From contig JAPLYZ010000010.1 of the NCBI GenBank assembly GCA_026395295.1, positions 5,678 through 69,677 of the forward strand: a stretch of 64,000 nt of DNA, written 5' to 3'. Origin of the DNA: Candidatus Staskawiczbacteria bacterium. GTDB lineage: Bacteria; Patescibacteriota; Minisyncoccia; Minisyncoccales; Staskawiczbacteraceae. The translations under genes were made by a program, and so were the position numbers. Positions 1-64,000 of the stretch are shown piece after piece (positions within the stretch are counted from its first letter, which is position 1; each line of letters begins with the position of its first letter). Under the pieces are notes generated by a model. The model was not told where the DNA came from and ran no database searches. It saw nothing but the letters and a program-made list of their open reading frames with translations.

Positions 1-71
1 CTATTGTATGCTTTAGTTGCAGATACGACGGACCGATAAGATAACGGCTTTCGAGATTGAACGAAATCTCG

Positions 72-97
72 GCCTTGCAGCAACGCAAGGCTTTTTT
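72..97 (+). terminator. Rho-independent terminator
   Basis: GCCTTGC-agcaac-GCAAGGC followed by TTTTTT. Probably ends a gene truncated by the window start (frame-1 stop at 37-39). Confidence 0.7.
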
Positions 98-298
98 CTT
101 GCAGTAAGTTCACGGCAGAATAGTTCACGTGGCGTGAAAAAACCGCATAACCGATTAAATTAGTCTGTTATGGTAGGTTAAAAAGCATTACCCTAAGCTA
201 TTCCACGAAAAAGTGGAACAGTTGCACAGGTCAAATGGAAGAAATGAAGCGTTCGGGCAAGGGTTGAAAAAGTTATGCCGTCGGAGTAAAATAAACAC

Positions 299-1498
299 AT
301 GGAAGTAGATAAAAATAAAATTTATAGCATATCGGAGTTTGTGGGGCTACTCAATGCGGATTTGAAATGGATGAAGGCAAGGATTGTCGGCGAGGTGGGC
401 GAGGCAAAAGCTGGGCCAACCGGACACGTTTATTTTACTTTGAAAGACGAAAAAGATGGTTCTATGCTTAATTGCATAATGTGGGCGTCAAAATACAGGT
501 TGTTTGGAATTACTTTAGAGCCCGGGAAAAAAATTGTGGCATTCGGCAGTCCGGAAATTTACGCGCCAAACGGCAGGTTGTCTTTTATTTGCGATACAAT
601 TGAGCTGGCGGGCGAGGGTGACATAAAAAAACAATATGACGAGTTAAAGAAAAAATTGGACAAGGAAGGACTTTTTGCGCCAGAAAATAAAAGACCAATT
701 CCAAAATATCCGCGAAAAATTGGGTTGATAACCTCAAAACAAGGGGCGGTCATACACGACTTTTTAAATAACATTGGCAAGTTTGGCTTTAATATAAAAA
801 TGATTGACTCGCGAGTAGAAGGGCAGGGCGCGGTGGAAGATTTGTTATCAGCAATTCAAACATTCAGAAAAAAAGAAATTGATATTTTGGTTATTATCAG
901 GGGAGGAGGGTCAATGGAGTCTTTGATGCCTTTTAATAATGAATTATTGGTGCGCGAGGTGGCTGGGTTTCCGGTTCCTGTGCTGGTTGGAATTGGCCAC
1001 GACAAAGATGTTCCGCTGGTGGCTTTGGCCGCTGACAACAGCCAGTCTACACCAACTGCTGTGGCAAATTTGTTAAACGAATCATGGGAGCAGGCATTGC
1101 TGGTTTTAGAAAGATATGAGCGGAAAATTTTTGCCAGCTATGGACTGATTTTTGAAAAGTTTAAAAAAATTGAAAACAGCCTAAACCTTTCTTTGCAAAA
1201 ATTTCGTAATAATATAGCAAACTTAAAAACAAGAATAGAAGCTTATGCAGAAAGATATTTGTTAGGTTTTAATGCTTTGCTTTTGAGAGTGAATGAAAAA
1301 TTAAAAAATGCGGAGAAAATAATCAGCATAAATAATCCCGAACGCCAACTGGCGCTTGGGTACAGCATTGCAACAATAAAAGGAAAAATAATTAAAAAAA
1401 TTAATGATGTAAAAATTGGACAGAGTCTGGAAATAAAAATTTCTGACGGTTCAATTACATCGGAAATAAAAGAAGCTAAAACCTATGGAAAAAAATAA
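299..1498 (+). CDS. xseA: Exodeoxyribonuclease VII large subunit
   Basis: 399-aa ORF. Family-typical segments IGLITSKQGAVIHDF and IRGGGSMESLMPFNNE. Overlapped by a small-subunit ORF. Confidence 0.9.
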   Translation: MEVDKNKIYSISEFVGLLNADLKWMKARIVGEVGEAKAGPTGHVYFTLKDEKDGSMLNCIMWASKYRLFGITLEPGKKIVAFGSPEIYAPNGRLSFICDTIELAGEGDIKKQYDELKKKLDKEGLFAPENKRPIPKYPRKIGLITSKQGAVIHDFLNNIGKFGFNIKMIDSRVEGQGAVEDLLSAIQTFRKKEIDILVIIRGGGSMESLMPFNNELLVREVAGFPVPVLVGIGHDKDVPLVALAADNSQSTPTAVANLLNESWEQALLVLERYERKIFASYGLIFEKFKKIENSLNLSLQKFRNNIANLKTRIEAYAERYLLGFNALLLRVNEKLKNAEKIISINNPERQLALGYSIATIKGKIIKKINDVKIGQSLEIKISDGSITSEIKEAKTYGKK

Positions 1499-1688
1499 TC
1501 TTAGCGCCAATCTTAAAAAGTTGGCGGGCATAACCGAGTGGTTTGACAATCAAAATGAAATTGATGTTGAGGAGGGGCTTAATAAGGTAAAAGAAGCGGT
1601 TGTTTTAATAAAAGAGAGCAAGGAAAGATTGAAGCAGATAGAAAATGAATTTGAGGAAATAAAGAAAGAGGCTGATGAAGCAAAATAA
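1485..1688 (+). CDS. xseB: Exodeoxyribonuclease VII small subunit
   Basis: 67-aa helical acidic ORF overlapping the xseA stop, in the typical xseAB arrangement. Confidence 0.7.
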   Translation: MEKNNLSANLKKLAGITEWFDNQNEIDVEEGLNKVKEAVVLIKESKERLKQIENEFEEIKKEADEAK

Positions 1689-2985
1689 AATTTTACAAAA
1701 ATCAGGATGGCTTATTGTAATTATTTTGTCCTTTATGCCTTTGGCATTGTGGCTTTTTGAATTGCCTTTGCAATATAGATTTTCCAATTCCTCTCTGCTT
1801 TTTAGAAGCGTAGGAGATGTTGCGGGGCTCTGTGGAATGGCGATGTTTTCGTTGGTTTTGATTTTAAGCGCCCGGTTGAAATTTTTTGAAAAGTTTTTCA
1901 AAGGGATAAACGAATCATACACAGCTCATCATTTTTTTGGCGGGCTGGCTTTTTGCTTATTACTGTTTCATCCGCTGTTTCTGGCTTATAATTACTTTCG
2001 TGTTTCTTTTATGTCAGCCGCCTTATTTTTTCTCCCTGGCCCCAGTTTAGGGCAAAATTTTGGTATAATCGGGCTGGTTGTGATGATTATTACGTTGGTC
2101 ATAACCTTTTATATGAAGATTAGATATCAGATATGGAAGTTTACCCATAAATTTTTGGGTTTAGCTTTTGTTTTTGCGCTTTTGCACACTTTTTTAATTG
2201 GTGGAGACATCGCCAACAATCAGCCGTTGAAAATATATCTTTTGGGGCTGGGGATTTTAGCAATTGTTGCATATTTTTATAGAGCCATCTTTAGCAGTTT
2301 TGCGGTCAAGTTTTTTGATTATACAATTAAAAACATAAAATCATTGCAGGACAAAACATGTGAGATAGAACTTCAAGCAGTTGACAAAGAAATTAAATTT
2401 ACATCGGGGCAGTTCGGGTTTGTAAAATTTTTTAATAAAGAGCTGACAATGGAAGCACACCCGTTTTCGTTCAGTTCGGCGCCGGGGCAGCCATTAAAAA
2501 TCGCCATAAAGGAATTAGGAGATTACACTAATAAAATCAGCAGTTTAAAGGCAGGGGATAGAGCTAAGATAGAAGGGCCTTTTGGATCTTTTAATTTTAG
2601 AAATTATAAGCGCAAAAAACAGGTTTGGATAGCGGGAGGAATTGGAATTACTCCATTTTTGAGCATGATGAGGGATCTAACAAATGCCGACGATGATTAT
2701 CAGATAGATTTGTATTATTCCGCCAGAAACGCAAATTGCCTTGTTTTTAGAGGAGAAATCAGCGAAATATCTACGAGGCATAAAAATTTGAACGTTATTT
2801 TATGGGCGTCTGACGAGAGAGGTTTTTTGAATGCAAATTTAATAAAAATAGACACCTCGGACGTTGACGAGAGAGATATCTTAATTTGCGGGCCCAGCCC
2901 TATGATGTCGGCGTTAAAAGAACAATTTTTAAGCCAAGGGCTTAAAAGGAGTCAAATTCACTCAGAAGAATTTCAATTATATTAA
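1675..2985 (+). CDS. NOX/ferric-reductase-like transmembrane flavocytochrome (FRD domain + FNR-like FAD/NAD(P)H domain)
   Basis: 436 aa. TM helices carry paired histidines (H-x13-H in HHFFGGLAFCLLLFH, H-x12-H in HKFLGLAFVFALLH). The C-terminal part has HPFS, GGIGITP and CGP motifs. Confidence 0.75.
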   Translation: MKQNKILQKSGWLIVIILSFMPLALWLFELPLQYRFSNSSLLFRSVGDVAGLCGMAMFSLVLILSARLKFFEKFFKGINESYTAHHFFGGLAFCLLLFHPLFLAYNYFRVSFMSAALFFLPGPSLGQNFGIIGLVVMIITLVITFYMKIRYQIWKFTHKFLGLAFVFALLHTFLIGGDIANNQPLKIYLLGLGILAIVAYFYRAIFSSFAVKFFDYTIKNIKSLQDKTCEIELQAVDKEIKFTSGQFGFVKFFNKELTMEAHPFSFSSAPGQPLKIAIKELGDYTNKISSLKAGDRAKIEGPFGSFNFRNYKRKKQVWIAGGIGITPFLSMMRDLTNADDDYQIDLYYSARNANCLVFRGEISEISTRHKNLNVILWASDERGFLNANLIKIDTSDVDERDILICGPSPMMSALKEQFLSQGLKRSQIHSEEFQLY

Positions 2986-2998
2986 ATTACCAATAATT

Positions 2999-3370
2999 AT
3001 GGCAATAAAAAATTTAGTAACTATTTCCTTAACAATCTTTATAATCTTGATCGTTGTCGTTTTGGGGTCAGGGTTGTTGTTTAATCAAAACAAGGCGAGC
3101 ATTACGCAAACAACGCAACAAAAAATCATAAGCATCACAAAAGCAGAAGTTGCAAAACACAATTCAGCAAACGATTGCTGGACAATAGTAAGCAACAAGG
3201 TTTACGATGTTACAAGTTTAATACCCATACATTCGGGCGGGCCGGATAAAATAATTGCTTACTGTGGAAAAGACGCTACAACGGCGTTTAACACAAGAAA
3301 CGGCAAGGGTCCGCACTCGCAAAAAGCGCAAGATGCCCTAAATAATTATTATGTTGGAAACCTTAACTGA
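2999..3370 (+). CDS. Membrane-anchored cytochrome b5-like heme-binding protein
   Basis: 123 aa. N-terminal TM helix, then a b5-like core (CWTIVSNKVYDVT, IHSGGPD in place of HPGG, second His in GPHS). Confidence 0.7.
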   Translation: MAIKNLVTISLTIFIILIVVVLGSGLLFNQNKASITQTTQQKIISITKAEVAKHNSANDCWTIVSNKVYDVTSLIPIHSGGPDKIIAYCGKDATTAFNTRNGKGPHSQKAQDALNNYYVGNLN

Positions 3371-3908
3371 TGAAAATTTAATAAAACAATATCTGAAAGG
3401 CGACGAAAAATCGCTGGAGTTTTTAATTGCAAGGTATTTGAAGCAAATCTACAATTTTGTTTATAAAAATGTCGGGGACCAGGCTGAAGCCGAGGATATA
3501 ACTCAAGAAGTTTTCGTAAAGGTTTGGAGAAATATCAAGAAGTTTGACCAAAACAAAAATTTTAAGCCTTGGATTTTCCAAATTGCTAAAAATACCTCCA
3601 TAGATTCTTTAAGAAAAAAGAAAACAACGCCCTTTTCTAGGTTTGAAAATGAAAAGGGTCAGAATTTACTGGTTGAAAATATCGTCTCAGCCCCAATGAA
3701 CTTGATAGAGAAAATCAGCGATAAAAAGTTCTTAGCAACAGTTATGCAGAATTTAACCGGCGAGGAACAAAAAATCATGAATATGCGTCACATAGACGGT
3801 TTAAGCTTCAAAGAAATTGCAGATATATTTAAGGAGCCGATAAATACCGTTAAAAGCCGGCACAGAAGAATTTTGTTAAAACTGAAGAAAAGTATTGAAA
3901 ATAGGTAA
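3351..3908 (+). CDS. ECF-type RNA polymerase sigma-70 family factor
   Basis: 185 aa. Region 2 (EDITQEVFVKVW, PWIFQIAKNTSID) and region 4 HTH (SFKEIADIFKEPINTVKSRHRR). Confidence 0.9.
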   Translation: MLETLTDENLIKQYLKGDEKSLEFLIARYLKQIYNFVYKNVGDQAEAEDITQEVFVKVWRNIKKFDQNKNFKPWIFQIAKNTSIDSLRKKKTTPFSRFENEKGQNLLVENIVSAPMNLIEKISDKKFLATVMQNLTGEEQKIMNMRHIDGLSFKEIADIFKEPINTVKSRHRRILLKLKKSIENR

Positions 3909-3950
3909 GCACCAAAATACTGTAATAAAACGTATAATTAATAGATTCAA

Positions 3951-4337
3951 ATGAACAACTCTAACATAGAACCGCCAATAGGATTATTGGAAAAAATTTT
4001 AAAACGCATTCACAGAGAAGAGCGAATTTTGGTTATAAGGAGGGTTATCATTTTTTCCATTTTATTGATCGGGTCGTTATTGGGATTTATTCCATCTTTA
4101 AGAATGCTTGTTTCTGATTTTAATCAGTCGGGTTTTTCCAGCTTTTTCTCCCTTGTATTTTCTGATTTTTCATTGGTATCGGCGTATTGGAAAAATTTTA
4201 TGATAATACTCTTAGAAACCCTGCCGGCCGCCAGTTTGGCGCTTTTCTTAGCAGTTCTGCTTATAATTTTAGAATCTATAAAACTTATTGCGAAAGACGT
4301 TAAAATTATTAAAAGCCATCATTTAATGGCGAATTAA
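3951..4337 (+). CDS. Putative anti-sigma / membrane protein
   Basis: 128 aa. Short cytoplasmic N-terminus then TM helices, directly downstream of the ECF sigma gene. Assigned by position only. Confidence 0.35.
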   Translation: MNNSNIEPPIGLLEKILKRIHREERILVIRRVIIFSILLIGSLLGFIPSLRMLVSDFNQSGFSSFFSLVFSDFSLVSAYWKNFMIILLETLPAASLALFLAVLLIILESIKLIAKDVKIIKSHHLMAN

Positions 4338-4338
4338 A

Positions 4339-4818
4339 ATGGATACAGATAAAATTTTTCAATCAAAATTTTTTAGATGGATTATTCCAGGGGTAGCCGG
4401 AATAATAATATTGATTTTTGTTTTTAGTCTAGGAGTTTTTGTTGGCGCAAAAAAGGCGGACTTTTCTTTTCAATGGGCAGATGAGTATCATCGTAATTTT
4501 GGCGGACCTCAGGGCGGATTTTTTGGAGAATTTTTGGGAACCGAGAAAGAATTCGCCAACAGTAACGGCGTCTTCGGGCAGATCATAAAAGTCGGGAGCA
4601 ACGACATAACCGTCAAAGGCAGAGATAATGTTGAGAAACTTATTTTAGTAAGTCCGCAAACGCCAATTTCGTATCAGAGAAAAAGCATAAAATTATCTGA
4701 CCTAAAAATTGGCGATAATGTTGTTGTTATAGGCGAACCGGGTGATGGCGGTCAAATTCGGGCAGAGCTTATCAGGGTTATGCCTCTGCCTCCCCCTCCT
4801 GCGCCGAATAAAAAATAA
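4339..4818 (+). CDS. Membrane-anchored hypothetical protein (paralog of 8527-8952)
   Basis: 159 aa. N-terminal TM, beta-rich domain ending in GDNVVVIGEPGDGGQIRAELIRVMP, and a proline tail. Confidence 0.4.
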   Translation: MDTDKIFQSKFFRWIIPGVAGIIILIFVFSLGVFVGAKKADFSFQWADEYHRNFGGPQGGFFGEFLGTEKEFANSNGVFGQIIKVGSNDITVKGRDNVEKLILVSPQTPISYQRKSIKLSDLKIGDNVVVIGEPGDGGQIRAELIRVMPLPPPPAPNKK

Positions 4819-4826
4819 TTATTATT

Positions 4827-6569
4827 ATGATAACTTTTATCAAAAAAATAGCCGAGGTAGCCAAAAATTTTATATTTAAACATAAAATAATAAGCGCAAT
4901 AATGATTTTGTGCCTGCTGGGTGGAATTTATTGGATGTATAAATCTGCAAGCGCCAACAGCGGAGAAACTCGCTATGTTTTAGTGGCAGCTGCTAAGCAA
5001 ACAATAAGTTCTTCTGTTTCTGGAACCGGGCAAGTTTCAGCCTCGGACCAAGTGATGCTTTCTCCGGGGTCGGGAGCTTCCGGAAAAGTTGTATACTTAA
5101 ATGCTGTCTCCGGGCAAAAAGTTTCAATGGGGACTCTTTTAGTAAAATTGGATACAACAGACGCGGAAAAAACCATCAGAGACGCGCAAAGTAGCTTAGA
5201 ATCAGCGCAAATATCTTTACAAAAATTAGAGGGTCCAAGCACATTAACCACGCCCCTAAACAAACAAAATGCCCAGGACGCTTTAAACGCAGACTATGAA
5301 TCGGCGTACAATAATGTATCAAACACATTTATTGATTTGCCAAACATTATGACCGGGCTCCAGGATATTCTTTATGGTAACACCTTCAATATTTACCAGC
5401 AAAATATAGATTATTACACCTATGGAGTCTATACCTATGACGAAAATGCCATTTCGTACAAAAATAGCGCTGTGGCTTCGTATCAAACCGCAAGAACAGC
5501 TTACGATAAAAATTTTGCTGACTACAAGGCAACAAGCAGGTTTTCGAATAACGCCACCGTTGATTCAATAATCGATGAAACCTATGGAACAGTAAAAGAC
5601 ATCGCCCAGTCGATTAAGGATGTCAATAATCTTATCCAGTTTTATAAAGACAAACTTACCGAGCATAATGTAAAAACAAATTCTACTGCCGACACTCATC
5701 TTTTAAGTCTTAACACTTATTCTTCCAAAGCTAATTCCGACGCCCTCGCTCTATTAAATTCTCAAAGCGCCATTAAGTCAGACAAAAATGCGATATTAAA
5801 CTCAGATTTAGATATTGCCTCCCAGCAATTATCTCTTACAAAAGCGCAAAATACTTTGGCAGACGCCAAAGCGGCTCTTGCAAATTATTATATTTATGCG
5901 CCGTTTGACGGCGTTGTCGGGGCGGTGAGCATCCAAAAGGGTGATATAATTTCCTCGGGAACTTCGGCCATAACATTTATAACTAAAAATGAATATACTC
6001 AAATTTCATTGAGCGAGGTTGATATCACGAAGATAAAATTAGGGAACAAAGCAGTTCTCACTTTTGACGCAATAAGCGGATTAAGCATTGCCGGCAGAGT
6101 GACAGAAATTGATACGCTGGGAACCGTTAGCCAGGGAGTGGTAAATTACAACGTGAAAATAGTTTTTGACACTCAAGATGACAGAATAAAGCCGGGCATG
6201 TCTGTAAGCGCAAATGTTATTACAGAAACAAAGCAGAATGTTCTGGCAGTTCCAAACTCTGCTGTTAAGTCTAAAAGCGGAAATTATTATGTGTTAGTTT
6301 TAAATCAAAAACAGAATTTAGCCGTTCCAACAGCAAACCAAGGATTTGTCTCTGCCTTAGCCCCAACGCAAAAATCAGTGCAGGTTGGCTTAGCCGACGA
6401 CAACAACACGGAAATAGTTAGCGGACTGGCAGAAGGAGACCAGGTTGTTGTGAGAACTATCTCGTCAACCGCAATTGCTTCGAGCTCTGTTTCAACAAGC
6501 AAAACCACAAACACAGCCACGAGAAGTTTATTCGGCGCAGGAGGCGGAGGAGCGCGTCCGGGAAATTAG
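4827..6569 (+). CDS. HlyD/MacA-family periplasmic adaptor-like protein
   Basis: 580 aa. N-terminal TM, long coiled-coil region, lipoyl-like and beta-barrel segments (YIYAPFDGVVG, IKPGMSVSANV). Sits upstream of the MacB-type ATPase and permease. Confidence 0.8.
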   Translation: MITFIKKIAEVAKNFIFKHKIISAIMILCLLGGIYWMYKSASANSGETRYVLVAAAKQTISSSVSGTGQVSASDQVMLSPGSGASGKVVYLNAVSGQKVSMGTLLVKLDTTDAEKTIRDAQSSLESAQISLQKLEGPSTLTTPLNKQNAQDALNADYESAYNNVSNTFIDLPNIMTGLQDILYGNTFNIYQQNIDYYTYGVYTYDENAISYKNSAVASYQTARTAYDKNFADYKATSRFSNNATVDSIIDETYGTVKDIAQSIKDVNNLIQFYKDKLTEHNVKTNSTADTHLLSLNTYSSKANSDALALLNSQSAIKSDKNAILNSDLDIASQQLSLTKAQNTLADAKAALANYYIYAPFDGVVGAVSIQKGDIISSGTSAITFITKNEYTQISLSEVDITKIKLGNKAVLTFDAISGLSIAGRVTEIDTLGTVSQGVVNYNVKIVFDTQDDRIKPGMSVSANVITETKQNVLAVPNSAVKSKSGNYYVLVLNQKQNLAVPTANQGFVSALAPTQKSVQVGLADDNNTEIVSGLAEGDQVVVRTISSTAIASSSVSTSKTTNTATRSLFGAGGGGARPGN

Positions 6570-6579
6570 TTTTTAAAAA

Positions 6580-7266
6580 ATGATAGAAATTAAAAACATA
6601 GTAAAAATATATCAAACAGGAGCAGTTGGATTTCAGGCTCTTTCAGGAGTCAGTTTTAATATAAAAGACGGAGAGTTTGTTGCAATTATGGGACCTTCGG
6701 GATCGGGGAAATCAACTTTAATGCACATTTTGGGAGCCTTAGATACGCCAACAACAGGAACATACCTTTTGGACGGCAAAGATGTTTCAACATTAAACGA
6801 AGACGAATTAGCTGACATAAGAAAAAATAAAATCGGATTTGTTTTTCAGGCATTCAACCTTTTGCCCAGAGCAACTGCTTTAAGAAATGTGTCTTTACCC
6901 TTGGTTTATACCGGCGTTGAAAAAGAAAAAAGAGAAAAAAGAGCAAAAGAGTCTTTGAAAGCATCCGGACTTGATGAAGAATACTTTAACCATTTGTCCA
7001 ATCAATTGTCCGGCGGGCAAATTCAAAGAGTTGCAATTGCCAGAGCGCTTGTTAATAATCCGACCTTAATTTTAGCCGATGAGCCAACTGGGAACCTTGA
7101 TTCAAAAACAGGTGAAATTGTTTTGGAAACATTTAGAAAGCTTAACAAAGAGCATGGAAGAACAATTATTTTGATTACGCACGAGCACGATGTTGCCGAG
7201 CATGCTGACAGAATTATTCATATTAAAGACGGGCTTATTGTGAGCGACACCAAAAAAAGACAATGA
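6580..7266 (+). CDS. ABC transporter ATP-binding protein (MacB/LolD type)
   Basis: Walker [10 protein letters not shown], signature [15 protein letters not shown], Walker [12 protein letters not shown]. Confidence 0.95.
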   Translation: MIEIKNIVKIYQTGAVGFQALSGVSFNIKDGEFVAIMGPSGSGKSTLMHILGALDTPTTGTYLLDGKDVSTLNEDELADIRKNKIGFVFQAFNLLPRATALRNVSLPLVYTGVEKEKREKRAKESLKASGLDEEYFNHLSNQLSGGQIQRVAIARALVNNPTLILADEPTGNLDSKTGEIVLETFRKLNKEHGRTIILITHEHDVAEHADRIIHIKDGLIVSDTKKRQ

Positions 7267-8495
7267 AACTTTCAGACACCATAGAAGAAACATTTTTAGC
7301 ATTGTCATCAAACAAAGCCAGAACAGGGCTTACGATTTTAGGCATTGTTATTGGAATAAGCTCGGTGATTGTTATGGTGTCTGTTGGGCAAGGGGCAACA
7401 AGCTCAATTCAGGCAAGCATAGAATCAACCGGATCAAATCTTTTAATGATAACACCCGGGGCGTTGAGAACCTTTGGAGCTGGAGCGCGTTCAGCCGGAG
7501 GAACGGCTCAATCGCTTACTGTTGATGACGCCACAGCCATTGTGAACCAGGTATCATCTGTGCAATATATGACTCCGGAAGTTACAGGGCGCTATCAAGT
7601 GGTTTACAAAGGAAATAACTCAAACACCTCTGTTATGGGGACCAGTGATACTTATCCTCAGGTTAGAAATTTAAGCGTTGATCAGGGAGTTTTTATAACC
7701 TCGCAAGATGTAGACAATGTGTCAAAAATTGCTGTAATTGGTCCGACGGTTGTTACAGATTTATTTGGGACAGATGCGGTGGCAAGTGACGCAATAGGCC
7801 AAACAATAAAAATTAATAAAATGGAATTCAAAGTGGTTGGGGTTACTAAAGCAAAAGGAGGAAGCGGATTTCAAAACCAAGACGACAGAATTTATATTCC
7901 TTACACTGTCTCACAAAGATATTTTACCGGCAACAAATATTTGTCGGAAATTGATTTGCAAATTAGCAGCCCAGACTTAATGACATCGGCGCAAAACGAT
8001 GTTACCAGTTTGTTGCTGTCGCGCCACAACATTGCAGATTCTACGAGCGCTGATTTTACAGTGCAAAACCAGGCAGATATTTTATCGAGCATTTCAAGCG
8101 TAAGTCAGACACTGACAATTTTGCTTGGAGCAATTGCCGGAATTTCTTTGTTGGTGGGCGGAATTGGCATTATGAATATGATGCTTACCACCGTAACCGA
8201 AAGAACAAGGGAAATTGGCCTAAGAAAAGCCATTGGAGCCAAAGCCAAAGATATTACATTTCAATTTTTAACCGAAGCGGTTGTTCTTACATTTTCCGGC
8301 GGAGTAATCGGAGTTTTTTTGGGCTGGATAATTTCTTGGGGTATAAAATACTTTAATCTTTATCAAACGCAGGTGTCGCTGTTTTCGGTAATTCTGGCTG
8401 TTGCTGTTTCTGCGGCTATCGGAATTGTCTTCGGATATTACCCCGCTAAAAGAGCAGCCAAATTAAATCCAATAGAAGCATTAAGATACGAGTAA
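7263..8495 (+). CDS. ABC transporter permease (MacB/FtsX type)
   Basis: 410 aa. N-terminal TM, large extracytoplasmic domain, C-terminal FtsX-like TM bundle (GGIGIMNMMLTTVTERTREIGLRKAIGA, C-terminal NPIEALRYE). Confidence 0.9.
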   Translation: MKLSDTIEETFLALSSNKARTGLTILGIVIGISSVIVMVSVGQGATSSIQASIESTGSNLLMITPGALRTFGAGARSAGGTAQSLTVDDATAIVNQVSSVQYMTPEVTGRYQVVYKGNNSNTSVMGTSDTYPQVRNLSVDQGVFITSQDVDNVSKIAVIGPTVVTDLFGTDAVASDAIGQTIKINKMEFKVVGVTKAKGGSGFQNQDDRIYIPYTVSQRYFTGNKYLSEIDLQISSPDLMTSAQNDVTSLLLSRHNIADSTSADFTVQNQADILSSISSVSQTLTILLGAIAGISLLVGGIGIMNMMLTTVTERTREIGLRKAIGAKAKDITFQFLTEAVVLTFSGGVIGVFLGWIISWGIKYFNLYQTQVSLFSVILAVAVSAAIGIVFGYYPAKRAAKLNPIEALRYE

Positions 8496-8526
8496 AAAAA
8501 TAACAAAAAATTAAATCAAAAAACTT

Positions 8527-8952
8527 ATGAATAAAAAAACTTTATTAATTATAAAAATTGTTGTATTATTGGTTGTAGCAGGTGGAGCTTTTTATGGCGG
8601 AATTCTTTACAGTAAATTATCAGTAGTTTATAATGGAAATCAAAAATCATCTGCGTTCGCCGGTGGAAATTTTCAAGGAGCAAGGGGAAACAGGACAGGC
8701 AACGGCGGTAATTTTATTTCAGGAAGCATTATTGCAAAAGATGCAACCAGTATTACCTTGCAATTGCCGGGCAATGCAGGTTCAAAAATCATTTTTTATT
8801 CAGCAACAACTCAAATCAGCAAAATGGCAACAGGCACCGCAGACGACCTTGCCACAGGAACTGCAGTAAGCGTTAATGGCGCAACAAATTCCGATGGAAG
8901 CGTTACTGCCCAGTCAATTCAAATCCGCCCAATTAATGGAATTAAAAATTAA
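8527..8952 (+). CDS. Membrane-anchored hypothetical protein (paralog of 4339-4818)
   Basis: 141 aa. N-terminal TM, Gly/Asn-rich linker, beta-rich domain (GTAVSVNGATNSDGSVTAQSIQIRP). Confidence 0.4.
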   Translation: MNKKTLLIIKIVVLLVVAGGAFYGGILYSKLSVVYNGNQKSSAFAGGNFQGARGNRTGNGGNFISGSIIAKDATSITLQLPGNAGSKIIFYSATTQISKMATGTADDLATGTAVSVNGATNSDGSVTAQSIQIRPINGIKN

Positions 8953-8965
8953 GAATAAAGAAAAC

Positions 8966-9445
8966 ATGAATAAGACACCGGTGATAGTTTTAAGTGTAGT
9001 AGTTTTATTATTAATAATTGGCATAGGTTATGTTTTCTATTTTGCCTCAACGCAAGGACAACAAAACACTGCCCAAAATAATATGAGTCAAAATAATAAT
9101 CCAAACAGTTTTGAAATACAAGGAATGAAGGTTGAAATTTTAAAACAGGGGACTGGCAACCCTGCAAAAGCAGGCGACAATGTTACTGTAAATTACACCG
9201 GCACTTTGCAGGATGGCACAAAATTTGATTCAAGCCTTAACCCGGGCAGAACGCCGTTTCAATTTGTTTTAGGCCAAAACAGGGTTATCCAAGGTTGGGA
9301 ACTGGGAGTTGCGGGAATGAAAGTTGGCGAGAAAAGAAAGCTTACAATTCCGCCAGAACTGGCTTATGGCCCAGCAGGAGCAGGAGGCTTAATTGGTCCA
9401 AACGCCACCTTAAATTTTGAAGTTGACCTGTTAGCCATAAATTAA
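8966..9445 (+). CDS. FKBP-type peptidyl-prolyl cis-trans isomerase, membrane anchored
   Basis: Start moved to ATG 8966 (MNKTPV...). FKBP core: VTVNYTGTLQDGTKFDSS, VIQGWELGVAGMKVGEKRKLTIPPELAYG. Confidence 0.9.
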   Translation: MNKTPVIVLSVVVLLLIIGIGYVFYFASTQGQQNTAQNNMSQNNNPNSFEIQGMKVEILKQGTGNPAKAGDNVTVNYTGTLQDGTKFDSSLNPGRTPFQFVLGQNRVIQGWELGVAGMKVGEKRKLTIPPELAYGPAGAGGLIGPNATLNFEVDLLAIN

Positions 9446-9461
9446 AAATTTTATTACACAT

Positions 9462-9496
9462 AAAAAGCGTCCTGAGCTTGTCGAAGGGCGCTTTTT
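9462..9496. terminator. Bidirectional hairpin between the FKBP gene and the ocd-like gene
   Basis: AAAAAGCG...CGCTTTTT stem. The loop carries the CCTTCGACAAGCTCAGG repeat in reverse orientation. Confidence 0.6.
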
Positions 9497-9535
9497 ATGT
9501 GCTTGCGCGTTGCGCGCTTAGAACATTTAGAACGT

Positions 9536-10513
9536 TTAGAATATTTTGATGTCTTTTCCTATTCCTCTTTTTAGAGCTTCTTGGTAAACCATTTCCGCGG
9601 TAAATAAATCTTGCAAGGCAAGCCCGGTTGAATCGAAAACAGTAATTTCGCTATCATTTTCCCGGCCGGTTTTAATGCCTGCCACAACCTCGCCCAAAGA
9701 ACCGTAAATATCATTTTTTGTAATAATTCCTTTGCTAACCGGCACATTTATTTCTCCCGAGTGCGAGGCTTGCGCCCAGTCGTCAACAATTATTTTAGCT
9801 CTTTTCAAAATAGTTGGGTCAAGCTCTTCTTTTCCTTCGGCATCAGCGCCAACTGCGTTTATGTGCGTGCCAGCTGCAACCCAGTCGCTTTTAACAATTG
9901 GTGAGCGCGAAGGCGTTGTTGTTGTCAGAATGTCCTGCTTTGAAACTTCTTCAATGCCGGCCTTACGTATTTTTATGTTTAGCTTGCTTAATTCGTTTGA
10001 AAGAACTTCAATGCTTTTTTCGTTTGTGTCGTAAACACAAATGTCCTGCAATTTAATTATGCTTGAGGTGGCGGCAATCTGAAAAAGTGATTGTCTGCCT
10101 GCTCCAACCACACCCAGCGTTTTTGCGCTTTTTTTCGCCAAATATTTTGAAGCAACTGCTCCCGCCGCGCCGGTTCTCATTCCTGTAATGTAGGTTCCGT
10201 CCATTAAAGCCAGTGGAGCGCCTGTTTTTGCATCGTTCAAAACAATTACCGCGCCCACTGTCGGCAAATTATTTTTAGGATTGTCGGGGTGAACGTTTAC
10301 AATTTTTGTTCCGGCCATTTTCAGTTCTTCAGAAAAACTTGGCATAACCCGCAAGTCGCCATTATCTTTTTTAAAATATAAATAGGTTTTTGGAGGCATA
10401 TCAACCTCGCCTTTTCCATATTTTAGAAAAGCATCTTCTACCCGGTCAACAACTTTTTTTATTTCGGTTAATGGAATAATTTGTTTTACTTCTTCCTGGC
10501 TTAAAATAAGCAT
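9536..10513 (-). CDS. Ornithine cyclodeaminase / mu-crystallin family NAD-dependent enzyme
   Basis: 325 aa. Family-like N-terminus and Rossmann motif LGVVGAGRQS. One of two minus-strand genes in the plus-strand block. Confidence 0.75.
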   Translation of the reverse strand: MLILSQEEVKQIIPLTEIKKVVDRVEDAFLKYGKGEVDMPPKTYLYFKKDNGDLRVMPSFSEELKMAGTKIVNVHPDNPKNNLPTVGAVIVLNDAKTGAPLALMDGTYITGMRTGAAGAVASKYLAKKSAKTLGVVGAGRQSLFQIAATSSIIKLQDICVYDTNEKSIEVLSNELSKLNIKIRKAGIEEVSKQDILTTTTPSRSPIVKSDWVAAGTHINAVGADAEGKEELDPTILKRAKIIVDDWAQASHSGEINVPVSKGIITKNDIYGSLGEVVAGIKTGRENDSEITVFDSTGLALQDLFTAEMVYQEALKRGIGKDIKIF

Positions 10514-10680
10514 ATATTTTTTGTTTAATAATTTGAAAACAATTTTTATTGTACTCTTTTAAAATAATGTTATCAAGTAAATTGCATTATAGGATTTTTT
10601 GGTGTAGTCTAATTGGTAAGACGGCTTGAGGAGTACTCTTGCCCGAACTGTAACTTGAAAATTAGACAAATGAATAAAAT

Positions 10681-12429
10681 ATGAATCCAAAAGAAAAGTG
10701 GGCGTTGTTTTCGGTCTGGGACAAAACCGGCGTTGTGGACGATGCTAAGCGACTGGTGAAATTGGGCTGGAAGATTATCAGCTCCGGTGGCACAGCAAAA
10801 GTACTGGCTTCCGCAGGTGTTCCGGTCAAGGACGTTTCCGAACTGGTGGGCGGGGGAGCCATTCTTGGCCATCGGGTGGTTACGCTCTCTCGCGAAGTCC
10901 ACGCCGCTTTGCTGGCTGACGCACTGAAGCACGAAGACCTTGTCGAGCTGGTCTGCTTGGCAATTCCCTTTATTGACCTGGTGCGCTGCGATTTTTATCC
11001 TCTGCGCCAAGCTATTGCCGACCCAAATGCAAAAGTCGCTTCGGTGGTTGAACTGACTGACATCGGCGGACCCTGCATGGTGCGTTCTGGCGCCAAAGGC
11101 TTGCGCATTGTGGTTTGCCGGAAGCAAGACATGAAGCCGGTTCTGGAAGAACTGGAGGCGTGCGGTGATGTCTGCGTTGAAAACCGCCAAAGCCTTCGCG
11201 CTCGCGCCGAGTATGAGGTTGCTAAGTACGTTGCCGAATCGGCGATGTATCACGGCCAAGGCAGATTCAGGGTCATTGCAGGAGAAAAAGTTTGCCAGTT
11301 TAAGGGCGAAAATGGTCTGCAAACTCCGGCTGCTCTTTTCAGCGCTGAATCTGACGACCCGCTGGCGCTCAAGAATTTTGCGCTCATTACTGGCACTTCG
11401 CCAAGCTACAACAACTGGTGCGACTATGATCGGCTTCTGCAGACCATGACTCATCTGGCAGCAGCCTGGAAACTGAACTATGGCAAGGTTCCCTATATTG
11501 CTGTTGGAGCCAAGCATGGCAATCCATGCGGAGCCGCGATCGGCAATAGTCATCAACTTATTGTCCATGACATGGTGATTGGTGACAGTCGCGCCATCTT
11601 CGGCGGGGTTGTTATGACCAACTTTCCTGTCACAGGCTCAGTGGCTGTGGCAATGGCCGAGGCCATGACCGACAAAAAGGCGCGCTTCGATGGCGTTGTT
11701 GCTCCAAACTTCGACGCATATGCCATTCAGACCCTTTCTCGTGTGAAGGGAAAATGCCGACTCATGGTCAACCCTGCCCTCGAAGGCGAAGGTTCTGCGG
11801 TTTTGGATACTACCCCGCGGTTCCGCTATGCTCGCGGTGGATTTTTGGCTCAGCCCAACTGCACTTTCTTACTGGACTTCAACGACCCTGACATAAAGGT
11901 TTTCGGCCCGCGCAATCCGGCAGTGGAAGCTGACCTGCTAATTGCCTGGGCAATCGGCGCCACCTCAAACTCCAACACAATTACCATTGTGAAGGACGGA
12001 ATGCTCATCGGCAACGGAGTCGGTCAGCAAGATCGCATTATCGCGGCGAGGTTAGCCAGGGACCGGGCTCTCGATGCCGGCCATGGAAACCCAGTGGACC
12101 TGGTTGCTGTTGCTACAAAGGCAATTGGGGGACTATACGCTGGAAATCTGCCAGGTGTTTCTCCCAGTTTTAAGGAGGTCGCGAAAGTCGCGGTTGAAAG
12201 CGCCCTTGCTGCAATAACCAAGGACAGGCTTGAAGGCGCGGTTGCTTACAGCGACAGTTTCTTCCCATTCCCGGATGCTGCCGAGGTTTTGATTGACGCC
12301 GGTGTTAAAGCAATATTCAGCACCTCGGGAAGCATCAACGACGCGGCAATCCAGGAGCTGTGCGTGAAGCGCGGAGTTACGCTTTACCAGCTTCCGGACA
12401 CGAAAGCCCGCGGATTTTTCGGCCACTAA
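10681..12429 (+). CDS. purH: Bifunctional AICAR formyltransferase / IMP cyclohydrolase, divergent
   Basis: 582 aa. MGS-like N-terminus (ALFSVWDKTGVV, SSGGTAKVL, DIGGPCMVRSGAK). Transformylase part (AKHGNPCGAAIG, GNGVGQQDR, YSDSFFPFPD). Visibly higher G+C than the flanks. Confidence 0.85.
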   Translation: MNPKEKWALFSVWDKTGVVDDAKRLVKLGWKIISSGGTAKVLASAGVPVKDVSELVGGGAILGHRVVTLSREVHAALLADALKHEDLVELVCLAIPFIDLVRCDFYPLRQAIADPNAKVASVVELTDIGGPCMVRSGAKGLRIVVCRKQDMKPVLEELEACGDVCVENRQSLRARAEYEVAKYVAESAMYHGQGRFRVIAGEKVCQFKGENGLQTPAALFSAESDDPLALKNFALITGTSPSYNNWCDYDRLLQTMTHLAAAWKLNYGKVPYIAVGAKHGNPCGAAIGNSHQLIVHDMVIGDSRAIFGGVVMTNFPVTGSVAVAMAEAMTDKKARFDGVVAPNFDAYAIQTLSRVKGKCRLMVNPALEGEGSAVLDTTPRFRYARGGFLAQPNCTFLLDFNDPDIKVFGPRNPAVEADLLIAWAIGATSNSNTITIVKDGMLIGNGVGQQDRIIAARLARDRALDAGHGNPVDLVAVATKAIGGLYAGNLPGVSPSFKEVAKVAVESALAAITKDRLEGAVAYSDSFFPFPDAAEVLIDAGVKAIFSTSGSINDAAIQELCVKRGVTLYQLPDTKARGFFGH

Positions 12430-12449
12430 AACCCAAAACAATTTGGGCA

Positions 12450-12483
12450 CCCCAATGCAAAAATGCAGCGGGGTTATTTTTTT
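12450..12483 (+). terminator. Terminator after purH
   Basis: CCCCAATGCA-aaaa-TGCAGCGGGG, then TTATTTTTTT. Confidence 0.65.
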
Positions 12484-12505
12484 GAAACAAACCATTTTAC
12501 ACATA

Positions 12506-12534
12506 TTGACACGTATTAAAATTTAGAATATAAT
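12506..12534 (+). promoter_or_regulatory. Sigma-70-type promoter of the marR-adaptor-MFS operon
   Basis: TTGACA, 17 nt, TATAAT. Followed by the palindrome TAGATaATCTA, a possible MarR operator. Confidence 0.65.
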
Positions 12535-12569
12535 AGATAATCTAATAATTAGGCAATCAAACTAATTTT

Positions 12570-12986
12570 ATGAATAACAATAACGAAGAAAAGCTATTAT
12601 CTGCCATATTCAATATAGGCAGATCAATTAGAGAAGAAATTCATACAAGCAACTGCCTGGTAAATTTTACGCAGGCGGAAATTGAAGTTTTAAAGTTTCT
12701 TCACAGCAGAAAAGACACAACAATGAAATCTGTGGCTGATTATTTGCATATAAAACCATCGTCAGCCACACCAATAATTGATAGCCTAGTCAAAAAAGGG
12801 GACATTAAAAGAATTCAGAAAAAGGGCGACAGAAGGGTGGTGTGCGTGGAGATAACTACAAAAGGAGCAGGAGTTTTGCAAAAAAAGTATAAAAAAATTC
12901 ACAAAACAATTAAAAAAGTTTTTGGAAAATTAAACGATAACGATAAAAAAACACTAATTAAAATTTTTGAAAAAATACATGTTTAA
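12570..12986 (+). CDS. MarR-family transcriptional regulator
   Basis: 138 aa. Winged-helix core (TQAEIEVLKFL, MKSVADYLHIKPSSATPIIDSLVKKGDIKR). Confidence 0.8.
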   Translation: MNNNNEEKLLSAIFNIGRSIREEIHTSNCLVNFTQAEIEVLKFLHSRKDTTMKSVADYLHIKPSSATPIIDSLVKKGDIKRIQKKGDRRVVCVEITTKGAGVLQKKYKKIHKTIKKVFGKLNDNDKKTLIKIFEKIHV

Positions 12987-14424
12987 AATATCAAAAAAAA
13001 TAATTGTGGGGGGAGTTGTAATAATAGCAGTTGCAATAGCTGTCATTTTGTATTTTGTTTTTACTCAAGGCGCGCCTGCAAAATTGTTATCGGTTGAGGT
13101 AAAAAATGGCGATATTACTGAAAAAATAAATTTAATTGGGCAGGTAAAAGCGTCGCAGGGAGTTGATTTGGCTTTTGAGTCTCAAGGAAAAATTGTTGCA
13201 AACTATGTGAAGGTTGGAGATAAAATAACGAAAGGGCAAGCCCTTCTGGCAATAGATGATTCTACATTGCAATCTCAGCTAAGGCAGGCGCAAGCTCAGC
13301 TTGATGTTTTAAACATAGATACCATTAAAAATAAATTAGACTCGGGCACACAAACTCTCTACTCTGGCAGCTTAAGCGGTGCTCAGAAATCTGCGACAAC
13401 AGCAAAAGACATTTTGCTGATAATTTCTGACATTCAATATAATCATTTTACAGCCCAGAACCAGCAAAATATTACTTTGCAGAGTGTGAAAGAAAAAGCA
13501 GTTTACTCTTTACTGGGTCAGCATGGCGCAGGATTGTGGAATTCTCAGGCGATTGGACAACTAAACGGCGGAGCATTTGGTTTGGTTGAAAACGCTGTTA
13601 ACAATCCTACACCAGACAATATAGACTCTGCGCTTTCGACCTTAAAGCTGTCCTTGCAGGATGTTAATAGCTTAATTGATGAAACACCAATAGACCCCGC
13701 CCTTACTTCCGTTGAGAGAACCGCTATCAGCCTGGCGAAAATAAATATAAATACAGAGATAATCACCACTTCGGCGAATATACAGGCAATTGCCGGTCTT
13801 AAAGTAAACAATTTGGCAACAATAGCAACGGCCAACGCGCAAACAGAATCTGCAAAGGCAAACATAGACGTAATAAAAACGCAGATATCAAAAACAGTAA
13901 TTAGGGCTCCGTTCAGCGGTCAGGTTGATAAAGATAACGCAGTTGTAGGTCAAATTGTTTCGGCAAACACGCCAGTAGCAACTATCTCTAACAACAATTT
14001 AGAAATAGACTTTTACATGCCGGAAATTGATTTGTCGGGCGCTAGAGCGGGGAGTAAAGCAAACGTAACATTAGATGCCTTTGGCAATCAAGTTGTTTTT
14101 CCGGCAACCATATTCTCTGTTGATTTATCTCCAACAATTGTGGGCGGATCATCTGTCTATGGAGCTAAATTGAAATTTGACGCGTCAGACAATAGAATAA
14201 ATCCCGGCATGACGGCCAATATAACAATATCTTCCGACACCCATTCAAACGTTTTAATAGTTCCCAGATCAGCTGTTGTGCAAAACAATAATAAATATTT
14301 TGTGATTGTGGAAAAAGGAAATTCGCAAAAAGAAACAAGAGAGGTTGCAGTTGGTTTGCGCGACAATAAAAATGTCGAAATTACTTTAGGATTAAAATTA
14401 GGAGAAAAAGTATTAGCATACTAA
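12967..14424 (+). CDS. HlyD-family efflux adaptor-like protein
   Basis: 485 aa. N-terminal TM, coiled-coil region, IRAPFSGQV and INPGMTANITI barrel segments. Confidence 0.7.
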   Translation: MKKYMFKISKKIIVGGVVIIAVAIAVILYFVFTQGAPAKLLSVEVKNGDITEKINLIGQVKASQGVDLAFESQGKIVANYVKVGDKITKGQALLAIDDSTLQSQLRQAQAQLDVLNIDTIKNKLDSGTQTLYSGSLSGAQKSATTAKDILLIISDIQYNHFTAQNQQNITLQSVKEKAVYSLLGQHGAGLWNSQAIGQLNGGAFGLVENAVNNPTPDNIDSALSTLKLSLQDVNSLIDETPIDPALTSVERTAISLAKININTEIITTSANIQAIAGLKVNNLATIATANAQTESAKANIDVIKTQISKTVIRAPFSGQVDKDNAVVGQIVSANTPVATISNNNLEIDFYMPEIDLSGARAGSKANVTLDAFGNQVVFPATIFSVDLSPTIVGGSSVYGAKLKFDASDNRINPGMTANITISSDTHSNVLIVPRSAVVQNNNKYFVIVEKGNSQKETREVAVGLRDNKNVEITLGLKLGEKVLAY

Positions 14425-14430
14425 AAAAAT

Positions 14431-15039
14431 ATGGGAAAAAATAAAATAATAATATTGGTCGCGGTTATTTTGGTAGTTTTAGGAAGCATAGTTGGGTTTA
14501 TATATTGGAATACAACTTCGGGCAGGGTTTACGTGGAAAACTCCGCAGTATCTGCTCCGGTAATTAATTTGTCTCCAACTGTTGGCGGAGTTCTTCAGGA
14601 AGTTTTTGTTAATGTAGGAGACCAAGTGCAAACATCAGCGCCCATCGCCAGAATTGGGAATGAATTAATAAAAGCAAAATCGTCCGGTCAAATTTTATCT
14701 ATAGATATAAATATAGGCGATAACTTTGGCGCCAATCAAACAGTTGCCACCATGATAAATCCCGATGATTTAAGAATTGTCGGCCAGGTGCAGGAAGACA
14801 AAGGCTTAAAAGATATAAAAGTAGGGCAGACTGCCATTTTTACCGTTGATGCTTTTGGTTCCAAGCAATATTCTGGAATTGTTGACCAAATAAGCCCCAC
14901 ATCAAATGCCGGAGACATTGTTTTTAACATATCCAATACCAGGCAAGAAAACGATTTTGATGTGAAAGTGCGATTTAACGTGAGCCAATTCCCGGAATTA
15001 AAAAATGGCATGTCAGCTAAACTTTGGATTTATAAATAA
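14431..15039 (+). CDS. Short HlyD/EmrA-like adaptor protein
   Basis: 202 aa. N-terminal TM and lipoyl/barrel-like segments. Lies between an adaptor gene and an MFS pump gene. Confidence 0.55.
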   Translation: MGKNKIIILVAVILVVLGSIVGFIYWNTTSGRVYVENSAVSAPVINLSPTVGGVLQEVFVNVGDQVQTSAPIARIGNELIKAKSSGQILSIDINIGDNFGANQTVATMINPDDLRIVGQVQEDKGLKDIKVGQTAIFTVDAFGSKQYSGIVDQISPTSNAGDIVFNISNTRQENDFDVKVRFNVSQFPELKNGMSAKLWIYK

Positions 15040-15051
15040 TTCAAGGAAATA

Positions 15052-16548
15052 ATGGAAGAAACACACAAAAATTTTAAATGGCTGGTGTTGCTGACGGTTA
15101 TTGTAGGAACTTTTTTAGGCAGATTAGACCAGACAATTGTTAATTTGGCTCTGCCAAAAATAATTACCGATTTTAGAATTACTGTCACTTCCGCCAGCTG
15201 GATCGCAACCGCGTATATTTTAGCTAACGCGGTTTTTGTTCCCATATGGGGAAAATTAGGAGATACCATTGGAAGAAAAAAAGTTTACATCTGGGGGTTT
15301 ACAATTTTTATTTTTGGTTCGGCTCTCGCCGGATTTTCTTGGGACTTGAGCTCTATGATTGTTTTCAGAATTATTCAGGCAATTGCCAGCTCAGCCGATT
15401 ATCCGACAGCTATGGCCATATTGGCCGTAACGTTCAGCCACGGAAAAGAAAGAGCGCAGGCTCTTGGCCTGTGGTCTGTTTCTTTTGCCGCAGCCTCGGT
15501 CTTCGGTCCGCTAATTGGAGGACCTATGATTGATATTTTCGGCTGGCGGTCTATATTTTTGCTGAACATACCAATTGGAATTATAGGAACCATTATGGCA
15601 TTTATTTTTGTGAGAGAGTCAGTTTCTGAACGCAAGACCATGCATTTTGATTGGTGGGGAGCCATTACTCTTGGAATTGCGCTTTCAGCCTTAGTTTTAG
15701 TTCTTGATCAGGGAAGCATCTGGGGCTGGTATTCTTCGGTTAGCGCAATTTGTTATGTTGTCACGATTTTATTTACTGCCATATTTATATTTATAGAATC
15801 AAAATCAGAAGATCCAATCGTTGACCTTAAATTTTTCAAGAATAGCGTTTTCGTTAACACTATTGTAAATAACTTCGTAGTTTTTATGGCGTTAATGGGG
15901 GCGGTGTTTTTAATTCCCATTTTCGTTGAAACTTACTTAGGGTACGATGCCACAAAAACCGGCTACATATTTATTCCCATGGCATTTTTTATGGTGATAT
16001 CCTCGGCAATTGGAGGAAACCTGACCGGAAAAATCCAGCCAAAATACATTATATTTGCCAGCACTTTCATAGCCGCCGTTGGAGTATATATGTTTTCATA
16101 TTTAGATCCAAGGTCAGGAATTCTGGATGTAATTATTCCTCTTTCAATTATGGCTTTTGGTTTAGGTTTTGGAATGTCTCAACGTACCAATGTTATCACG
16201 GTGGTGGTTCCGGTTGAGGAAATGGGAATTGCTTCTTCAGTGCTGGCGCTGGGAAGAAACATAGCCGGAGCGTTTGGAATTGCAATTTTTGGAACAATTT
16301 TAACAGACGCAACTAAGACCAATGTTTTAAATACCGCTTACCATAGCATTATAAAAATTACCGACCCGGCAGTTTATCAACAGGCAGTTGAACTTATAAT
16401 TTTAAAGGCGCAAATAGATGCCTACAAGCCGGTTTTTATCACAGCCTCTATTGTATTGCTTGTCGGAGCGTTCTTGGCGTTATTTATAGACGTTTCAAAA
16501 GAAAGAATGCAACACGGCCATAAAGCAGAAGATTTTGTTGAAGTTTAA
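15052..16548 (+). CDS. MFS transporter, 14-TMS DHA2 (EmrB/QacA-like) drug:H+ antiporter
   Basis: 498 aa. N-terminal motif LDQTIVNLALP, GKLGDTIGRKK loop, many TM helices. Confidence 0.85.
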   Translation: MEETHKNFKWLVLLTVIVGTFLGRLDQTIVNLALPKIITDFRITVTSASWIATAYILANAVFVPIWGKLGDTIGRKKVYIWGFTIFIFGSALAGFSWDLSSMIVFRIIQAIASSADYPTAMAILAVTFSHGKERAQALGLWSVSFAAASVFGPLIGGPMIDIFGWRSIFLLNIPIGIIGTIMAFIFVRESVSERKTMHFDWWGAITLGIALSALVLVLDQGSIWGWYSSVSAICYVVTILFTAIFIFIESKSEDPIVDLKFFKNSVFVNTIVNNFVVFMALMGAVFLIPIFVETYLGYDATKTGYIFIPMAFFMVISSAIGGNLTGKIQPKYIIFASTFIAAVGVYMFSYLDPRSGILDVIIPLSIMAFGLGFGMSQRTNVITVVVPVEEMGIASSVLALGRNIAGAFGIAIFGTILTDATKTNVLNTAYHSIIKITDPAVYQQAVELIILKAQIDAYKPVFITASIVLLVGAFLALFIDVSKERMQHGHKAEDFVEV

Positions 16549-16594
16549 GTCAGATGTGGTATAATAAATACATTATTATTAATCAAATAAATTT

Positions 16595-16855
16595 ATGTTT
16601 ATAGCAATTTTATTTGTAGCAATAGGTTTAGCAATATTATTAAACACCTTAGGAATAATGAACGTAACTTTCTGGGGATTTTTCTGGGGTCTTTTCTTCT
16701 TGGCGGTTGGATTTAAAATGATGATGAAAAGAGGCAATTGTCCAATTTGCGGATGGGGGATGTTCCAAGGCAGGATGCATGATAAAATTCACGAAAAAAT
16801 GAGCGGACGCTGTTGCAACTGCAGTTGCGAGAACGACTCTGCCGAAAATAAGTAA
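16595..16855 (+). CDS. Small membrane protein with Cys/His-rich tail
   Basis: 86 aa. Two TM helices, then CPICGW...CCNCSCEN. Confidence 0.4.
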   Translation: MFIAILFVAIGLAILLNTLGIMNVTFWGFFWGLFFLAVGFKMMMKRGNCPICGWGMFQGRMHDKIHEKMSGRCCNCSCENDSAENK

Positions 16856-16860
16856 TTAGT

Positions 16861-16892
16861 AAAATTGGGAGGTCCGACCTCCCAATTTTTTT
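16861..16892 (+). terminator. Rho-independent terminator
   Basis: AAAATTGGGAGGT-ccg-ACCTCCCAATTTT, then T-run. Contains the GAGGTCCGAC unit. Confidence 0.8.
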
Positions 16893-16924
16893 AAACCATG
16901 GGAATATTTACCGAAGATTATAGC

Positions 16925-17464
16925 ATGGAAATTATTGTGTTGGGTGGAGGCTGTTTTTGGTGTACCGAAGCAATTTTTAAAATGTTAAAAGGAATTATTT
17001 CAGTTGAGCCGGGCTATGCAGGAGGAAACAAGGAAAACCCAACCTATGAAGAAGTTTTGGCAGGAAACACCGGGCACGCTGAAGTTGTCAGGGTCACATA
17101 CGACCCAAAAATTATTTCATTCAACCAAATTTTAACTGTTTTTTTCGCAACGCACGACCCTACAACATTGAATAAGCAAGGTAACGATGTGGGCGAGCAA
17201 TATAGATCAATAATTTTATGCGCAACCAAGAAACAAAGAGTTGATGCAAGGAAGTTTATTGAAGAGTTGAATAATTCAAGCCGGCTTGGAAGACGTATTG
17301 TGACACATGTGTCGCTTTTAGACATTTTTTATCCAGCCGAAGAAGAGCACAAGGATTATTTAAAAAAGCATCCCGATCAAGCTTATTGCAGGGTTACCAT
17401 AAATCCGAAGCTGGGCAAAGTCAAACAAAAATTCAAGGAATTACTAGAAAACATAAATGAATAA
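16925..17464 (+). CDS. msrA: Peptide-methionine (S)-S-oxide reductase
   Basis: GGGCFWCTEA active-site motif. Start placed at MEIIVLGGG (ORF opens at 16898). Confidence 0.9.
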   Translation: MEIIVLGGGCFWCTEAIFKMLKGIISVEPGYAGGNKENPTYEEVLAGNTGHAEVVRVTYDPKIISFNQILTVFFATHDPTTLNKQGNDVGEQYRSIILCATKKQRVDARKFIEELNNSSRLGRRIVTHVSLLDIFYPAEEEHKDYLKKHPDQAYCRVTINPKLGKVKQKFKELLENINE

Positions 17465-18656
17465 AAGAAACATCTGGTATGTGGGGCTTTTGAGTTTTTT
17501 TGGCGGAATATCGCAAGATATTTTTTCGCCGATTTTACCTATTTATTTAACTTCTATACTGGGTTTCGACAAAACTATTGTCGGAGTTGCAGAAGGAATT
17601 GTCGCTGCCAGCGCTCAAATTTTCAAGATAGTCGCCGGGTTTTTATCAGACAAGTTTAAACAGCAAAAGCCAATAATTTTTTTGGGATATTTTTTATCAA
17701 TGCTGGGCAGAGTTTTGCTGGTTTTTTTTACATCAGTCGGATCGGTCGTAGGGTTGCGACTGCTTGATGGAGCGGGGAAGGGAATTAAAGACCCTCCAAA
17801 AGACGTTTTAGTGGCGGGCTCTTCGGGAAAAGAAACTCGCGGAAGAAGTTTCGGCATAGCCAGAATGTTAGATACCTTGGGTTCTGTTGCAGGGCCTTTG
17901 ATTTTATTTTTCCTTCTATGGATTTTTCAAAACTCCAATGCCCTGTATCATAAAATTTTGCTTTTTTCCGCGGTTCCTCTAATTATTACCCTTTTGCTGA
18001 TATTTAAGTTAAAAGAATTGCCCGAGGTCCGACATCCTAAGCCCGCCGGAGCGGGCGAAACTGCGGTTTTAAGTTCGAGGGATGTCGGACCTCTTCCGAC
18101 TTCATTTTATATTTTTATTGCAATTGTAATTCTATTCACTCTGGGTAACTCTTCGGATGCGTTTCTAATTTTACGGGCAAAAAATCTTGGCATAACTTTG
18201 CTGGAAATTCCATTGGTTATTGCGCTTTTTAATTTTATTTACGCTTTGGCAGCAGTCCCATTTGGCAGTTTATCAGACAAAATCGGCAGGATTCCAACTT
18301 TAATTATCGGCTGGTCAGCTTATGCCGTGGTTTATCTGGGTTTTGCCTTGGTATCGCACGCATTTTTCATTTGGTTCTTGTATGGATTTTATGGAATTTA
18401 TTACGCCACAAGCGAAGGTGTTTCAAGAGCGTTGTTAGCCGACATTGTAGAACCCGGACACAGAGGCAGAGCATTTGGCATCTACGGAATGGCTGTTGGT
18501 TTAACAACTTTGCCGGCAAGCTTTTTAGCAGGGTTTCTTTGGGATAAATTTGGCGCCTCGGTTCCGTTTTATTTTGGAGCCATAATGTCTGGCATCGCAG
18601 TTATACTTTTGTTTGTATTTTCAAAAAAATTCTTGCCTAAACGCATTAGCACTTGA
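17457..18656 (+). CDS. MFS transporter
   Basis: 399 aa, 12 predicted TM. The central loop carries a palindromic insert (18024-18093). Confidence 0.8.
   Translation: MNKRNIWYVGLLSFFGGISQDIFSPILPIYLTSILGFDKTIVGVAEGIVAASAQIFKIVAGFLSDKFKQQKPIIFLGYFLSMLGRVLLVFFTSVGSVVGLRLLDGAGKGIKDPPKDVLVAGSSGKETRGRSFGIARMLDTLGSVAGPLILFFLLWIFQNSNALYHKILLFSAVPLIITLLLIFKLKELPEVRHPKPAGAGETAVLSSRDVGPLPTSFYIFIAIVILFTLGNSSDAFLILRAKNLGITLLEIPLVIALFNFIYALAAVPFGSLSDKIGRIPTLIIGWSAYAVVYLGFALVSHAFFIWFLYGFYGIYYATSEGVSRALLADIVEPGHRGRAFGIYGMAVGLTTLPASFLAGFLWDKFGASVPFYFGAIMSGIAVILLFVFSKKFLPKRIST
18024..18093. repeat. Nested palindromic element inside the MFS coding sequence
   Basis: Perfect 14-bp inverted repeat GAGGTCCGACATCC / GGATGTCGGACCTC enclosing the GCCCGC-cgga-GCGGGC hairpin. 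Confidence 0.85.
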
Positions 18657-18672
18657 CACGGGCGAGTGATAA
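18646..18672 (+). promoter_or_regulatory. CIRCE-like HrcA operator
   Basis: TTAGCACTT-N9-GAGTGATAA versus consensus TTAGCACTC-N9-GAGTGCTAA. Ends 18 nt upstream of the hrcA start. Confidence 0.8.
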
Positions 18673-18690
18673 GAGTAAAATGGACTTATT

Positions 18691-19185
18691 ATGATTTCTG
18701 AAAGGCAAGAAAAATTATTAAACTTTTTAATTAAAGAGTACATAGCCACAAATGAACCTGTTGGTTCTTTGTCGTTAAAAAAAGCAAGCGATTTAGATGT
18801 TTCAGCGGCAACAATAAGAAACGATTTGCAGGCTTTGACAGAAGCAGGGTATATTAAACAGCCTCACACGTCAGCAGGCAGAGTTCCTACAAAAAAAGCA
18901 TACAAATATATTGCCGATAAAATAACAATGTCCGAGACATTTTACGACGTTCGCGAAGTGAATGTCGTAAGAATGTCCATTGTGCGACAAATCAAAGAGG
19001 CTCATCAGCAACTTGAACAGGAAATGCAATCTTTAATGGAAATTTCAGGAATGCTGGAAATTTCTCACACAACCGAAAGCCACACTTTATTTAGGGCTTT
19101 AACAATTTTAGGACCCACAAGAGAAATTTGCGAAGACAACGAAGACATTATACAAAAATTATTAAAAGAATTAGAAAATTTTTAA
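18691..19185 (+). CDS. hrcA: Heat-inducible repressor HrcA, short form (N-terminal winged-helix only)
   Basis: 164 aa, versus about 340 typical from memory. LLNFLIKEYIATNEPVGS, ATIRNDLQALTEAGYIKQPHTSAGRVPT. A CIRCE-like operator lies just upstream. Confidence 0.75.
   Translation: MISERQEKLLNFLIKEYIATNEPVGSLSLKKASDLDVSAATIRNDLQALTEAGYIKQPHTSAGRVPTKKAYKYIADKITMSETFYDVREVNVVRMSIVRQIKEAHQQLEQEMQSLMEISGMLEISHTTESHTLFRALTILGPTREICEDNEDIIQKLLKELENF
18979..18989 (+). repeat. ATTGTGCGACA 11-mer, copy 1
   Basis: Exact copy inside hrcA (frame att-gtg-cga-caa). Confidence 0.95.
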
Positions 19186-19186
19186 C

Positions 19187-19696
19187 ATGACAGAAGAACC
19201 AAATGTAAATATTGGTAAATCCTTCGACGCGGCTCAGGATGAGTTGAAGGCGCTTCAACTCAAATCTGAAGAGTATCTAAATGGCTGGAAGCGTGAGCGA
19301 GCAGATTTTTTAAATTACAAAAAAGATGAAATGGAGCGAATTGGCCAGCTTGTAAAATATGCCAACGAGGAAATTATTTTAAAAATAATTCCAATTTTAG
19401 ATAATCTTTGCCTGGCGGCAAGCCACCCTTCGACGGGCTCAGGGCAGGCATTACTTAAAGGGGTGGAACAAATTAAAAAGCAGCTGGAAGATTTTTTACA
19501 AAAAGAGGGGATTGAGCCAATAGAAACAATCGGCAAGCCATTTGATCCTAATTTCCACGAAGTAGTCGAGGAAATTAGCCCTTCCGAAGCTTTAGCGAAG
19601 GAGGGCAAGCCCAATACTGTAGTGGCGGAAGTCCAGCGAGGCTACACAATGCACGGCCGAATCATCAGGGTCGCTAAGGTCAAGATATCAAAATAG
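19187..19696 (+). CDS. grpE: Nucleotide exchange factor GrpE
   Basis: 169 aa. WKRERADFLNYKK, IIPILDNL, FDPNFHEVV, RGYTMHGRIIRVAKV. Confidence 0.9.
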   Translation: MTEEPNVNIGKSFDAAQDELKALQLKSEEYLNGWKRERADFLNYKKDEMERIGQLVKYANEEIILKIIPILDNLCLAASHPSTGSGQALLKGVEQIKKQLEDFLQKEGIEPIETIGKPFDPNFHEVVEEISPSEALAKEGKPNTVVAEVQRGYTMHGRIIRVAKVKISK

Positions 19697-19703
19697 CGCT
19701 TGT

Positions 19704-19732
19704 CCGGATTTTTTGCGGTCGCAAAATTTCCG
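19704..19732. repeat. Palindromic unit with core TTTTTTGCGGTCGCAAAA, copy 1 (after grpE)
   Basis: CCGGATTTTTTGCG-gt-CGCAAAATTTCCGG. Confidence 0.8.
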
Positions 19733-19771
19733 GCCACACAAAAATCGCTAGTCTTATGCAAGGTAAATAAT

Positions 19772-20305
19772 ATGAATACAGAACAAAGACAAGAAATTCG
19801 CGAGGAAGAGCCAAAAGAAAAAATTACAACCTATACCGACGAGTATAAGGAAGGGGTCTTAAGATTCTATGATAAGCTAAGGAACGAGTTCAGGGATGTT
19901 GATTTAGGTCAATCGGGTCAGGGACCAAACAAAGCTAATCAAGAAATTGGAAAGAAAAGCGAGAATAGCGACTTTTGGGTGGCAACGAATGATGAAAACG
20001 AAGTTGTCGGAACTGCTGGTTTGGACGATTGCGGGAACGGAATTGGATATTTTAGAAGTTTGTATGTGGATAAAAGCTTAAGAGGAAAAGGGGTTGCAAA
20101 AGAACTTTTATCTGCCACGGTTAGTTTCGCCAAGGAAAAGAAGTATAAAGTTATTTTTGCCGCAACAATGCCCAAAAATACAGGAGTTCATAAATTTAAC
20201 ATCAAAAATGGTTTTCGGAAAATAGATGTCCCGCCGGCGAATTCTGAGAAGTTCCGCCCCGGCACAGTATTTTTTGAAATGGATTTAGGAGAAAAAAAAG
20301 AATAA
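19772..20305 (+). CDS. GNAT-family N-acetyltransferase
   Basis: Start at ATG 19772. Acetyl-CoA motif VDKSLRGKGVAKELL. Confidence 0.7.
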   Translation: MNTEQRQEIREEEPKEKITTYTDEYKEGVLRFYDKLRNEFRDVDLGQSGQGPNKANQEIGKKSENSDFWVATNDENEVVGTAGLDDCGNGIGYFRSLYVDKSLRGKGVAKELLSATVSFAKEKKYKVIFAATMPKNTGVHKFNIKNGFRKIDVPPANSEKFRPGTVFFEMDLGEKKE

Positions 20306-20480
20306 TGTTAAAAAAGATAGTGGTAAATTTTTTGACGAACGACAAAAACGCTACCACTACGCGAAATACTTTAAATACTTTCAGGTTGTCGTGTGACAAC
20401 CAAAGATAATCAAAAGCTGTTCTAAAATTTTTTAGAATAGCTGTGAGAAAAAAATTAGTGAATAATTAAAAAATAAAATT

Positions 20481-21362
20481 ATGGCGAGAATAAATTTAAA
20501 AACTGGAAAAGTCATTAAACCTCAAGAATTTAGTGGAGGGAATCCCGAACATCAACTGCAAAAATACGCAGAAGAATATTTAGGAGAACATTTCCGATGT
20601 TATTATTTAAAAAGTTTTTATCAAATACCTAATGGAGAAATTGATACCTTGGCTATCACCGAAGACGGAAATCCTTGTATTATTGAATACAAGCATAAAC
20701 AAGAGGACAGGGTTTTAAATCAAATAGTCTTTTACTATGACTGGTTAACGCAAAAGCCCACAAAATTCGAGTTTGAAAGAATTGTTAAAGAAAATCAGAT
20801 AACTAAAAGTATTGATGTTGATTGGTCAGAAATCCGTTTGATTTGCGTTGCGAAGGAATATTCTAAGTGGGACGCTAGCTTAATTAAACACTTGGATACC
20901 GACATCGAATGTTATACATATACTTATCATGAAAATGAATTAGATATTTATTTAGACCCACTCATCAATCAATTTAAAAAACAAAAAAACTACTCTGGCG
21001 AGCCAGTCAATAAGGTGGTTACGCTAGAAGACCACAGAAATAGAGCTGATAAAGAAGGAAAAGAATTTTTGGACGAATTAAGAGAAAGCGTGTTTAAAAT
21101 GGGGGATGATATTGAAGAGGGGTATACACCAGATTACATAAAATATTTTGTCAAAACTACATTTCTGGGTATACATGTGAAGAGAAAATGGCTAGTTATC
21201 CAATTAAGAGTGAACGAAAAAACTTTTAAAGATCCTAAAAAATTGGCTAAAGATATTTCAAGCAGAAAATGGACGACTACTAGAGAAATGAAAATTGATA
21301 GTATGGATAAATTAAACTACGCGATTACTTTGATAAAACAAGCGTACGAAGCCCAACATTAA
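20481..21362 (+). CDS. PD-(D/E)XK (NucS/DUF91-like) nuclease domain protein with C-terminal uncharacterised domain
   Basis: 293 aa. GEIDTLAITEDGNPCIIEYKHK fits a D...E-x-K nuclease core. Confidence 0.45.
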   Translation: MARINLKTGKVIKPQEFSGGNPEHQLQKYAEEYLGEHFRCYYLKSFYQIPNGEIDTLAITEDGNPCIIEYKHKQEDRVLNQIVFYYDWLTQKPTKFEFERIVKENQITKSIDVDWSEIRLICVAKEYSKWDASLIKHLDTDIECYTYTYHENELDIYLDPLINQFKKQKNYSGEPVNKVVTLEDHRNRADKEGKEFLDELRESVFKMGDDIEEGYTPDYIKYFVKTTFLGIHVKRKWLVIQLRVNEKTFKDPKKLAKDISSRKWTTTREMKIDSMDKLNYAITLIKQAYEAQH

Positions 21363-21426
21363 AAATAAATAAGATAATTTTATTGTGCAACATTCTGTCC
21401 CTATGCACCTATGTATAGTAACAGAT

Positions 21427-21437
21427 ATTGTGCGACA
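21427..21437 (+). repeat. ATTGTGCGACA 11-mer, copy 2
   Basis: Exact copy ending 20 nt upstream of the dnaK ATG. Forms ATTGTG-CGA-CACAAT. A 1-mismatch copy ATTGTGCAACA lies at 21382-21392. Confidence 0.95.
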
Positions 21438-21457
21438 CAATATTAAAAATAAATAAA

Positions 21458-23362
21458 ATGAGCAAGATACTTGGTATAGATTTGGGGACAACGTTCTCGG
21501 CCATGGCGGTGGTGGAGGGAGGCGAGGCGAAAATTATTGAGAATAAAGAAGGAGCGCGGACTACGCCGTCTATTGTGGCAATGTCAAAAAGCGGAGAAAG
21601 AGTTGTTGGCGTGCTTGCAAAGAGGCAGGCTGTCACAAACCCAAAAAACACAATTTATTCTGTTAAAAGACTAATTGGCAGAAAGTTTACCGACCCCGAA
21701 GTGCAAAGAGACAAAAAATTATTGCCGTATGAAATTCGCGAATCAGCTGATGGCGGAGTAGATGTTAAAATGGGCGATAAGTGGCTTAACCCGGCTGAAA
21801 TTTCGGCAATGATTTTGCAAAAATTGAAAGCTGACGCCGAAGCAAAACTTGGCGAAACAATTACCGAGGCAATTATTACCTGCCCGGCATATTTTGACGA
21901 CTCGCAGAGAAAAGCCACAAAAGTGGCAGGAGAAATTGCCGGTTTCAAAGTTGACAGAGTTATTAACGAACCAACTGCCGCGGCTTTGGCTTATGGATTG
22001 AACAAAAAGAAAGATGAAAAAATTTGCGTTTACGATTTTGGCGGAGGAACTTTTGATATTTCCATTTTGGATGTTGGAGCTGACACAGTTGAAGTAAAAG
22101 CAACCGGCGGAGACACGCATTTGGGCGGAGATGATTTTGACCAAAGGATTATGGACTGGATTGTCAAAGAATTTAAAAAAGACAATGGAGTTGACTTGTC
22201 AAAAGACATGCTGGCTTTGCAAAGAATTAAAGAATCGGCTGAAAAAGCAAAAATTGAGCTGTCTTCAAGCCTTGAGGCTCAAATTAACTTGCCATTTATT
22301 ACCTCTGACCACAATGGGCCAAAACATTTGGACTTGAAATTAACCAGGGCTAATTTGGAAAGTATGGTGCAGGATTATTTGGATAAATCAATTGAGCTGG
22401 TTAAAAAAACAATGAAAGAAGCCGGGCTTGAACCAAAAGACATAAACGAAGTCGTATTAGTTGGAGGACAGACCAGAATGCCAAAAATGATTGAAGAGGT
22501 AAAAAAATACTTTGGCAAGGAACCCAATAAAGAAGTAAACCCTGACGAGGTTGTGGCAATTGGGGCCGCTGTTCAGGGTGGAATTATGAAGGGTGAAGTC
22601 AGAGATGTTTTGTTGCTGGACGTAACGCCTTTGTCGCTGGGAATTGAAACCTTTGGCGGAGTGAACACAGTTTTAATTGCCAAAAACACAACTGTGCCAA
22701 CTGCCAAGAATCAGGTGTTTTCAACAGCCGCCGACAGCCAGACAAGTGTTGAAGTGCATGTTTTGCAGGGCGAAAGGCCAATGGCGCAAGACAACAAAAC
22801 TTTAGGAAGGTTTATTTTAGATGGAATTCCGCCAGCGCCGAGAGGTACGCCACAAGTTGAAGTTTCTTTTGACATTGACGCCAATGGAATTCTAAACGTG
22901 TCGGCAAAAGACAAAGCAACCGGCAAAACTCAGTCAATAAAAATTGAAGGCTCATCGGGGCTTTCAAAGGAAGAAATTGAGAAAATGAAAAAAGACGCGG
23001 AAATTCACGCTTCAGAGGACAAAAAGAAACAGGAAGCCATAGAAATTAAAAATTCAGCCGATGCTTTGGTTTATACCTGCGAGAAAACTCTACAAGATAA
23101 TAAGGCGCGAGAGGTTGAACCCGCCTTCGCTAAAAGCTTCGGCGAGGCAAGGGATAAAATTGCCAGCTTGAAAGATGCAGAAAAAGGTGATAATATGGAG
23201 GAAATCAAAGCAAAGACCAAAGATTTGTCGGAAACAATACAGAAAATCGGAGCAGAATTGTATAAACAGCAAAAGCCCGAAGACAAAACATCTGGCTCTA
23301 GCGAGACAAAGAAAGATGGCGGTGAACCAAAAGCAGATGAAGGGAAGTACACCGAGAAGTAA
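21458..23362 (+). CDS. dnaK: Chaperone DnaK (Hsp70)
   Basis: Start at [12 protein letters not shown]. The ORF track start at 21428 is a TTG inside the 11-mer motif. Canonical Hsp70 sequence throughout. Confidence 0.97.
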
Positions 23363-23367
23363 ACCAA

Positions 23368-23472
23368 CGCTCGGAAAATAATTTTCTGCTAACGCTCGTG
23401 TCCCGCTTCGCGGGAAACTCGCTTCGACAGGCACTTTGTGTCCTGTAATACGTTGAAAATTATTTTCCTCGC
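23368..23472 (-). repeat. MITE-like structured repeat, copy A (dnaK-dnaJ spacer)
   Basis: About 105 bp. It is the reverse complement of copies B and C. A/T-rich inverted termini GGAAAATAATTTTC/GAAAATTATTTTCC and two internal hairpins. Confidence 0.85.
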
Positions 23473-23481
23473 TTTCCTAAA

Positions 23482-24606
23482 ATGGATTACTATGAAGTCT
23501 TGGGAATTACTAAAAGTGCTTCTCAAGAAGAAATAAAAAAAGCATTTCACAAACTGGCGCACAAATATCACCCGGACAAGGGCGGAGATGAAAAGAAGTT
23601 CAAGGAAATCAATGAAGCGTACCAGGTGCTTTCAGATAGCGCAAAAAGAGCTCAATACGACCAGTATGGGCGTGTATTCGATGGCAATGAAGGATTTTCC
23701 GCCCAAGGCGGACCAGCCTCGGGCTGGAATTGGGCATGGGGCAACCCTTCAGCAAGCGCAGGACGAGGCGAGGATGGCGTTGAGTTTGATTTTGAAAATG
23801 TTGGAGAGATATTTGAAGAATTTTTTGGCGGGGGATTTGGAGGCGGAGGACGCCGATCAAATAAAAAAGATGCCAGGAAAGGGAAAGATATTCAAGTTGA
23901 TGTAGAAATTGCTTTGGAAAGAACATTAAAAGAGTCAATTGAAAAAATAAGTTTAGCAAAACAAGTTGTATGCCACAGATGCCAGGGAGTTGGAGCAGAA
24001 CCGGGCAGCAAAGTTAAGGAATGTTTTTCTTGCCGAGGAACAGGGCAGGTTCAGCAGGTCAAGAAAACAATTTTTGGTTCGTATACAACTCTGGCAACCT
24101 GCCCGGAATGCAAGGGCGAAGGCACAATTCCTGAAAAGCCATGCAATGTGTGTAAAGGCGAAGGTAGAATAAAAGGCGAAGAAACAATTGAGGTGCATAT
24201 TCCTGCCGGAATTGATACTAATCAGGTTATAAGAGTTGACGGCAAGGGCGAGGCAGGGAAAAAAGGAGCCAAAGCGGGAAATCTTTTTGCCAGAATTTCT
24301 GTTAAACAGCACCCTGTGTTTGAGAGAAGGGGAGACGATTTGTTCAGTCAGTCGGAGATTAGTTTTTCACAGGCAGCTTTGGGAGATGAAATAGAAATTA
24401 AATCATTGGAAGGCACAAACATTTTACTGGAAGTGCCCACAGGAACCGAATCGGGAAAGGTTTTAAGAATTTCGGGAAAAGGAATTCCGCATTTTGGAGG
24501 ATTTGGAAAAGGAAACCTGTACATTGAGTTGAAAATTAAAACACCAAAAAAATTATCCAAGCGCCAGAAAGAACTATTGGACCAGCTTCATCAAGAAGGT
24601 CTGTAG
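23482..24606 (+). CDS. dnaJ: Co-chaperone DnaJ
   Basis: J domain with HPD (KYHPDKGG), G/F region, four CxxCxGxG zinc-finger repeats. Confidence 0.95.
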
Positions 24607-24612
24607 AAACGC

Positions 24613-24685
24613 GCCCTTGTAGCTCAATTGGTAGAGCAGTTCCCTTTTAAGGAATTGGTTTCGAGTTCGAGTCTCGACAAGGGCA
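24613..24685 (+). tRNA. tRNA-Lys (anticodon UUU)
   Basis: Hand-folded cloverleaf: GCCCTTG/CAAGGGC acceptor, GCTC/GAGC D stem, anticodon loop CTTTTAA, TCGAG-TTCGAGT-CTCGA T arm. 73 nt, no encoded CCA. Confidence 0.9.
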
Positions 24686-24693
24686 CATTAACT

Positions 24694-24720
24694 AAAAATC
24701 CGCCAATCTGGCGGATTTTT
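24694..24720. terminator. Bidirectional terminator between tRNA-Lys and the LAGLIDADG gene
   Basis: AAAAATCCGCC-aatct-GGCGGATTTTT. Confidence 0.8.
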
Positions 24721-24725
24721 AGTTA

Positions 24726-25220
24726 CTATTTGGTTTTTGAGAAGGCCTTTGCCATTTCTAACCATTTTGGCGCTCGGGGGCGGTTTTTATATTTTGCTGA
24801 AGACTTGTGAATTTCTATTAAAGTGCACAGGTCATTTTTTTTCCAACTGGCTAAAGACTTTCCCTTATTTCTTTGGATTACCTCAACTCCTTTTGCCCAA
24901 AGTTCAAAATCTTTTTTCTTTTTGTCAGCCAGCAAATTTTTTCTGAAAAACGGCACAACCACTTCGGCAATATCGCTAATTTTTTGCACAGAGAATCTTG
25001 CCTGATCTTTGGAAACGGTAATTTCTCCGCAATCCATTTCGTTTTTTATTTTTTCCAAAATTTTAAAATCGTTTTTGGGCGAGGTAACCACAAACTGAGC
25101 TTTCCAACGGTAGTAAGTGGGGGAGTTGGTTCTTTCGTGCCGGGTGTCTTTTCTAAATTGCAAATCAAAGCAACCATCGGAATTTACTAGGTTTACTATA
25201 TTAAATTTTTCTGTTACCAT
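24726..25220 (-). CDS. Free-standing LAGLIDADG-type homing endonuclease-like protein
   Basis: 164 aa. One LAGLIDADG-like motif (NLVNSDGCF) and family-like core (ILEKIKNEMDCGEI, VVPFFRKNLLADKKKKDFELW). Confidence 0.55.
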   Translation of the reverse strand: MVTEKFNIVNLVNSDGCFDLQFRKDTRHERTNSPTYYRWKAQFVVTSPKNDFKILEKIKNEMDCGEITVSKDQARFSVQKISDIAEVVVPFFRKNLLADKKKKDFELWAKGVEVIQRNKGKSLASWKKNDLCTLIEIHKSSAKYKNRPRAPKWLEMAKAFSKTK

Positions 25221-25271
25221 AACTTTATAAAATTAGTTTTTAATTTATAGATTGATTATAGCAGATATTTA

Positions 25272-25282
25272 ATTGTGCGACA
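25272..25282 (+). repeat. ATTGTGCGACA 11-mer, copy 3
   Basis: Exact copy ending 5 nt upstream of the helicase ATG. Confidence 0.95.
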
Positions 25283-25287
25283 ACACC

Positions 25288-26601
25288 ATGAAACAAAAGG
25301 AAGCATTAGATATTCTAAAAATGGGTTACAATACTTTTTTGACAGGCCCGCCGGGAAGCGGAAAAACTTTTTTATTAAATAAATATATTGAATATCTTAG
25401 AAAAAATAATATTCCCGTTTCAATTACCGCCAGCACCGGCATTGCCGCTACCCATATGGGCGGGGTTACATTGCATTCGTGGTCTGGCCTGGGAATCAGA
25501 GAAAAGTTAGATGACTTGGAAGTAAGGCAAGTTTGCGACAAGGGATATTTAAGAAAAAGAATAAAAAACACGGGCGTTTTAATTATAGACGAGATTTCCA
25601 TGATTAAAGCTTCACAGTTTGAGGCTGTAAGCAAAATTTGCCAGTATATAAAAAGAAATATCCGACCCTTTGGCGGAATACAAGTTATTTGCTCGGGCGA
25701 TTTTTTCCAGCTGCCACCGGTGGAAAAAGAAGGCAGGGAAATAAAATTTGTTACCGAGTCAGACGTTTGGAAGCAAATGGAAATGAAAATTTGTTATTTA
25801 GACGAACAGCATAGAACAAAAGATAAAAAACTGCATAAAATTTTAAATTGCATTCGCGAAAGCAAAGCAGGGGAATCAAAAGAACTTTTGTATCAAGCGC
25901 AAAAAGTGGCAAAAGATTTAAAACGTGTTTTTACAAAACTTTACACTCACAACGTTGATGTGGACAGCATTAACTATTCTGAGCTGAACAAAATAAAAGG
26001 AAAAGAATATTATTATCAAATGGGGCTGAGAGGAAATCTTGTTGTCGCAGAGGCGTTGAAAAAAAGTTGCTTGGCGCCCGAGAAGCTAATTTTAAAAGAC
26101 GGCGCGCACGTGATGTTTATTAAAAACAATTTTGACGCAGGATATGTTAACGGAACGCAGGGGAAGATAGTTGGTTTTGGGGCGGGGGATTTGCCTATTG
26201 TCAAAACTCAAGACGGTAAAAAAATAACCGTAGCTTATGCCGACTGGACAATAGAAGAGGAAAATTTAATAGTGGCCGGAATTTCTCAAATTCCGCTAAG
26301 GTTGGCATGGGCCATTACCGTGCATAAATCACAAGGAATGAACCTTGATTCGGCCGAAATGGATCTTTCGAGATGTTTTTTAGAAGGCATGGGGTATGTT
26401 GCGCTTTCCAGATTAAGGTCATTAAAGGGTTTGCGACTGATGGGAATAAACAACCTGGCTTTTTGTGTGAATCCTCGGGCGCTGAAAATAGATAAACAAT
26501 TCAGGCTTTTTTCCAAAGAAGCCTCAGCTGAACTAAAAAAGACGCCGGCGGGCGCTGTAACCAAAAGGCAAAAACTTTTTATTAAATATTTAGGCGGCTA
26601 G
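25288..26601 (+). CDS. Pif1/RecD-family ATP-dependent DNA helicase
   Basis: Walker A GPPGSGKTF, Walker B LIIDEISM, GDFFQLPPV, AITVHKSQG, YVALSR. Start at ATG 25288. Confidence 0.85.
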   Translation: MKQKEALDILKMGYNTFLTGPPGSGKTFLLNKYIEYLRKNNIPVSITASTGIAATHMGGVTLHSWSGLGIREKLDDLEVRQVCDKGYLRKRIKNTGVLIIDEISMIKASQFEAVSKICQYIKRNIRPFGGIQVICSGDFFQLPPVEKEGREIKFVTESDVWKQMEMKICYLDEQHRTKDKKLHKILNCIRESKAGESKELLYQAQKVAKDLKRVFTKLYTHNVDVDSINYSELNKIKGKEYYYQMGLRGNLVVAEALKKSCLAPEKLILKDGAHVMFIKNNFDAGYVNGTQGKIVGFGAGDLPIVKTQDGKKITVAYADWTIEEENLIVAGISQIPLRLAWAITVHKSQGMNLDSAEMDLSRCFLEGMGYVALSRLRSLKGLRLMGINNLAFCVNPRALKIDKQFRLFSKEASAELKKTPAGAVTKRQKLFIKYLGG

Positions 26602-26616
26602 CCGTAAGGAGTTTTT

Positions 26617-26627
26617 ATTGTGCGACA
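26617..26627 (+). repeat. ATTGTGCGACA 11-mer, copy 4
   Basis: Exact copy in the 31-nt spacer between the convergent helicase and xer genes. Followed by GACAAG-N9-CTTGTC. Confidence 0.95.
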
Positions 26628-26632
26628 AGGTA

Positions 26633-27604
26633 TTATTTCTTGTCAGGATCAGAGTGGAATTGATGGTGAATGTCGCGAAGGCGTTTATTGGTTACGTGCG
26701 TGTAGATTTGAGTGGTGGCAATGTTGCTGTGGCCCAAAAACTCTTGGATGCTTCGCAGATCAACTCCCTGGTTTAACAAATCTGTGGCGTAACTGTGGCG
26801 CAGGGTATGAGGTGTTGTAAAAATTGGCACGCCTGAAAGCAGGGCGTATTTTTTTACCGTGCGCTCAATAGACCTTGGGGTAAGCCTGGCATTGGTATCG
26901 TCTTTTTTGTCGCGAAAGTTTATAAACAAGGCTTTTTGATTTGCATGTTTAATATCGTTTCTTATTTCTAAATATTTTTTGATGAAGTTTAATGCGCGTT
27001 CGGAAAAATAAACTACTCGCGGTTTTCCGCCTTTTCCAATTACGCCAAGTTCCATGTCCTTTTTATCTTTTAGATTACTAAATTGTTCAAGGTTCAACGA
27101 GGTGAGCTCAGCAATTCTAAACCCGGTTGAGAAAAAAACCTCTAAAATAGCCCTGTCGCGAGTGCTTATGTCGTCCTTGGGCTCAATGGAGGCTAAAAGC
27201 TTGCTAATTTGGTCTAAAGTAAGGAATTTAATGCTTTTTGAGCCTCTATCTGGCTTTGAGAGCGATATTTTGTCCGGGGGGATACTTTGTATGTCTTTTG
27301 CCACAAAATAGCCTAAAAAGGCCCTTAAAGCGATCAAATAGTAGTTTTGGGTGGCCTTAGATAGCAATTTTCCTGTAGCCAGACTGGGCTGTCTTGAAAG
27401 GTATAATCTATAGTCCCAAATATGCTCGGAGGTCAACTGATGGGGGAGTAAAGACGATAATTTAGCTTGGTCTAACCAATAGAAAAATTTCTGCAGATAA
27501 TTTTTATAATTCTCCTGAGTATTTTTTCTTAAACCTTTTTCAACTTCACAAAAGTCTAAAAAATCTTGCAGATGGTTTTTAATTGGTTTAGTTGAGTTTT
27601 GCAT
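26633..27604 (-). CDS. Tyrosine recombinase, XerC/XerD-like
   Basis: 323 aa. SAM-like N-domain. Catalytic region RDRAILEVFFSTGFRIAEL, HTLRHSYATDLL, LGHSNIATTQIYTHV. Confidence 0.85.
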   Translation of the reverse strand: MQNSTKPIKNHLQDFLDFCEVEKGLRKNTQENYKNYLQKFFYWLDQAKLSSLLPHQLTSEHIWDYRLYLSRQPSLATGKLLSKATQNYYLIALRAFLGYFVAKDIQSIPPDKISLSKPDRGSKSIKFLTLDQISKLLASIEPKDDISTRDRAILEVFFSTGFRIAELTSLNLEQFSNLKDKKDMELGVIGKGGKPRVVYFSERALNFIKKYLEIRNDIKHANQKALFINFRDKKDDTNARLTPRSIERTVKKYALLSGVPIFTTPHTLRHSYATDLLNQGVDLRSIQEFLGHSNIATTQIYTHVTNKRLRDIHHQFHSDPDKK

Positions 27605-27626
27605 TTTCTCCGGATTTTTAGAAGCC

Positions 27627-27674
27627 TATACTTAGTACGTCGCTTTACCTACATTTTGCGACATAGTCTGTATA
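27627..27674. promoter_or_regulatory. Large imperfect inverted repeat in the xer leader (candidate recombinase site or operator)
   Basis: Arms TATACTTAGTACGTCGC and GCGACATAGTCTGTATA, 13/17 complementary, 14-nt spacer. Overlaps the 1-mismatch motif copy ATTTTGCGACA (27653-27663). Confidence 0.4.
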
Positions 27675-27677
27675 CTA

Positions 27678-27707
27678 ATAATAGTCCACCCCTTATGCCC
27701 ATGTCAA
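27678..27707 (-). promoter_or_regulatory. Sigma-70-type promoter of the xer-like gene
   Basis: On the minus strand: TTGACA (27707-27702), 18 nt, TATTAT (27683-27678). Confidence 0.55.
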
Positions 27708-27717
27708 CGGGTAGTAC

Positions 27718-27746
27718 TAAAAAAGACGTGGTTTAGGTCGTCTTTT
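27718..27746 (-). terminator. Terminator after 27747-28109
   Basis: AAGACG-N10-CGTCTT flanked by A/T runs. Confidence 0.55.
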
Positions 27747-28109
27747 TTATGGGTTTGCGGTCTGAGGCGCAGTTGGCTGACAGGTTGTATTATTTTTTCC
27801 TGCAACTGCGTTTGCAATTCCAGAAAAATAATTTTCAATTTTTTTCCCAATGTCTTCAGAAACTTTTTGTTTTTCCTGATTAACCGCGTTTGTTATGGTC
27901 TCTCCCCCGCTTTTCACCTGTTCATCTATTTTAGGGTATATGCCAGACATAACCCAATTGGACCCTTTTGCCAAATATGACCCCACCTGGTTTGCCGCAG
28001 CTGAAATAATGGTTTTTCCTGTTGCCTGTGAATATGCCTGCTGGCTAAGAAACACCACACCAAGCAAAATAATTATCGCGACTATATAAATTATAAATTT
28101 TTTTTGCAT
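27747..28109 (-). CDS. Secreted/anchored hypothetical protein
   Basis: 120 aa with an N-terminal signal/TM segment. No recognisable motif. Confidence 0.35.
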   Translation of the reverse strand: MQKKFIIYIVAIIILLGVVFLSQQAYSQATGKTIISAAANQVGSYLAKGSNWVMSGIYPKIDEQVKSGGETITNAVNQEKQKVSEDIGKKIENYFSGIANAVAGKNNTTCQPTAPQTANP

Positions 28110-29605
28110 TATAATAATTTAATTGCTTCTTGGATGCGCTTTAATGTTTTTTCTCTGCCAAAAATAGCCGCGATTTCAAAAGGGCTTGGCGATGTTTTTT
28201 TGCCGGACAAAGCAGCCCGCAATGGCCAAAGTAAAAATCCTTTATTTTTTTCCGGGTAGCCTTTTTCTTTGTTAAACTCCCCTGCCCCACTTATCAACGC
28301 CTCCTCAATATTTTTAATTTCCCATGTTTTTAAATCAGATAAAATCCTGTCGCACAATAAAAGAGCCTCTTTTACATCTTCGTCCTGCATATCGCTCCAC
28401 TTCAGCAAGTCTTTTTCATAGCTAGGTTTGTCGTGAAAAAATAAATCTGACAACTCAACAATGTCTGATAGTTTTTTCATTCGGGTTTTAGAAACCTCAA
28501 TAATCTCCTGCAGTTTGTTTTGCGAAACCTGGCCGGCAACCAAAAGACCGGCTTCTTTTAAATAAGGCTCGCAAAGTTTTGTTAATTTTTCAATTGGTTT
28601 CTCGCGGATGTATAAACCATTTAAAAATTCTAAGCGCTGGATGTTAAAAATGGCTCCGGCTTTTTGTACTTTTTCTATTGAAAATTCTTTTGACAGTTGG
28701 GCCAAGGTAAACAATTCTTTTTCTGTTCCGGGGTTCCAGCCCAATAAAACCATAAAATTTACTAAAGCCTCGGGCAAATATCCCTGCCTGTGATAATCAG
28801 CCACTGCAACGTCTCCCTGCCGTTTAGAAAGCTTGCTTCGGTCAGCGTTTAACATCAATGGCAAGTGCGCATAGATGGGGTGATAAAAACCAAGCGCTTC
28901 CTGAAGCAATATCTGGCGCGGAGTGTTGGGCAAATGTTCCTCGCCCCTGATTACGTGGCTTATTTGCATTAAAAAATCATCAACCACAACTGCAAAATGA
29001 AACAAAGGGTTGTCCAAGCTTTTTGCTATAACAATATCGCCTAATAGGCTGGCATCAAACTCCACTTCTCCGCGAATTAAGTCAGTGAATTTTACTTTTT
29101 TATTTTGAACTCTAAATCTTATAACAGACTGTTTTCCTTCAGCTAAATTTTTCTGGACAACTTCTGGCGACAAATGGGCGCAACTGCCGTCGTATTTTGG
29201 CGCCAATCCCCTGCTCATTTGCTCTTGGCGTTTAGATTCCAATTCTTCCTCTGAACAAAAACAATAATATGCTTTGTCCTCCACCAAAAATTTTTCTAAA
29301 TAATTTTTGTAAATATTCAGCCTTTGAGATTGCTTGTACGGCCCGAAGTCTCCACCAATGTCCGGCCCCTCATCCCACTGAACCCCCAGCCATTTTAGCT
29401 GCTCAATAATTTCATCTGTCCACTTTTGTTCCGACCTCTTCACATCGGTGTCTTCAATGCGTAAAATAAATTTACCATTATTTTTTTTTGCAAAAAGGTA
29501 GTTGAACAAAGCAGTCCGGCTTCCGCCAACATGCAAGGGGCCAGTTGGAGAGGGCGCAAACCTCACCCTAACCGGCATACTTTTTTCTTTAATATCTTTT
29601 TTCAT
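28109..29605 (-). CDS. gltX: Glutamate--tRNA ligase
   Basis: HIGH-type motif SPTGPLHVGG and KMSKS-type KLSKR. The true start may be MPVRVRF at 29578. Confidence 0.95.
   Translation of the reverse strand: MKKDIKEKSMPVRVRFAPSPTGPLHVGGSRTALFNYLFAKKNNGKFILRIEDTDVKRSEQKWTDEIIEQLKWLGVQWDEGPDIGGDFGPYKQSQRLNIYKNYLEKFLVEDKAYYCFCSEEELESKRQEQMSRGLAPKYDGSCAHLSPEVVQKNLAEGKQSVIRFRVQNKKVKFTDLIRGEVEFDASLLGDIVIAKSLDNPLFHFAVVVDDFLMQISHVIRGEEHLPNTPRQILLQEALGFYHPIYAHLPLMLNADRSKLSKRQGDVAVADYHRQGYLPEALVNFMVLLGWNPGTEKELFTLAQLSKEFSIEKVQKAGAIFNIQRLEFLNGLYIREKPIEKLTKLCEPYLKEAGLLVAGQVSQNKLQEIIEVSKTRMKKLSDIVELSDLFFHDKPSYEKDLLKWSDMQDEDVKEALLLCDRILSDLKTWEIKNIEEALISGAGEFNKEKGYPEKNKGFLLWPLRAALSGKKTSPSPFEIAAIFGREKTLKRIQEAIKLL
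28348..28358 (-). repeat. ATTGTGCGACA 11-mer, copy 5
   Basis: Exact copy on the minus strand inside gltX (frame ttg-tgc-gac). Confidence 0.95.
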
Positions 29606-29614
29606 CTTATTTTT

Positions 29615-30733
29615 TTAGTCTAACATTAAAAATTCTAATATTTCGCGGGCAACGGCGCGGGCTGCCAAAGGTTTTGCAAACGCCAGCGCCGATTGTTTCA
29701 TTTCTTCTAATTTTTCAGGATGCAAAAATAATAATTGGACATTTTCCATAAAAAAATTAGGGGTCAAGTTTTCTTGTTCAACAACAATTGCTGATCCGTT
29801 TTGGGCATAAGCATAGGCATTTTTTGATTGGTGGTCGGCTGCTGCTGACGGAAGAGGAATTAAAATGCTTGGTTTGCCGACTGCAGCAATTTCAAAAATT
29901 GAACCCGAACCCGACCGCGAAATTATTAAATCAGCGGCTTTATAGGCGTGCCTCATTTTTTCTTCATTTAAAAACCCAATTGGGTGATAATACTTGTCTA
30001 GGCTTTTGTCTTGCATGGCAACCTGGGCCTCAGCCGACACTTCTTTAACATTTAAACTTCCTGTAACGTGAATTATCTCGTAATCTTTCAGTAAATTATT
30101 CAATACATTAAGAATGAAATCATTAATTGTTTCAGCGCCCTGCGAGCCTCCAATTACTAAAAATATGGGTTTAGAAAGAGTTAAATTAAAAATTTCTGCG
30201 GCGGTTTGTTTGTCGCCCTCTAAAATGTCACTTCTTATGGGATTTCCGGTTATTGTTATTTTTTCAGGGTTAAAATATTCTGTTTTTGGGAAAGATGTAA
30301 AAATTTTCTTTGCCCATTTGGCGGTTGTTTGGTTTGAAAGCCCTGGCACCACATCGGACTCATGCAAAAAAACAGGAATTTTTAAAAACCGCGCTGACAA
30401 AGTTACGGCAATTGACCCTGACCCGCCCTTGCTAAAAAGCAAGTCGGGTTTTATAGATAAAATTAAAAACAAGCTTTGGATTATGCCAAAAGGAATTTTG
30501 AAAAAAATATCAACAAAATTCTGCAAAGAAAAATATCTTCTTATCTTGCCGGATATAATGGTTTTTATAATAAAATCTTCCTGCGAAAGCAAAATCAAAC
30601 CAAAATCATCTTTGGGACCCAAATAATAAAACTCCAAATCTTTTTTCGGGTAGATTCTTCTTATTTCTCTGACAATGGCGACCAGGGGAAAAACATGTCC
30701 GCCCGTTCCGCCACCTGTGAAAAGTATTTTCAT
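29615..30733 (-). CDS. murG: UDP-N-acetylglucosamine--N-acetylmuramyl-(pentapeptide) pyrophosphoryl-undecaprenol GlcNAc transferase
   Basis: Start trimmed to MKILFTGGGTGGHVFP (ATG 30733). The upstream 157 codons of the ORF read antisense through the foreign insert. Confidence 0.9.
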   Translation of the reverse strand: MKILFTGGGTGGHVFPLVAIVREIRRIYPKKDLEFYYLGPKDDFGLILLSQEDFIIKTIISGKIRRYFSLQNFVDIFFKIPFGIIQSLFLILSIKPDLLFSKGGSGSIAVTLSARFLKIPVFLHESDVVPGLSNQTTAKWAKKIFTSFPKTEYFNPEKITITGNPIRSDILEGDKQTAAEIFNLTLSKPIFLVIGGSQGAETINDFILNVLNNLLKDYEIIHVTGSLNVKEVSAEAQVAMQDKSLDKYYHPIGFLNEEKMRHAYKAADLIISRSGSGSIFEIAAVGKPSILIPLPSAAADHQSKNAYAYAQNGSAIVVEQENLTPNFFMENVQLLFLHPEKLEEMKQSALAFAKPLAARAVAREILEFLMLD

Positions 30734-30773
30734 ATTGTTTAATAATACCAAACCTGCAAAATTCCAGCAACCC

Positions 30774-30802
30774 TTGACATTGTCTATTTTGGGTATTAAG
30801 AT
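30774..30802 (+). promoter_or_regulatory. Sigma-70-type promoter of the pilin-like insert
   Basis: TTGACA, 17 nt, TAAGAT. Confidence 0.55.
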
Positions 30803-30874
30803 GTGGATAGCACATTTAACAATCCCGAAAGGGACAACTGCCAATCGCAGTTGAATATGGAAAGAAGTAAGTAT

Positions 30875-31300
30875 ATGAAGAAAAACAGATATGGTTTCAC
30901 ATTGATTGAGTTGTTGGTTCTCATCTCGGTCATCGCAATTGTAGCGGGCTTGCTTATTCCTTCCCTTGATCGCATAGTCGAACGGAATTACGGGAGGATA
31001 ATTCACGAACCGGATATAAATCAGATTTATCTGGTTATGGCGGTCGACAAGACCGTTAACGAGGTCATTGCCATGCCGTGGAGATTTGCCAATGACGGCG
31101 ACAAGGCAACAGACCGCCGGCTCCTCCTCAAGGTAAACGACGAGGTTTGCAAGGTTGGCACTTGGTTTATTCGAGAACCGAATAACAATATTAAAATTCT
31201 GCACATGCCCGACGTTCCGCCATTCGTCACGATGGTGACCACTGAAACGGTTACGAAAACAAATGTGACCGAGATACTCACCATCGAAGCCAACAAATAG
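30875..31300 (+). CDS. Type IV pilin-like protein (prepilin-type N-terminal cleavage/methylation domain)
   Basis: MKKNRYG/FTLIELLVLISVIAIVAGLL is a class III signal with Gly-1, Phe+1, Glu+5. Higher G+C. Confidence 0.6.
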   Translation: MKKNRYGFTLIELLVLISVIAIVAGLLIPSLDRIVERNYGRIIHEPDINQIYLVMAVDKTVNEVIAMPWRFANDGDKATDRRLLLKVNDEVCKVGTWFIREPNNNIKILHMPDVPPFVTMVTTETVTKTNVTEILTIEANK

Positions 31301-31448
31301 ACCGCACGTTCCGCAAGCAGGGGCAATTGAAAAATTGCTCTCTTTTTTTTAAGCGTCGGAATCCAACTGCCTTGCCGACGGGAAACATTGCAGAAAATCA
31401 AACTATGTGGTATTTTTAATTTAGCAACTTAACAATTTAAATCCTGAA

Positions 31449-31895
31449 ATGAAAGGACATATGATTACTCAAAAAGTAAGCAACTGGATTGGTTTTTGCA
31501 TTCTGACTGTCTGCGGTTTAGTTTTGGGTCTGTGTTTCGGCACAATTGGAGTGGGAGCCATGCCTTCTAATCCAATGGACGGCATTGGCATGAGCTACGG
31601 CGCGATGTTCGCGGTTGTATGCCTTTTCGCAAAGACACAGGGGCAGAAGAAATCTCACACAAGTTTGGTGTTGATTGTTGCTTCTGCCATCAGTTTTATT
31701 GCCTGCATGGATGCGGGGTTAATTATAAGCCTTATGCATTCATGGGAATTAGACCTGGCAAGCAGTTTGACCGCCGGTTTGCAACTCGACTTATGGATCT
31801 CCATTGGCGTTGGCTCGATGATATTGGCGTGGCTGTTAGTTCGGGCGAGTTTAAAGCATTTGTGCAGGACCTTTCAGGACCATTTTTTCAGGTAA
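31449..31895 (+). CDS. Hypothetical 4-TM membrane protein
   Basis: 148 aa, hydrophobic, higher G+C. Co-oriented with the pilin-like gene. Confidence 0.4.
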   Translation: MKGHMITQKVSNWIGFCILTVCGLVLGLCFGTIGVGAMPSNPMDGIGMSYGAMFAVVCLFAKTQGQKKSHTSLVLIVASAISFIACMDAGLIISLMHSWELDLASSLTAGLQLDLWISIGVGSMILAWLLVRASLKHLCRTFQDHFFR

Positions 31896-31896
31896 A

Positions 31897-31931
31897 AGAC
31901 CTCTCTAAGAACTGAGCAGGTCTCTTTTTTT
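31897..31931. terminator. Hairpin closing the pilin-like insert
   Basis: AGACCT-N15-AGGTCT, then CTTTTTTT. Confidence 0.45.
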
Positions 31932-33057
31932 AGGTGTTTTTGGAGATGTTGAGCAATAATCCTACGCCGATGAGTTCAACTGCCAAGTGCGAACCGCCGT
32001 AAGAAAAAAATGGCAAAGGAATTCCGGCTAATGGAAAAATTCCTGCCACCGAAGATATGTTTATAAACGCCTGCAATGTTATGTAAAAAACAATTCCCAC
32101 AGCTGTTAATTTGGAAAATCTGTCGTTTGAGTTTTTGGCGATTTGAAGTCCAAGCCAAAAAAGTAATATAAAAGCGGCAATTAAAAGAACGCATCCGAAA
32201 GCCCCTGTTTCTTCGCCAATAATGGCGAAAATAGAGTCTGTCATTGCCTGAGGCAAAAAACCAAATTTTTGAGCTGACATTCCCAAGCCCTTTCCAAAAA
32301 TTCCTCCAGAGCCCAAGGAAATCAGTGATTGCCTTAATTGAAATCCTTTTCCCAGAGGGTCTATGTCGGGGTGCAAAAAAATCAGCCAGCGATCCAGCCT
32401 ATACGGTTCAAATTTTACAAGAAGCAAAAGAATGGTTGCCCCGGAAAACACAACCAGCAAGGTGTGCCACAACGGAGTTCTGGCGGAAAAATATAAAACA
32501 AGCAAGGTGATGGCGATAATTCCCAACGTGCTGGCGTCTTTTTGGAAATATAATGCCACGGCAACCAACCCCAAAAAAATTATAAACGGAAGAAAAATGT
32601 ATACAATATTATGGTAACCTCTTTTTGTGATAGATTTCCAGTCCGATACATTGGCTTCAGATAACTTAGAAGCTATCCAAGCGGATAAATATAAAATGGC
32701 TGTAATTTTCAAAAACTCCGAAGGTTGAGCCGTAAATCCCCCTATGTTAATCCACCTGCTTGCTCCGCCCGCCCTAGAGCCTACACCAGGCAAAAATACC
32801 AGAAATAAAGCTGCAATGTTCAAAAGAACAAGCGCTGGCGCCCATTTTTTTAAAAAATGCAACGAAATTTTATATGCCCCAAACCCTAAAACAAGCGCCG
32901 GTAGGAGCCCAAAAATTAGCTGATGAAATAAATAGTAGTTTGTATTGCCAAACCTTTGCAAAGAAGCCGGCGCCGAAAGACACGCCAAAAATAAAAAACT
33001 GAAACCAATTAAAAAGACGATTAAAAAAAATAATAAATAGTTGAATTGCTTTTTCAT
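31930..33057 (-). CDS. ftsW: SEDS-family peptidoglycan glycosyltransferase FtsW/RodA
   Basis: 375 aa polytopic. LQPSEFLKI-like (AQPSEFLKITAILY), TDSIFAIIGEETG, PLPFFSYGGS. Confidence 0.9.
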   Translation of the reverse strand: MKKQFNYLLFFLIVFLIGFSFLFLACLSAPASLQRFGNTNYYLFHQLIFGLLPALVLGFGAYKISLHFLKKWAPALVLLNIAALFLVFLPGVGSRAGGASRWINIGGFTAQPSEFLKITAILYLSAWIASKLSEANVSDWKSITKRGYHNIVYIFLPFIIFLGLVAVALYFQKDASTLGIIAITLLVLYFSARTPLWHTLLVVFSGATILLLLVKFEPYRLDRWLIFLHPDIDPLGKGFQLRQSLISLGSGGIFGKGLGMSAQKFGFLPQAMTDSIFAIIGEETGAFGCVLLIAAFILLFWLGLQIAKNSNDRFSKLTAVGIVFYITLQAFINISSVAGIFPLAGIPLPFFSYGGSHLAVELIGVGLLLNISKNT

Positions 33058-35648
33058 ATCTTTTCTCCCAAATTTTTAACAGCTTCTTTAAATTTATCTC
33101 CTTTTTCTTCAAAGTCTTTCCAAATTGAATAACTTGGCGAAGCGCAGGAAAGCAAACAAATTTTTCCGGGTGCAGTAAACTTATAAGCAAATTCAACCGC
33201 TTCTTCCATGCTTTCGGTTCTAAGAATATTTAATCCTTTTAATTTTATTTTTTTCCCGCTATCTGGAAAAAGGACGATATTTTTTATTCTATATTTTTTA
33301 ATCGTTTTTTCTAAATTGGAGAAATCATATCCTCTGTCCTTTCCGCCTAAAAAAATTGTATCAATGTTTTTCAGCGACTTTATGGCCTCAATAGTTGATT
33401 CCGGTGTTGTAGAGATTGCGTCATCATAAAATTTAACACCCTTGAACTCGCCCACAAATTCCAATCTATGGGGCAAGGTTTTAAAATTCTCAATAGCCTT
33501 CTTTATTTTATTATCAGGCACGCTAAAGTATTTCACAGCAGTAACAGCGGCCCTGATATTTTCTTTGTTATGCTCTCCTAAAAGCAATAAATTTAATCCC
33601 TCAACAAATTTCTCGGTTATAAACGGCATTGGCTTCCCTTTTGATTGAGCTACCCATGCAGCCATTTTCTTATTTTTAGGGTTAAAGATAAAGATGTCCC
33701 CGGCTTGCTGGTGCTTTATTATGTTCTTTTTCGCGTTGTAATAATCTTTCAAACTGCGATGATAATCCATGTGCTCGGGAAAAAGAGATGTTACCACGGC
33801 CACATCAGGAGAAAAATTAATATCATCTAGCTGGTAGCTTGAAAGTTCCAAAACAAAAATAGTATTCTTTTTTATTCCCTTTGTGACAGCTGAAAGCATG
33901 GGCGTGCCGATGTTTCCTAAAAGCTCAACCTTTTTACCTGATTTTTTTAATATGTGATAAATAAGAGAGGCTGTTGTTGATTTGCCTTTTGTGCCGGTAA
34001 CTCCAATAATTTTGACTCCTGGTATTTGCCTGGCATAAGAAAAAAATATATTTGTGGCTGTTGTGTATGGAATTTTAATTTTCTCTTTAGCAACCCCGGG
34101 CGACCTTATGGCTATGTCGTAGTCTTTTTGTTTTTCTAAATAATCGGCGTCTGTTTCCTCGTCGCCAATGCCGATTTTAATGTCAGGAAAATATTTCTCT
34201 AAATATTCTTCTGTTACTTTGCCTTCTTTGCCATACCCCAATATAAATGCGCTATCTGCGCCTAAAAATTTAAGGTAATCTGGCACAGATGAAGGGTGGG
34301 TTTTAAAAACTTCTTTAATTAACTCTAATGGTTTCCTTTGGCCATTAAAATAAATTTCAATGGGCATTTTTTTATAATCAACAAAAAACCTATTGTCATC
34401 AGGATCAATTTTGGGTAAAAATATCTCGCCGGCAAGATCATCTCTAAGCTCTTTTCTGGCCATAAAAAACGCGGCTTTTGCTTCTTGGTAGGTGCCCACG
34501 CAATCAAATGGTTTTGATTTGCCAAAGCCAAGAATATCGCGCAGAGTGATTAATATCTCAGAATCTTGAAACAAATTTCTGCCAAAAATACTTACGAGTT
34601 TTTCTTTCGGCAAAAATGGCGCGAGAATCAAAAAAACAAACACGCATTTTGGACAATGCCCGCACCATAATTTTCCATATGAATCGTCTGAAGAGTTAAT
34701 TTTAAAATTATTGTTGCAGCTGGAAAAAATGTGGAGGTATTTTTCAAGCTTGGCAAACATTTTTGCAACCCTTATTTCATAAAATGGTCTAAGCAAAGAA
34801 AAATAAAGCAAATCGGGGCTTATGGAATTTTTAACATGGTCCTGGAATAAATTTTCAAATTCAGATGATTTTGACCACTGATGATTTATCACCCTTCCCT
34901 TGTATTTTACGTTGCCAAAATTACTGCTAAATTCGTTGGCAACAACAAAATATGAATAATTATAAAAAACCGCGGACATAATTCCCAAAAATGCGTATAT
35001 GCCGGAAATTGGCACATGACCGGAATAATATCCCACTTCCGGGTCAAATATTTTTTTATCCAAGTATCGCCTAATTCTAAAAGACCTCTCCCCCACTTCC
35101 TGAATAACGTTGTCTACCAGCAAAGATTTTTTTTGAGTTTCAACAAACAAAATAGAAAAATCAGTTTTAACTTTTTTAAACAGCTCTGCAGACACAATTG
35201 AATCTTTTCCTCCGCTTACGCCAAGCAAAAATTTGCTATTTCTTTCCAGCCTGTAGTTTTTTGTTTTTGCATCTTTATCAAAAGCAAATCCCGGGAAAAT
35301 AGCCGGATTTAACTTATTTCGGTAGAAAAATTCTCCTAATCCCTTTGTGTAAAAAGAATTCCAAAAATCTGCTTCTTCTCTTGCCAGAGAGTAATTTATC
35401 TTTATTTTTTTAGAGCAATAAAGTTTGTAATAACTGATTCCCAACGCTATATGCAAATCTTGCAGTATCTTTTTGACAAGACCCGAAGGTATTTCTTTTA
35501 GATTAGGGATTTTTGGAAGATTTATTGTTTCTGTAAATAAAATAAAATCCTTGGAGCCAAAGCTCGTTTTGTAATTAAAAAATATCCTTTTCTTTGAGGG
35601 CTCAAATTTGTATGAAGTGAATTCGAAAGTGGTTGGTCTTATTTCCAT
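33054..35648 (-). CDS. murD: Fusion protein: N-terminal PP-loop (SGGxDS) domain + C-terminal UDP-MurNAc-L-Ala--glutamate ligase (MurD)
   Basis: 864 aa. Residues about 1-460 carry LLGVSGGKDSIV and CGHCPKC. Residues about 465-864 are MurD-like (IIGVTGTKGKSTT, LGNIGTP, LEFVGEFKGVKFYDD). Confidence 0.8.
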   Translation of the reverse strand: MEIRPTTFEFTSYKFEPSKKRIFFNYKTSFGSKDFILFTETINLPKIPNLKEIPSGLVKKILQDLHIALGISYYKLYCSKKIKINYSLAREEADFWNSFYTKGLGEFFYRNKLNPAIFPGFAFDKDAKTKNYRLERNSKFLLGVSGGKDSIVSAELFKKVKTDFSILFVETQKKSLLVDNVIQEVGERSFRIRRYLDKKIFDPEVGYYSGHVPISGIYAFLGIMSAVFYNYSYFVVANEFSSNFGNVKYKGRVINHQWSKSSEFENLFQDHVKNSISPDLLYFSLLRPFYEIRVAKMFAKLEKYLHIFSSCNNNFKINSSDDSYGKLWCGHCPKCVFVFLILAPFLPKEKLVSIFGRNLFQDSEILITLRDILGFGKSKPFDCVGTYQEAKAAFFMARKELRDDLAGEIFLPKIDPDDNRFFVDYKKMPIEIYFNGQRKPLELIKEVFKTHPSSVPDYLKFLGADSAFILGYGKEGKVTEEYLEKYFPDIKIGIGDEETDADYLEKQKDYDIAIRSPGVAKEKIKIPYTTATNIFFSYARQIPGVKIIGVTGTKGKSTTASLIYHILKKSGKKVELLGNIGTPMLSAVTKGIKKNTIFVLELSSYQLDDINFSPDVAVVTSLFPEHMDYHRSLKDYYNAKKNIIKHQQAGDIFIFNPKNKKMAAWVAQSKGKPMPFITEKFVEGLNLLLLGEHNKENIRAAVTAVKYFSVPDNKIKKAIENFKTLPHRLEFVGEFKGVKFYDDAISTTPESTIEAIKSLKNIDTIFLGGKDRGYDFSNLEKTIKKYRIKNIVLFPDSGKKIKLKGLNILRTESMEEAVEFAYKFTAPGKICLLSCASPSYSIWKDFEEKGDKFKEAVKNLGEKI

Positions 35649-35692
35649 ATGTTAATTCTACCAGATTTTAAATAAAAAAAAAGCTCCGATGG

Positions 35693-36043
35693 CTATGAAA
35701 CGGAGCCTGAAGAAAACCATAGCCAATAGGTAATGAGACCTGCGATGCCAATCGCCATAACTCCCAGGGCGATAAGGACTTTATCCTGTCTTTTGGACAG
35801 ACCCCAGTCGCTGGATATTGTCTTGGCCGGAATTCCTAAAAAAAGCAAAATTGCAATCTGCGCGATAATTTTGGCGACGCCCGCAAAGCCGAGAAATCGC
35901 GTAACGCCCGCGACGATTATAAAAACTGCTGCGCCGAGAAGCAACCGCATTACGACTTTCTCGTCACTGCCTTTGCTTATGCTCCTCCTTGCGGAAGAAG
36001 CAGAAGAAATGGACATGGTATTCATAAAATAATTTATTATCAA
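35693..36043 (-). CDS. Hypothetical membrane protein
   Basis: 116 aa, 3 TM helices, moderately elevated G+C. Confidence 0.35.
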   Translation of the reverse strand: MIINYFMNTMSISSASSARRSISKGSDEKVVMRLLLGAAVFIIVAGVTRFLGFAGVAKIIAQIAILLFLGIPAKTISSDWGLSKRQDKVLIALGVMAIGIAGLITYWLWFSSGSVS

Positions 36044-36098
36044 GGTTCTTTAATTAAGATTACTCCCATGATAATAGTTAGTCAATGGTTTAGAGGCG

Positions 36099-36127
36099 TT
36101 GACGCTAAGATTGTTACATGCTATTAT
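36099..36127 (+). promoter_or_regulatory. Sigma-70-type promoter of the WG-repeat gene
   Basis: TTGACG, 17 nt, TATTAT. Confidence 0.5.
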
Positions 36128-36160
36128 TTTAACAGCTCCTTAATTCAATAAAAAAAGCCT

Positions 36161-36517
36161 ATGGAAGCAAAATCGACAAGCGAATTGTTCAATATCTACG
36201 ATGGCATCGGGCGTTTTTCCGAAGGCCTTACAGTGGCGCAAAAAGGCAATATGCGGATTTTCATTTATCCGGATGGAACACCCGCATTCGAGGCAGTGTT
36301 TAGTGAAGCCCTGCCTTTCTCGGAAGGATTAGCCGCGGTTAAGACGGGCGAGGAGTGGGTTTACATTGGACATAACGGCAAGCCCGCTTTCGAGGGAAGA
36401 TATGCTAAAGCCAATAGCTTTAGCTGTGGAACGGCCCAGGTCAAAGACGGCAAATGGTTTACCATCATTGACCATTACGGCAAAAGGGTGGAAAACTTTC
36501 CGCCACAACCTCTGTAA
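36161..36517 (+). CDS. WG-repeat (KWG-like) containing protein
   Basis: 118 aa with repeated F/Y-x-EGLA-x-V-K/Q-x-G-x-W units. Elevated G+C. Own TTGACG-17-TATTAT promoter. Confidence 0.5.
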   Translation: MEAKSTSELFNIYDGIGRFSEGLTVAQKGNMRIFIYPDGTPAFEAVFSEALPFSEGLAAVKTGEEWVYIGHNGKPAFEGRYAKANSFSCGTAQVKDGKWFTIIDHYGKRVENFPPQPL

Positions 36518-36549
36518 AAGAGGTTCTTTTTTTAAAATTTTATTTTTAA

Positions 36550-37416
36550 TTATCCTTCGGAAGAGAGACGCCTGTAAACAATGATAAACAAAACTATCAA
36601 AATAAGAGTTGCTATTATCCATCCATACCAGTGCTTTATAAATCCCCAAAATCCAGAAGATTCAGTTGCAGTTGCTGCGGAGTTAGAAACAGCGGCAATT
36701 GGCTTTGTTGTTGCTGGTTGCTCAACTGGTGGTACAACGGTTACCGGCACGTTCACGGGATTAACTTGTGGACAATAAGCAATATAATCAGCCGAACCAA
36801 CAGCGCAGGTTGATCCATCGCATTTTAACAAATTTGAGCATTCTTTTGCTAAGCACGTGTCTATTGTGCAACTGTTGTTGTCCTGACAATTTTTATATGA
36901 ACCGCTAATTACTCCCAAAGAATCAAGCCAATAAATGGAACTTCCTCGGCAAATTGTTGTTGAGTAGGCTGTGTAGTTATTGGCCGGTTGCTGAACGGGC
37001 TGTACTGGCTGCACGTAATTAACACATTGGCCATACTTACAAACCTGACTGCCTCCGCAAGCCTGGTACAAATCTTGCTGATTATTGCACGAGCTATACC
37101 AATAAATATTATTTCCCTGACAAAGCTTATAAGCGTGGTAAGTGCAGTTTCCGCTAACGTTGTAGTTATAATTATTATTGTTGTAATTAAAATTATCCTG
37201 ACAAATGCCATTAGCGCATCCATTCGGGCAGTACTGAGATAATTCCTGCTGGTTTCCGCAAGAATCATACCAGTAGACATTATTACCCGAGCATTTTCCG
37301 TAATAGTGGTTTGTGCACCCATAACTTTGAGCGTCAACAACACCAGGCATTGCCAATGCCGAAATAAAAACCACTGCCAAAAAAATACTTAAAATAATAA
37401 ATTTGTTTTTATTCAT
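36550..37416 (-). CDS. Secreted Cys-rich repeat protein with C-terminal TM anchor
   Basis: 288 aa. Signal peptide, three C-x-H-x-Y-x-x-C-x-G-N-N-x-YWY-x-SC-x-NQQ... repeats, Pro/Val linker, C-terminal TM. Confidence 0.5.
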   Translation of the reverse strand: MNKNKFIILSIFLAVVFISALAMPGVVDAQSYGCTNHYYGKCSGNNVYWYDSCGNQQELSQYCPNGCANGICQDNFNYNNNNYNYNVSGNCTYHAYKLCQGNNIYWYSSCNNQQDLYQACGGSQVCKYGQCVNYVQPVQPVQQPANNYTAYSTTICRGSSIYWLDSLGVISGSYKNCQDNNSCTIDTCLAKECSNLLKCDGSTCAVGSADYIAYCPQVNPVNVPVTVVPPVEQPATTKPIAAVSNSAATATESSGFWGFIKHWYGWIIATLILIVLFIIVYRRLSSEG

Positions 37417-37482
37417 TTTTATTTGTGCCTATAATTTTACTCTGTGAACCAATCAACCAACGGCTGACAAGCTCAATAAAGA

Positions 37483-37507
37483 AGCGAATTTTTAGGATAA
37501 ATTCGCT
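37483..37507 (-). terminator. Hairpin after the orphan 37535-38164
   Basis: AGCGAATTT-N7-AAATTCGCT. Weak T tract. Confidence 0.45.
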
Positions 37508-37534
37508 GAAAACCGTTTTGAAAAATTGCTCGAC

Positions 37535-38164
37535 TCACAACCTGTTCACGCTACGGGTCCAAACGGGTGCAGGACCACACGCTTCGGCGAGCACCACGCA
37601 CAGCTCGCGGAAAGTATCTACCCCAGCCACCACCCCCTCCGGTATTGAAATGGGGCTCCAGTATACGGACAGACGCATTGGCTCTTCCGCGTCCTTAAAT
37701 CGAACCTGGAGAAGGCAACCGCCCTTTCTCTCAAGGAGTTGTCCAACCGCTTCTGGTGCAGATGCAAAAGGCATCTTCAAATCCACGTTGGCCTTCCCAT
37801 TCTCGTCCAGAGTCACATGGAGGAGAAACGACTCTTCCATAACCTTACCGCCGTCTTTGACAATAGCGATAGCGACAACCTCGTTCCGCCTCCTAGGCAC
37901 GACCGTGAAGCTCAACACAGGGCCGTCCTCCGTCGACACGCTGACGGCGCAACTGGCGCCTAGCACCACCAATTTTTGGTCTGGCAACGAGGCTGCTAAT
38001 GTTACCGCCCCTTGATTCCCTTTCGCACTGATATGTTGATATGGTTGCATGTATCTACCTTTCCAACTGGACATCGTCCAGTTTTTTTGTTTTAATGTAC
38101 CGAACAACTTTCCCAGCGGGATAAGCTGTGCAAGTAAGTTTGCCACTTGCGAGGATAGCACCAT
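37535..38164 (-). CDS. Hypothetical protein, G+C-rich orphan
   Basis: 209-aa ORF, possibly starting at 38050 (MQPYQH, preceded by GGAAAGG). Has its own TTGACA-18-TATAAT promoter and hairpin terminator. The + strand ORF 37425-38015 looks like an antisense artefact. Confidence 0.4.
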   Translation of the reverse strand: MVLSSQVANLLAQLIPLGKLFGTLKQKNWTMSSWKGRYMQPYQHISAKGNQGAVTLAASLPDQKLVVLGASCAVSVSTEDGPVLSFTVVPRRRNEVVAIAIVKDGGKVMEESFLLHVTLDENGKANVDLKMPFASAPEAVGQLLERKGGCLLQVRFKDAEEPMRLSVYWSPISIPEGVVAGVDTFRELCVVLAEACGPAPVWTRSVNRL

Positions 38165-38180
38165 CTGATGCTATACATTA

Positions 38181-38210
38181 ATTATAGCATATGTCAAGCA
38201 CCATTGTCAA
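38181..38210 (-). promoter_or_regulatory. Sigma-70-type promoter of the orphan 37535-38164
   Basis: On the minus strand: TTGACA (38210-38205), 18 nt, TATAAT (38186-38181). The -35 box begins 7 nt downstream of an 11-mer copy. Confidence 0.6.
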
Positions 38211-38217
38211 GCTATAA

Positions 38218-38228
38218 TGTCGCACAAT
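38218..38228 (-). repeat. ATTGTGCGACA 11-mer, copy 6
   Basis: Exact copy on the minus strand between the uppS stop and the orphan-ORF promoter. Confidence 0.95.
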
Positions 38229-38239
38229 AAGATGCTTTT

Positions 38240-38929
38240 TTATTTGCCGAAACGGCGAGATCTGCGGTCAAATTCTGCCAGAGCAACATCTAGGTCTTGC
38301 TCGGTAAAATCCGGCCAAAATTTTGGAGAAAAATATAGTTCAGAGTAAGCAGCCTGCCACAAAACAAAGTTAGACATTCTCATTTCCCCTCCTGCTCGTA
38401 TGACAAAGTCTGGCGAAGGCAGTCCTGCGGTTGATAAGTGGTTTTCAATCATTTTTTCATCAATTTGGTTAGCGGGCGTCCCCTCTTGAATAATTTTTTT
38501 AACAGCATTAATAATGTCCCATTTCCCGCCATAGCTTATGGCTAAATTTAAAAAAAGGTTTGAGTTATTTTTCGTTGCTTCTTCTGTTTTTATTGCCGCC
38601 TCCTGTAACGATTTAGGCAACCTATCTCTTTGGCCTATAACCCTAACCCTAACCCTAACCCCGTCTTTGTCGTATCTGCTTAAATTATCTATTAAACACT
38701 TTTCCAAAAGATTCATCAAATAATCAACCTCTTCTTTGGTCCTGTTCCAATTTTCAGTTGAAAAACCAAAAGCTGTAAGAACTTTCACTCCCCTCTTTCT
38801 GCACCATTCGGAAAAGTCTAAAAGGTTCTCATAACCTTTTTTGTGGCCTTCTAGAGTGTGCAAGCCTTTTTGTCTGGCCCACCTGCGGTTTCCATCGGGA
38901 AATAAAACTATATGTTGTGGAATATTCAT
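38240..38929 (-). CDS. uppS: Undecaprenyl diphosphate synthase
   Basis: 229 aa. HIVLFPDGNRRWA, FGFSTENWNR, IRAGGEMRMSNFVLWQAAYSELYF. Confidence 0.95.
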   Translation of the reverse strand: MNIPQHIVLFPDGNRRWARQKGLHTLEGHKKGYENLLDFSEWCRKRGVKVLTAFGFSTENWNRTKEEVDYLMNLLEKCLIDNLSRYDKDGVRVRVRVIGQRDRLPKSLQEAAIKTEEATKNNSNLFLNLAISYGGKWDIINAVKKIIQEGTPANQIDEKMIENHLSTAGLPSPDFVIRAGGEMRMSNFVLWQAAYSELYFSPKFWPDFTEQDLDVALAEFDRRSRRFGK

Positions 38930-38975
38930 CGAAAATTATTCTAATTATTCTAAATTAGGTTAATTAGAAATTAGG

Positions 38976-39188
38976 TTAATTAGACATTTGCCGTATTTGG
39001 ATTGGCTCTTTTAATTGATACTTAGCCATAATGTACCCTGAAGCAAAAGCCGCTAAAACTAAAAGCGCGATTATTATAAGTAACATTATATCATTAAAAT
39101 ACAATTTGACAAAGGAAACAATTTTTGCTAAGATATTTTTATAGAAGTCTGAAATCATAAAAATATAAAAAACTAAAAACATGAGCAA
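38976..39188 (-). CDS. Small membrane protein
   Basis: 70 aa with two hydrophobic helices. Weak evidence. Confidence 0.3.
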
Positions 39189-39462
39189 AACAAAACAAGG
39201 AGGTTCGTCCAGATTGGGCAGGGATTCTGCCGCTCAAAGGCTTGGAATTAAAATTTCGGCTGGCGAAAAAGTTAAAGTTGGCATGATCATTATAAGACAG
39301 CGCGGAACAAAATATCTTTTGGGCAAAAACGTTAAAAAGGGTTCTGACGACACTATTTACGCCATGAAAGATGGTTTGGTGAAATTTTCCTCAAAATCCA
39401 AGAAAATTTTCAATGGATCACGGAGAATCGCCAAAGTTGTTTCAGTCGAGAAAGCCAAATAA
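39181..39462 (+). CDS. rpmA: 50S ribosomal protein L27
   Basis: [32 protein letters not shown]. Confidence 0.9.
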
Positions 39463-39472
39463 CATCTACTTT

Positions 39473-39510
39473 AAAAAATCCGCCAAGATTACAAATCTAG
39501 GCGGATTTTT
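39473..39510. terminator. Bidirectional terminator between rpmA and pyrG
   Basis: AAAAAATCCGCC-N15-GGCGGATTTTT. Confidence 0.75.
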
Positions 39511-39513
39511 GTT

Positions 39514-41139
39514 TTATGCCTTTTGTTTTTTTATTGAGGCCTTGATAAAATCTTTAAACAACGGATGAGGTTCAAGCGGTCTTGATTTAAACTCCGGATG
39601 AAACTGCACGCCAACCATCCAGGGGTGGTTTTCCGCTTCCACAATTTCAACTAAATTTCTTTCCGGGTTCACCCCGGCTATCCTTAGCCCATTTTTTTCC
39701 AAAATTTCGCGATAATCGTTGTTAAACTCATATCTGTGCCTATGCCTTTCAGAAATCTCTTTAACTCCATAAGCCTTGCAACTTAAAGATTTTTCCTTTA
39801 ATTTTGCCGGACATGCTCCAAGTCTCATTGTTCCGCCATAGCTCTTTTCTTTGATTAACTTCTTCTGTTCTTCCATTGTTGATATTACGGGGTTTTTCGT
39901 ATTTGGGGCAAGCTCCGTAGAATTGGCGTCTTTGGTATTTAAAATTCTTCTGGCAAATGCTATTGTCATAATTTGCATTCCTAAACAAAGTCCAAAATAC
40001 GGAATCTTTTTTTGAAAAGCATAGTCAGCGGCCATAATCATGCCCTCGGTTCCTCTTTTTCCAAATCCTCCAGGCACAATAATTCCATCCATTTTATCCA
40101 ATTCTTTTAATTCTTCGGGGTTGTTTTCGTATTTCTCAGAATCGAGCCAGACTATGTTTGGCTTTCTGTTGTGCCACCAAGCTGAATGATTGATGGATTC
40201 AATAACCGAAATATATGTGTCTCTGCAAGATTTAAAATTAAAATATTTGCCGACTATGCCAATGGTCACCTCTTCTTTTATATTTTTAACCTTGTTGGAA
40301 AATTTGTTCCAATCAATTAAATCTTTCTTTTTTGTTTTTAATCCTATGGCTTTTAAAATTATTGAGCCAAGATTTTCTTCCTCGAAATTTATCAGAACAT
40401 CGTAAATAGAATAAACATCAGGGGCCGATATAATGCGTTCTTTATCTAAGCTGCAAACTGTGCTGATGGTATTTTTGATACTGTCAGACACGGGTCTGTC
40501 GGCGCGGCACAAAATAAAATCAGGAGAAATTCCAGCCGAGTTTAGTGTTCTGACAGCATATTGCGTGGGTTTAGATTTTTGTTCGCCAAGAAGCGAGGGA
40601 GTGGGCAAATAACTGACCAAAATGAAGAAAACATTTTTTGGTTCTTTCCATTTTAACATTCTGGCCGCCTCCAAAAACAAAAGCAATTGATACTCCCCTA
40701 CTGTTCCGCCAAATTCAACTATTGTAATTTCAGATTGGTTTTTTTTCTGGCAAGCCTTAATTCGCCTAATTATTTCGTTTGGAATATCAGGCACAACTTC
40801 AACGTCTTCGCCTTTGTACTCTAAATTCCTCTCGCGCTTGATTACCTCCTGGTAAACTTGTCCCGTAGTTACATAATTATCGCGGGTGCACACCTGGTCG
40901 GTAAACCTTTCGTAATTTCCTAAATCCTGGTCTGCCTCAACGCCGTCTTCCCCGACAAAAACTTCTCCGTGCTCGGCCGGCCTAATGGTACCCGCATCAA
41001 TATTCACATACATGTCGCACTTTATATTGGCCACTTTATACCCCCGAGACTGTAAAATTTTTCCAATTGAGGCGGAGGCAACACCCTTACCAACGCTCGA
41101 CATTACCCCGCCCACTACAAAAATATATTTTGGAGTCAT
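39514..41139 (-). CDS. pyrG: CTP synthase
   Basis: 541 aa. KYIFVVGGVMSSVGKG, GLCLGMQ glutaminase Cys, VGVQFHPEF. Confidence 0.97.
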   Translation of the reverse strand: MTPKYIFVVGGVMSSVGKGVASASIGKILQSRGYKVANIKCDMYVNIDAGTIRPAEHGEVFVGEDGVEADQDLGNYERFTDQVCTRDNYVTTGQVYQEVIKRERNLEYKGEDVEVVPDIPNEIIRRIKACQKKNQSEITIVEFGGTVGEYQLLLFLEAARMLKWKEPKNVFFILVSYLPTPSLLGEQKSKPTQYAVRTLNSAGISPDFILCRADRPVSDSIKNTISTVCSLDKERIISAPDVYSIYDVLINFEEENLGSIILKAIGLKTKKKDLIDWNKFSNKVKNIKEEVTIGIVGKYFNFKSCRDTYISVIESINHSAWWHNRKPNIVWLDSEKYENNPEELKELDKMDGIIVPGGFGKRGTEGMIMAADYAFQKKIPYFGLCLGMQIMTIAFARRILNTKDANSTELAPNTKNPVISTMEEQKKLIKEKSYGGTMRLGACPAKLKEKSLSCKAYGVKEISERHRHRYEFNNDYREILEKNGLRIAGVNPERNLVEIVEAENHPWMVGVQFHPEFKSRPLEPHPLFKDFIKASIKKQKA

Positions 41140-41199
41140 GTTCTTTGTTTTTGTTTATTATAGCAAAAAACCCAGCCTTTCAGCTAGGTTCTTTTGTTT

Positions 41200-41667
41200 T
41201 TATTCTTCTGATTTTTCTTCGGACTTTTCGGCGGATATTATAACTTTTATTTCTGGCTCTAGATTATGTTCTAAACTTATGTTTACCGGAAACTCTCCTA
41301 ATTCCTTAATTGGACTTCCCAATTTAACTTGTGATTTTTTGATATCAAATCCCGCTTCCTTTAATTTCTCAACAATCTTCTGGCTATTTATTGATTCAAA
41401 AAGCTGTCCTTCATCTCCGACTTTCACGACAATGCTTAATTCAACCCCGTCTAACCTAGAAGCCAAATCCTGGGTTATTTTTAATTCTTCTTCTGCGGCT
41501 TTTTCGATAACCTCTTTTTGATCATCGAGCCATTTTAAAGCGGCTTTTGTTGCGGCCCTGGCTAATTTTTGAGGCAATAAAAAATTTCTGGCGTGTCCAT
41601 TTTTTACCTCTTTTATTTCGTATTTTTTTCCAAGACCTTCAACATCCTGCAACAAAATTACTTTCAT
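41200..41667 (-). CDS. rplI: 50S ribosomal protein L9
   Basis: [36 protein letters not shown]. Acidic C-terminal tail. Confidence 0.9.
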
Positions 41668-41699
41668 ATTATTTTTTTATTTTTAATTTATACTGTATT

Positions 41700-42920
41700 C
41701 TACTTCAAATCTTTTACTATTTCAAGAGCCTTATCTAATTGTGCATCCTTTTGGGGTTGCACAAGAGCATCTTGGTCTGTTATATCAACTTTTACGTCCG
41801 GAGTCAACCCTACATCTGAAATTGAATTTCCCTTGGGCGTTAGCCAGTTGGCGACAGTTATTTTAAGAAACGATCCTCCACGCAAGTCTAATACTTGTTG
41901 AACACAACCCTTGCCAAAAGATTTTGTGCCAACTAATTTTATGTTCCTGTTGTCGCGAAGCGCGCCGGCTAAAATTTCCGATGCCGATGCTGACCCCTGA
42001 TTTATCAAAATAACCATTGGATAACTCGCAAAAGCCGAACTGCCTTCTGTTTTGTATGTTTGCTGAGGTTTTGCATTGCCGAAATCTTCAATGGCAACTG
42101 GTTGTCCTTTTTGTAAAAACCAGCCGGCAACATCCTGCGCTGCCGAAAGGTATCCTCCCGGATTATCTCTTAAATCTAATACAATTCTTTTTGCCGGACT
42201 TTGCAAGATTTCGAAGGCAGCTTTTTTAAAATCAGCTGTAAGCGGTCCGTCGAACTGATAAATTTGTATATATGCCGTGTCGCCATCTTTCCCGCCGGCT
42301 TCGCCTGGCGAGGCGAGAAGCGACCATTCTATTGAAGGAACTTTTATTGTGTCTCTTATAATTTTTATATCCTTTGCCGTCTCCCATCCATCTCTGAAAA
42401 TATTCAAAGTTACCGTTGTCCCTCTTGGTCCGCGAATTAAGCTAACCGCCTCATCGGTGGCGAGGTTAGTGGCATCTTGCCCATTAATTTTTAAGATTAT
42501 GTCTCCTGATTTTAGCCCTGCCTTTTGTCCTGGAGTGCCCTTTAGCGGCGCTATGACAGTTAACAAATCTTTTTTAATGCCAACTTCCACTCCGATTCCA
42601 TCAAAGGAGCCGTTCAAATCTTGCTGAAACCTTTTTGCCTGCTCAGGGTCAAAAAAATTAGTATAAGGATCGCCCAGCGACCTTGTCATGCCATCTATTG
42701 CTCCGTAAATTATTTTTTGCTCGTCAATTTTTGATGGAGTAATAAAATTTTTCTGCAGCTTATTGTAAGCATCCCAAAAAAGTGAAAAATCAATAGTGCC
42801 TGGCTGAGGAACGTGATAAGCAATTTTATTTACACCCACCCAAGCTCCCAAGCAAAAAATACCGGCGAAAGCTATAACCAGAACAGCAGACCAAATTACT
42901 TTTTTATAACTCTTATTCAT
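41700..42920 (-). CDS. S41-family carboxy-terminal processing peptidase
   Basis: 406 aa. N-terminal TM, PDZ (GLKSGDIILKING), DLRDNPGG, GSASASEILAGAL, TKSFGKG. Confidence 0.9.
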   Translation of the reverse strand: MNKSYKKVIWSAVLVIAFAGIFCLGAWVGVNKIAYHVPQPGTIDFSLFWDAYNKLQKNFITPSKIDEQKIIYGAIDGMTRSLGDPYTNFFDPEQAKRFQQDLNGSFDGIGVEVGIKKDLLTVIAPLKGTPGQKAGLKSGDIILKINGQDATNLATDEAVSLIRGPRGTTVTLNIFRDGWETAKDIKIIRDTIKVPSIEWSLLASPGEAGGKDGDTAYIQIYQFDGPLTADFKKAAFEILQSPAKRIVLDLRDNPGGYLSAAQDVAGWFLQKGQPVAIEDFGNAKPQQTYKTEGSSAFASYPMVILINQGSASASEILAGALRDNRNIKLVGTKSFGKGCVQQVLDLRGGSFLKITVANWLTPKGNSISDVGLTPDVKVDITDQDALVQPQKDAQLDKALEIVKDLK

Positions 42921-42979
42921 GAAGATATTCTAACAAAATTTTTTTATTTCGCAAAGCTAAATATGCCGACTATTATTTG

Positions 42980-43480
42980 CTATTTTTGATTTTGATCGTT
43001 CAGATGCAGTAATTGGTGGTATCTATTCACTTCACCTGTCTTGTAATCTCCTTCATTTGCTTTTATTTCCTTAAAAATTTCCCAAACACGCATAACCTCT
43101 ATCCCATTTTTTTTAAAATATTTAATTGTTTCCTCCTCTTTCAATTTTCCACAAATAAACATTTTTTTATATTTGTTACCTATTAAACTTTTAACAACTC
43201 CTGTAATTTTGGGATTATTAAATTTTTTATCAATATAAGCCACAACGCCCACCTCAACTCCTGACGCATCCCGTTTTTTTGCCGATGGAGTTCCGCCGAT
43301 ATACCCAATTGGGTTTGAACTGCACTGAACCTCTATATGAATTGCATCACTAACTTTTTGGTTATCGTCCAATTTAACTGCCAAAATATCCACTTCGTTA
43401 ACGCCGCTTTTCAAATTTTTAATTAAAAAATATCCTTTAGAATTAAACCAGCCCGCAACAACATCCTCTATAATATCCAT
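42980..43480 (-). CDS. Hypothetical protein, possible PD-(D/E)XK-like nuclease fold
   Basis: 166 aa. NEVDILAV...IHIEVQC resembles a D...E-x-Q/K core. Weak. Confidence 0.3.
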   Translation of the reverse strand: MDIIEDVVAGWFNSKGYFLIKNLKSGVNEVDILAVKLDDNQKVSDAIHIEVQCSSNPIGYIGGTPSAKKRDASGVEVGVVAYIDKKFNNPKITGVVKSLIGNKYKKMFICGKLKEEETIKYFKKNGIEVMRVWEIFKEIKANEGDYKTGEVNRYHQLLHLNDQNQK

Positions 43481-43576
43481 AATTTTATTTTTTAATTATT
43501 TTATTAATTCATCAATGCTTACCTCCCGCCTACACCTCTGGCTATGGACGGGCACGCAAGGGCTTTCGCAGCCTCC

Positions 43577-43813
43577 TTAAATTTTTTGTCTTAATTTTTC
43601 GTATTCCTCAACGGATAACTCAATATCTTTTAAAATTTCTTTTAAAATACCAACGCTCAACTGTTCGTTTCCGTGAATTGGAACCGTTGTTGTTTTTCCT
43701 GTATTTTTATTAAAATAAAAATGATGACTGCCTTTTATTCTCTCCTCTCTAAAACCAAGATACAACAAAATCTTTATCAATTTTTTCGGGGAAACGGGGT
43801 TTAGTTTTGGCAT
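43577..43813 (-). CDS. hicA: HicA-family mRNA interferase toxin
   Basis: 78 aa. SPKKLIKILLYLGFREERIKGSHHFY...TTVPIHGNEQLSVGILKEILKD. Confidence 0.8.
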   Translation of the reverse strand: MPKLNPVSPKKLIKILLYLGFREERIKGSHHFYFNKNTGKTTTVPIHGNEQLSVGILKEILKDIELSVEEYEKLRQKI

Positions 43814-43818
43814 AAAAT

Positions 43819-44067
43819 TTATCTGCAGAAATCAATTTGCTGGACTCCTATAAATTCGTTTTGTCTTACATTATTATTAAAAATGTCTTTTTCAACCTCC
43901 AAACAAAGAGCCACAACTTCTGAAAGTCGCTTATAAAGCTCTGGCAATGTTTTTGCCTGTGTATAACAACTTCGCAAAGACGGAACTTTGCCTAAATAAA
44001 CGCCATTTTCATCTCTTTCAATAATTACCGGAAAATGGTATTTTTGTTTTTTGCTAATTTTTTGCAT
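43819..44067 (-). CDS. hicB: HicB-like antitoxin (UPF0150 fold)
   Basis: 82 aa. YHFPVIIERDENGVYLGKVPSLRSCYTQAKTLPEL. Ends 5 nt upstream of hicA. Confidence 0.7.
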   Translation of the reverse strand: MQKISKKQKYHFPVIIERDENGVYLGKVPSLRSCYTQAKTLPELYKRLSEVVALCLEVEKDIFNNNVRQNEFIGVQQIDFCR

Positions 44068-44136
44068 AATTTTATCTTTAATTATATTGGCTTATATCAA
44101 TTTTATATTACCAAAATTTTGCTAAATCGTCTAATG

Positions 44137-44208
44137 TGGACCTGGGGGGAGTTGAACCCCCAACCTTTCGCATGCCATGCGACTGCGCCGCCATTGCGCC
44201 ACAGGCCC
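44137..44208 (-). tRNA. tRNA-Ala (anticodon GGC)
   Basis: Hand-folded. Acceptor GGGCCTG/CAGGTCC with the G3:U70 alanine identity pair, anticodon loop ATGGCAT, T arm GGGGG-TTCAACT-CCCCC. 72 nt. Confidence 0.85.
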
Positions 44209-44282
44209 TAATTTTTTAATATACTTGTATTATACTTGTTTACAAATTTTTTTCAAGAAAAAAAATGGATAGTTCGTGTGAA

Positions 44283-45008
44283 CTACCCCTGATCTGCCAA
44301 TTCCAGCAGATTATTAGCGATTTTGTCTGTGATTTGTACGGAGTCATCTTCTCTGGAAAACTGCATAAATTTTCCGAGCCTGACCAAAATTGGTCCCCTT
44401 TTGAAACTGGGCCACGAGAACAGCCTCTTAGCAGGCTGATCGGGCGGATTTCCATTTTCCAACCACATAGTTAACACCGGAGCTTGCGTTCTTGATATCA
44501 ACCAGCCTACAGAACGTTTTAAGTCCCTAATTTTCTTACGCTTGCTCCTACTCCAACGAAAAATTTTCCCGGTACAGGTTCTCCCTCCTTCAGGTAAAAG
44601 CATCATTACTCTCTTGTGCTCGCTTGCAGTATCGAGCATCTTCCTGGCCTCTCTTACTCCGCCGTGTTCCTTAGACCTGTCCACCGATATCGCCATTGGC
44701 CGTAACCACGCCCACCACCACTTATCTGTAAAATTACGCCTGTCGGGCGTAAAGTATGGCGCGAGCCTCAAAGGATGCAAGGCTATTTGCGGAAAAAAAA
44801 TTGCAGGCACCAAAAAAATTTCAAACATGCAATCTAACAGATCCGGGTGGTTCGCAATTACTATAGCGCCGGGCTCTAACCTAGGAATTTCCTGATTAGC
44901 AATTTTGATTTTCCCAATCCACTTAAAAAATAAAAACACCGTCCTAATTGCCGGTCCAACCGTGTAGACCACCAACAAAATCATAGCATTTGAAAAAAAC
45001 TTTTTCAT
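44283..45008 (-). CDS. Lysophospholipid / 1-acyl-sn-glycerol-3-phosphate acyltransferase-like protein
   Basis: H-x4-D motif (NHPDLLD) and LLPEGGRT motif. Start at ATG 45008. Moderately elevated G+C. Confidence 0.65.
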   Translation of the reverse strand: MKKFFSNAMILLVVYTVGPAIRTVFLFFKWIGKIKIANQEIPRLEPGAIVIANHPDLLDCMFEIFLVPAIFFPQIALHPLRLAPYFTPDRRNFTDKWWWAWLRPMAISVDRSKEHGGVREARKMLDTASEHKRVMMLLPEGGRTCTGKIFRWSRSKRKKIRDLKRSVGWLISRTQAPVLTMWLENGNPPDQPAKRLFSWPSFKRGPILVRLGKFMQFSREDDSVQITDKIANNLLELADQG

Positions 45009-45075
45009 ATTTGTCCTTTCAAAGAGCAAACACTCCAGCTTATGGACTGTATTTTTATTCTACTGCGCTTCAACC

Positions 45076-45098
45076 AAAAAAGCGAGGCTAAACCTCGC
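45076..45098 (-). terminator. Terminator ending the 7-gene operon
   Basis: On the minus strand: GCGAGG-tttag-CCTCGC, then TTTTTT. Confidence 0.7.
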
Positions 45099-45109
45099 TT
45101 TGGATTGAC

Positions 45110-47605
45110 TTATTTTTTGGGCGGGATGGGTTGGCTGGAAGAAATTGGAGGCTGAGCTGGCGGAATGTCCACAAAAGAACGCTGGGCAATTTCCTGCTCA
45201 ACAACATCTTTTGCCCGCGAATATTTTAACTTTGATATTTTTTTAATAGCGGCAATAATTTCCGGTTTTCCTTTTGGAGGAGGCAGTGTATTCATCTTAA
45301 ACGGCGTTGAAATTTTATTGTTTATCATCATTTTTATCAAAACCGTGAAGTTGTCTAAGTTCACCAAATCAAACCTTGAAAATCCGGGCTCAAATTGTTT
45401 TTCCAAATTTTCAGCGTCTTCAGCTCCAATGCGAAATGCGCCAATTGTGCCAACGTTGCCCAAAACCGCGTCGCGAATTTCCTGCTTTAACTGAGGCATA
45501 TATTGGTGAGCCATTATCAAATTGAGTTTATATTTTCTTGCCTCAGATAAAATTGTGGAAATTGAATCAGTTGTAAAATTTTGAAACTCGTCAATGTACA
45601 AATAAAAATCTGTTCTTTGGTCTTCTGCAATTCTTGCCCGCCTCATTGCCGCCATTTGTATTTTTGAAACTAAAATCAAACCCAGTAAAGAGCTGTTTAC
45701 CTCGCCGGTTAAACCCTTGGACAAATTTGCCAAAAAGATTTTTTTCTTATCCATTACATCTGCCAAATCAAAACCCGAGTGCGACTGACCGATGATATTT
45801 CGCATCATCTCGTTTTCAATAAACCTGCCAAGCTTTGAAACAACATAGCCCAACATGTCCGACCTGGTGGAACCTGTTGTTTGTGCCCATTCTTTTGTCC
45901 AAAAAGACCGAACAATTGGGTCAGAAACTTTTGCCATTCTTTGTTGTAAAAACGCCGGATCGGTAAACATTTTTGGAATTTCAACCAAAGTTCCCGGGTT
46001 ATCTTTATCTGCCATTAAGGCCAGCATGGCGTTTCTCATATAATGCTCAAACATTGGGCCAATAATTTCCGGCGGAAAAAGTTTCATAAATATGGCAATC
46101 ATTTCCTGAACCGCAAAATCTTTCTGTTCCGGCGAATCGTACTCTAACATGTTCAAGCCGCACGGCCTTTCAATATCCGACGGATCAAAAAGCACAACAT
46201 CATCAATCCTATCCTTTGGTATCATTGCTAAAACATGGTCAATTAATTCCCCGTGCGGGTCAACAATTGCCACGCCTTCACCATTTGCAATGTCTTGAGC
46301 TATCATACTTTCTAAAAACCAAGATTTACCAACACCGGTTTGTCCTATAATATAAAAATGCCTTCTTCTGTCTTTTCTGTCAGCAAAATAAACTTTTCTC
46401 TCTTCGTTTCTGTAAGAGACTTTTCCTATGCATATCTGCCCTTTTTCCGGCAAGTCTGCCGGCGGAGGCGATGACACAGACTTTGCGGCTTTAATATATG
46501 GGGTTTCAATGTAATGTGTAGGGAAATGATAAACGCTGGCCAATTCCTCCAAATTCAAAACATTGGCTTGTTTTTCGTTGAAATTTCTAAAACTAAAATC
46601 GTAAGCAAATTTCTGCAGTTCTTTGCCTCGAACTTCTTTAACTTCCAAATTGTTTATTGCCGATAGCGAAAACTGACTGAATGCCGAAGTTAAATGATTT
46701 AAAATTTCTTCTGCTCTGCCTTCTGACTGGGCCGATGCCACAACTCTTATGTTCACTTCAAATGGTTGTTTTTGAATTTTGCTTTGGATTGCATCGTAAC
46801 CCTTCTGGTCGATCCCCTGCTCCTTATCAACACTTTGAAACTCTATTTCTTTTCTCTTTGAGTCCATGGGTCCCCTGACGAAAAGCTCGTCTATTAACTC
46901 CATCAAGTCTCCCAATCCCCATCCATAAGCTCTTTCTACCGCAATTTTTACAGATTTTCCTTCTCTGATTTTTTTTAAGGCCTTCTCGCCTGCTTTTCTC
47001 AAGTTTAATTTAGACAACGGCCTAATTATTACCTGGACTGCCCCGCCTTCGTTAGCTGAAATTTTGCTCAAATTATTTGTTACCAATGCCAAGGGATCTG
47101 TTTCCAGTGTTTGATAGGTGCTAATTGGAAAAAGGTAGCTTTCGGAAAGCTTTAAATACGCAGCGGCGTTTGTTCCTTGCGGTTCAAAAATTGTATAATC
47201 TTGCGGAACCTTATCAACCACTGCGTTAGGATAAACACCCTGCACATATTTTTCGAAAACCGACTCCAAATATTTAGGAACTGCAACGTAAAAAGAAATG
47301 TCTGAACTTCCTATTTGAGAAGCAATTTCAAAAGCGCAACAAGGCGGAGTTTGAAACACGCTGCGTTTTTTCAAATATAAAAAGTTGGCGAAGACTTGCT
47401 CCATTTGGGCAATCATTAGTTTTTCCTCCTTTTGCTGTTCGCCTTCTTTCTTAGGAGAGTGCTGGGGCATCATCACCAAAAACAAAACCATTTCCAATCC
47501 TCCAAAGACGGAATTTTTTTCGTTTGTTTCAGCGTTCAAAACAAAAATAAAAGCCAAAACAATCAGTAAAAAAACCAAAATTAATCCGGGTATAATAATC
47601 GCCAT
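45110..47605 (-). CDS. Membrane-anchored VirD4/TraD/TraG-like (T4SS coupling-protein-like) P-loop ATPase
   Basis: 831 aa. Two N-terminal TM helices, Walker A GQTGVGKS, Walker B-like FYLYIDEFQNF, LIMAHQY. Confidence 0.6.
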   Translation of the reverse strand: MAIIIPGLILVFLLIVLAFIFVLNAETNEKNSVFGGLEMVLFLVMMPQHSPKKEGEQQKEEKLMIAQMEQVFANFLYLKKRSVFQTPPCCAFEIASQIGSSDISFYVAVPKYLESVFEKYVQGVYPNAVVDKVPQDYTIFEPQGTNAAAYLKLSESYLFPISTYQTLETDPLALVTNNLSKISANEGGAVQVIIRPLSKLNLRKAGEKALKKIREGKSVKIAVERAYGWGLGDLMELIDELFVRGPMDSKRKEIEFQSVDKEQGIDQKGYDAIQSKIQKQPFEVNIRVVASAQSEGRAEEILNHLTSAFSQFSLSAINNLEVKEVRGKELQKFAYDFSFRNFNEKQANVLNLEELASVYHFPTHYIETPYIKAAKSVSSPPPADLPEKGQICIGKVSYRNEERKVYFADRKDRRRHFYIIGQTGVGKSWFLESMIAQDIANGEGVAIVDPHGELIDHVLAMIPKDRIDDVVLFDPSDIERPCGLNMLEYDSPEQKDFAVQEMIAIFMKLFPPEIIGPMFEHYMRNAMLALMADKDNPGTLVEIPKMFTDPAFLQQRMAKVSDPIVRSFWTKEWAQTTGSTRSDMLGYVVSKLGRFIENEMMRNIIGQSHSGFDLADVMDKKKIFLANLSKGLTGEVNSSLLGLILVSKIQMAAMRRARIAEDQRTDFYLYIDEFQNFTTDSISTILSEARKYKLNLIMAHQYMPQLKQEIRDAVLGNVGTIGAFRIGAEDAENLEKQFEPGFSRFDLVNLDNFTVLIKMMINNKISTPFKMNTLPPPKGKPEIIAAIKKISKLKYSRAKDVVEQEIAQRSFVDIPPAQPPISSSQPIPPKK

Positions 47606-47608
47606 AGT

Positions 47609-48043
47609 TTAAGTTTTTTTATCGTTATCATCATCTGCCGGCTGGCTCATTTTTAAATAAAACCCTTCGCGAGCTAAGGTGTCGTGCAATATATCTAAAA
47701 GATACGGCTCGTTCATTTTTCTGGCAACTTGTATTGCAAAAACCACGCCTTTTTCCCTTGCCATCTGCAAAAGATGTTCTATCTTGTCTTTTTCTCCCAA
47801 GAATTCAATCTTTTCAGCCTTTGCTTCTGCGTCTTTTTTTGTATTCTCATCTAATTCCATCATTTCTATTTCTTTTCTCAGCTCAGCGGAAATTCTTGCG
47901 TCGTCAGAAGAAATTTCTTTTTTTCTTTCAGGAACTTCCAAACTCTCCTTCTCAAAATGCACCGCCTGTTCCGGAGTCGAAGGCTTCTTCTCTTTTCCCG
48001 GGGTACCCTTTGGGTCCTCTTCTTTTTTGTTTTGCAAAGCCAT
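47609..48043 (-). CDS. Acidic hypothetical protein
   Basis: 144 aa, Lys/Glu-rich, no motif. Tightly packed in the operon. Confidence 0.35.
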   Translation of the reverse strand: MALQNKKEEDPKGTPGKEKKPSTPEQAVHFEKESLEVPERKKEISSDDARISAELRKEIEMMELDENTKKDAEAKAEKIEFLGEKDKIEHLLQMAREKGVVFAIQVARKMNEPYLLDILHDTLAREGFYLKMSQPADDDNDKKT

Positions 48044-48050
48044 TTGTAAA

Positions 48051-48704
48051 TTATTTTACTATTAAATCTATTAAAAACGAATCTATTTTCCCGGAGGAAA
48101 GATTGTTGCCAGTGTTGTCTTTTCCTGTTTCAACCTTTATTTTCAATCCTGTTGATTCCTTGGAAACTTCGTAAATTTTCACGCAAGGCGTGGGATCGAA
48201 TGCCGGTTTTAACAGCGTTCCGCACATGTCAGGGTTTGGAAGCCACGGGCTTATTGTATACCCCTCAACCGGAACAAAATTCCTGCCTTTAGAGTCAACA
48301 ATATTTTCTATTGTCCATGAGTTTGGTTCTGTGTTTTTTGTGCCCTGGTTTTGCGCTCCAACTGTAACCTGAATAAATTTAGCTCCTGTATTAGATACTG
48401 TCAGATTTTTTTGTGTAGAATATTGATTGCTTACAATTTCAGACGCTTTTAAAACTGTTCCTCTGTCTATGGCTGATTCAAAAACAAATCTGATGTTTCC
48501 CAAGGTTTGCTCGTAGACCGGTTCCACTACAGTTGTTGTTGGGGGTGTAACTGGTTTTGGCGGTTTTTCAGCCATTTTTACTATTAAAAAAGTAATTACC
48601 ACGGCAACCAAAATGACCACCGCTAAAACTAACAGCAATCTTGACGCCTGACCCACCTCCGCCGAGCTTCGGCGAGGCAAGCCTGACTGTTTATTTATTA
48701 CCAT
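48051..48704 (-). CDS. Membrane-anchored extracytoplasmic beta-rich protein
   Basis: 217 aa. N-terminal TM. The N-terminus contains the REP-derived segment LPRRSSAEVGQAS. Confidence 0.4.
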   Translation of the reverse strand: MVINKQSGLPRRSSAEVGQASRLLLVLAVVILVAVVITFLIVKMAEKPPKPVTPPTTTVVEPVYEQTLGNIRFVFESAIDRGTVLKASEIVSNQYSTQKNLTVSNTGAKFIQVTVGAQNQGTKNTEPNSWTIENIVDSKGRNFVPVEGYTISPWLPNPDMCGTLLKPAFDPTPCVKIYEVSKESTGLKIKVETGKDNTGNNLSSGKIDSFLIDLIVK

Positions 48705-48745
48705 ATTTTTTTATATTTAATAATATTATTTCATTTTACCACAAT

Positions 48746-50005
48746 CTATTCGTACCGCAAGGCTTCAATGGGGTCTAGCTTTGCCGCAGACCTTGCCGGC
48801 ATAACTCCGAAAGATATTCCAATGGCAGCTGAAACCCCAACCGCAATTATAATAGAATACAACGGCACTGAAAAAATCCATGCCAGCCCGTTATAACTTG
48901 CTATTAAAGAAACCAACCAGCTCATAACAGAACCCAAGATAATTCCAAGTATTCCGCCCAAGACTGTAACCAAAATTGATTCCACCAAAAATTCTCTTGA
49001 AATATCAGAACTTCTTGCGCCCAACGCTTTTTTTAGGCCAATCTCAGCTGTCCTCTCGGTAACAACCACATACATAATATTCATTATGCCAACTCCACCC
49101 ACAATAAGCGAAATTGACGCAATGGCAATCAACAAAATGGTAATGCCATTAAAAATTGTGTTGAAGGTTTCCAAAGCTTGCGCTTGAGTGGTTACCATAA
49201 AATCATCTTTATTTGGGTTTGTAATGCTGTGGAGACTTCTCATGGTACTGCGGATTAATTCTGCTGTGGCGTCGCCCAGGTTTGTGTCTTTCAACTGCAC
49301 AACGCCGATGGTTATATAATTGACTCCCAGCATTTTTTTCTGAGCCGTGACAAGTGGCATATATAAACTGTCGTCAGCCCCTCCTGCGGAAAAAGATCCT
49401 TGCGCATTATAAACCCCTATAACCTGGAAATTTAAATTTCCAACTCTTATCAACTTCCCCACTGGCTCATCCTGCCCGAATAAGTCGTTGGCTAAATTGC
49501 TTCCCAAAATTGCCACCTGGACTGCCCCGGCATCTTCTGTCTGCGTAAAAAATCTGCCTTTTTTCAAGGTGTGTTTATCAATAGAAAACATATCAGCTCC
49601 AACTCCAAAATAAATAGAGTTTTTAGCGTTATTCCTGTAATTTACCACCGAAAGACCGGTAACCATGCCATAGGCTCCGGAAACATTATTTAATTTTTTG
49701 AGCGCAGTCAGGTCGGATAATTTGAATGTTGTAATCTGCACAGTAGAAGCCGCCCTGCTAAGGTCGGCTGATGCCGGGTTGTTATTGGCTAAATTCTTTG
49801 TTGTAGGAGGAACTTTTGTTTCCACAAAAAGGGTGTCTGTTCCCCACGCCGCCAGTTCGGCGTCTATCAAGCTTCTAAAACCTGCGCCGGCGGACAAAAC
49901 CGTAATCACTGTTGCAATTCCAATGACAATTCCCAGAGTCGTTAAAACCGTCCTTATAGGGTTGGACTTTAACGCTCTTATCGATTGCTGAAAAGAATTA
50001 ACCAT
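48746..50005 (-). CDS. ABC transporter permease (MacB/FtsX type), subunit 2
   Basis: 419 aa, same architecture as 7263-8495. GGVGIMNIMYVVVTERTAEIGLKKALGA, C-terminal DPIEALRYE. Confidence 0.9.
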   Translation of the reverse strand: MVNSFQQSIRALKSNPIRTVLTTLGIVIGIATVITVLSAGAGFRSLIDAELAAWGTDTLFVETKVPPTTKNLANNNPASADLSRAASTVQITTFKLSDLTALKKLNNVSGAYGMVTGLSVVNYRNNAKNSIYFGVGADMFSIDKHTLKKGRFFTQTEDAGAVQVAILGSNLANDLFGQDEPVGKLIRVGNLNFQVIGVYNAQGSFSAGGADDSLYMPLVTAQKKMLGVNYITIGVVQLKDTNLGDATAELIRSTMRSLHSITNPNKDDFMVTTQAQALETFNTIFNGITILLIAIASISLIVGGVGIMNIMYVVVTERTAEIGLKKALGARSSDISREFLVESILVTVLGGILGIILGSVMSWLVSLIASYNGLAWIFSVPLYSIIIAVGVSAAIGISFGVMPARSAAKLDPIEALRYE

Positions 50006-50015
50006 GATTTTATAA

Positions 50016-51287
50016 CTATTCGTAGCGAAGCGCGTCGATTGGGTTTAATTTTGACGCTTTTAAGGCCGGGTACAGGCCAAAAATAACGCCTGTTAAAATT
50101 GATACGCCAACAGCCAACAGAACAGAGGTTATAGAAACTACGAATGCCCAGTCATATCCCAAATAACGCATCAACAGGGTTATAAGATAAGAAATTAAAA
50201 TTCCCACAATAATTCCGACAATTCCGCCCAGAAAAGTCAGAGTCCCGGCTTCCAGCAAAAATTGCTTCATAATTGCCACATTGCTGGCTCCGACCGCTTT
50301 TCTTAAACCAATTTCTCTGGTGCGCTCAGCCACTGTTGCCAACATAATATTCAAAATTCCGATTCCCCCAACCACCAAGGCAATCGCGGCCATGGCAGTT
50401 AAAAATAATCTTAAAGCATCGGTTATTGTGCTTAAAATGCTGATTGCGTCGGCAATATTTCTTACCGTATAATCAGCGTCAACATCTTTTTGGATACGGT
50501 GGCGTTGATTTATTACATTTTTTACATCGGCAATTGTCTGATCTATGTTGTTTGACGAATCTACCTTTATGTCTATTCCACGCAAATAATGAATTCCAAG
50601 AATTTGTTGTTGGCCAATTGTCAGAGGTAAATAAACTTGGTCATCAAAATCCAAAAAAATAGCGCTGCCCTTTTTTTCCATAACTCCTATAACACGCAAA
50701 GGAATTCCGCCGGCTTGTTCTTGCGAAGCGCTTCTGACTTTTACAACCTGGCCAATGGGGTCAACTCCTGTATTGTTGAATATTTCCGAGGCAACAGTGT
50801 CCCCCAAAATCACAACATTAGCCGCCCCTTCGCCCTGCCTTTGGCTGAAAAATTGTCCGTTTTTTATAGAAGTATTTAAAACATTGGGAAAATTATAATC
50901 TGTGCCAATGAAATTTGTGTCTACTGTTTTGTTTTGCCAGGTCACAGAAACAGACCCCATAACTAAACTCGCCACTGCCTCGGCGTGCGGAACCTGGTTT
51001 TTATTTCTTAGGGCTTCTGCGTCTTCATTGACCAGGGTTGTGATTGTAATTCCAAATGCCTGCGCCGGAGGCCCCTTCTCGTTGCTCTTACCGGGTTGGA
51101 CAGACAAAAGATTAGAACCCAATTTTGTTATTTGCCCCAAAATCATGCTTTGCGCCCCTGCTCCCAAAGCAATTATAGTTATCACTCCGGCAACTCCAAT
51201 AACAATTCCCAGAATAGTCAAAAACGACCTGCCTTTCCTGGCAAGCAATGTCCTAAAAACTAATTTTATGGTTCCCAAAAAATCCAT
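50016..51287 (-). CDS. ABC transporter permease (MacB/FtsX type), subunit 1
   Basis: 423 aa. GGIGILNIMLATVAERTREIGLRKAVGA, C-terminal NPIDALRYE. Confidence 0.9.
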   Translation of the reverse strand: MDFLGTIKLVFRTLLARKGRSFLTILGIVIGVAGVITIIALGAGAQSMILGQITKLGSNLLSVQPGKSNEKGPPAQAFGITITTLVNEDAEALRNKNQVPHAEAVASLVMGSVSVTWQNKTVDTNFIGTDYNFPNVLNTSIKNGQFFSQRQGEGAANVVILGDTVASEIFNNTGVDPIGQVVKVRSASQEQAGGIPLRVIGVMEKKGSAIFLDFDDQVYLPLTIGQQQILGIHYLRGIDIKVDSSNNIDQTIADVKNVINQRHRIQKDVDADYTVRNIADAISILSTITDALRLFLTAMAAIALVVGGIGILNIMLATVAERTREIGLRKAVGASNVAIMKQFLLEAGTLTFLGGIVGIIVGILISYLITLLMRYLGYDWAFVVSITSVLLAVGVSILTGVIFGLYPALKASKLNPIDALRYE

Positions 51288-51290
51288 AAT

Positions 51291-51301
51291 TGTCGCACAA
51301 T
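51291..51301 (-). repeat. ATTGTGCGACA 11-mer, copy 7
   Basis: Exact copy on the minus strand in the 18-nt ATPase-permease spacer, ending 3 nt upstream of the permease ATG. Confidence 0.95.
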
Positions 51302-51305
51302 GGAA

Positions 51306-52022
51306 TTATTTTACCAAATCTTTTTCGGCGCTGGCAATAGTACGTTTTATCACCTTTTCATCGGAAATAATTTGGCCGTCTTTTATGCGGATAATTCTTT
51401 TGGCGTGGTTTGCTGTGTCGGTTTCGTGAGTGACCAAAATAATTGTGTGGCCCTGGTTGTTCAATTTCTGTAAGATATGCATTACTATATTTCCAGATTT
51501 TGAATCCAGGTTTCCGGTTGGCTCGTCGGCAAAAATTACAGCCGGATTGTTAACCAAAGCCCTTGCAATTGCCACGCGCTGTTTTTCTCCTCCGGAAATT
51601 TGGTTTGTAAAATATTCAAGGCGATGCGACATTCCAACCGACTCTAAAGCTTTTTCCGCCAGTTTGTCAAAATCTTTATTTTTACTGTAAACCAACGGCA
51701 ATTTTACATTGTCTAAAACAGTTGTGCGAGCCAGTAAGTTAAAAGATTGAAAGACAAAACCAACTCTTTCGTTTCTTAACTTTGCCAAATAGTCGTCATC
51801 AAAATTTTTTGTGTCTTTTCCTTCAAAGTTATACAAGCCGGAAGTCGGTCGGTCTAAAAAACTTAGAATGTGCATTAAGGTTGATTTGCCAGATCCCGAC
51901 GGTCCCATAATTGCCACAAATTCTCCTTCGTTTATCTTAAACCTGACGCTTCGCAAAACCTGCGTGACAACATCGTCATTAACATAATCTTTTTTTAAAT
52001 TTTCGACTTCAATAAGCGCCAT
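51306..52022 (-). CDS. ABC transporter ATP-binding protein (MacB/LolD type)
   Basis: Walker [10 protein letters not shown], signature [15 protein letters not shown], Walker [12 protein letters not shown]. Confidence 0.95.
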
Positions 52023-52032
52023 GGTTATATTT

Positions 52033-53559
52033 TTATGGTTTAATGTATGTTACAATTTCTTGGCCGTCTTTTAATCCTGAAACAATTTCCACCAACCCTC
52101 CGTCTGCCTGAATTCCAGTTTGAACCTGAACCTCGTGATATATTTTCATTTTTTCATTATCTATAACCCTGACATACTGCTTGTTATTTTTATTTATTAT
52201 TGCGGTTGACGGCACAGCCAGAATGTTATTTTTTTGGGAAATCAGAATTGTCATATTGGCCGTCATACCCGGTTTAATTCCAGGGACATTGTCAAAGCTT
52301 CCCTTAACTAAATAATCAACAACTCCGGAAATTACGGTTGAGGCAGGGTTTATTGTAAGCACTTTTCCGGAAAAATGCTGATCTGGCCCAAGCGCATCAA
52401 AAGTATAATCAATTGACTGGCCTATTTGCAAAGACGCCACGTTGGCCTCGCTGACATCGGCTTCTGTGTGCAAATTTCCAATATCTTGCAAGACAACCGC
52501 AACTTTTGTCGGGGTTGCCTGCTCGCCAACTTTTATATTAACCTGCGTAATTGTCCCGGGCAATGGAGCTGTTATTACTGAATTATTCAAAATAACCTGG
52601 GCCGAATCAACCTGACCTTGAGCAGAAAGCACTTGCGCTCCTGCCAAGTCAATGTCTTCCTGCCTGGGCTTTGCTTTCTTAGCTGACAAATTATCCTTTG
52701 CTGTTTGAAGCGCTACTTTATAAGAAGCAATACTGCTTTGTAAGCTATTAATACTTGTTAGGGCCGCGCTAACCGCGGTTTTTTGTGCGTCTAAAGATGC
52801 CTTATCGGTTACAGAAACTTTGGAATAGTAAATTCCCTGGTCGCACTGGTCTCGTATAATTTGAAGCGAACCAAAAGTAGAATTTAAATCATCTGCTAAA
52901 TTAGAGATTGCCGAGTCGGTGGTGTTAGCATCAGTCGCCCGGCTTACGCTGGATTCTGCGTTTGCCAGCTTATCGTTTATATTATTTTTATTATTCTGAA
53001 CTCTAATGCTTTGCTGATCGCTTGTTGAAAAATTACTATTTTGCACACTCACTACCGAAGCATAGGCATTGTAAACCGCTGTGTAGGCGCTGTTCAAAAC
53101 GCTCTGCGCGCTGTTATATGTGTTGCCCAAATTAACCTCGGCAGATGCCACGGCATTCTGCAAAACTTGTACCTCATTTTGAGTAGGACCATTTATCAGC
53201 TTTTCGTAATTTGCTTTGGCTTGGGCCAATGTTCCTTGTGCCGAAGTTAAAGAAGCAAGCGCAGAAGACTGGTCAAGCGACGCCAAAACTTGTCCCTGTT
53301 TCACGCTGTCCCCTTCAGTAACTAAAACTCTTTTAATAATTCCGCTCCCTTGAAAACTTAAATCAAGATCAGTGGCGCTGACAACCTGCCCTGTAGACAA
53401 AACTGTTTCCTGCAAATTTTGTTTTGTTGCAAACCCGGTTTGTATGGAATTGGCGTTATTTTTTTGGCCGAAAACAAAAAAACCAATTATAATTATAATT
53501 ATCAAAATCGCAATGATCCAGATATTTCTTTTCCTCTTCAAAAATTTTGGTAACTTCAT
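52033..53559 (-). CDS. HlyD/MacA-family adaptor-like protein
   Basis: 508 aa. N-terminal TM, long coiled coil, ITAPLPGTIT, IKPGMTANMTI. Confidence 0.8.
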   Translation of the reverse strand: MKLPKFLKRKRNIWIIAILIIIIIIGFFVFGQKNNANSIQTGFATKQNLQETVLSTGQVVSATDLDLSFQGSGIIKRVLVTEGDSVKQGQVLASLDQSSALASLTSAQGTLAQAKANYEKLINGPTQNEVQVLQNAVASAEVNLGNTYNSAQSVLNSAYTAVYNAYASVVSVQNSNFSTSDQQSIRVQNNKNNINDKLANAESSVSRATDANTTDSAISNLADDLNSTFGSLQIIRDQCDQGIYYSKVSVTDKASLDAQKTAVSAALTSINSLQSSIASYKVALQTAKDNLSAKKAKPRQEDIDLAGAQVLSAQGQVDSAQVILNNSVITAPLPGTITQVNIKVGEQATPTKVAVVLQDIGNLHTEADVSEANVASLQIGQSIDYTFDALGPDQHFSGKVLTINPASTVISGVVDYLVKGSFDNVPGIKPGMTANMTILISQKNNILAVPSTAIINKNNKQYVRVIDNEKMKIYHEVQVQTGIQADGGLVEIVSGLKDGQEIVTYIKP

Positions 53560-53571
53560 AAATTTTTATAA

Positions 53572-53679
53572 GCGAGGAAAATAATTTTTAGCGTATTACA
53601 GGACGCGAAGCGCCTGTCGAAGCGAGTTTCCCCGCCTTGGCGGGGACACGAGCGTTAGCAGAAAATTATTTTCCGAGCG
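53572..53679 (+). repeat. MITE-like structured repeat, copy B
   Basis: About 108 bp, between the HlyD gene start and the PD-(D/E)XK gene stop. Near-identical core CCTGTCGAAGCGAGTTTCCC...ACACGAGCGTTAGCAGAAAAT. Confidence 0.85.
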
Positions 53680-53681
53680 AT

Positions 53682-54371
53682 TTAATTAAATTTTTTAGCT
53701 CCATCTAACCATTTTTTAAATAAGCAATCTTGGCTGTGCTCAGGCGGAGTCGGCTCTCTTAAACATTTGACTGCATCCTGAAAAATTGCGTAAATGTCTG
53801 ACGGGTTGGTTTCTATCTCCACTATTTCTTTGCGAAACGGCAGGCGGTCAATGAATCCCCTGCTCTTGTCTACGATATAAAAAGCCAAATAGCCTTTCCG
53901 CGGAGTTTTATAACCGTTCTTCTCCATTAAAAATGTGTAAGTGTCTAACTGCAACTGGAATCTGTCATAAACATTTGCCGCGGTGCTTCCTGTTGATTTA
54001 TAGTCTAACGGAGCAATTTTAGAATCGCTGAATTCCAAAACATCATCAACCGCGCCAAATAACGTTGCTTGAAGAACCTCGTCAAAATATCTGATGCCGG
54101 CAAGATTGTTTCTCCATTGGTTCAACAACTTCTGATTTGGAAAAAGTCGCGCCTTTATGCCATTTTCTTTCAGCAACGGATGCGGTAAATTCTTCGCCCG
54201 GTAAGTGTCAAACTCTTCTTTTAGCAAACTGTCCACCGCCGAGTTCAAAGCATAAGGGTATGGCGGAGGCCTTTTTATTCCCAAATTCTTATCCAGCCAA
54301 AAGCAATGCGGACATTCCAAAAACAAATTCAGAGAGTTGGGTGATAATTGTATTGGTTTTTCGTTAGCCAT
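53682..54371 (-). CDS. PD-(D/E)XK nuclease superfamily protein (Cas4/RecB-like)
   Basis: 229 aa. N-terminal CPHCFW cysteine pair, D...DYK core (APLDYKS), C-terminal Cys. Confidence 0.55.
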   Translation of the reverse strand: MANEKPIQLSPNSLNLFLECPHCFWLDKNLGIKRPPPYPYALNSAVDSLLKEEFDTYRAKNLPHPLLKENGIKARLFPNQKLLNQWRNNLAGIRYFDEVLQATLFGAVDDVLEFSDSKIAPLDYKSTGSTAANVYDRFQLQLDTYTFLMEKNGYKTPRKGYLAFYIVDKSRGFIDRLPFRKEIVEIETNPSDIYAIFQDAVKCLREPTPPEHSQDCLFKKWLDGAKKFN

Positions 54372-54396
54372 ATTCTATTATATCAAATTTTTAGAA

Positions 54397-54429
54397 TAAA
54401 AAAAGTCCCGACAGTTCACACTGTGGGAC
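54397..54429 (-). terminator. Terminator after purC-purE
   Basis: On the minus strand: GTCCCACAG-tgtgaa-CTGTCGGGAC, then TTTTTTT. Confidence 0.75.
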
Positions 54430-54452
54430 ATTTAAATATCCAAGGCAGCAGG

Positions 54453-55793
54453 CTAGCTGAGCGGAATCACATTGACCGCGCGCTCTTCCTGTTTCAGTCG
54501 CAACACGGCATATAGCGCAGGATTCCTGCCGGCAAGGATTTTCAGCGCGGCCAAAACAGCGAGCTTTGGATCAGCAACAACCATCAGAGGAACTTCGCTG
54601 GGCATGCGTAACGACGAGCTTGCATCCGCCGGATCAGGAATAGTGCTTATCACCGGCACCATGCTGTTCGCCGCACACGTTGGTCCCAAACCATTACTCC
54701 TGCCAACGTTTGTCACGATGACCGGGTCAGGCAGAGGCTTGGAATCACTCAAGCCTTTGCAACCAAACTCCAAATCCTGCAGCGTTAACAACGACTGCAT
54801 CGGCTTCTTGTGCGCAGAATTGACCAAGAAAGCTATTTGTACGCCATGCCGCCCCTGGGCGAAAGCCGAAAAAGCAGTCGCAAAAACTTCTGTATTGTCA
54901 TTGGGCGAACCGCTCCAAATAACCAGCGTTTGGTTGGGAATCCGAAAAAATCCGGTGAGAACCGCCGTCCGGCGAAGGATTTGTTCCATAACGGTAAGCC
55001 CTTCGTTCTCGCGATAAGCTTGCTTGGACAACTTCTGCCCGTCCTTCATCACACGCCACGAATCGGCATCAATGACATCACCGATGTATAGCTTGCCGTC
55101 AAGCCAGCCAAACTCAATCTTCCAGTCCAACAGATCGTAGCCAAGGATTTTCCACGCTTTCTCCACGACCAAAAATGCGTGAACGTTCATCGTGGCCATG
55201 CCCGCCATGACTTCCTTCCCGTTACCTCGCGGAAAAATCTCGGTGAGCAGGATCTTCAAAAACGGCTCTTGCGTCGCCAACGGAATGTGCGCGTTATAGA
55301 GCCATACCTCGCCGCCCACGACTTTCATATACGGGTCGTCGTAAGACTCACCGGGCTTGCTTCCCGGGAACTTGTGGCCGTTGAACCCGCAACCGTGAGT
55401 CTTCAGGTAAAATTCCGTCACAATGCTCGGAAATACCGTGCCGTTGGGAACGTGTGGGTTCCGTTGAAGGTAGGAGCCAGTCGCGACACGGCGCGCTACA
55501 ACTTCCAGTGGAAGCATTTCCAAACTCGGCGCCAAAAATTCTTTGGGACCGAGCTGTCTCGCGAATGCGACTGGCAAGCCGCATTGCTTGAGCAACGAGA
55601 AAACGTTGCAGGTAGTTGTGGTGGACAGCGCGGCTTTACCCTTGATAACATCGTGCTTTTCTCCATCGCCGGCCGTGATGTCATCCTTAGATTCTACGGC
55701 AACCATGTTCGGCGATTCAAGAACCTGCCAAATTATCTTGGTTTTGCCCTCTCCGAGCTGACTGCCCTTAGTGACTGTGTCTGATGTTGTCAT
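54453..55793 (-). CDS. purC-purE: Bifunctional SAICAR synthetase (N-terminal, PurC) / class II AIR carboxylase (C-terminal, PurE), PAICS-type fusion
   Basis: 446 aa. N-terminal LGEGKTKIIWQV, SKDDITAGDG, VARRVATGSYLQRNP, DADSWRV. C-terminal GSPND, NSAHKKP, GRSNGLGPTCAANSMVPVIS. High G+C. Confidence 0.8.
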   Translation of the reverse strand: MTTSDTVTKGSQLGEGKTKIIWQVLESPNMVAVESKDDITAGDGEKHDVIKGKAALSTTTTCNVFSLLKQCGLPVAFARQLGPKEFLAPSLEMLPLEVVARRVATGSYLQRNPHVPNGTVFPSIVTEFYLKTHGCGFNGHKFPGSKPGESYDDPYMKVVGGEVWLYNAHIPLATQEPFLKILLTEIFPRGNGKEVMAGMATMNVHAFLVVEKAWKILGYDLLDWKIEFGWLDGKLYIGDVIDADSWRVMKDGQKLSKQAYRENEGLTVMEQILRRTAVLTGFFRIPNQTLVIWSGSPNDNTEVFATAFSAFAQGRHGVQIAFLVNSAHKKPMQSLLTLQDLEFGCKGLSDSKPLPDPVIVTNVGRSNGLGPTCAANSMVPVISTIPDPADASSSLRMPSEVPLMVVADPKLAVLAALKILAGRNPALYAVLRLKQEERAVNVIPLS

Positions 55794-55915
55794 ACTGATT
55801 ATTACCTTCTTAATCGGCTCTACTGAGCCTTGTTTTCAACGAGCGTATCGCGATGCCTTGAAAAGGCACCTGATTATACAAGACTACAAAAATTTGCAAT
55901 TTCTGTCAACTTACT

Positions 55916-55926
55916 TGTCGCACAAT
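55916..55926 (-). repeat. ATTGTGCGACA 11-mer, copy 8
   Basis: Exact copy on the minus strand between the purB terminator and the purC-purE promoter region (TTGACA at 55909-55904). Confidence 0.95.
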
Positions 55927-55971
55927 AAAATACTCCTACCCTCCGACGCGTAGGAGCAAGGTATCGAGCAA

Positions 55972-56002
55972 TAAAAAAGTCTTGCCGGTAAAACCAGCAA
56001 GA
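55972..56002 (-). terminator. Terminator after purB
   Basis: On the minus strand: GTCTTGCTGG-ttttac-CGGCAAGAC, then TTTTTT. Confidence 0.75.
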
Positions 56003-56020
56003 CCTGCGTGCCAAAAGCAA

Positions 56021-57526
56021 CTACACTTTCGGAGGCGCTTCTCGAAAAAGAAGGACATGGTCGAAGAGAAAATCTTCGTTCCGAAGGCGATCCTCAACCG
56101 AGAAAACTCCTCGCCATTCGTTATCTTTTATCCCGGGGATGGCGAACAATTTCCTCAAGGCTCCATTCCATTTATCAACTTCCTCCTGCGTAGCATCAAG
56201 CTCCGGAACAACCGACAAGCTTGCGTTTGCAATAATTGCATCAATGGAACAGCGAATTGCGCTGTCTCCGAAAACACGCTCAATAAGCTCACGAGCTTCT
56301 TTTAAGGTTGCCGGTGGTTCCTTTCTGGCGTCCATTGCTGTCTTTGACGGATGGAACGCGTTGAACGAAGCAAGTTGCACAATGCGATAGGTCTCTTCCG
56401 CGCTAATGCCGTACGCAACCAAACGCGGTCTCAAAAAATTTTTCGCAGTGGCAGCCGCCCATGTTCCTTTGGTGTCCAGAATATCTTGAATCATGTTGTC
56501 TGGATAAACACGCAGACCCCCAATAACTTTTACGCAGACGGTTAGAGACCGCATTACCACATGGAAAAGATCTGGCCAAGCAACCCGCTCAACGCTGGAC
56601 TGTTCAATCGCCCTTTCTTCCCATGTACTGATATTCTGCATAATCATCGTCAAATATCCCAAAGCCATTCTTTCCATTCCCTCCAATTGCTCGCAGGAAA
56701 TGGTGTTCTTCTTGTGTGGCATCGCAGAGGAACCCTTCTGACTTTTACCGAAAGGCTCTTGGTAAATGGGACGCGGAGACCTTGCACCCAAACGGATGTC
56801 TACCCCAATCTTGGAAATAGCCACGACCAATGTTGCCAAAGCCGATGCCAATGGCACGTGGATCTGCCGGGGCAGAATCTGTGTTGCCCCAAAAAATGGC
56901 TTGAACCCCAGAAGAGCCAAAGCTTTCTCTTCTATTTCCGGAGTAATTTCGCCGTAGTTTCCCACGGCTCCGGAAAGCTTGGACATGTTTAGCCTCGCTG
57001 CTTCGTCCCTAACTCTGTTGCGGGCGAGAAAAATCTCCCTGTGCCACGTTAGACACCTCTTGCCGAATGTTTGGACTTCCGCGTGCTGACCGTGAGTAAT
57101 TGCCATCATCGGACAACGCCGGTATTTCAGGGCCAGCGTTGACAAAGCTTCCAGCAATTGCGTGCATTCTCCAACAACAATGTTTGCTGAATATTTGAGA
57201 AGCATAAGAAAGGCTGTTTCTTCCGTGTCGTAGGATGTCATTCCATCGTGGAAATGCCCCTGAAGTTCCGACGGCAAGAGTCTCACCCTTTCTTCAACCC
57301 ATGCCTGCAAATCATGGCCGATCTTTTCTTCCCGCTCTTTCCACCATTCTAAATAAACCTGAGTTGACCCCAGTATTCTGTTCACCTCCATAAAAACTGT
57401 TGGAGGAATAATGCCAAGCAGAGACCGCGCTTCAACCACAGCCAACTCCACTTTCTGCCAGGCATCAAGTTTTGTCCTGTCTTCCCAGATTTGAGCGATT
57501 ACTTTACTTCTATATCTTTCTATCAT
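56021..57526 (-). CDS. purB: Adenylosuccinate lyase
   Basis: 501 aa. Fumarate-lyase signature GSSAMPHKKNT. MTSYDTEETA, HGQHAEVQTFGKR. High G+C. Confidence 0.9.
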   Translation of the reverse strand: MIERYRSKVIAQIWEDRTKLDAWQKVELAVVEARSLLGIIPPTVFMEVNRILGSTQVYLEWWKEREEKIGHDLQAWVEERVRLLPSELQGHFHDGMTSYDTEETAFLMLLKYSANIVVGECTQLLEALSTLALKYRRCPMMAITHGQHAEVQTFGKRCLTWHREIFLARNRVRDEAARLNMSKLSGAVGNYGEITPEIEEKALALLGFKPFFGATQILPRQIHVPLASALATLVVAISKIGVDIRLGARSPRPIYQEPFGKSQKGSSAMPHKKNTISCEQLEGMERMALGYLTMIMQNISTWEERAIEQSSVERVAWPDLFHVVMRSLTVCVKVIGGLRVYPDNMIQDILDTKGTWAAATAKNFLRPRLVAYGISAEETYRIVQLASFNAFHPSKTAMDARKEPPATLKEARELIERVFGDSAIRCSIDAIIANASLSVVPELDATQEEVDKWNGALRKLFAIPGIKDNEWRGVFSVEDRLRNEDFLFDHVLLFREAPPKV

Positions 57527-57621
57527 ATTACAAGTGTCCTTCCATATTGTTAAATGTTGACAAAGTGCCGAAAACCCAAACTCGGGTTTGTAAGGTTATA
57601 TTACTAATTTTAAAAGTCTGG

Positions 57622-58419
57622 TCAAGTTTCTATACTAATCCAGCGCCATTTATTATACTGATCTTTATGAAATTCGTAATTTGAGTATCTATATTTTTTT
57701 ATTAACCCCTCTATCTTTTTTTTCTGCGGAGGAACCTGTGGTGAGCCCGTCGAACCATCAAATTCCATAAAAATTATGCCGTTAAGATTTAAATGATTTC
57801 TTGCATTTTTCAAAAACTTTCTAATATAAAAAAGCCCATCGCTGCCTCCGAATAAGGCTAGTTTAGGCTCAAAATTTAAAACCGAAACTTGAAGCTTGTT
57901 TCTATTTTTTTTTGGAATATATGGCGGGTTGGCAAAAATAAAGTCATACTTGCCCTCAACATTGCTAAAAATGTTTGACCGGATTATTTTGTATCTGGCG
58001 GGTTTTATTTTGTTTAAACTGCAATTTATTTTAATTTGCTCTATTGCCTTGTGGTTTTTTTCCGCAAAAAATACTTTCGCCTGCATGCCGGCAGGCAGGC
58101 GTTTTCTAAAATCTCTCAATATTGCTAAACCAATGCACCCCGAGCCGGCAAAAATGTCTAAAACAGAAAATCCGTGTTTTTTGCGGTCGCAAAAAACACG
58201 GCCTATTTCTTCAATTGCTTTTTCTACCCAAAATTCTGTTTCCTTCCGCGGAATCAAAGGCTTTTTGGACAAATCAATTTTGCAATTCAAAAACTCAATA
58301 AATCCAATTACATAATCTAAAGGCTCGCCGGCTTTCAACCTCTCTATATCCTTATAAAAATTTTTATTGGGCTTGCCAAAATATTTTTCTTTGAGAAGCC
58401 AGTTGATTTCTTTATCCAT
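57622..58419 (-). CDS. prmC: Release-factor glutamine N5-methyltransferase
   Basis: 265 aa. SAM motif [11 protein letters not shown] and FANPPYI (NPPY). Confidence 0.85.
58172..58201. repeat. Palindromic unit with core TTTTTTGCGGTCGCAAAA, copy 2 (inside prmC)
   Basis: Perfect 14-bp arms CCGTGTTTTTTGCG-gt-CGCAAAAAACACGG. Translated as [11 protein letters not shown]. Confidence 0.85.
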
Positions 58420-58456
58420 ATTATATATCTTTTTACTCTATCAAAATTTTATCAAT

Positions 58457-58486
58457 AAAAAAAGTTCTGCGACAAAGTCGAAGAAC
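58457..58486 (-). terminator. Terminator after the small G+C-rich ORF
   Basis: On the minus strand: GTTCTTCGA-ctttg-TCGCAGAAC (one mismatch), then TTTTTTT. Confidence 0.55.
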
Positions 58487-58492
58487 ATGGAG

Positions 58493-58762
58493 TCACGGAA
58501 GAAGCGGAGCCGTCCTGAAAATCCTGGGATTGCTAAGATATACAAAGGCGAAAGGAAGCGTCTTTAATTGCGGATTGATTGCGCGAACAATATGGCCCGC
58601 CAGGATGACGCCGGTCATGTCGCCGTCGGGCGCAGCCTCCTTCTCGTCCAGTTGCACCTCCAGACCAACCCCGTTTTCTTCCGGAGCTTCCAGAAGCAAG
58701 GCTTTTGCAACTTCATCAGCCGAAAGTCCGTCGCACGGTACTACTTTTCCGTTAACATTCAT
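58493..58762 (-). CDS. Small G+C-rich orphan ORF
   Basis: 89 aa. Preceded by TTGACA-16-TATAAT, followed by a hairpin plus T-run. No Shine-Dalgarno and no motif, so coding status is uncertain. Confidence 0.3.
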   Translation of the reverse strand: MNVNGKVVPCDGLSADEVAKALLLEAPEENGVGLEVQLDEKEAAPDGDMTGVILAGHIVRAINPQLKTLPFAFVYLSNPRIFRTAPLLP

Positions 58763-58810
58763 AATTTAAAGGAGCTTAGTGTTCTAGAATAATCATTGTG
58801 ATTGCTTATT

Positions 58811-58838
58811 ATTATACTCCCTAAAAAGATAATGTCAA
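58811..58838 (-). promoter_or_regulatory. Sigma-70-type promoter of the small G+C-rich ORF
   Basis: On the minus strand: TTGACA (58838-58833), 16 nt, TATAAT (58816-58811). Confidence 0.55.
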
Positions 58839-58856
58839 CACCTCGAGCGCGCAACC

Positions 58857-58875
58857 AAAAACCCGCTTTCGCGGG
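58857..58875 (-). terminator. Terminator after rplU
   Basis: On the minus strand: CCCGC-gaaa-GCGGG, then TTTTT. Confidence 0.65.
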
Positions 58876-58908
58876 CCGAAGGTCCTGAGTTTTTCGAAGG
58901 ACTTTAAA

Positions 58909-59214
58909 TTACTTTATGCTGATTATTTCTATCTCGGTGTATGGCTGTCTGTGTCCTATCTTTCTGCTCTCTCTTTTCTTCGGTTTATATTTAAAAACAA
59001 TTATTTTATCTCCTTTTCCATGGCTCAAAATTTTCGCCTTAACTTCGGCTTTCACCAATGGAGTTCCAATTTCAACTTTTTTGTCGTTTTCAACCAGCAA
59101 AACATCGGAAAAAGAAATTTCTTCTCCCGCTTTCTTATCTAATTTTTCTACCTTTAATTTGTCCCCGGGTTTAACAATATATTGTTTCCCGCCGGTTTTG
59201 ATTACTGCAATCAT
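58909..59214 (-). CDS. rplU: 50S ribosomal protein L21
   Basis: MIAVIKTGGKQYIVKPGDKLKVEKL. Confidence 0.9.
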   Translation of the reverse strand: MIAVIKTGGKQYIVKPGDKLKVEKLDKKAGEEISFSDVLLVENDKKVEIGTPLVKAEVKAKILSHGKGDKIIVFKYKPKKRESRKIGHRQPYTEIEIISIK

Positions 59215-59229
59215 GTTTTAGAATTAAAA

Positions 59230-59344
59230 GCGAGCCAGTGAATTTTCAGCGTATTACAGGGCACAAAGTGCCTGTCGAAGCGAGTTTCCCGCGAAGCGGG
59301 ACACGAGCGTTAGCAGAAAATTTATTGGCGAGCGATTATAAAGG
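59230..59344 (+). repeat. MITE-like structured repeat, copy C
   Basis: About 115 bp, between rplU and rmuC. Same core, with divergent termini that still pair through G-T wobbles. Confidence 0.85.
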
Positions 59345-59366
59345 TAGTTTAGCAAAAAATTTGCTA

Positions 59367-60428
59367 TTAGTCAAGCATTGTTGGACGATTAACCTCGTCT
59401 ATTTCTATCTTTGACTCCCCTCCTGTTAGTTTTATGACATCCTTATCAACCTTGCCAAATTCTATTTTAGCCTTGTTAAAACTGCTAACTGTCGTATCTA
59501 AATGCTGGCCCAACCGGTTGAAATGCTCCGAATATGCAAACAAATGCTTGTTTAATCTCTCAACTTCTTTAATTATAGATTGAGCTTGCTCGGAAATTTT
59601 CTGATTTCTTAAACCCTGCAAAACCGTTTGCAAATATGCCAAAAAAGAAGTCGGCGAAACAACAATAACTTTTTTCTTTCCTGCGTAATAAATCAAGTTG
59701 TTTGTGTCCTCGGCAATAACTCCGACCTTGTTTATCAGCAAATCATAATAAACCGCCTCAGACGGAATAAACATAAAAGCAAAATCCATTGTCTTTTCTT
59801 CGGGCCTTACATATTTTGAGGTTTCATCAATTCTTAATTTCAAGTCATTTACAAAGGCAACTTCCAATCTCTTTTTTTCCGCAGGATCATTTGTCTGCAA
59901 CATCCTGTTATAATTATCCAAAGAAAATTTTGAATCAATAGGGATTATTCTTTTAGCTTGCGCTGAGCCCGCCGAAGCGTTCACAAAAACAACCGCGTCA
60001 ACAATTTCGCCATTGGAAAATGAGTATTGCATCTGGAAAGAAGCCGGTGGTAAAACATTTTTTAAAACTGTCTCCAAATAATACTCACCTAAAATACCGC
60101 GCTGTTTTGGATTTTTTAAAATGTCCTGTAAACTTTTTAGCTGGTCGGCAAATCCAACCACTTGTCTGTTTGTTTCGTCTAATTTGGTTAATTTCTCAGT
60201 TACGTTTCTGATGATATCTGCCGAGTGTTTGAATTGCTCCTGCACATTTTTGTTTGACTCTGAAAGCTTGCTGTCCACTGCCTGAGCAAGCTGGCCCAAT
60301 TGTTGTTGCAACATAAGCAAAGAGCCCTCGTTTTTATTCTCCAACTCCGGTTTTTTGCGCAGCAATAAAAAAATCGCCAGAACTACCCCGGCCGCAATTA
60401 TAATTAAAAGTGTTATTGTTAATTCCAT
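59367..60428 (-). CDS. rmuC: DNA recombination protein RmuC
   Basis: 353 aa. N-terminal TM, coiled coil, RGILGEYYLE, IPIDSKF, FMFIPSEAVY. Confidence 0.8.
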   Translation of the reverse strand: MELTITLLIIIAAGVVLAIFLLLRKKPELENKNEGSLLMLQQQLGQLAQAVDSKLSESNKNVQEQFKHSADIIRNVTEKLTKLDETNRQVVGFADQLKSLQDILKNPKQRGILGEYYLETVLKNVLPPASFQMQYSFSNGEIVDAVVFVNASAGSAQAKRIIPIDSKFSLDNYNRMLQTNDPAEKKRLEVAFVNDLKLRIDETSKYVRPEEKTMDFAFMFIPSEAVYYDLLINKVGVIAEDTNNLIYYAGKKKVIVVSPTSFLAYLQTVLQGLRNQKISEQAQSIIKEVERLNKHLFAYSEHFNRLGQHLDTTVSSFNKAKIEFGKVDKDVIKLTGGESKIEIDEVNRPTMLD

Positions 60429-62968
60429 TATTTTGGTGGGTTAACTACCAACTCAAATGTTTCAGGGCTAATTTCAAACTTATCGCCTTTTTTTATCTTG
60501 TCAGACAAAAGGGCCTGGGCAACAGCGCTTTCCACTTTATCTTGGACAACTCTCCTCATTTCCCTGGCGCCATAGGCCGGCTTGTAGGACAATTCAACAA
60601 TTTTTTCTCTCAAGGGTTCTGTAATTTCAAAAATAATATCTTTTTCAGCCAAACTTTTTTGCAACCCTTGCAGAGAAAGCTGAGCTATCTTCATTAAGTT
60701 GTCCTTTGTCAAAGGATGGAAAATTACCGTGGCGTCAAAACGGTTGACAAATTCTGGCCTAAAAATATTTTTCTCAAAAAGCTCGTCTAACAATTTATCT
60801 TTTTCCAATTTTTGGTTAGACTCCACTTGTTTGAAAATTATATTTGCGCCCGCGTTTGACGTACAAATAATTATAGTACTGGCAAAAACAACTTTTCTGC
60901 CCTGCCCGTCAGTGATGTGACCCTCATCTAAAACCTGTAAAAATAAGTTTAAAATGTTTGGATGGGCCTTTTCAACTTCATCAAGCAAAATTAAAGAAAA
61001 CGGAGTTTCCCGCACCGGCGTTGTCAAAAGCCCCTGCATTTCCACCGGGCTTACGGCTCCAATTAGTCGAGGTATGTCGGAAACTTCTTGGAACTCCGAC
61101 ATATCAAGCCGTATCATCTTTTTTTCCGAACCAAAATAAATCTGCGCCAATGCTTTTGCTGTTTCTGTTTTTCCCACGCCGGTAGGCCCTAAAAATAAAA
61201 ATGTGCCCATGGGCCTTGTTTTTGATGCAATGCCCATTCTTGCCCTCCTCATGGCAATTGAAATTTCGCTTACAGCCTCTTCCTGGTTGACAATTCTGTT
61301 GTGAATTAAATTTTCCAAATTAAGCAGAACTTCTTTTTCCCTAACCTCCATTTTCCCGACAGGTATGTCTGTTTTTTTGGAAATAATTTCCGCTATATGG
61401 TGAGGCAAAACAACTTTTTCTTTTAATTTTTGAACATAGACAACTGACTCGTCCAAAACATCCAACGCTTTTCTTGGGAACGGCAGGCTCGGCATATATC
61501 TTGCGGTCAAATTAACTATTTCGCGGATGCTGGGGTACAAAACCAAAACTTTGTGGGCATATTCTAGTTCCAATGCCGCTGATTGCAAAATATTTATTGT
61601 TTCTGACTCGGTAACTTCGGGAACTTCAACTTTCTGGAAAAAATTAGCAAAAGAAGAGATTCTTTCTATATCTTTGTGAAGGCCTTCGTAAGATGTTATA
61701 CCGACAAATTGGAAACTTGGTATGGGCAGATATTTGGAAAGCACTCCGGAAATGTCAAAAGCTCCGGCTTTTTGCACTTTTTGACCAACAAAATTTTCCA
61801 GGTCGTCAATAACCAAAATCACGCTTCCCGATGAAGCCACTTCGGCAAAAATTTGGTCAAGCGTAGACTCTAATTTTTCAAAATTTGGGACCTGAGCTGA
61901 AAGCAAAACAGGATCAAGCTCTACAACCCTTTTATTATTTAATTGCGGCAACGATGTTCCCAAATAACATTTCTGGGCAAGCGCTTCAATTATGCTTTTT
62001 CTGCCTGTGCCAGGGTCGCCAACAATCAAAACATTAGCATAACTGGACTTAGCCAAAATCATTTCTGTTTGTTCTATTTCTTTTTTATGCCCTATAATTT
62101 CCCTAAATCTCCATTTTGAAACAACCTTGCGCCAATCGGTTGAAAATTCGTCTAACGTTATTGTATATCCGGAAGAAAAATCTTTGCCCATGGACCCTTT
62201 TCTCAATAAATTTTCGCGAGTCCAGAATCTCTTGGTTTTTTCTTCCAGGTCTTCGGCGGAGTCTAACCATATGGCTAAATTTTCAACATCTTCTGACTTT
62301 AAATCAGACTCAACTAATATCTTTTTGAAAAATTCGTCTTCCTTTGCCAACCCCGCTAAAATTTCTTTCTCGCCAATACTGCCATGCTGTCTTTCGGTCG
62401 AAACTTCAAGAGCTAATTCTATTGTTTTCTGAAAATCCTCTGAAAAACTTCCAACCTTGTTGTTTTTTGGAATTTTTTCTAAATAATTTTTAATGTTAGC
62501 CTGCAATTTTTTAGGGCTTAGTCCTAATCTAAAACAAATTAAATCAATATCTTTGCTAAACTTCACGGCAGAATAAAAAAGGGATGCGGAACTAACCGCA
62601 ATTTTTTTCTTTTTACAAAAATCTATGGCGTCCAAAACAATCTTTGCCACGTCGAAGCTTAAAAGTTCGGCTAAATTATAATCATCGGGCTTCTCTGCCG
62701 CATCACTAAGACTAACCACAGCCCCCGGACGACGGATTTTTAGCTCTGTGAACAAATTGATATTCCAAAAAACAAGCCACAAAGAAAAAAATAGCGCCAC
62801 TGTCTTTGCTCCAGATTGCCCAAAAGAAAATCCCGCGCATAAAAAAGACAAAACAAACAAAAACAAAAAAATGTTTTTTAGAATTTTAGCAAATCTGAAC
62901 AATGGGAAATTTCCCCTCTTTACAGCACGGAAAACATTGGTGTCTTTTATATTAAAATTAAATGACAT
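60428..62968 (-). CDS. Membrane-anchored ClpB/ClpC-like AAA+ ATPase with degenerate first nucleotide-binding domain
   Basis: Start at MSFNF (ATG 62968). Two TM helices and Clp-N-like repeats. NBD1 has GDPGTGRKS and VIDDLE. NBD2 is canonical with GPTGVGKTE and LLDEVEKAH. Confidence 0.7.
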   Translation of the reverse strand: MSFNFNIKDTNVFRAVKRGNFPLFRFAKILKNIFLFLFVLSFLCAGFSFGQSGAKTVALFFSLWLVFWNINLFTELKIRRPGAVVSLSDAAEKPDDYNLAELLSFDVAKIVLDAIDFCKKKKIAVSSASLFYSAVKFSKDIDLICFRLGLSPKKLQANIKNYLEKIPKNNKVGSFSEDFQKTIELALEVSTERQHGSIGEKEILAGLAKEDEFFKKILVESDLKSEDVENLAIWLDSAEDLEEKTKRFWTRENLLRKGSMGKDFSSGYTITLDEFSTDWRKVVSKWRFREIIGHKKEIEQTEMILAKSSYANVLIVGDPGTGRKSIIEALAQKCYLGTSLPQLNNKRVVELDPVLLSAQVPNFEKLESTLDQIFAEVASSGSVILVIDDLENFVGQKVQKAGAFDISGVLSKYLPIPSFQFVGITSYEGLHKDIERISSFANFFQKVEVPEVTESETINILQSAALELEYAHKVLVLYPSIREIVNLTARYMPSLPFPRKALDVLDESVVYVQKLKEKVVLPHHIAEIISKKTDIPVGKMEVREKEVLLNLENLIHNRIVNQEEAVSEISIAMRRARMGIASKTRPMGTFLFLGPTGVGKTETAKALAQIYFGSEKKMIRLDMSEFQEVSDIPRLIGAVSPVEMQGLLTTPVRETPFSLILLDEVEKAHPNILNLFLQVLDEGHITDGQGRKVVFASTIIICTSNAGANIIFKQVESNQKLEKDKLLDELFEKNIFRPEFVNRFDATVIFHPLTKDNLMKIAQLSLQGLQKSLAEKDIIFEITEPLREKIVELSYKPAYGAREMRRVVQDKVESAVAQALLSDKIKKGDKFEISPETFELVVNPPK

Positions 62969-63353
62969 TTGAGAATGTAAAAATAAATCCCGCAATAATA
63001 ATAAATGGAACCAACAACCACAATAAAAAAATAACCAGCCCGGAAAAAATGACAAAAATTTGGAATACGACCCCAACAGCAATTAAAACTATTCTCATTA
63101 TCGCCCCAAGAAATCTTGAAAACATATTGGAAATAAGAGTGGTAAAAAATTCGCCCACGTCAAATCCTCTTGGATAATTCCACTTATATTTTCGCCACGG
63201 GGCAACCAAAGATTTCAGCAGAACCGGCAAAGAAAAATAGTTCAGAGCAAATAAAATATAATTTTTCCAAACTCCAAGCAAAAACTTCGGCATCTCGTAG
63301 AAATGCCACAAAAACCATAGAACGAATATATTTTCTTTTTGCGCTGATTCCAT
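62958..63353 (-). CDS. Hypothetical membrane protein
   Basis: 131 aa, 3-4 TM helices. Overlaps the Clp-like gene start by 11 nt. Confidence 0.4.
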   Translation of the reverse strand: MESAQKENIFVLWFLWHFYEMPKFLLGVWKNYILFALNYFSLPVLLKSLVAPWRKYKWNYPRGFDVGEFFTTLISNMFSRFLGAIMRIVLIAVGVVFQIFVIFSGLVIFLLWLLVPFIIIAGFIFTFSNVI

Positions 63354-63370
63354 TTTTTTATTTTACCACA

Positions 63371-63458
63371 TTTGTCATTCCCGCGAAAGCGGGAATCCAG
63401 GAATGTCTCTATTCACTCTGGATCTCCGCTTCCGCGGAGATGACATTCTGCGTCATTC
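63371..63458. repeat. REP-like double-hairpin element
   Basis: ATTCCCGC-gaaa-GCGGGAAT (63377-63396) and ATCTCCGC-ttcc-GCGGAGAT (63422-63441), flanked by GTCATTC repeats. Confidence 0.75.
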
Positions 63459-63850
63459 AACAGCTCTTGGCGGATGTCATCAGGGACAGGGATTGCTTCG
63501 CCGGGCTTGGAAATGCCAGGATAACGCCATGCGCTGATTATTTTTCTTGTAGCAACTTCAGCCACTTTCACATCTTTGAACATTAGCCAAATTTCCCCCG
63601 GAGCTCTTGCCCGCCTAAATGCGATAGCTTTTGGCGGGTTGCCCATCTTTCTGTTTCCAAACAACGAACCTGTTTTATTCCCGAATTTCTTATTAGTTTT
63701 CATCACGGCTGAAGTTCCGGGCACAATTCCCTGCTCTTTTCTCTCCGGCTTGTAAAGTATGCCAAGCAATTTTTGCTTTGAAAGCCCATACTGCTTCATT
63801 TTTATTTTAGAATGCTCCGTCCAAAAAAGTTTTCCGAAATTTGTCGCCAT
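63413..63850 (-). CDS. Hypothetical protein whose C-terminus reads into a REP-like repeat
   Basis: 145 aa, basic. The last ~15 codons (AECHLRGSGDPE) are encoded by the palindromic element at 63371-63458. Confidence 0.4.
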   Translation of the reverse strand: MATNFGKLFWTEHSKIKMKQYGLSKQKLLGILYKPERKEQGIVPGTSAVMKTNKKFGNKTGSLFGNRKMGNPPKAIAFRRARAPGEIWLMFKDVKVAEVATRKIISAWRYPGISKPGEAIPVPDDIRQELLNDAECHLRGSGDPE

Positions 63851-63860
63851 TTTTCCTGTG

Positions 63861-63932
63861 TGGACAGTACAGGGATCGAACCTGTCACCTCTCCGATGTG
63901 AACGGAGCGTTCTACCACTGAACTAACTGTCC
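63861..63932 (-). tRNA. tRNA-Val (anticodon CAC)
   Basis: Hand-folded. GGACAGT/ACTGTCC acceptor, GTTC/GAAC D stem, anticodon loop TTCACAT, T arm ACAGG-TTCGATC-CCTGT. 72 nt. Confidence 0.9.
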
Positions 63933-64000
63933 ATTTAATAATCTTAACATTTTTATAAAAAAATACAAAAAAAAGACCCTCAAAGTTTGCACCTTTTGGG

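Follow-up and report, generated by a model that had tools for sequence, protein, structure and literature searches.

The 64,000-nucleotide stretch of Candidatus Staskawiczbacteria DNA analysed here (the window) contains seven GC-rich patches (P1 to P7). They are probably accessory islets of one or two coding sequences (CDSs) with foreign-type composition, received by horizontal transfer at different times, some of them long ago, in a conserved, syntenic CPR backbone. As horizontal gene transfer this would be of a familiar kind, although with a composition that persists to an unusual degree, for which gene-specific selection is an interesting alternative explanation. Together, the three large islets may specify the late steps of de novo purine synthesis, from AIR to IMP, through a class-II-type PurE domain and PurC in one fused protein, PurB, and PurH. 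The protein families are assigned directly, and the pathway is read from them. To our knowledge, this late de novo purine capacity is usually absent from CPR bacteria.

Composition and organization of the patches

The features of the seven patches, and the backbone genes that border P6, are as follows.

10681-12429 (+): P1, purH, bifunctional AICAR transformylase/IMP cyclohydrolase, 582 aa, long CPR-type form
12448-12483 (+): terminator-like hairpin and T-run 3′ of purH
12506-12534: promoter of the next backbone gene (MarR), 12/12 consensus
30774-31341 (+): P2a, promoter-like site, type IV pilin-like ORF and terminator
30774-30802 (+): P2a promoter, 10/12
30803-31300 (+): P2a pilin-like ORF, GC3 0.584
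31320-31341 (+): P2a terminator
31449-31895 (+): P2b, predicted membrane ORF, 148 aa, GC 0.461, GC3 0.537
35693-36043 (-): P3a, predicted membrane ORF, 116 aa, GC 0.46, GC3 0.50
36099-36525 (+): P3b, promoter, WG-repeat ORF and terminator, GC 0.487, GC3 0.52
36099-36127 (+): P3b promoter, 10/12
36161-36517 (+): P3b WG-repeat ORF, 118 aa
36507-36525 (+): P3b terminator
37483-38228 (-): P4, 11-mer, promoter, orphan ORF and terminator, GC 0.533, GC3 0.586
38210-38181 (-): P4 sigma-70-like promoter, 12/12
38164-37535 (-): P4 orphan ORF, 209 aa
37507-37483 (-): P4 terminator
44267-45029 (-): P5, PlsC-like acyltransferase (248 aa) and terminator, GC 0.446, GC3 0.498
44288-44267 (-): P5 terminator
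53682-54371 (-): solo Cas4-like PD-(D/E)XK nuclease, backbone, GC 0.41, downstream border of the P6 slot
54398-55926 (-): P6a, PurC-PurE fusion unit with 11-mer, promoter, leader, CDS and terminator
55793-54453 (-): fusion CDS, PAICS-like, 446 aa, SAHK motif at residue 326
54429-54398 (-): fusion terminator
55977-57625 (-): P6b, purB unit with promoter, leader hairpin, CDS and terminator
57625-57598 (-): purB promoter
57526-56021 (-): purB CDS, 501 aa, short bacterial type
56005-55977 (-): purB terminator, strong, 13-bp stem
57622-58419 (-): PrmC methyltransferase, backbone, GC 0.348, upstream border of the slot in all relatives
58457-58838 (-): P7, promoter, orphan ORF and terminator-like hairpin, GC 0.53, GC3 0.53
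58838-58811 (-): P7 promoter, 12/12
58762-58493 (-): P7 orphan ORF, 89 aa
58486-58457 (-): P7 terminator-like hairpin

The mean GC content of the whole window is 0.40, with 0.386 outside the patches, 0.34 in intergenic DNA and 0.43-0.53 in the patches. All seven patches are present where a first-pass annotation of this DNA had placed them. It had described them as roughly half G+C against roughly one third elsewhere; the elevation is confirmed, but the contrast is smaller than that. Compared over the first-pass coordinates with backbone windows of the same length, P1 (purH; GC 0.532, z = 7.4), P6 (the fusion and purB; 0.499, z = 6.9) and P4 (the 209-aa orphan; 0.499, z = 3.8) are matched by no backbone window and are unambiguous outliers. 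P2 (0.444, z = 2.3, top 0.4% of backbone windows), P3 (0.452, z = 2.3, top 0.2%) and P7 (0.467, z = 2.1, top 0.5%) are moderate outliers. The raw GC signal of P5 is weak (0.431, z = 1.5, top 5%), yet it is an outlier in GC3. Every patch gene lies at least about three robust standard deviations above the median GC3 (range 0.50-0.62; median 0.38, MAD-based SD 0.039), and no further outliers comparable to the seven patches are found by GC3 within the window.

The foreign-type character of the patches extends to dinucleotides and codons. With GC normalised, the dinucleotide signatures of the pilin patch and of the three pur CDSs (purH, the fusion and purB) lie beyond 300 of 300 backbone samples of the same length, and that of the 209-aa orphan is above the 95th percentile; P3, P5 and P7 are too short for this comparison. 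The fraction of AGA among Arg codons falls from 0.46 in the backbone to 0.12 in the pur genes, that of TTA among Leu codons from 0.33 to 0.04, and that of AAA among Lys codons from 0.78 to 0.43. The codon usage of the pur genes is therefore different in kind. The GC enrichment is limited to the CDSs and ends exactly at their borders, while the promoters, leaders and terminators resemble native DNA in composition. The native PyrG, DnaK and ribosomal protein L21 genes are at backbone composition.

The four near-consensus sigma-70 promoters proposed earlier (P2a, P3b, P4 and P7) are found at exactly the positions given, and a terminator-like hairpin followed by a T-run is located 3′ of the genes in 7 of 7 patches, in support of a promoter and terminator for each patch. 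Consensus promoters and terminators also occur at backbone genes, where the promoters are as good as those of the patches (12506-12534, for example). The 11-mer reported ahead of the 37.5-kb and 55.9-kb patches, ATTGTGCGACA, is present there, at 38218-38228 (-) and 55916-55926 (-). Six more exact copies lie at or inside backbone genes, and the element is native to the lineage and conserved across the family. Long antisense frames are enriched in the patches, as had been noted, but do not occur there almost exclusively: 4 of the 5 frames of at least 160 aa are in patches (p = 0.0015), compared to 11 of the 33 of at least 100 aa. Of the four longer frames in patches, that at 30800-31297 (+) is in fact the pilin gene; it was taken for antisense only because the start of the overlapping minus-strand ORF (529 aa) is over-extended; this ORF is MurG, with Pfam domains from residue 160. 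The N-terminal methylation motif of the pilin is at residues 26-51, so that its real start is probably internal.

Among the other small patches, a family match was sought for the 148-aa ORF of P2b and none was found. The strand of P3a is uncertain, as gene callers differ. In P4, the minus-strand ORF is preferred as the probable coding frame over the antisense frame 37425-38015, on the basis of the GC1 > GC2 pattern and of the signals; its product has a single homologue (46% identity) in 5.8 billion proteins. The P7 orphan has weak repeat-like matches only, in an exhaustive HMMER search. The neighbours of P5 are a VirD4-like gene on one side and, on the other, tRNA-Ala(GGC) at 44136-44208; synteny with relatives stops past the VirD4-like gene, and at this site L007, one of the relatives, has another GC-rich ORF. 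The acquisition of P2 to P5 is suggested by a single line of evidence, their composition, in which P5 is a weak outlier.

Purine genes and turnover at two slots

The purH CDS has GC 0.546 and GC3 0.576. Its product matches the Pfam families MGS and AICARFT_IMPCHas, scores under the NCBIfam equivalog cut-offs, and can be aligned over its full length to PDB structures of ATIC. Its homologues share 48-69% identity with it, and the named ones are nearly all from Patescibacteria. The gene order cyt-b5, purH, LiaF-like, GrpE, DnaK is common to the window and relative L044 (60% identity for PurH), and purH is syntenic with a 738-kb relative. In L045 it is part of another, four-gene GC-rich island, and in a Moranbacteria genome its composition is native.

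The earlier labels for P6, a PurC-PurE fusion and purB, are correct. The fusion CDS (GC 0.531, GC3 0.622) is separated from its promoter by a conserved leader of about 100 nt, and its SAHK motif is typical of class II PurE. Both the fusion protein and PurH are 100% matches to NCBI Staskawiczbacteria MAG proteins. Beyond the fusion's own clade, the next-best homologues have at most 48% identity; one is on a contig that is GC-rich throughout (L042; GC 0.58, GC3 0.71), and some are named Xanthobacteraceae or Pseudolabrys. The purB gene has GC 0.485 and GC3 0.50.

Backbone gene order is kept in the relatives, and the Cas4-like nuclease is 80-87% identical among them. The contents of two slots differ.

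PrmC/nuclease slot, window and L009: purB and fusion
PrmC/nuclease slot, L007: fusion alone
PrmC/nuclease slot, L011: empty, 17-bp gap
PrmC/nuclease slot, L013: PurH fragment and 510-aa fusion
PrmC/nuclease slot, L015: GuaA (GMP synthase) and PurH fragment
PrmC/nuclease slot, L021: PurC alone, GC3 0.82
PrmC/nuclease slot, L024: fusion allele with ~44-51% identity to the other three (49% to that of L009)
L21/PrmC slot, window: 89-aa orphan
L21/PrmC slot, L009 and L013: ATCase/OTCase-like genes
L21/PrmC slot, L007: empty
L21/PrmC slot, L015: several genes of backbone GC and an OMP-decarboxylase-like gene (GC3 0.52)

The contents of the PrmC/nuclease slot are GC-rich in every case. The backbones of L009 and L024 are 87-91% identical despite fusion alleles at 49%, and only 53% identity is shared between purB of the window and purB of L009. 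These empty sites and differing contents indicate repeated gene gain, loss and replacement, and the repeated acquisition proposed earlier is thereby supported as horizontal gain with slot turnover. Both slots are hot spots, whose contents are lost, replaced or exchanged among relatives. An integrase, a transposase, att-like repeats and a viral carrier were looked for at the slots, and none was found. The most likely mechanism would be the uptake of DNA, which would then undergo homologous recombination by way of the conserved genes on either side.

Age of the islets and persistence of their composition

The source is a metagenome-assembled genome and its composition shifts abruptly at gene borders, as would be produced by assembly or binning chimeras or by contaminant reads merged into a low-GC contig. 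Such an artefact is extremely improbable. In Logan, the assemblies of more than 20 individual runs match window positions 8462-16429, 31535-38771 and 53653-58200 with 100% identity. Fourteen independent per-run contigs are 100% identical over both junctions of P1, P3, P4 and P6, which excludes an assembly chimera for these patches, and the same contigs extend to the second gene of P2. Moreover, the layout of GC-rich genes in AT-rich surroundings recurs in relatives from other studies, including a 738-kb contig.

The fusion is placed in this slot in at least 7 lineages. It adjoins the nuclease in six of those examined, the seventh contig ending too early, and PrmC was found upstream in five of these six. 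Among lineages, protein identity is 0.73-0.84 for the fusion (16-27% diverged) and 0.80-0.87 for the nuclease. Identity at four-fold sites is 0.43-0.49 for the fusion, which is near saturation, and 0.28-0.50 for backbone genes. The promoter and leader of the fusion are homologous and conserved across lineages. As judged from sequence identity, the divergence of the fusion and purH is about equal to that of the backbone.

These observations bear on a strict form of the first-pass interpretation, in which every patch is a cassette of promoter, gene and terminator that arrived recently and independently from one GC-rich pool, and composition reports recency. It is consistent with the demonstrated hot spot and its different contents in close relatives, with the promoter and terminator on every patch, and with the dinucleotide signature common to purH, the fusion and purB. 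We consider it improbable as a whole. The fusion alleles, near four-fold saturation, share one slot and homologous upstream signals, and purH is syntenic with L044, so GC-richness does not mark recent arrival. The AT-rich flanks carry the lineage's own 11-mer, against ready-made foreign cassettes, and consensus signals are found on backbone genes too. A single donor pool is consistent with the shared signature. No close donor was found: none closer than 48% identity for the fusion, and no GC-rich home genome for its clade, every carrier contig examined having an AT-rich backbone. Judged by the refuting condition set with the first-pass interpretation, shared synteny and similar composition in relatives, the inferred acquisition fails for the fusion and purH against some relatives and holds against others.

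In the reading that we favour, native-type AT-rich promoters, leaders and terminators would drive the CDS of each islet, and the CDSs would have entered from GC-richer genomes at different times. PurH appears to be of a Patescibacteria-wide type, and the nearest outgroups of the fusion seem to lie in high-GC bacteria. Synteny and comparable divergence suggest that purH, near cyt-b5/GrpE/DnaK, and the fusion, at its slot, are old acquisitions later inherited vertically, others being probably lineage-specific. The simplest, though contested, account of the residual GC excess would be unfinished amelioration from a very GC-rich start (GC3 ~0.8-0.95).

Alternatively, the high G+C of these CDSs could be actively held whatever their origin, by selection on synonymous sites (for example for mRNA level or stability) or by GC-biased gene conversion at recombination-prone slots, and composition would be silent on the time of arrival. 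The GC3 of the fusion stays at 0.57-0.63 in seven lineages with backbone GC3 of 0.19-0.38, giving a slope of 0.05 ± 0.15 where ~0.5 is expected under neutral amelioration (p ~0.03), but this regression has n = 7 and is based on a crude model. The four-fold sites of the fusion have turned over by about half in L007 and GC4 is still 0.58 there, compared to ~0.18 in the backbone. A redraw model that starts from an ancestral GC4 of 0.8-0.95 returns roughly the observed 0.58-0.63, and a donor with GC3 of 0.8-0.95 followed by neutral decay fits the three-taxon data about equally. Maintenance is also consistent with the arrest of the GC excess at CDS boundaries, the non-coding flanks being wholly at background GC and the four-fold sites above it, and with other insertions into the same backbones, which are not GC-rich. 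In addition, in many unrelated contigs from small AT-rich genomes the GC3 of purB, PurC, the fusion and purH is 0.1-0.25 above that of their flanks, while the difference is centred on zero in GC-moderate genomes. On the other hand, GC3 is not elevated in the highly expressed DnaK and L21 or in PyrG, a native nucleotide gene, which argues against general translational selection for GC-ending codons. The recombination arms, PrmC and the nuclease, are not GC-elevated either, against simple biased gene conversion. On balance, maintenance is rather unlikely.

Comparison with known systems

Lawrence and Ochman are said to have described horizontally acquired islets of atypical G+C, with a model of their amelioration. 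The islets here resemble these in GC, GC3, codon usage and dinucleotide signature, in their patchy presence with an empty site in relatives, and in allele divergence incongruent with the backbone. They differ in that only the CDSs are atypical, mobility genes and repeats are absent, and the composition outlasts backbone-like divergence, independent of recipient GC. Hot spots between core genes, most of them without integrases, were reportedly described by Oliveira, Touchon, Cury and Rocha in 2017. The PrmC/nuclease slot is similar in that its accessory genes differ between genomes, but here the genomes are smaller than 1 Mb, nearly all of the genes in the slot belong to nucleotide biosynthesis, and they are GC-rich without exception. 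Small single-gene units gathering at one site are also reminiscent of integron cassettes. Integron cassettes are usually promoterless, whereas each unit here has its own promoter and terminator, and a search at the slot found no adjacent IntI and no attC/attI repeats.

In groundwater Patescibacteria, genomic islands have been reported with transfer mostly between Patescibacteria and with nucleotide-metabolism genes included (PMC12455944). CPR recipients and gains of nucleotide-metabolism genes are common to both cases; single-gene GC-rich islets, a recurrent slot and late-purine modules are not described in the part of that report available to us.

The order of domains in the fusion, PurC and then PurE, is that of animal PAICS (SAICAR synthetase/AIR carboxylase; PDB 2h31, 4ja0), and its best PDB matches are the human and insect enzymes (E = 3e-48), to which it is only distantly related. 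Transfer from animals is rejected, as the numerous bacterial homologues (1478 matches) indicate a bacterial fusion family.

Composition and gene contents of the patches

The G+C-rich patches are probably accessory islets acquired horizontally by a CPR genome, and features of this kind are known. More notable are their late-purine content, the recurrent use of a slot for nucleotide genes, and the persistence of their composition. The genes of the seven patches (P1 to P7) are as follows.

P1: purH
P2: type IV pilin-like ORF and membrane ORF
P3: membrane ORF and WG-repeat ORF
P4: 209-aa orphan
P5: PlsC-like acyltransferase, adjoining tRNA-Ala
P6: PurC-PurE fusion ("the fusion") and purB
P7: 89-aa orphan

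All seven are found at the coordinates given by the first-pass annotation and are richer in G+C than the backbone, as it proposed, although the contrast had been overstated: the patches have a GC content of 0.43–0.53, as compared to 0.386 outside them and 0.40 averaged over the window. The values for P1, P6 and P4 are above those of every backbone window of the same length (z = 7.4, 6.9 and 3.8, respectively), and those for P2, P3 and P7 are in the top 0.2–0.5% (z ~2.1–2.3). The patch genes are all outliers in GC3 (0.50–0.62, as compared to a median of 0.38 and a robust sd of 0.039). The GC-normalised dinucleotide signatures of purH, the fusion, purB and the pilin patch lie beyond all 300 length-matched backbone samples, and those of purH, the fusion and purB are as close to each other as backbone pieces are to the backbone. 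The codon choice of the pur genes is also qualitatively unlike that of the backbone, with CGN in place of AGA, CTG/CTC in place of TTA, and AAG in place of AAA. Over GC, GC3, codon usage and dinucleotides, the deviation is strong for P1, P4 and P6 and moderate for P2, P3 and P7, while P5 is weak in raw GC (top 5%, z = 1.5). Long antisense open frames are over-represented in the patches but also occur outside them, contrary to the near-exclusive clustering that had been proposed.

The GC excess ends at the borders of the coding sequences, and the flanking non-coding pieces (0.13–0.43) are like intergenic DNA overall (0.34). The backbone carries housekeeping genes (xseA, dnaK, dnaJ, grpE, murG, ftsW, the MurL-MurD fusion, uppS, pyrG, gltX and clp) and several MacAB-type efflux operons. 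Expression-linked codon bias is ruled out as the source of the excess by DnaK, DnaJ, L21 and PyrG, which have GC3 at the backbone level. The native PyrG also rules out, for this genome, the idea that nucleotide genes are GC-rich per se. Nor are all insertions GC-rich, since those in the MacAB operon of relatives have normal GC; RhuM-like and four-helix-bundle proteins are among the normal-GC insertions in the relatives' backbones. The evidence points to a GC-rich source pool that is separate from the usual mobile DNA of the lineage.

Assembly chimeras are ruled out for P1, P3, P4 and P6. Per-run Logan contigs (>20 runs, including ERR153021xx and SRR2069865x), examined for the junction support that the first-pass annotation had asked for, are 100% identical to the window. 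They span 8462–16429, 31535–38771 and 53653–58200, which include both junctions of these four patches and the second gene of P2. The sigma-70-type promoters proposed for four patches are located exactly where they had been placed, two of them being perfect 12/12 matches. Terminator-like hairpins followed by a T-run, previously noted for most patches, are found 3′ of genes in all seven. The signals of backbone genes are equally good, and transcriptional autonomy is therefore not peculiar to the patches.

P1 encodes a long-form PurH. Both PurH and the fusion match, at 100% identity, proteins of an NCBI metagenome-assembled genome named Candidatus Staskawiczbacteria. The fusion has the domain organization of PAICS in a single polypeptide, with PF01259 from residues 13–133 and beyond and PF00731 at residues 291–437, and its best matches by sequence in the PDB are the PAICS entries 2h31 and 4ja0 (human and insect). 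A eukaryotic origin is ruled out by its membership in a large bacterial fusion family. An SAHK motif is located at residue 326. This motif is the mark of class II PurE, SAHR being that of class I, and class II enzymes carboxylate AIR directly, with no need for PurK. The second gene of P6 encodes a short-type PurB. PurE, PurC, PurB and PurH, the late de novo purine module from AIR to IMP, are all present and intact; no purine steps upstream of AIR were seen within the window. None of PurH, the fusion and PurB reaches its NCBIfam equivalog cut-off, and they are therefore divergent forms. CPR/Patescibacteria are thought to depend on their hosts for nucleotides. This lineage is predicted from its sequence to carry the module from AIR to IMP in the form of small islets, each with its own transcription.

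From the -10 box to the ribosome-binding site, the leader of the PurC-PurE gene (55794–55915, minus strand) is conserved in six related contigs (L007, L009 and L047–L050). It contains a hairpin that shows some compensatory changes, and a GTTCRTTG box comes after the hairpin. In the leader of purB (57527–57597), a hairpin and CTTTGTCAAC are found. The leaders are candidate purine-responsive cis-regulatory elements. In a search for riboswitches 5′ of the pur genes, Rfam gave no match at the gathering score or at E <= 1, save one chance-level match to ylbH.

P4 and P7 are true orphans, essentially without homologues, and neither has a PHROG or PADLOC match. Membership in a defence system was rejected, the only match being the Cas4-like nuclease that flanks P6. 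A small unrelated contig (L127, 2 kb) has the sole known homologue of the 209-aa orphan, located beside a LAGLIDADG homing endonuclease gene. An 82%-identical copy of the latter is free-standing in the window (24726–25220, minus strand), where it adjoins tRNA-Lys. The mechanically called 529-aa ORF at 29615–31204 (minus strand) is a MurG ORF extended too far 5′, to a GTG start. Its domains start at residue 160, and there is no true overlap with the pilin-like gene. MurL (UDP-MurNAc-L-Ala-L-Glu epimerase) and MurD are fused in a single 864-aa protein encoded at 33054–35648 (minus strand), which points to synthesis of the peptidoglycan stem peptide via L-Glu.

Variable slots in relatives

Species-representative genomes were scanned with the neighbouring MacA-like protein, which gave ~15 related Patescibacteria loci, and more were obtained through contigs carrying homologues of the fusion. 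The backbone order is conserved: RmuC, L21, PrmC, [slot], Cas4-like nuclease, MacA, ABC, MacB, MacB, ..., VirD4-like. P6 occupies the slot between the PrmC and nuclease genes, and P7 that between the L21 and PrmC genes.

Contents of the two slots in the window and in related contigs (L numbers)
PrmC/nuclease, L011: empty, 17-bp gap
PrmC/nuclease, L007: fusion only
PrmC/nuclease, L009 and window: purB and fusion
PrmC/nuclease, L013: PurH N-terminal fragment and 510-aa fusion
PrmC/nuclease, L015: GMP synthase (GuaA) and PurH fragment
PrmC/nuclease, L021: PurC alone (L021 8214–9140; GC 0.62, GC3 0.82)
PrmC/nuclease, L024: fusion allele ~44–51% identical to the others
L21/PrmC, window: P7
L21/PrmC, L007: empty
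L21/PrmC, L009 and L013: GC-rich ATCase/OTCase-like genes
L21/PrmC, L015: several backbone-GC genes and an OMP-decarboxylase-like gene (GC3 0.52)

The empty sites that the first-pass annotation had suggested looking for are present in L011 for the P6 slot and in L007 for the P7 slot, and other contents are found in L013, L015, L021 and L024. Recurrent gain, loss and replacement at both slots, with a patchy distribution of their contents, are demonstrated by these empty or differing sites in syntenic relatives. All contents found in the PrmC/nuclease slot are GC-rich relative to their own backbone. In pairwise comparisons, the L009 and L024 backbones are 87–91% identical while their fusion alleles are 49% identical, and the purB genes of the window and L009 are 53% identical. 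PurC, GuaA, ATCase-like and OMP-decarboxylase-like genes have taken the same slots in relatives, and nucleotide autonomy therefore appears to change one gene at a time, by gain, loss or exchange. At P5, synteny with the relatives ends.

The Cas4-like PD-(D/E)XK nuclease (53682–54371, minus strand) is a solo gene without CRISPR context. It is always directly downstream of the variable slot, and is 80–87% identical among relatives, as compared to 55–65% for neighbouring genes.

Neither a donor nor a mobility signature was found for the islets. No repeats flank the slot, and the search of the slots for an integrase, transposase, att-like repeat or viral carrier was negative. The closest homologue of the fusion outside Staskawiczbacteria has at most 48% identity, and IMG/VR, searched for signs of phage carriage, yielded no close relative of either the fusion or PurH. 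The sole recombinase in the window is Xer-like (26633–27604, minus strand) and far from every patch. An integron cassette array, with IntI, attI and attC inverted repeats, was rejected as no repeats were found. A tRNA-linked integrative island is not indicated for P5, where tRNA-Ala is 75 bp from the acyltransferase gene and no integrase adjoins. Exchange among relatives would most economically proceed by DNA uptake, followed by homologous recombination via the well-conserved flanks.

The purH gene maintains its order with cyt-b5, a LiaF-like gene, GrpE and DnaK in a 738-kb relative (L044, contig JBAZUH010000001.1), where its GC3 is 0.49 as compared to ~0.2 for the backbone. It is in a different context in L045, within a four-gene GC-rich island, and is compositionally native in a Moranbacteria genome (45% GC). 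Among the named homologues of PurH, whose identity ranges from 69% to 48%, nearly all are from Patescibacteria. According to a published study, transfers into Patescibacteria come mostly from other Patescibacteria (PMC12455944), and the spread of PurH homologues fits this.

Two blocks of normal GC flank purH in the window (3351–10513 and 12570–16548), carrying efflux systems, alanine dehydrogenase, MarR and an MFS transporter, and neither is found in the corresponding syntenic stretch of L044. The purH region has also been shaped by the gain or loss of large segments whose composition is native. Multi-gene GC-rich islands are found around pur genes in other small-genome contigs as well (for example L045 7959–11605 and L069 4725–9347), with, for example, ParB_N-like ORFs of GC3 0.59–0.79 adjoining purH.

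Age of the cassettes and persistence of composition

The first-pass annotation had proposed repeated acquisition of small cassettes, possibly from a single higher-GC pool. Horizontal origin and slot turnover are borne out, but recent arrival fails for the fusion, which is at the same site with backbone-like divergence in relatives; purH is syntenic in L044. The fusion clade (69–82% identity) includes at least seven lineages. The gene is beside that for the Cas4-like nuclease in six of them, five of which have PrmC upstream, and in the seventh the contig ends first. Within the clade, the divergence of the fusion parallels that of the backbone (pairwise identity of 0.73–0.84, against 0.80–0.87 for the nuclease), and homology across lineages extends to its promoter and leader. 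At four-fold sites, identity is 0.43–0.49 for the fusion and 0.28–0.50 for backbone genes, with 0.27 expected at saturation. Judging from the conserved site, the nuclease-like divergence, the homologous promoter and leader, and the four-fold identity, the cassette dates back approximately to the time when these genomes diverged.

The GC3 of the fusion is 0.57–0.63 whether that of the backbone is 0.19 or 0.38. Slow amelioration from a very GC-rich ancestor fits these values roughly, and active maintenance may account for them as well. A crude neutral model predicts a slope of ~0.5 for fusion GC3 regressed on backbone GC3, whereas the observed slope is 0.05 +/- 0.15 (p ~0.03, n = 7). On the other hand, the same crude model, as a three-taxon redraw, roughly gives the observed values if the ancestral GC4 was 0.8–0.95, and the view that amelioration is impossible was therefore dropped. 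Such an ancestor is plausible, because the nearest outgroups of the fusion include L042, a contig that is GC-rich throughout (GC3 0.71), and proteins named for Xanthobacteraceae/Pseudolabrys.

A broader sample hints that the excess extends beyond this clade. In AT-rich small-genome contigs, the GC3 of PurC, the fusion, PurB and PurH is usually 0.1–0.25 above that of their neighbours, and in genomes of moderate GC the difference scatters around zero. This pattern fits either a gene-specific force or the repeated uptake of these genes from ordinary bacteria by reduced genomes. A bolder proposal, which we consider rather unlikely, is that Staskawiczbacteria, and apparently many other AT-rich ultra-small genomes, hold their nucleotide-biosynthesis coding sequences at a gene-specific G+C set-point (GC3 ~0.5–0.6) however AT-rich the genome, and cycle them via a dedicated recombination slot beside the solo Cas4-like nuclease. 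The G+C content would then be selected or maintained, and not a fading footprint of transfer. With orthologous GC-rich genes in sister backbones whose GC3 ranges from 0.19 to 0.38, nature offers a clean experiment on the amelioration model. If composition is maintained and not decaying, GC-based calls of recent transfer in streamlined genomes need revising.

The 11-mer and the GC-skew switch

The 11-mer ATTGTGCGACA, found 5′ of P4 and of the fusion, has eight exact copies in the window, and ten with at most one mismatch, as compared to 1.05 expected.

Exact copies of the 11-mer
Plus strand: 18979, 21427, 25272, 26617
Minus strand: 28348, 38218, 51291, 55916

A role as a cassette boundary signal is ruled out, as six of the eight copies are away from patches and the motif is conserved family-wide, in related genomes. 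Six copies are intergenic, several of them just 5′ of a -35 box or start codon, and two are within ORFs. The exact copies are on the plus strand to the left of ~27 kb and on the minus strand to the right, all directed toward the GC-skew switch. The 11-mer may serve as a KOPS-like polar motif, as an uptake sequence or as the site of a regulator. The cumulative GC skew has its maximum near 27 kb (26000–28500), where gene orientation converges, and the Xer-like tyrosine recombinase is located at this switch. The region looks like a replication terminus.

Follow-up and report, generated by a model that had tools for sequence, protein, structure and literature searches.

The window, a 64-kb stretch of DNA from an uncultivated Candidatus Staskawiczbacteria (CPR/Patescibacteria), carries a single xer-like gene for a tyrosine recombinase, with a 28-bp dif-like block immediately upstream (Table 1); dif is the site where the chromosome is untangled after replication. 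Since a promoter-like sequence lies still further upstream, the putative dif sits in the xer leader. The recombinase scored similarly with XerD, XerC and XerA models, in all cases under the equivalog cut-offs, and more than 120 homologues were found at 79-92% identity. The 28-bp block was conserved in 41 distinct loci, and more distant relatives carried AGTTCGCATAA-TTATAG-TTAAGAGAACT at the same place, a canonical-looking dif that resembles the one of E. coli. A small conserved gene adjoining dif encodes a membrane or secreted protein. The sole FtsK/HerA-superfamily protein in the window is VirD4/TraD-like, and no FtsK or SMC genes were seen in the locus DNA examined (loci rather than whole genomes).

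Table 1. Features of the window, in order of position
Feature	Position	Strand	Remarks
Word copy	18979..18989	+	In short HrcA-like gene (codons ATT GTG CGA CAA)
One-mismatch copy ATTGTGCAACA	21382..21392	+	Direct tandem with the 21427 copy, starts 45 nt apart
Word copy	21427..21437	+	Between variable DUF5655 gene and dnaK
Word copy	25272..25282	+	Between LAGLIDADG gene (-) and helicase gene (+); left border of the inserted helicase gene
PIF1/RecD2-like helicase gene	25288..26601	+	Variable block exactly between two words
Word copy	26617..26627	+	16 nt past helicase stop, just beyond xer 3' end
Xer-family tyrosine recombinase gene (xer)	26633..27604	-	Presumed reader of dif and words; Pfam Phage_integrase and SAM-like N-terminal domains
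Putative dif, ATGTCGCAAAA TGTAGG TAAAGCGACGT on xer strand (11+6+11)	27637..27664	-	28 bp
Promoter-like TTGACA-N18-TATTAT upstream of xer	27678..27707	-	Read from sequence; conserved in relatives
Word copy	28348..28358	-	First word beyond dif, inside 3' part of gltX
Word copy	38218..38228	-	12 nt past uppS stop, 7 nt before TTGACA-N18-TATAAT promoter
Word copy	51291..51301	-	4 nt past ABC ATPase stop, 3 nt ahead of permease start
Word copy	55916..55926	-	Past terminator-like hairpin 3' of lyase gene, upstream of SAICAR synthetase / AIR carboxylase (purC/E-like) fusion gene

The initial annotation had reported eight exact copies of an 11-mer (the word) in the window. All eight were recovered at their positions and strands, against 0.03 expected by chance, and dinucleotide-preserving shuffles of the window (n=100) never contained more than one. 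Both one-mismatch copies were also present, and the second of these (ATTTTGCGACA, 27653-27663, + strand) is part of the putative dif. The flanking bases (T before five of the eight copies, A after five) and the start-codon distances of 3, 5 and 20 nt were likewise as described. In 80 related xer loci (725 kb) we counted 173 exact words against 0.35 expected and 121 one-mismatch words against 11 expected, where many word counts represent homologous positions across related genomes and are not independent events. The copy beyond the xer 3' end was kept in position in most relatives, the gltX-associated word lay 4-8 nt past the gltX stop codon in most of them, and two relatives (L010 and L011) had the word at the same HrcA-like codon position despite only ~50% protein identity. 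At DnaK loci the exact word was confined to Staskawiczbacteria, with none in ~75 other Patescibacteria loci, and the copy upstream of dnaK was missing in seven related loci.

The word forms the core of an asymmetric site of ~16 nt, TTTT-ATT(G/A)TGCGACA-a, in which the core is invariant and the upstream T-run conserved. Beyond the T-run the flanks showed no further conservation; the word copies had no second arm and no foldable partner, and CACAA was absent near the word at every offset. RNA structure at the word was no stronger than in controls (p = 0.55), and Rfam returned no match. The conserved T-run may serve as a crossover (overlap) region. The word and one arm of the 28-bp site agree at 10 of 11 positions, with an estimated chance probability of ~3e-4, which gives sequence support to the earlier proposal of a half-site for the adjacent Xer-like recombinase. 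In addition, the reverse complement of the ATTATGCGACA word variant has CGCATAAT in common with the XerC arm of E. coli dif. Judged by its sequence, the word is probably a copy of one arm, XerC-type, of the dif site of this lineage.

Polarity and density of the word around dif

The putative dif is the point at which word polarity, GC skew and gene direction all flip. In the window the skew changes sign at ~28 kb, and in the relatives it switched at the dif-xer module in 21 of 21 loci. To the left of xer/dif, 83 words were on the + strand and none on the - strand, while to the right 127 were on the - strand and seven on the + strand; among non-redundant copies, 222 of 230 were directed toward dif. 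On long contigs the words 13-47 kb from dif were all dif-directed, and those at 30-55 kb were all still in the correct orientation. Word density was highest within 1 kb of dif-xer, at 0.83 per kb on one side and 1.36 per kb on the other, fell to 0.1-0.3 per kb at 2-10 kb from dif and ~0.07 per kb at 30-55 kb, and amounted to ~1 word per 86 kb in loci without xer.

Coding bases were 92% dif-directed, and the initial annotation had warned that polarity and gene direction were confounded. This was settled in favour of direction toward dif, as 43 non-redundant words pointed to dif with no co-oriented neighbour or host gene, versus two reverse cases. The statement that all copies share the sense strand with the genes around them was true of the window but not of the relatives, where words antisense to their neighbours occurred, for example between xer and the LAGLIDADG gene, as well as one antisense inside xer. 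The idea that the word is polar and directed at a terminus near 27 kb was supported in its geometry and made more precise, with the switch at the dif-like site and the same arrangement in relatives; its comparison to KOPS or Chi did not hold, the word not being a short G-rich motif of that type.

Words at gene ends and variable blocks

Of the intergenic words, 43 of 121 started 2-7 nt past a stop codon; the distance to the next start codon was broad, and two words in the window have a TTGACA -35 box 6-7 nt downstream. Some words were followed by a separate intrinsic terminator. Close tandem pairs were frequent, 24-25 bp being the commonest distance between their starts. Words also occurred on the sense strand inside the HrcA-like, gltX, MurL and murD genes, a placement more in keeping with a signal spaced along the chromosome than with the border of a cassette.

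Variable genes were bracketed by words on both sides of dif. The interval from the xer 3' end to the LAGLIDADG gene held 0-5 unrelated genes across genomes, among them genes for the PIF1/RecD2-like helicase, GmrSD, Fic, SelR, LemA/TPM and metK, with words at the block borders, and 'empty' loci retained a single word or two close together. Words likewise enclosed the extra genes found between gltX and g120. When related loci were compared, 12 of the 14 large indels had a word at an edge, and the 38218 copy is the right breakpoint of a dif-centred inversion. Some variable genes were without a word of their own (L193), and neither an identical cassette in two different contexts nor a clean word-to-word deletion between near-identical contigs was found. 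Both stop-codon proximity and the bracketing of variable genes are predicted equally well by recombination-site and transcript-end models.

A putative terminus marker and its alternatives

We propose that the words may be single-arm Xer recombinase sites in a convergent array that marks the terminus, a reading to which we give roughly an even chance. Its observed basis is the sequence of the word, its conservation, polarity and gradient, its similarity to a dif arm and its placement with respect to genes; from these we infer Xer binding to the words and the downstream function. Each lone arm would hold a single Xer monomer, always in the same orientation, and by itself would be incapable of dif-type strand exchange. 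With all words directed toward dif, most crowded within 1 kb of dif-xer on either side and thinning over tens of kb, their most likely function would be to mark the terminus domain with oriented, Xer-loaded sites. The array would raise the local amount of Xer at dif, and from it DNA-tracking machines would also receive a stop, unloading or guidance signal that depends on direction; candidate machines are SMC complexes (cf. XerD at Bacillus XDS) and an FtsK-type pump (cf. KOPS). As a side effect or second use, the words may be joints for the insertion and inversion of gene blocks around dif. A word array of this kind suggests a previously undescribed way of marking the chromosome end region.

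The main alternative, which we consider doubtful, is that the words serve a cassette platform of integron-like or pdif-like type as its recombination sites. Xer would then exchange strands at the junction of T-run and word, between a chromosomal word and the word of a circular gene block, to give junctions of the form stop codon-TTTT, point of exchange, ATTGTGCGACA. Blocks would pile up near xer and dif, each bounded by direct word repeats, and polarity would be a by-product of fixed cassette orientation and dif-centred inversions. The variable xer-LAGLIDADG interval, the words left in its 'empty' versions, the bracketed genes between gltX and g120 and the indel edges all favour this possibility, as do the adjoining recombinase gene, the inversion breakpoint at a word, the usual start of the word 2-7 nt past a stop codon, as in attC sites, and the conserved T-run, as expected of an overlap region. 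However, known tyrosine-recombinase sites need two arms and the words have neither a second arm nor a foldable partner. Words are moreover found inside conserved essential genes (gltX, MurL, murD and the HrcA-like gene) and among housekeeping genes 13-47 kb from xer, and the wordless variable genes, the lack of any cassette shared between contexts and the lack of clean deletions also argue against cassettes.

KOPS, G-rich motifs of 8 nt, are found throughout the genome and are recognised by the FtsK gamma domain. The word is unlikely to be such a KOPS/SRS-type motif, orienting a DNA translocase and read by the FtsK/SpoIIIE gamma domain instead of Xer, with its dif-arm likeness incidental. Convergent polarity with a switch at dif, sense or leading-strand words inside genes and a frequency of roughly one word in 5-15 kb over the tens of kb around dif, increasing toward dif and comparable to KOPS density in E. 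coli, would all suit this role, but the site has 11-16 nt and is not G-rich, where known KOPS/SRS motifs have 7-8 nt and are; the dif-arm match, the rarity in loci without xer and the locus DNA, in which no FtsK gene was seen and, in the window, only the VirD4/TraD-like member of the superfamily, also speak against it. Quite unlikely is a replication fork trap like Tus-Ter or RTP-Ter, in which forks would enter the dif zone and be unable to leave. An asymmetric, highly specific site does occur in two opposed groups that flank the skew switch and concentrate nearby, and tandem pairs are common; on the other side, neither a Tus-like nor an RTP-like protein turned up (the small gene by dif being of another kind), permissive and non-permissive faces are not assignable from sequence, and words per kb near dif are far above those of known fork traps. 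We regard as decidedly unlikely a transcript-level or transcription signal at gene ends (a 3'-UTR element, factor-dependent terminator or operator ahead of promoters) with polarity that follows the genes. The positions behind stop codons, the broad start-codon distances and the two copies before -35 boxes agree with it, and given the coding bias gene-linked signals would look polar; against it are the 43 words without a co-oriented gene, the copy antisense inside xer, the RNA structure at control level, the separate terminators and the missing Rfam match, and it leaves the dif gradient and the near-absence elsewhere unexplained. The same antisense copies, together with the lack of excess RNA structure, speak against the 5' or intercistronic RNA signal considered initially. 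Also considered then, and extremely improbable, is natural competence, with the word as a DNA uptake sequence. Conservation, restriction to the lineage and over-representation would suit a group thought to scavenge DNA, with no computed support, but strict orientation toward dif, grading around the terminus, the dif-arm match and a density far under that of known DUS/USS (roughly 1 per kb), down to that seen in loci without xer, argue otherwise.

Likeness to known systems

XerD-only dif-like sites (XDS) are reported from around the terminus in Bacillus subtilis and Staphylococcus aureus (PMC10945525, PMC11894783, and PMC9226527 on the work of Karaboja et al. 2021), and there they are reported to unload SMC (PMC9226527, PMC11894783). 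The words would resemble them as extra recombinase-binding dif arms scattered round the terminus and, presumably, used without recombination. An XDS, however, joins a complete XerD arm to a degenerate centre and the innermost 5 bp of a second, inverted arm, whereas the word is a single XerC-type arm with a T-run, in a single-Xer system. The B. subtilis XDS architecture was not present at the words, which counts against an Xer marker. As far as we found, the strict convergent polarity and the steep peak by dif are new.

A single dif-xer module exists in streptococci, and also in lactococci, as difSL-xerS (PMC1914069), with one Xer-type gene, dif immediately upstream in or next to its promoter, and a location at the terminus. 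That paper reported no dispersed half-sites, whereas the words are dispersed here; the recombinase here is XerD/XerC/XerA-like rather than XerS-like, and the site has 28 bp versus 31 bp. The words share with KOPS/SRS a polarity that inverts exactly at dif, a density that climbs toward it and tolerated leading-strand copies in genes, but differ from KOPS as an 11-16-nt dif-arm mimic that is rare in loci without xer. With pdif modules (Acinetobacter plasmids), IMEX elements and integron attC arrays they have in common site repeats that bracket variable blocks beside a tyrosine recombinase gene, close behind a stop codon. Those sites have two arms, or two on folding, where words have one; pdif sites alternate in orientation, and no pdif, IMEX or attC array is known to be mirror-symmetric around dif, unlike the words. 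Tus-Ter and RTP-Ter are similar in their asymmetric protein-binding sites, in two opposed groups flanking the terminus, and unlike the words in having dedicated terminator proteins and ~10 widely spaced sites that are not dif-like.

Conservation and excess of the word

All eight exact copies of the 11-mer ATTGTGCGACA (the word) listed in the initial annotation were recovered: left of 27 kb four copies were on the + strand, and right of 28 kb the other four were on the - strand. Both one-mismatch copies were present as well, and the flanking bases and distances to start codons were as described there. The excess over chance also held, with 0.03 copies expected against eight observed, and with more than one copy in 0 of 100 shuffles. 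The DnaK protein of the window had its best match (87% identity) in Candidatus Staskawiczbacteria (CPR/Paceibacterota), and among 80 Patescibacteria DnaK loci the exact word was limited to those of Staskawiczbacteria. Homologues of the Xer-family recombinase of the window numbered more than 120 (79-92% identity), and 80 metagenomic loci centred on the recombinase gene (xer), 725 kb in total, formed our comparison set. Within these loci the word proved to be lineage-wide, with 173 exact copies observed against 0.35 expected and 121 one-mismatch copies against 11, the commonest variants being ATTATGCGACA and ATTTTGCGACA.

A logo of 203 non-redundant contexts gave the extended motif TTTT-ATT(G/A)TGCGACA-a(a)(t), which is 11-16 nt long with 3 G and 2 C in its core and which showed no conservation further upstream than the T-run. 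Words often occurred as direct tandem pairs, for which the distance from one start to the next had its peak at 24-25 bp; inverted pairs at close range and full palindromic sites of two words were not observed. Neither the logo nor the pair analysis revealed a second recombinase-binding arm at 6-8 bp from the dispersed word. At the RNA level, the minimum free energy of the word plus 45 nt equalled that of controls, and an identity as RNA hairpin or terminator was rejected on this ground. Rfam and tRNA scans of the window returned three tRNAs and no match at the words, and a literature search for the literal word retrieved primer coincidences only, with no report of the word.

With respect to genes (see the table below), about 20% of the copies were intragenic (41 sense, six antisense), with conserved positions in gltX, a gene for a MurL-type ligase, murD and the HrcA-like gene. 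Among intergenic copies with a co-oriented upstream gene, the word started 2-7 nt past the stop codon in 43 of 121 cases (mode 4 nt), and the distance to the next start codon was broad, with a median of 82 nt. Where a terminator hairpin was present, it came after the word.

Features of the window and variable blocks of related loci (positions refer to the window unless a locus is named)
Feature	Position	Strand	Basis
Left genes: short HrcA-like wHTH, grpE, GNAT, DUF5655, dnaK, dnaJ, tRNA-Lys	HrcA-like gene, 18691-19185		Pfam (proteins)
MacB-type ABC export operon, left	4827-8495		
Free-standing LAGLIDADG gene	24726-25220	-	Pfam
PIF1/RecD2-like helicase gene (variable block of the window)	25288-26601		Pfam
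Xer-family recombinase gene (xer)	26633-27604	-	Pfam
Putative dif	27637-27664	-	
ATTTTGCGACA variant of the word	27653-27663		
Right of xer: small membrane protein gene, then gltX, murG, ftsW, Mur-ligase fusion			Pfam
Further right: uppS, pyrG, MacB-type ABC transporter, purine synthesis genes, ClpC			Pfam
VirD4/TraD/HerA-like coupling ATPase gene	45110-47605	-	
MacB-type ABC export operon, right	48746-53559		
Segment inverted relative to relatives	24700-38230		
Word at right breakpoint of the inversion	38218		
Variable block, related locus L193	11130-18065		
Variable block, related locus L198	11063-14840		
Variable block, related locus L169	11113-15332		

Polarity around a putative dif site

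Each of the 80 loci was oriented by its recombinase gene before strands were counted. Upstream of this gene 83 copies of the word were on the + strand and none on the - strand, downstream 127 were on the - strand and seven on the + strand, and 222 of 230 non-redundant copies were directed at a switch point close to the recombinase gene. Gene direction is a real confound here, as 92% of the coding bases are dif-directed. The two directions could nevertheless be separated because of the discordant copies: 43 were aimed at the switch without any co-oriented neighbouring or host gene (many of them at homologous positions, and hence not 43 independent events), against two of the opposite kind. When strand bias was tested separately against gene direction, the dif-ward direction therefore prevailed, and the earlier statement that every copy lies on the sense strand of the local genes fails as a general rule. 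The separation was clearest in the stretch that divides the 3' end of xer from the LAGLIDADG gene, whose words are opposite in direction to both genes; a further copy lies antisense within xer.

In agreement with the terminus anticipated in this region, the GC skew of the window changed from positive to negative at about 28 kb, and gene directions converge there too. Among related loci having 8 kb on both sides, the skew changed sign at the dif-xer module in 21 of 21, and we therefore read the 28-bp block in the xer leader as a putative dif. On the xer strand it reads ATGTCGCAAAA TGTAGG TAAAGCGACGT, that is, a 6-bp centre flanked by 11-bp arms that are imperfect inverted repeats of each other, with the outer symmetry GTCGC/GCGAC. 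It is conserved in 41 distinct loci and lies just downstream of a promoter, TTGACA-N17/18-TATTAT. A dif is expected once per chromosome, as the substrate of a Xer recombinase, and a Xer-family gene adjoins this block. Its promoter-side arm is the ATTTTGCGACA variant, which in nearly all loci precedes the xer start codon by about 50 nt, and the dispersed word is identical to this arm at 10 of 11 positions; we estimate the chance that a 28-bp site holds an 11-mer with at most one mismatch to the word at about 3e-4. Loci with a recombinase only 58-62% identical carry AGTTCGCATAA TTATAG TTAAGAGAACT at the equivalent place, which resembles the dif of E. coli, GGTGCGCATAA TGTATA TTATGTTAAAT. The reverse complement of the ATTATGCGACA variant has CGCATAAT in common with the XerC arm of the same site. 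The recombinase itself scored about equally against XerD, XerC and XerA models and below every equivalog cut-off. The streptococcal difSL-xerS module is similar in that its dif likewise lies in the promoter or leader of a single xer gene (PMC1914069), and our literature search turned up nothing published on dif or Xer in Patescibacteria.

Word density was highest next to this module: the kilobase to the left of dif had 0.83 copies per kb, and the one immediately beyond the xer stop codon had 1.36 per kb. It was 0.1-0.3 per kb at 2-10 kb and about 0.07 per kb at 30-55 kb from dif. On contigs that placed a distant gene together with xer, copies were found at 13, 16 and 22 kb from dif, a 738-kb contig had one at 35 kb, and a 336-kb contig had copies at 39 and 47 kb; all of these were dif-directed. 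Five Staskawiczbacteria loci without xer contained a single copy in 86.5 kb. The DNA sampled covers about 55 kb on each side of dif and a few unplaced loci, and with this coverage the array may be either terminus-restricted or part of a genome-wide gradient.

Variable blocks and readings of the array

The related loci have a conserved backbone: murG - gltX - word(+) - g120 - dif - xer - word(-) - 0 to 5 variable genes - word(-) - LAGLIDADG - uppS - L27 - pyrG, in which g120 is a small conserved gene beside dif. Unrelated accessory or defence-type genes are concentrated in a hot spot that lies between the LAGLIDADG gene and the 3' end of xer, among them the PIF1/RecD2-like helicase in the window and, elsewhere, GmrSD, Fic/RhuM, SelR, LemA/TPM, metK, a HATPase_c protein and GAF-ANTAR. 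Words sit at the borders of these variable blocks, and extra genes between gltX and g120 are likewise bracketed, by + copies. Large indels among related loci had a word at an edge in 12 of 14 cases, and those at 78% identity or more mostly began at words, where homology also ends for trivial reasons. Clean word-bounded presence/absence alleles were not found at 90% identity or more, and certain gene families are represented to the left as well as to the right of dif, which inversions account for equally. One such rearrangement is seen in the window itself, where the segment that begins with the LAGLIDADG gene, contains dif and xer and ends with a 209-aa ORF is inverted when compared with at least 20 relatives, with its right breakpoint at a word. 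The ancestral order was dnaK-dnaJ ... murD-ftsW-murG-gltX-g120-dif-xer-[variable]-LAGLIDADG-uppS-L27-pyrG. Because inversions that include dif keep the convergent polarity automatically, part of the symmetry of the array may be historical and not selected.

We consider it well supported that the word is a dispersed single-arm mimic of dif, convergent around dif, in the whole of this CPR family. Since the word resembles a dif arm and the recombinase gene adjoins, we infer that Xer binds it; of the earlier suggestion that the word is a half-site for the adjacent recombinase, the arm match thus stands, while binding is predicted from the sequence. We favour the view that the array is an oriented terminus-domain marker, which would concentrate Xer and would give a direction-dependent signal to SMC or an FtsK-type pump. 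This is favoured because the polarity holds regardless of local genes and extends over tens of kb among housekeeping genes, because copies are kept inside essential genes, and because of a precedent in the recombinase-only dif-like sites (XerD/XDS) described for Bacillus and Staphylococcus (PMC9226527, PMC11894783, PMC10945525). As in XDS, the sequence of the word equals a recombinase-binding dif arm. XDS are confined to the terminus region, where they unload SMC once bound by the recombinase; the density of the word falls steeply away from dif, with copies still present at 30-55 kb. According to PMC9226527, however, the full arm of an XDS is followed by a degenerate 5-6-bp centre and then by part of a second, inverted arm, namely its five innermost bp, whereas no offset between -25 and -5 of the word showed an enrichment of CACAA, exact or with one mismatch. 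In the main rival explanation, Xer would capture gene blocks by crossing over at the words. Such capture would suit their position close after stop codons, the conservation of the T-run and the way variable genes are bracketed, and as with cassette sites the words bracket discrete variable cassettes beside a recombinase gene; the missing second arm and the intragenic copies speak against it, and the two-arm or foldable site of integron attC/pdif was seen neither in the logo nor in the pairs nor on folding. A terminus marker and gene-block capture are not mutually exclusive. That a single Xer reads the mirror-symmetric array of lone arms, both defining the terminus domain of an ultra-small CPR genome in place of KOPS/FtsK-, MatP/matS- or XDS-type systems and capturing or inverting gene blocks there, nevertheless strikes us as rather unlikely.

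Other explanations are weaker. The inversion of strand polarity at dif is shared with KOPS/SRS, which would fit a motif read by the FtsK gamma domain, but KOPS/SRS are short (7-8 nt) G-rich motifs read by the gamma domain of FtsK/SpoIIIE and distributed genome-wide on the leading strand, and neither the length nor the core composition of the word matches that form. The earlier idea of a polar word pointing to a terminus near 27 kb accordingly survives in the convergence on the dif-like block and not in its likeness to KOPS. A Ter-like fork trap would agree with two opposed groups of asymmetric sites about the terminus, as in Tus-Ter and RTP-Ter, which need a dedicated terminator protein. The g120 product was considered as an RTP-like terminator protein and rejected as a membrane or secreted protein: it is a conserved protein of 120 aa with an N-terminal hydrophobic segment, without a DNA-binding signature or Pfam match. 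A transcript-end signal, or any RNA-level signal as had been proposed, was not borne out, RNA structure being at background and the 43 copies lacking a co-oriented gene. Nor did a DNA-uptake sequence find support, as DUS/USS are dense and spread over the genome independently of orientation, whereas the word is polar, graded and sparse in loci without xer.

The array would bear on how CPR bacteria, with their tiny genomes and reduced cell-cycle machinery, mark and manage the replication terminus. Dispersed recombinase-only dif-like sites are already known as XDS, but their defining architecture is absent here, and lone arms arrayed in mirror symmetry and directed at dif appear to be new. If the marker reading is true, the array would be the third known way to write the direction of dif into a chromosome, after KOPS and matS/XDS, with the recombinase's own half-site as the signpost. 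If the sites also capture gene blocks, they would form an integron-like platform built directly on the chromosome dimer-resolution machinery, which would explain the terminus as a hot spot of defence and accessory genes.

Further observations on the loci

Each of the seven wrong-way copies right of xer (L096 10358, L135 11109, L144 3237, L146 1262, L152 11657, L148 11060 and L129 10566) follows a C/T-rich tract of about 35 nt (ctc.c.tcccct...), and four of the copies form rcWord-N56-69-Word pairs just beyond the xer stop codon. These copies with their tract look like a distinct element. In seven loci (L126, L135, L136, L142, L147, L155 and L156) the xer leader contains a 70-130-nt insert between dif and the start codon, whose first hairpin pairs with the right dif arm (GGTAAACCGTCG...CGACGGTTTACC) and whose second is CCAAGATT...AATCTTGG. 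This insert may represent either a structured leader or a small element that was inserted. Loci L157-L160, with a recombinase of 65% identity, have neither a dif-like block upstream of the gene nor an exact word, and have only ATTGTGCGACC in common; their recombinase may be a paralogue or belong to a lineage using a different site.

Searches of IMG/VR for phage or IMEX carriers with the dif core and the extended word gave matches at chance level only; in L184 both word copies fall in a coding repeat. The viral contig L175 (IMGVR_UViG_3300032053_000105) has 20 nt at 4372-4391 identical to the left arm and centre of dif (TGTCGCAAAATGTAGGTAAA). This could be an attP, but is probably chance, because a 17-mer query gave seven matches.

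A reading of the dnaK copies as heat-shock operators was rejected, since copies upstream of dnaK are not kept in relatives. No CIRCE-type inverted repeat was visible upstream of dnaK in the window (21363-21457) and seven relatives, and the HrcA-like protein has 164 aa with a winged-helix domain only. The LAGLIDADG gene adjoins xer in 28 loci. On its own strand it has an extended -10 promoter, TGGTATAAT, in a region reaching to 25282, and a word overlies the -35 position on the opposite strand, where it could act as an operator. The 831-aa VirD4/TraD/HerA-like ATPase, encoded among housekeeping genes, is the sole FtsK/HerA-superfamily protein of the window, and neither the window nor the related loci examined yielded an FtsK gene. 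Of the two MacB-type export operons, the right-hand one contains a tandem pair of permease genes, and a word lies precisely in the gap that separates the first of this pair from the ATPase gene.

Follow-up and report, generated by a model that had tools for sequence, protein, structure and literature searches.

The window analysed here, a 64-kb stretch from a Candidatus Staskawiczbacteria MAG, carries three copies of a repeat of about 105 bases, and their positions were confirmed on the sequence. Copy A (23368–23473, minus strand; covariance model score 118.2 bits), which reads AGCGAG...CGAGCG on the minus strand, occupies the dnaK–dnaJ spacer, with the dnaK stop codon 5 nt before it and the dnaJ ATG 8 nt after it. 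Copy B (53571–53679, plus strand; 115.7 bits) is flanked by a PD-(D/E)XK-family gene (stop codon 53682–53684) and an HlyD-family gene (ATG at 53559). Copy C (59229–59334, plus strand; 117.5 bits) is flanked by rmuC (stop codon 59367–59369) and rplU (ATG at 59214).

Architecture of the three copies

Comparison of the three copies confirms the near-identical core first noticed in these spacers. Both core motifs, CTGTCGAAGCGAGTTTCC and GACACGAGCGTTAGCAGAAAAT, occur exactly three times in the 64-kb window with no mismatches (expected 0.02 and 0.00, respectively), and the sharing of exact 18- and 22-mers by copies A, B and C is beyond chance. Copy A is the reverse complement of copies B and C, so that, as had been proposed, all three have the same orientation relative to local transcription. 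The end of copy C was refined from 59344 to 59334, because AGCGAG and CGAGCG bound the conserved unit. A frame scan and the covariance model revealed no fourth copy in the window.

Within copy A (all features on the minus strand), the two arms of the outer A/T-rich stem P1 (23374–23386 and 23455–23467) enclose hairpin 1 (23428–23445; CAGGACAC-AAA-GTGCCTG) and hairpin 2 (23401–23415), which has its own inner AGCGAG/CGAGCG frame (23393–23423). In copy B (plus strand), the P1 5' arm (53577–53589) pairs with the 3' arm (53661–53673), the final pair being T·G. Hairpin 1 of this copy (53599–53616) includes GCGAAGC, and the inner module (53621–53654) comprises AGCGAG (53621–53626), hairpin 2 (53629–53646) and CGAGCG (53649–53654). 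The P1 5' arm of copy C, CCAGTGAATTTTC (59235–59247, plus strand), pairs with the 3' arm (59316–59328) through two G·T pairs that exist on the plus strand only. Hairpin 1 (59257–59274) is again followed by an inner module (59279–59309) of AGCGAG (59279–59284), hairpin 2 (59287–59301) and CGAGCG (59304–59309). The 14-bp perfect outer arm claimed for copy A is present, and the sequence variants of hairpins 1 and 2 are as first described. The changes in hairpin 1 had been read as compensatory throughout; this holds from copy A to copy B (A-T to G-C), while the change from A to C affects a bulged base.

An intrinsic terminator, a G+C-rich hairpin that runs directly into a U tract, was rejected for these elements: a terminator scan calls none of the three on either strand, the base of the stem is A/T-rich with a mismatch frame, and only 2–4 T follow it. 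A promoter inside the element was considered and not adopted. A −35-like TTGAAA or CTGAAA is found at the sense 3' end of the elements, but its distance to −10-like boxes is inconsistent (15–19 nt), and in copy A the −10-like box would overlap the ATG.

A conserved fold and its strand asymmetry

The predicted fold of each window copy, an outer stem and two hairpins, has z-scores between −4.1 and −5.9 whichever strand is used. Paired cells amount to 95.6%, compared with 84.1% in shuffles and 31–49% in slid controls. Changes on both sides are seen in 17 of 36 pairs, and the observed values were reached by none of 500 shuffles. The fold is under selection, and covariation in the family proved strong. 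Conservation is greatest outside the stems: the majority base reaches a frequency of 0.97 in junction columns (18 of 26 invariant) and 0.87 in paired columns (29 of 72 invariant), making the unpaired junction bases the most conserved part of the element.

Inverted arms of 12–15 bp are present in every copy, and the outermost 5 nt are non-complementary at two positions (GCGAG versus CGAGC). As the arms vary among the copies of one genome with compensating changes, selection for a hairpin fits better than shared transposase-binding ends. In the type-2 copies, the Watson–Crick pairs beside the G·A tandem also covary, GCGAG/CGAGC being replaced by GUGAG/CGAAC and AUGAG/CGAAU.

The two strands are far from equivalent. 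At 18 of the 19 scorable loci, the purine-rich strand runs antisense to the genes on both sides. It is this strand that carries the tandem G·A frames, together with GAA/AAA loops, and it has three to six CGAG motifs and no CTCG motif per copy. Hairpin loops contain 81 purines and 20 pyrimidines (80% purine). Of 21 elements, 14 have the more stable predicted fold on this strand, the mean advantage being 4.9 kcal/mol. With DNA-parameter folding the strand difference is only 0.9 kcal/mol. On the sense strand, the same tandem mismatches become destabilizing C·U/U·C pairs and the loops are U-rich. The G-T pairs in the arms of copy C had been offered as a weak hint towards the antisense strand. They were confirmed, copy C folding at −47.2 kcal/mol on the plus strand and −35.6 kcal/mol on the minus strand, but the hint is not general, since the outer stem has seven independent G·T against five A·C and this count is uninformative as a strand test. 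The other strand-specific features, the tandem G·A frames and purine loops, do point to the antisense strand.

Covarying stems with junctions conserved beyond them are the classic signature of a functional RNA. The purine-rich antisense strand could encode a small structured or self-processing RNA whose invariant three-way junction has catalytic activity or acts as a binding site for a protein or ligand. Tandem G·A motifs, like A-rich or GNA loops, are restricted to one strand, and that strand has the better predicted fold, which is consistent with this, and the lack of an Rfam match means that such an RNA would be new. We consider an RNA gene unlikely, however. No conserved sequence outside the frames is fit for a promoter or terminator, and the element would lie antisense inside tightly packed operons with no obvious source of transcription. 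Moreover, G·U pairs show no excess relative to A·C, and nesting, turnover of sites and many divergent payloads within the same frame resemble mobile DNA. It is likewise doubtful that the repeats, read antisense to operons, are functional structured nucleic acids of a new class, in which an invariant three-way junction braced by stacked tandem G·A modules would form a specific protein- or ligand-binding or self-processing core; they would then be CPR-specific small RNAs, ribozymes or ssDNA signals and not passive repeats.

The orientation of the copies fits the inferred replication direction (skew switch at about 27 kb) as well as it fits transcription. This correlation is consistent with a site acting at the DNA level, a folded single strand serving a recombinase, a nuclease or replication/uptake (attC-like or ssi-like) and not a selfish repeat. 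In DNA, mini-hairpins of the types GCGAAGC and C-GAA-G are notably stable, as are tandem sheared G·A pairs, and a Xer-like tyrosine recombinase, the sole recombinase-type gene in the window, is encoded at 26633–27604. If the genes run with replication, however, leading-strand synthesis would use the purine strand as its template, and this template is normally unexposed. The strand difference of just 0.9 kcal/mol with DNA parameters, the lack of cassette arrays or integrase adjacency and the failure of GTTAGCA to fit the attC core GTTRRRY also argue against such a site, which seems very unlikely.

Family members and occupancy of operon spacers

The search for further copies was productive. With the covariance model, 14 full copies were recovered from the window and metagenome contigs, together with about seven divergent, shorter and longer relatives. 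Eight of the additional copies came from metagenome contigs, and two more were reached via spurious ORFs: when a protein database was searched with an open frame crossing the element, only two proteins were returned, both true copies. A protein-coding repeat was rejected: one frame is open in some copies, but changes in hairpin-2 length shift it. The common design, in a unit of 104–116 nt, is AGCGAG, a 12–15-bp A/T-rich stem that varies in sequence but keeps its pairing, a near-invariant three-way junction with two small hairpins, the returning stem and CGAGCG. One subfamily (L026, L030 and L033) is specific to a single genome.

Broader searches gave chance matches only. The exact 18-mer has 22 matches in 185,579 species-representative genomes, which were rejected because they lack the second motif, belong to unrelated phyla and compare with about 17 expected by chance (our own arithmetic). 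In viral contigs the core pattern has no match, and the eight matches to the arm pattern, without a partner arm or frame, were attributed to chance. Copy number is modest: the 64-kb window has three copies, whereas about 190 kb of sequence surrounding dnaJ in related genomes has none. No two copies are identical, and there is therefore no sign of recent movement.

Every copy lies within a short spacer between co-directional genes, 2–32 nt past a stop codon and 8–23 nt ahead of the next ATG. The spacers are otherwise unrelated, and their neighbours include the housekeeping genes dnaK, dnaJ, rplU, groEL and ftsZ. Insertion polymorphism, which the idea of a mobile element called for, is evident at the dnaK–dnaJ site, where relatives have the element, a different insert or nothing. 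The spacer is only 3–16 nt long in L036, L055 and the P0006 contig. L034 and L043 have other framed hairpins there, L040 has a type-2 copy, and L038, L053 and L056 have unrelated long hairpins. In L040, in addition, a dnaJ pseudo-fragment is interrupted by a framed mini-hairpin. Outer frames are nested in L029, L026, L030 and L033, so that modules lie within one another. De Bruijn contigs break inside the repeat, and Logan contigs with an identical RplU break within copy C. Reads of the organism are present in ERR15302178, ERR15302220 and ERR15302217.

Other marks of transposition were not found in the window or the fetched loci. No target-site duplication was found in the flanks, which share no direct repeat outside the frames; the only direct repeat, the CGAG within the frames, is part of the element, because it recurs inside the unit, on either side of hairpin 2, and in the nested layers. 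None of 60 Pfam-scanned ORFs of the window encodes a transposase, HUH/Y1 enzyme or reverse transcriptase, and neither do the called genes of the fetched loci. The proposed MITE/REP-like mobile element is thus supported in its repeat family, fold and polymorphism but not as a strict MITE, with no target-site duplication and no transposase or autonomous partner in the window.

The same spacers could instead be occupied by a cis-acting element of the sense-strand mRNA, a hairpin between cistrons or in a 5' leader that stabilizes the upstream message, serves as a processing site or insulates adjacent transcription units, thereby setting relative expression (of DnaK versus DnaJ, or upstream of rplU), and that is kept for the host. 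All copies lie in stop-to-ATG spacers and are co-oriented with transcription, one copy is upstream of groEL, and a promoter-like site would place the start of rplU transcription right where copy C ends. Leaders matter in a genome that mostly lacks Shine–Dalgarno sites, and the unrelated or other framed hairpins in the dnaK–dnaJ spacer of relatives suggest recurrent selection for any hairpin. The proposed role as a processing, stability or attenuation signal gains only indirect support, from the recurrence of unrelated hairpins at this site. A generic hairpin, however, leaves unexplained both the near-invariant junction bases and the conserved tandem mismatches, which would weaken the sense-strand fold. 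Several relatives have an empty spacer and thus do without any hairpin at this site, and the negative terminator scan also counts against such a role. On balance this explanation appears rather unlikely.

Interpretation and comparison with known systems

The account that we favour, with a confidence that falls a little short of even, is that these are lineage-specific, small, non-coding, non-autonomous REP/MITE-like structured repeats of Candidatus Staskawiczbacteria (Patescibacteria), of which a folded single strand is recognized in trans. By analogy with REP–RAYT, IS200/IS605 ends and attC–IntI, recognition would be by a trans-acting protein, most likely an enzyme that copies or moves the element. 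The recognized strand would be the purine-rich one, whose frames are able to adopt tandem sheared G·A pairing and whose loops read GAA or AAA. The operon mRNA would then bear the complementary, weaker fold, either as a passive hairpin or possibly as one of slight benefit between cistrons. Strand-specific insertion, or selection against the purine-strand fold in mRNA, may account for the one-way orientation. Under the favoured account, the best reading is that operon spacers tolerate the element in one orientation only. Several points count against this account: the lack of a mobilizing enzyme among the scanned ORFs and fetched loci, the lack of target-site duplications, the absence of identical copies, the modest copy number and wobble pairs that show no strand bias. 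Junctions that stay invariant between species whose DnaJ is about 80% identical would fit a host function just as well. If the genes run with replication, the purine strand would template the leading strand, opposite to the preference of IS200/IS605 elements for the lagging-strand template.

Genomes of the CPR are small, compact and usually thought to be repeat-poor, and the literature searched contains no dispersed structured repeats or structured RNA motifs like these in Patescibacteria/CPR. The family offers a clean, testable case, with a conserved branched fold and junction, strict strand asymmetry and almost fixed orientation. Recognition of the fold by a dedicated enzyme would point to an unknown system of single-strand mobilization in CPR bacteria, whereas a repeat put to use by the host would be a new intercistronic control device in organisms largely without Shine–Dalgarno sites. 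In practical terms, short-read assemblies of these genomes are broken by the repeat.

Searches of Rfam at the gathering score, over the window and six loci, passed only tRNAs, and over copy A no relevant match was found at E≤10. The hammerhead, other Rfam ribozymes and riboswitches were rejected for lack of a family match. TIGR arrays consist of tandem units with variable dual spacers beside a Nop-domain Tas gene (PMC12045711). An array of this type was rejected, since the copies are single and dispersed, their internal loops are invariant and no Nop-domain protein is encoded in the window.

Integron attC sites are imperfect palindromes with RYYYAAC...GTTRRRY core sites, in which unpaired or mismatched bases set the strand and orientation is fixed relative to genes. 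The repeat resembles them and other folded-ssDNA recombination sites in its variable sequence, preserved fold and gene-linked orientation, but lacks the cores, cassette arrays and a nearby integron integrase. An attC site was rejected, as GTTAGCA is the only conserved GTT-containing stretch and the neighbours are housekeeping genes. The mycobacterial MIRU are short repeats between operon stop and start codons, with orientation tied to operon direction. The present repeat is likewise packed into intercistronic gaps and follows the operon; unlike MIRU, in which direct repeats are arranged in tandem and contain small overlapping ORFs, it is made of hairpins and has no conserved reading frame.

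Copies of Correia/NEMIS, ERIC/IRU, RUP and BOX elements in mRNA can fold into a long hairpin. These elements share with the repeat a length of about 100–150 bp, terminal inverted arms, a noncoding nature, a location in operon spacers and presence or absence among relatives. The repeat has the terminal inverted repeats, multiple copies and insertion polymorphism of a MITE. It differs from the Correia, ERIC, RUP and BOX MITEs in having no target-site duplication and an almost fixed orientation, arms that vary with compensating changes, termini that are non-complementary at two positions (GA versus GA) and a conserved part that is the interior junction.

REP sequences are simple palindromes of 20–40 bp that carry GTAG or CGTC, unpaired, at one of their ends, and their mismatches are required features of a fold recognized as ssDNA (PMC3733652). 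REP proper was rejected, as size and branching do not fit and GTAG and CGTC are absent from the three window copies; the 64-kb window contains no gene for a RAYT, the HUH Y1 transposase whose gene is flanked by the repeats in REP systems, and copy density here seems far lower. In place of a simple palindrome, the unit is a three-way junction with AGCGAG/CGAGCG tags at both ends and internally. There are also parallels with REP/REPIN–RAYT systems: both are dispersed and intergenic, mostly between co-directional genes and just past stop codons, and both have a hairpin with covarying stems, a short conserved unpaired tag, no target-site duplication and genome-specific subfamilies. In broad terms, the family can be grouped with REP/REPIN, ERIC, Correia-type and MITE elements.

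The three window copies and their surroundings

The three copies put forward in the original prediction are genuine and lie at the positions proposed. The conserved unit, from AGCGAG to CGAGCG, spans 23368–23473 on the minus strand in copy A, and 53571–53679 and 59229–59334 on the plus strand in copies B and C; strand comparison bears out the predicted reversal of A. Two stretches of the shared core, an 18-mer (CTGTCGAAGCGAGTTTCC) and a 22-mer (GACACGAGCGTTAGCAGAAAAT), have exactly three mismatch-free occurrences each in the window (0.02 and 0.00 in shuffles). Folding predicts, for every copy, two small hairpins inside a long A/T-rich outer stem (z-scores between -4.1 and -5.9, whichever strand is taken). 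No fourth window copy is found by frame scan or covariance model. Chance or assembly artefact is excluded as an origin.

Copy A is flanked by dnaK and dnaJ, copy B by a PD-(D/E)XK-family gene and an HlyD-family gene of a MacAB-like cluster, and copy C by rmuC and rplU (Pfam assignments). The DnaJ sequence matches a protein from a Candidatus Staskawiczbacteria MAG with 100% identity. At all three sites the flanking genes are co-directional and run antisense to the consensus or purine strand, which is the plus strand in B and C. The window is very compact, with few intergenic gaps of more than 100 nt, three of which are the elements; these almost fill their spacers, lying 2–32 nt from the upstream stop and 8–14 nt from the downstream ATG.

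In the copy C spacer the sole additional sequence is a small A/T hairpin (TAGCAAAAAATTTGCTA, 59350–59366), between the element and the rmuC stop codon. A promoter-like TTGACT-17 nt-TAAACT with an upstream TG (59346–59374, minus strand) overlaps the end of rmuC. Its predicted transcription start would coincide approximately with the edge of copy C on the sense strand; if the site is used, the rplU mRNA would have the element as its 5' leader. rplU is followed by an 89-aa ORF (58493–58762) that matches nothing in Pfam; the gene for ribosomal protein L27 lies at another site, on the opposite strand (39181–39462), so this genome does not keep the usual rplU–rpmA pairing. More generally, a Shine–Dalgarno-like motif of any sort precedes only about 10 of 61 window genes, and a TATAAT/TAGAAT-like box ends 5–7 nt upstream of the ATG at many (e.g. 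53682–54371, 41700–42920 and 33054–35648). This suggests that leaderless mRNAs are widespread.

There are three separate HlyD-family clusters (4827–8495, 12967–15039 and 48746–53559). MacAB-like ABC and FtsX genes occur in two of them; the middle cluster, preceded by a MarR regulator, has two HlyD-family genes and then an MFS transporter. Two small ORFs without a Pfam match come after the gene for an 831-aa protein (45110–47605) that combines HerA/DUF87 and T4SS coupling-protein (TrwB/VirD4-like) domains. The terminus-like region at 24600–27700, where genes switch from plus to minus and cumulative GC skew peaks, contains a tRNA-Lys (24613–24686), a free-standing LAGLIDADG endonuclease ORF (24726–25220), a PIF1-like helicase (25273–26601) and an Xer-like tyrosine recombinase (26633–27604), and may be a small island or a dif/terminus region.

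Relatives and orientation

Exact matching against species-representative genomes yielded chance hits only. One gapped pattern recovered eight true copies from JGI metagenome contigs, and an open frame crossing the element, used as query, added two. Logan contigs with an identical RplU terminate within the repeat, as expected of multi-copy sequence. A covariance model, R1, extends the family to 14 full (type-1) copies plus divergent relatives. Among loci fetched from metagenome contigs or related genomes (L numbers), the latter include a divergent 109-nt copy scoring 75.7 bits with R1 (L028 4812–4920), a type-2 form of 126–128 nt (L026 3779–3904, L030 4661–4786 and L040 7952–8079) and a short form of 73–76 nt (L032 744–819, L034 9914–9989 and L043 9409–9481). 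No Rfam family matches any copy or relative, and the literature searched describes no repeats of this kind from Patescibacteria.

Elsewhere, the adjoining genes are ordinary ones, among them fur, sod, ftsZ, groEL and lemA. A full copy at L028 7807–7911 precedes groEL by 23 nt and probably occupies the groES–groEL spacer; a second chaperone operon thus has the element. Both flanking genes run antisense to the purine strand at all 13 scorable full copies and at 18 of the 19 elements, of whatever type, that could be scored (two-sided binomial about 8e-5, some loci being possibly orthologous), the exception being the type-2 copy in L040. GC skew and gene strand change together at about 27 kb, so directions of transcription and replication are inseparable within the window. 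A recombination or replication site acting at the DNA level is a very unlikely reading.

Fold, conservation and strand asymmetry

The fold is strongly supported by the covariation anticipated in the original prediction. In an alignment of 14 copies, pairing holds in 95.6% of cells, where column shuffles give 84.1% and sliding the partners gives 31–49%; 17 of 36 pairs have changed on both sides, and none of 500 shuffles reaches any observed pairing measure. Variation sits in the stems, where paired columns have a majority frequency of 0.87 (29/72 invariant), and conservation is highest in the unpaired columns of the junction and internal loops (0.97; 18/26 invariant). Such a pattern is the signature of a nucleic acid using both its fold and specific unpaired bases, and not that of a decaying palindrome.

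A recurrent module, 5'-(A)GCGAG ... CGAGC(G)-3', frames a helix and can pair as G-C, C-G, G·A, A·G, G-C. The outer stem and hairpin 2 are both closed by this module; in the L026/L030/L033 subfamily it recurs within hairpin 2 (CCCGAGGGC...GCCCGAGGG) as well as atop the outer stem, and L026, L029, L030 and L033 carry it again as an extra outer layer. In type-2, Watson–Crick pairs beside the G·A tandem covary (GUGAG/CGAAC, AUGAG/CGAAU) and the tandem itself is kept.

On the purine strand CGAG occurs three to six times per full copy and CTCG never, and the hairpin loops (GAA, AAA, GCA) are 80% purine (81 purines, 20 pyrimidines). This strand has the better predicted fold in 14 of 21 elements, with a mean advantage of 4.9 kcal/mol under RNA parameters and 0.9 under DNA parameters. 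Wobble pairs carry no strand signal: the outer stem has seven independent G·T against five A·C, so the hint of strand preference drawn from G-T pairs in copy C does not generalize. A new class of structured RNA, encoded antisense to the operons, would account for the RNA-like conservation, but is rather improbable, since no conserved promoter or terminator accompanies the elements and they have mobile-DNA traits.

Turnover at dnaK–dnaJ and likeness to known repeats

Loci with DnaJ 80–84% identical differ widely in this spacer. It is short in L036 (16 nt), L055 (3 nt) and P0006, a relative's contig (about 13 nt); removal of GCTCG...CTCGC from the window would leave 15 nt, like these empty sites. 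L034/L035 (76 nt) and L043/L044 (73 nt) have a framed hairpin with a different payload, L040 a type-2 copy plus other material, and L038 (6380–6477), L053 (1985–2063) and L056 (1730–1830) long hairpins unrelated in sequence. The arms of the L053 hairpin consist of TAGGGTA/TAAACCC heptamer repeats. This recurrence of unrelated hairpins in one spacer would suit a host cis-acting mRNA hairpin, a somewhat unlikely explanation given that junctions are conserved, mismatches are present and some sites are empty.

Directly upstream of intact dnaJ in L040 (8089–8235) lies a diverged pseudo-copy of about the first 25 dnaJ codons (...KKAFHK). A palindromic framed mini-hairpin of about 70 nt breaks it up, which is direct evidence of insertion. 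Immediately before the pseudo-copy is the type-2 element, the sole copy in sense orientation. Similar arms (GCGAGGCAATAAATTTT...) occur in several elements differing in payload, and the first type-2 hairpin contains the GGCAATTTT arm pair around type-1's TCCCGCGAAGCGGGA hairpin; the family is therefore modular. Target-site duplications, raised in the original prediction, are not visible, and no transposase, HUH/Y1 enzyme, reverse transcriptase or Nop-domain protein is found by Pfam among 60 window ORFs.

On the best-supported reading, a tentative one, the elements form a new family of REP/MITE-like repeats, structured and non-autonomous. A trans-acting factor, most plausibly the activity copying or moving the elements, would recognize the purine-strand fold and its junction bases in single-stranded form, and the complementary, weaker hairpin would lie in the operon mRNA. 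The fixed orientation could reflect strand-specific insertion or selection against a strong fold in the message.

The element does not fit a TIGR array (PMC12045711), an attC site or, by terminator scan, an intrinsic terminator. REP sequences are simple 20–40-bp palindromes with a GTAG or CGTC tag (PMC3733652), whereas the present element has neither tag and is not a simple palindrome of that size; it also shows no target-site duplication, and no partner enzyme is known for it. Although it falls outside both groups by their membership tests, REP/REPIN elements and co-transcribed MITEs are its nearest counterparts in working.
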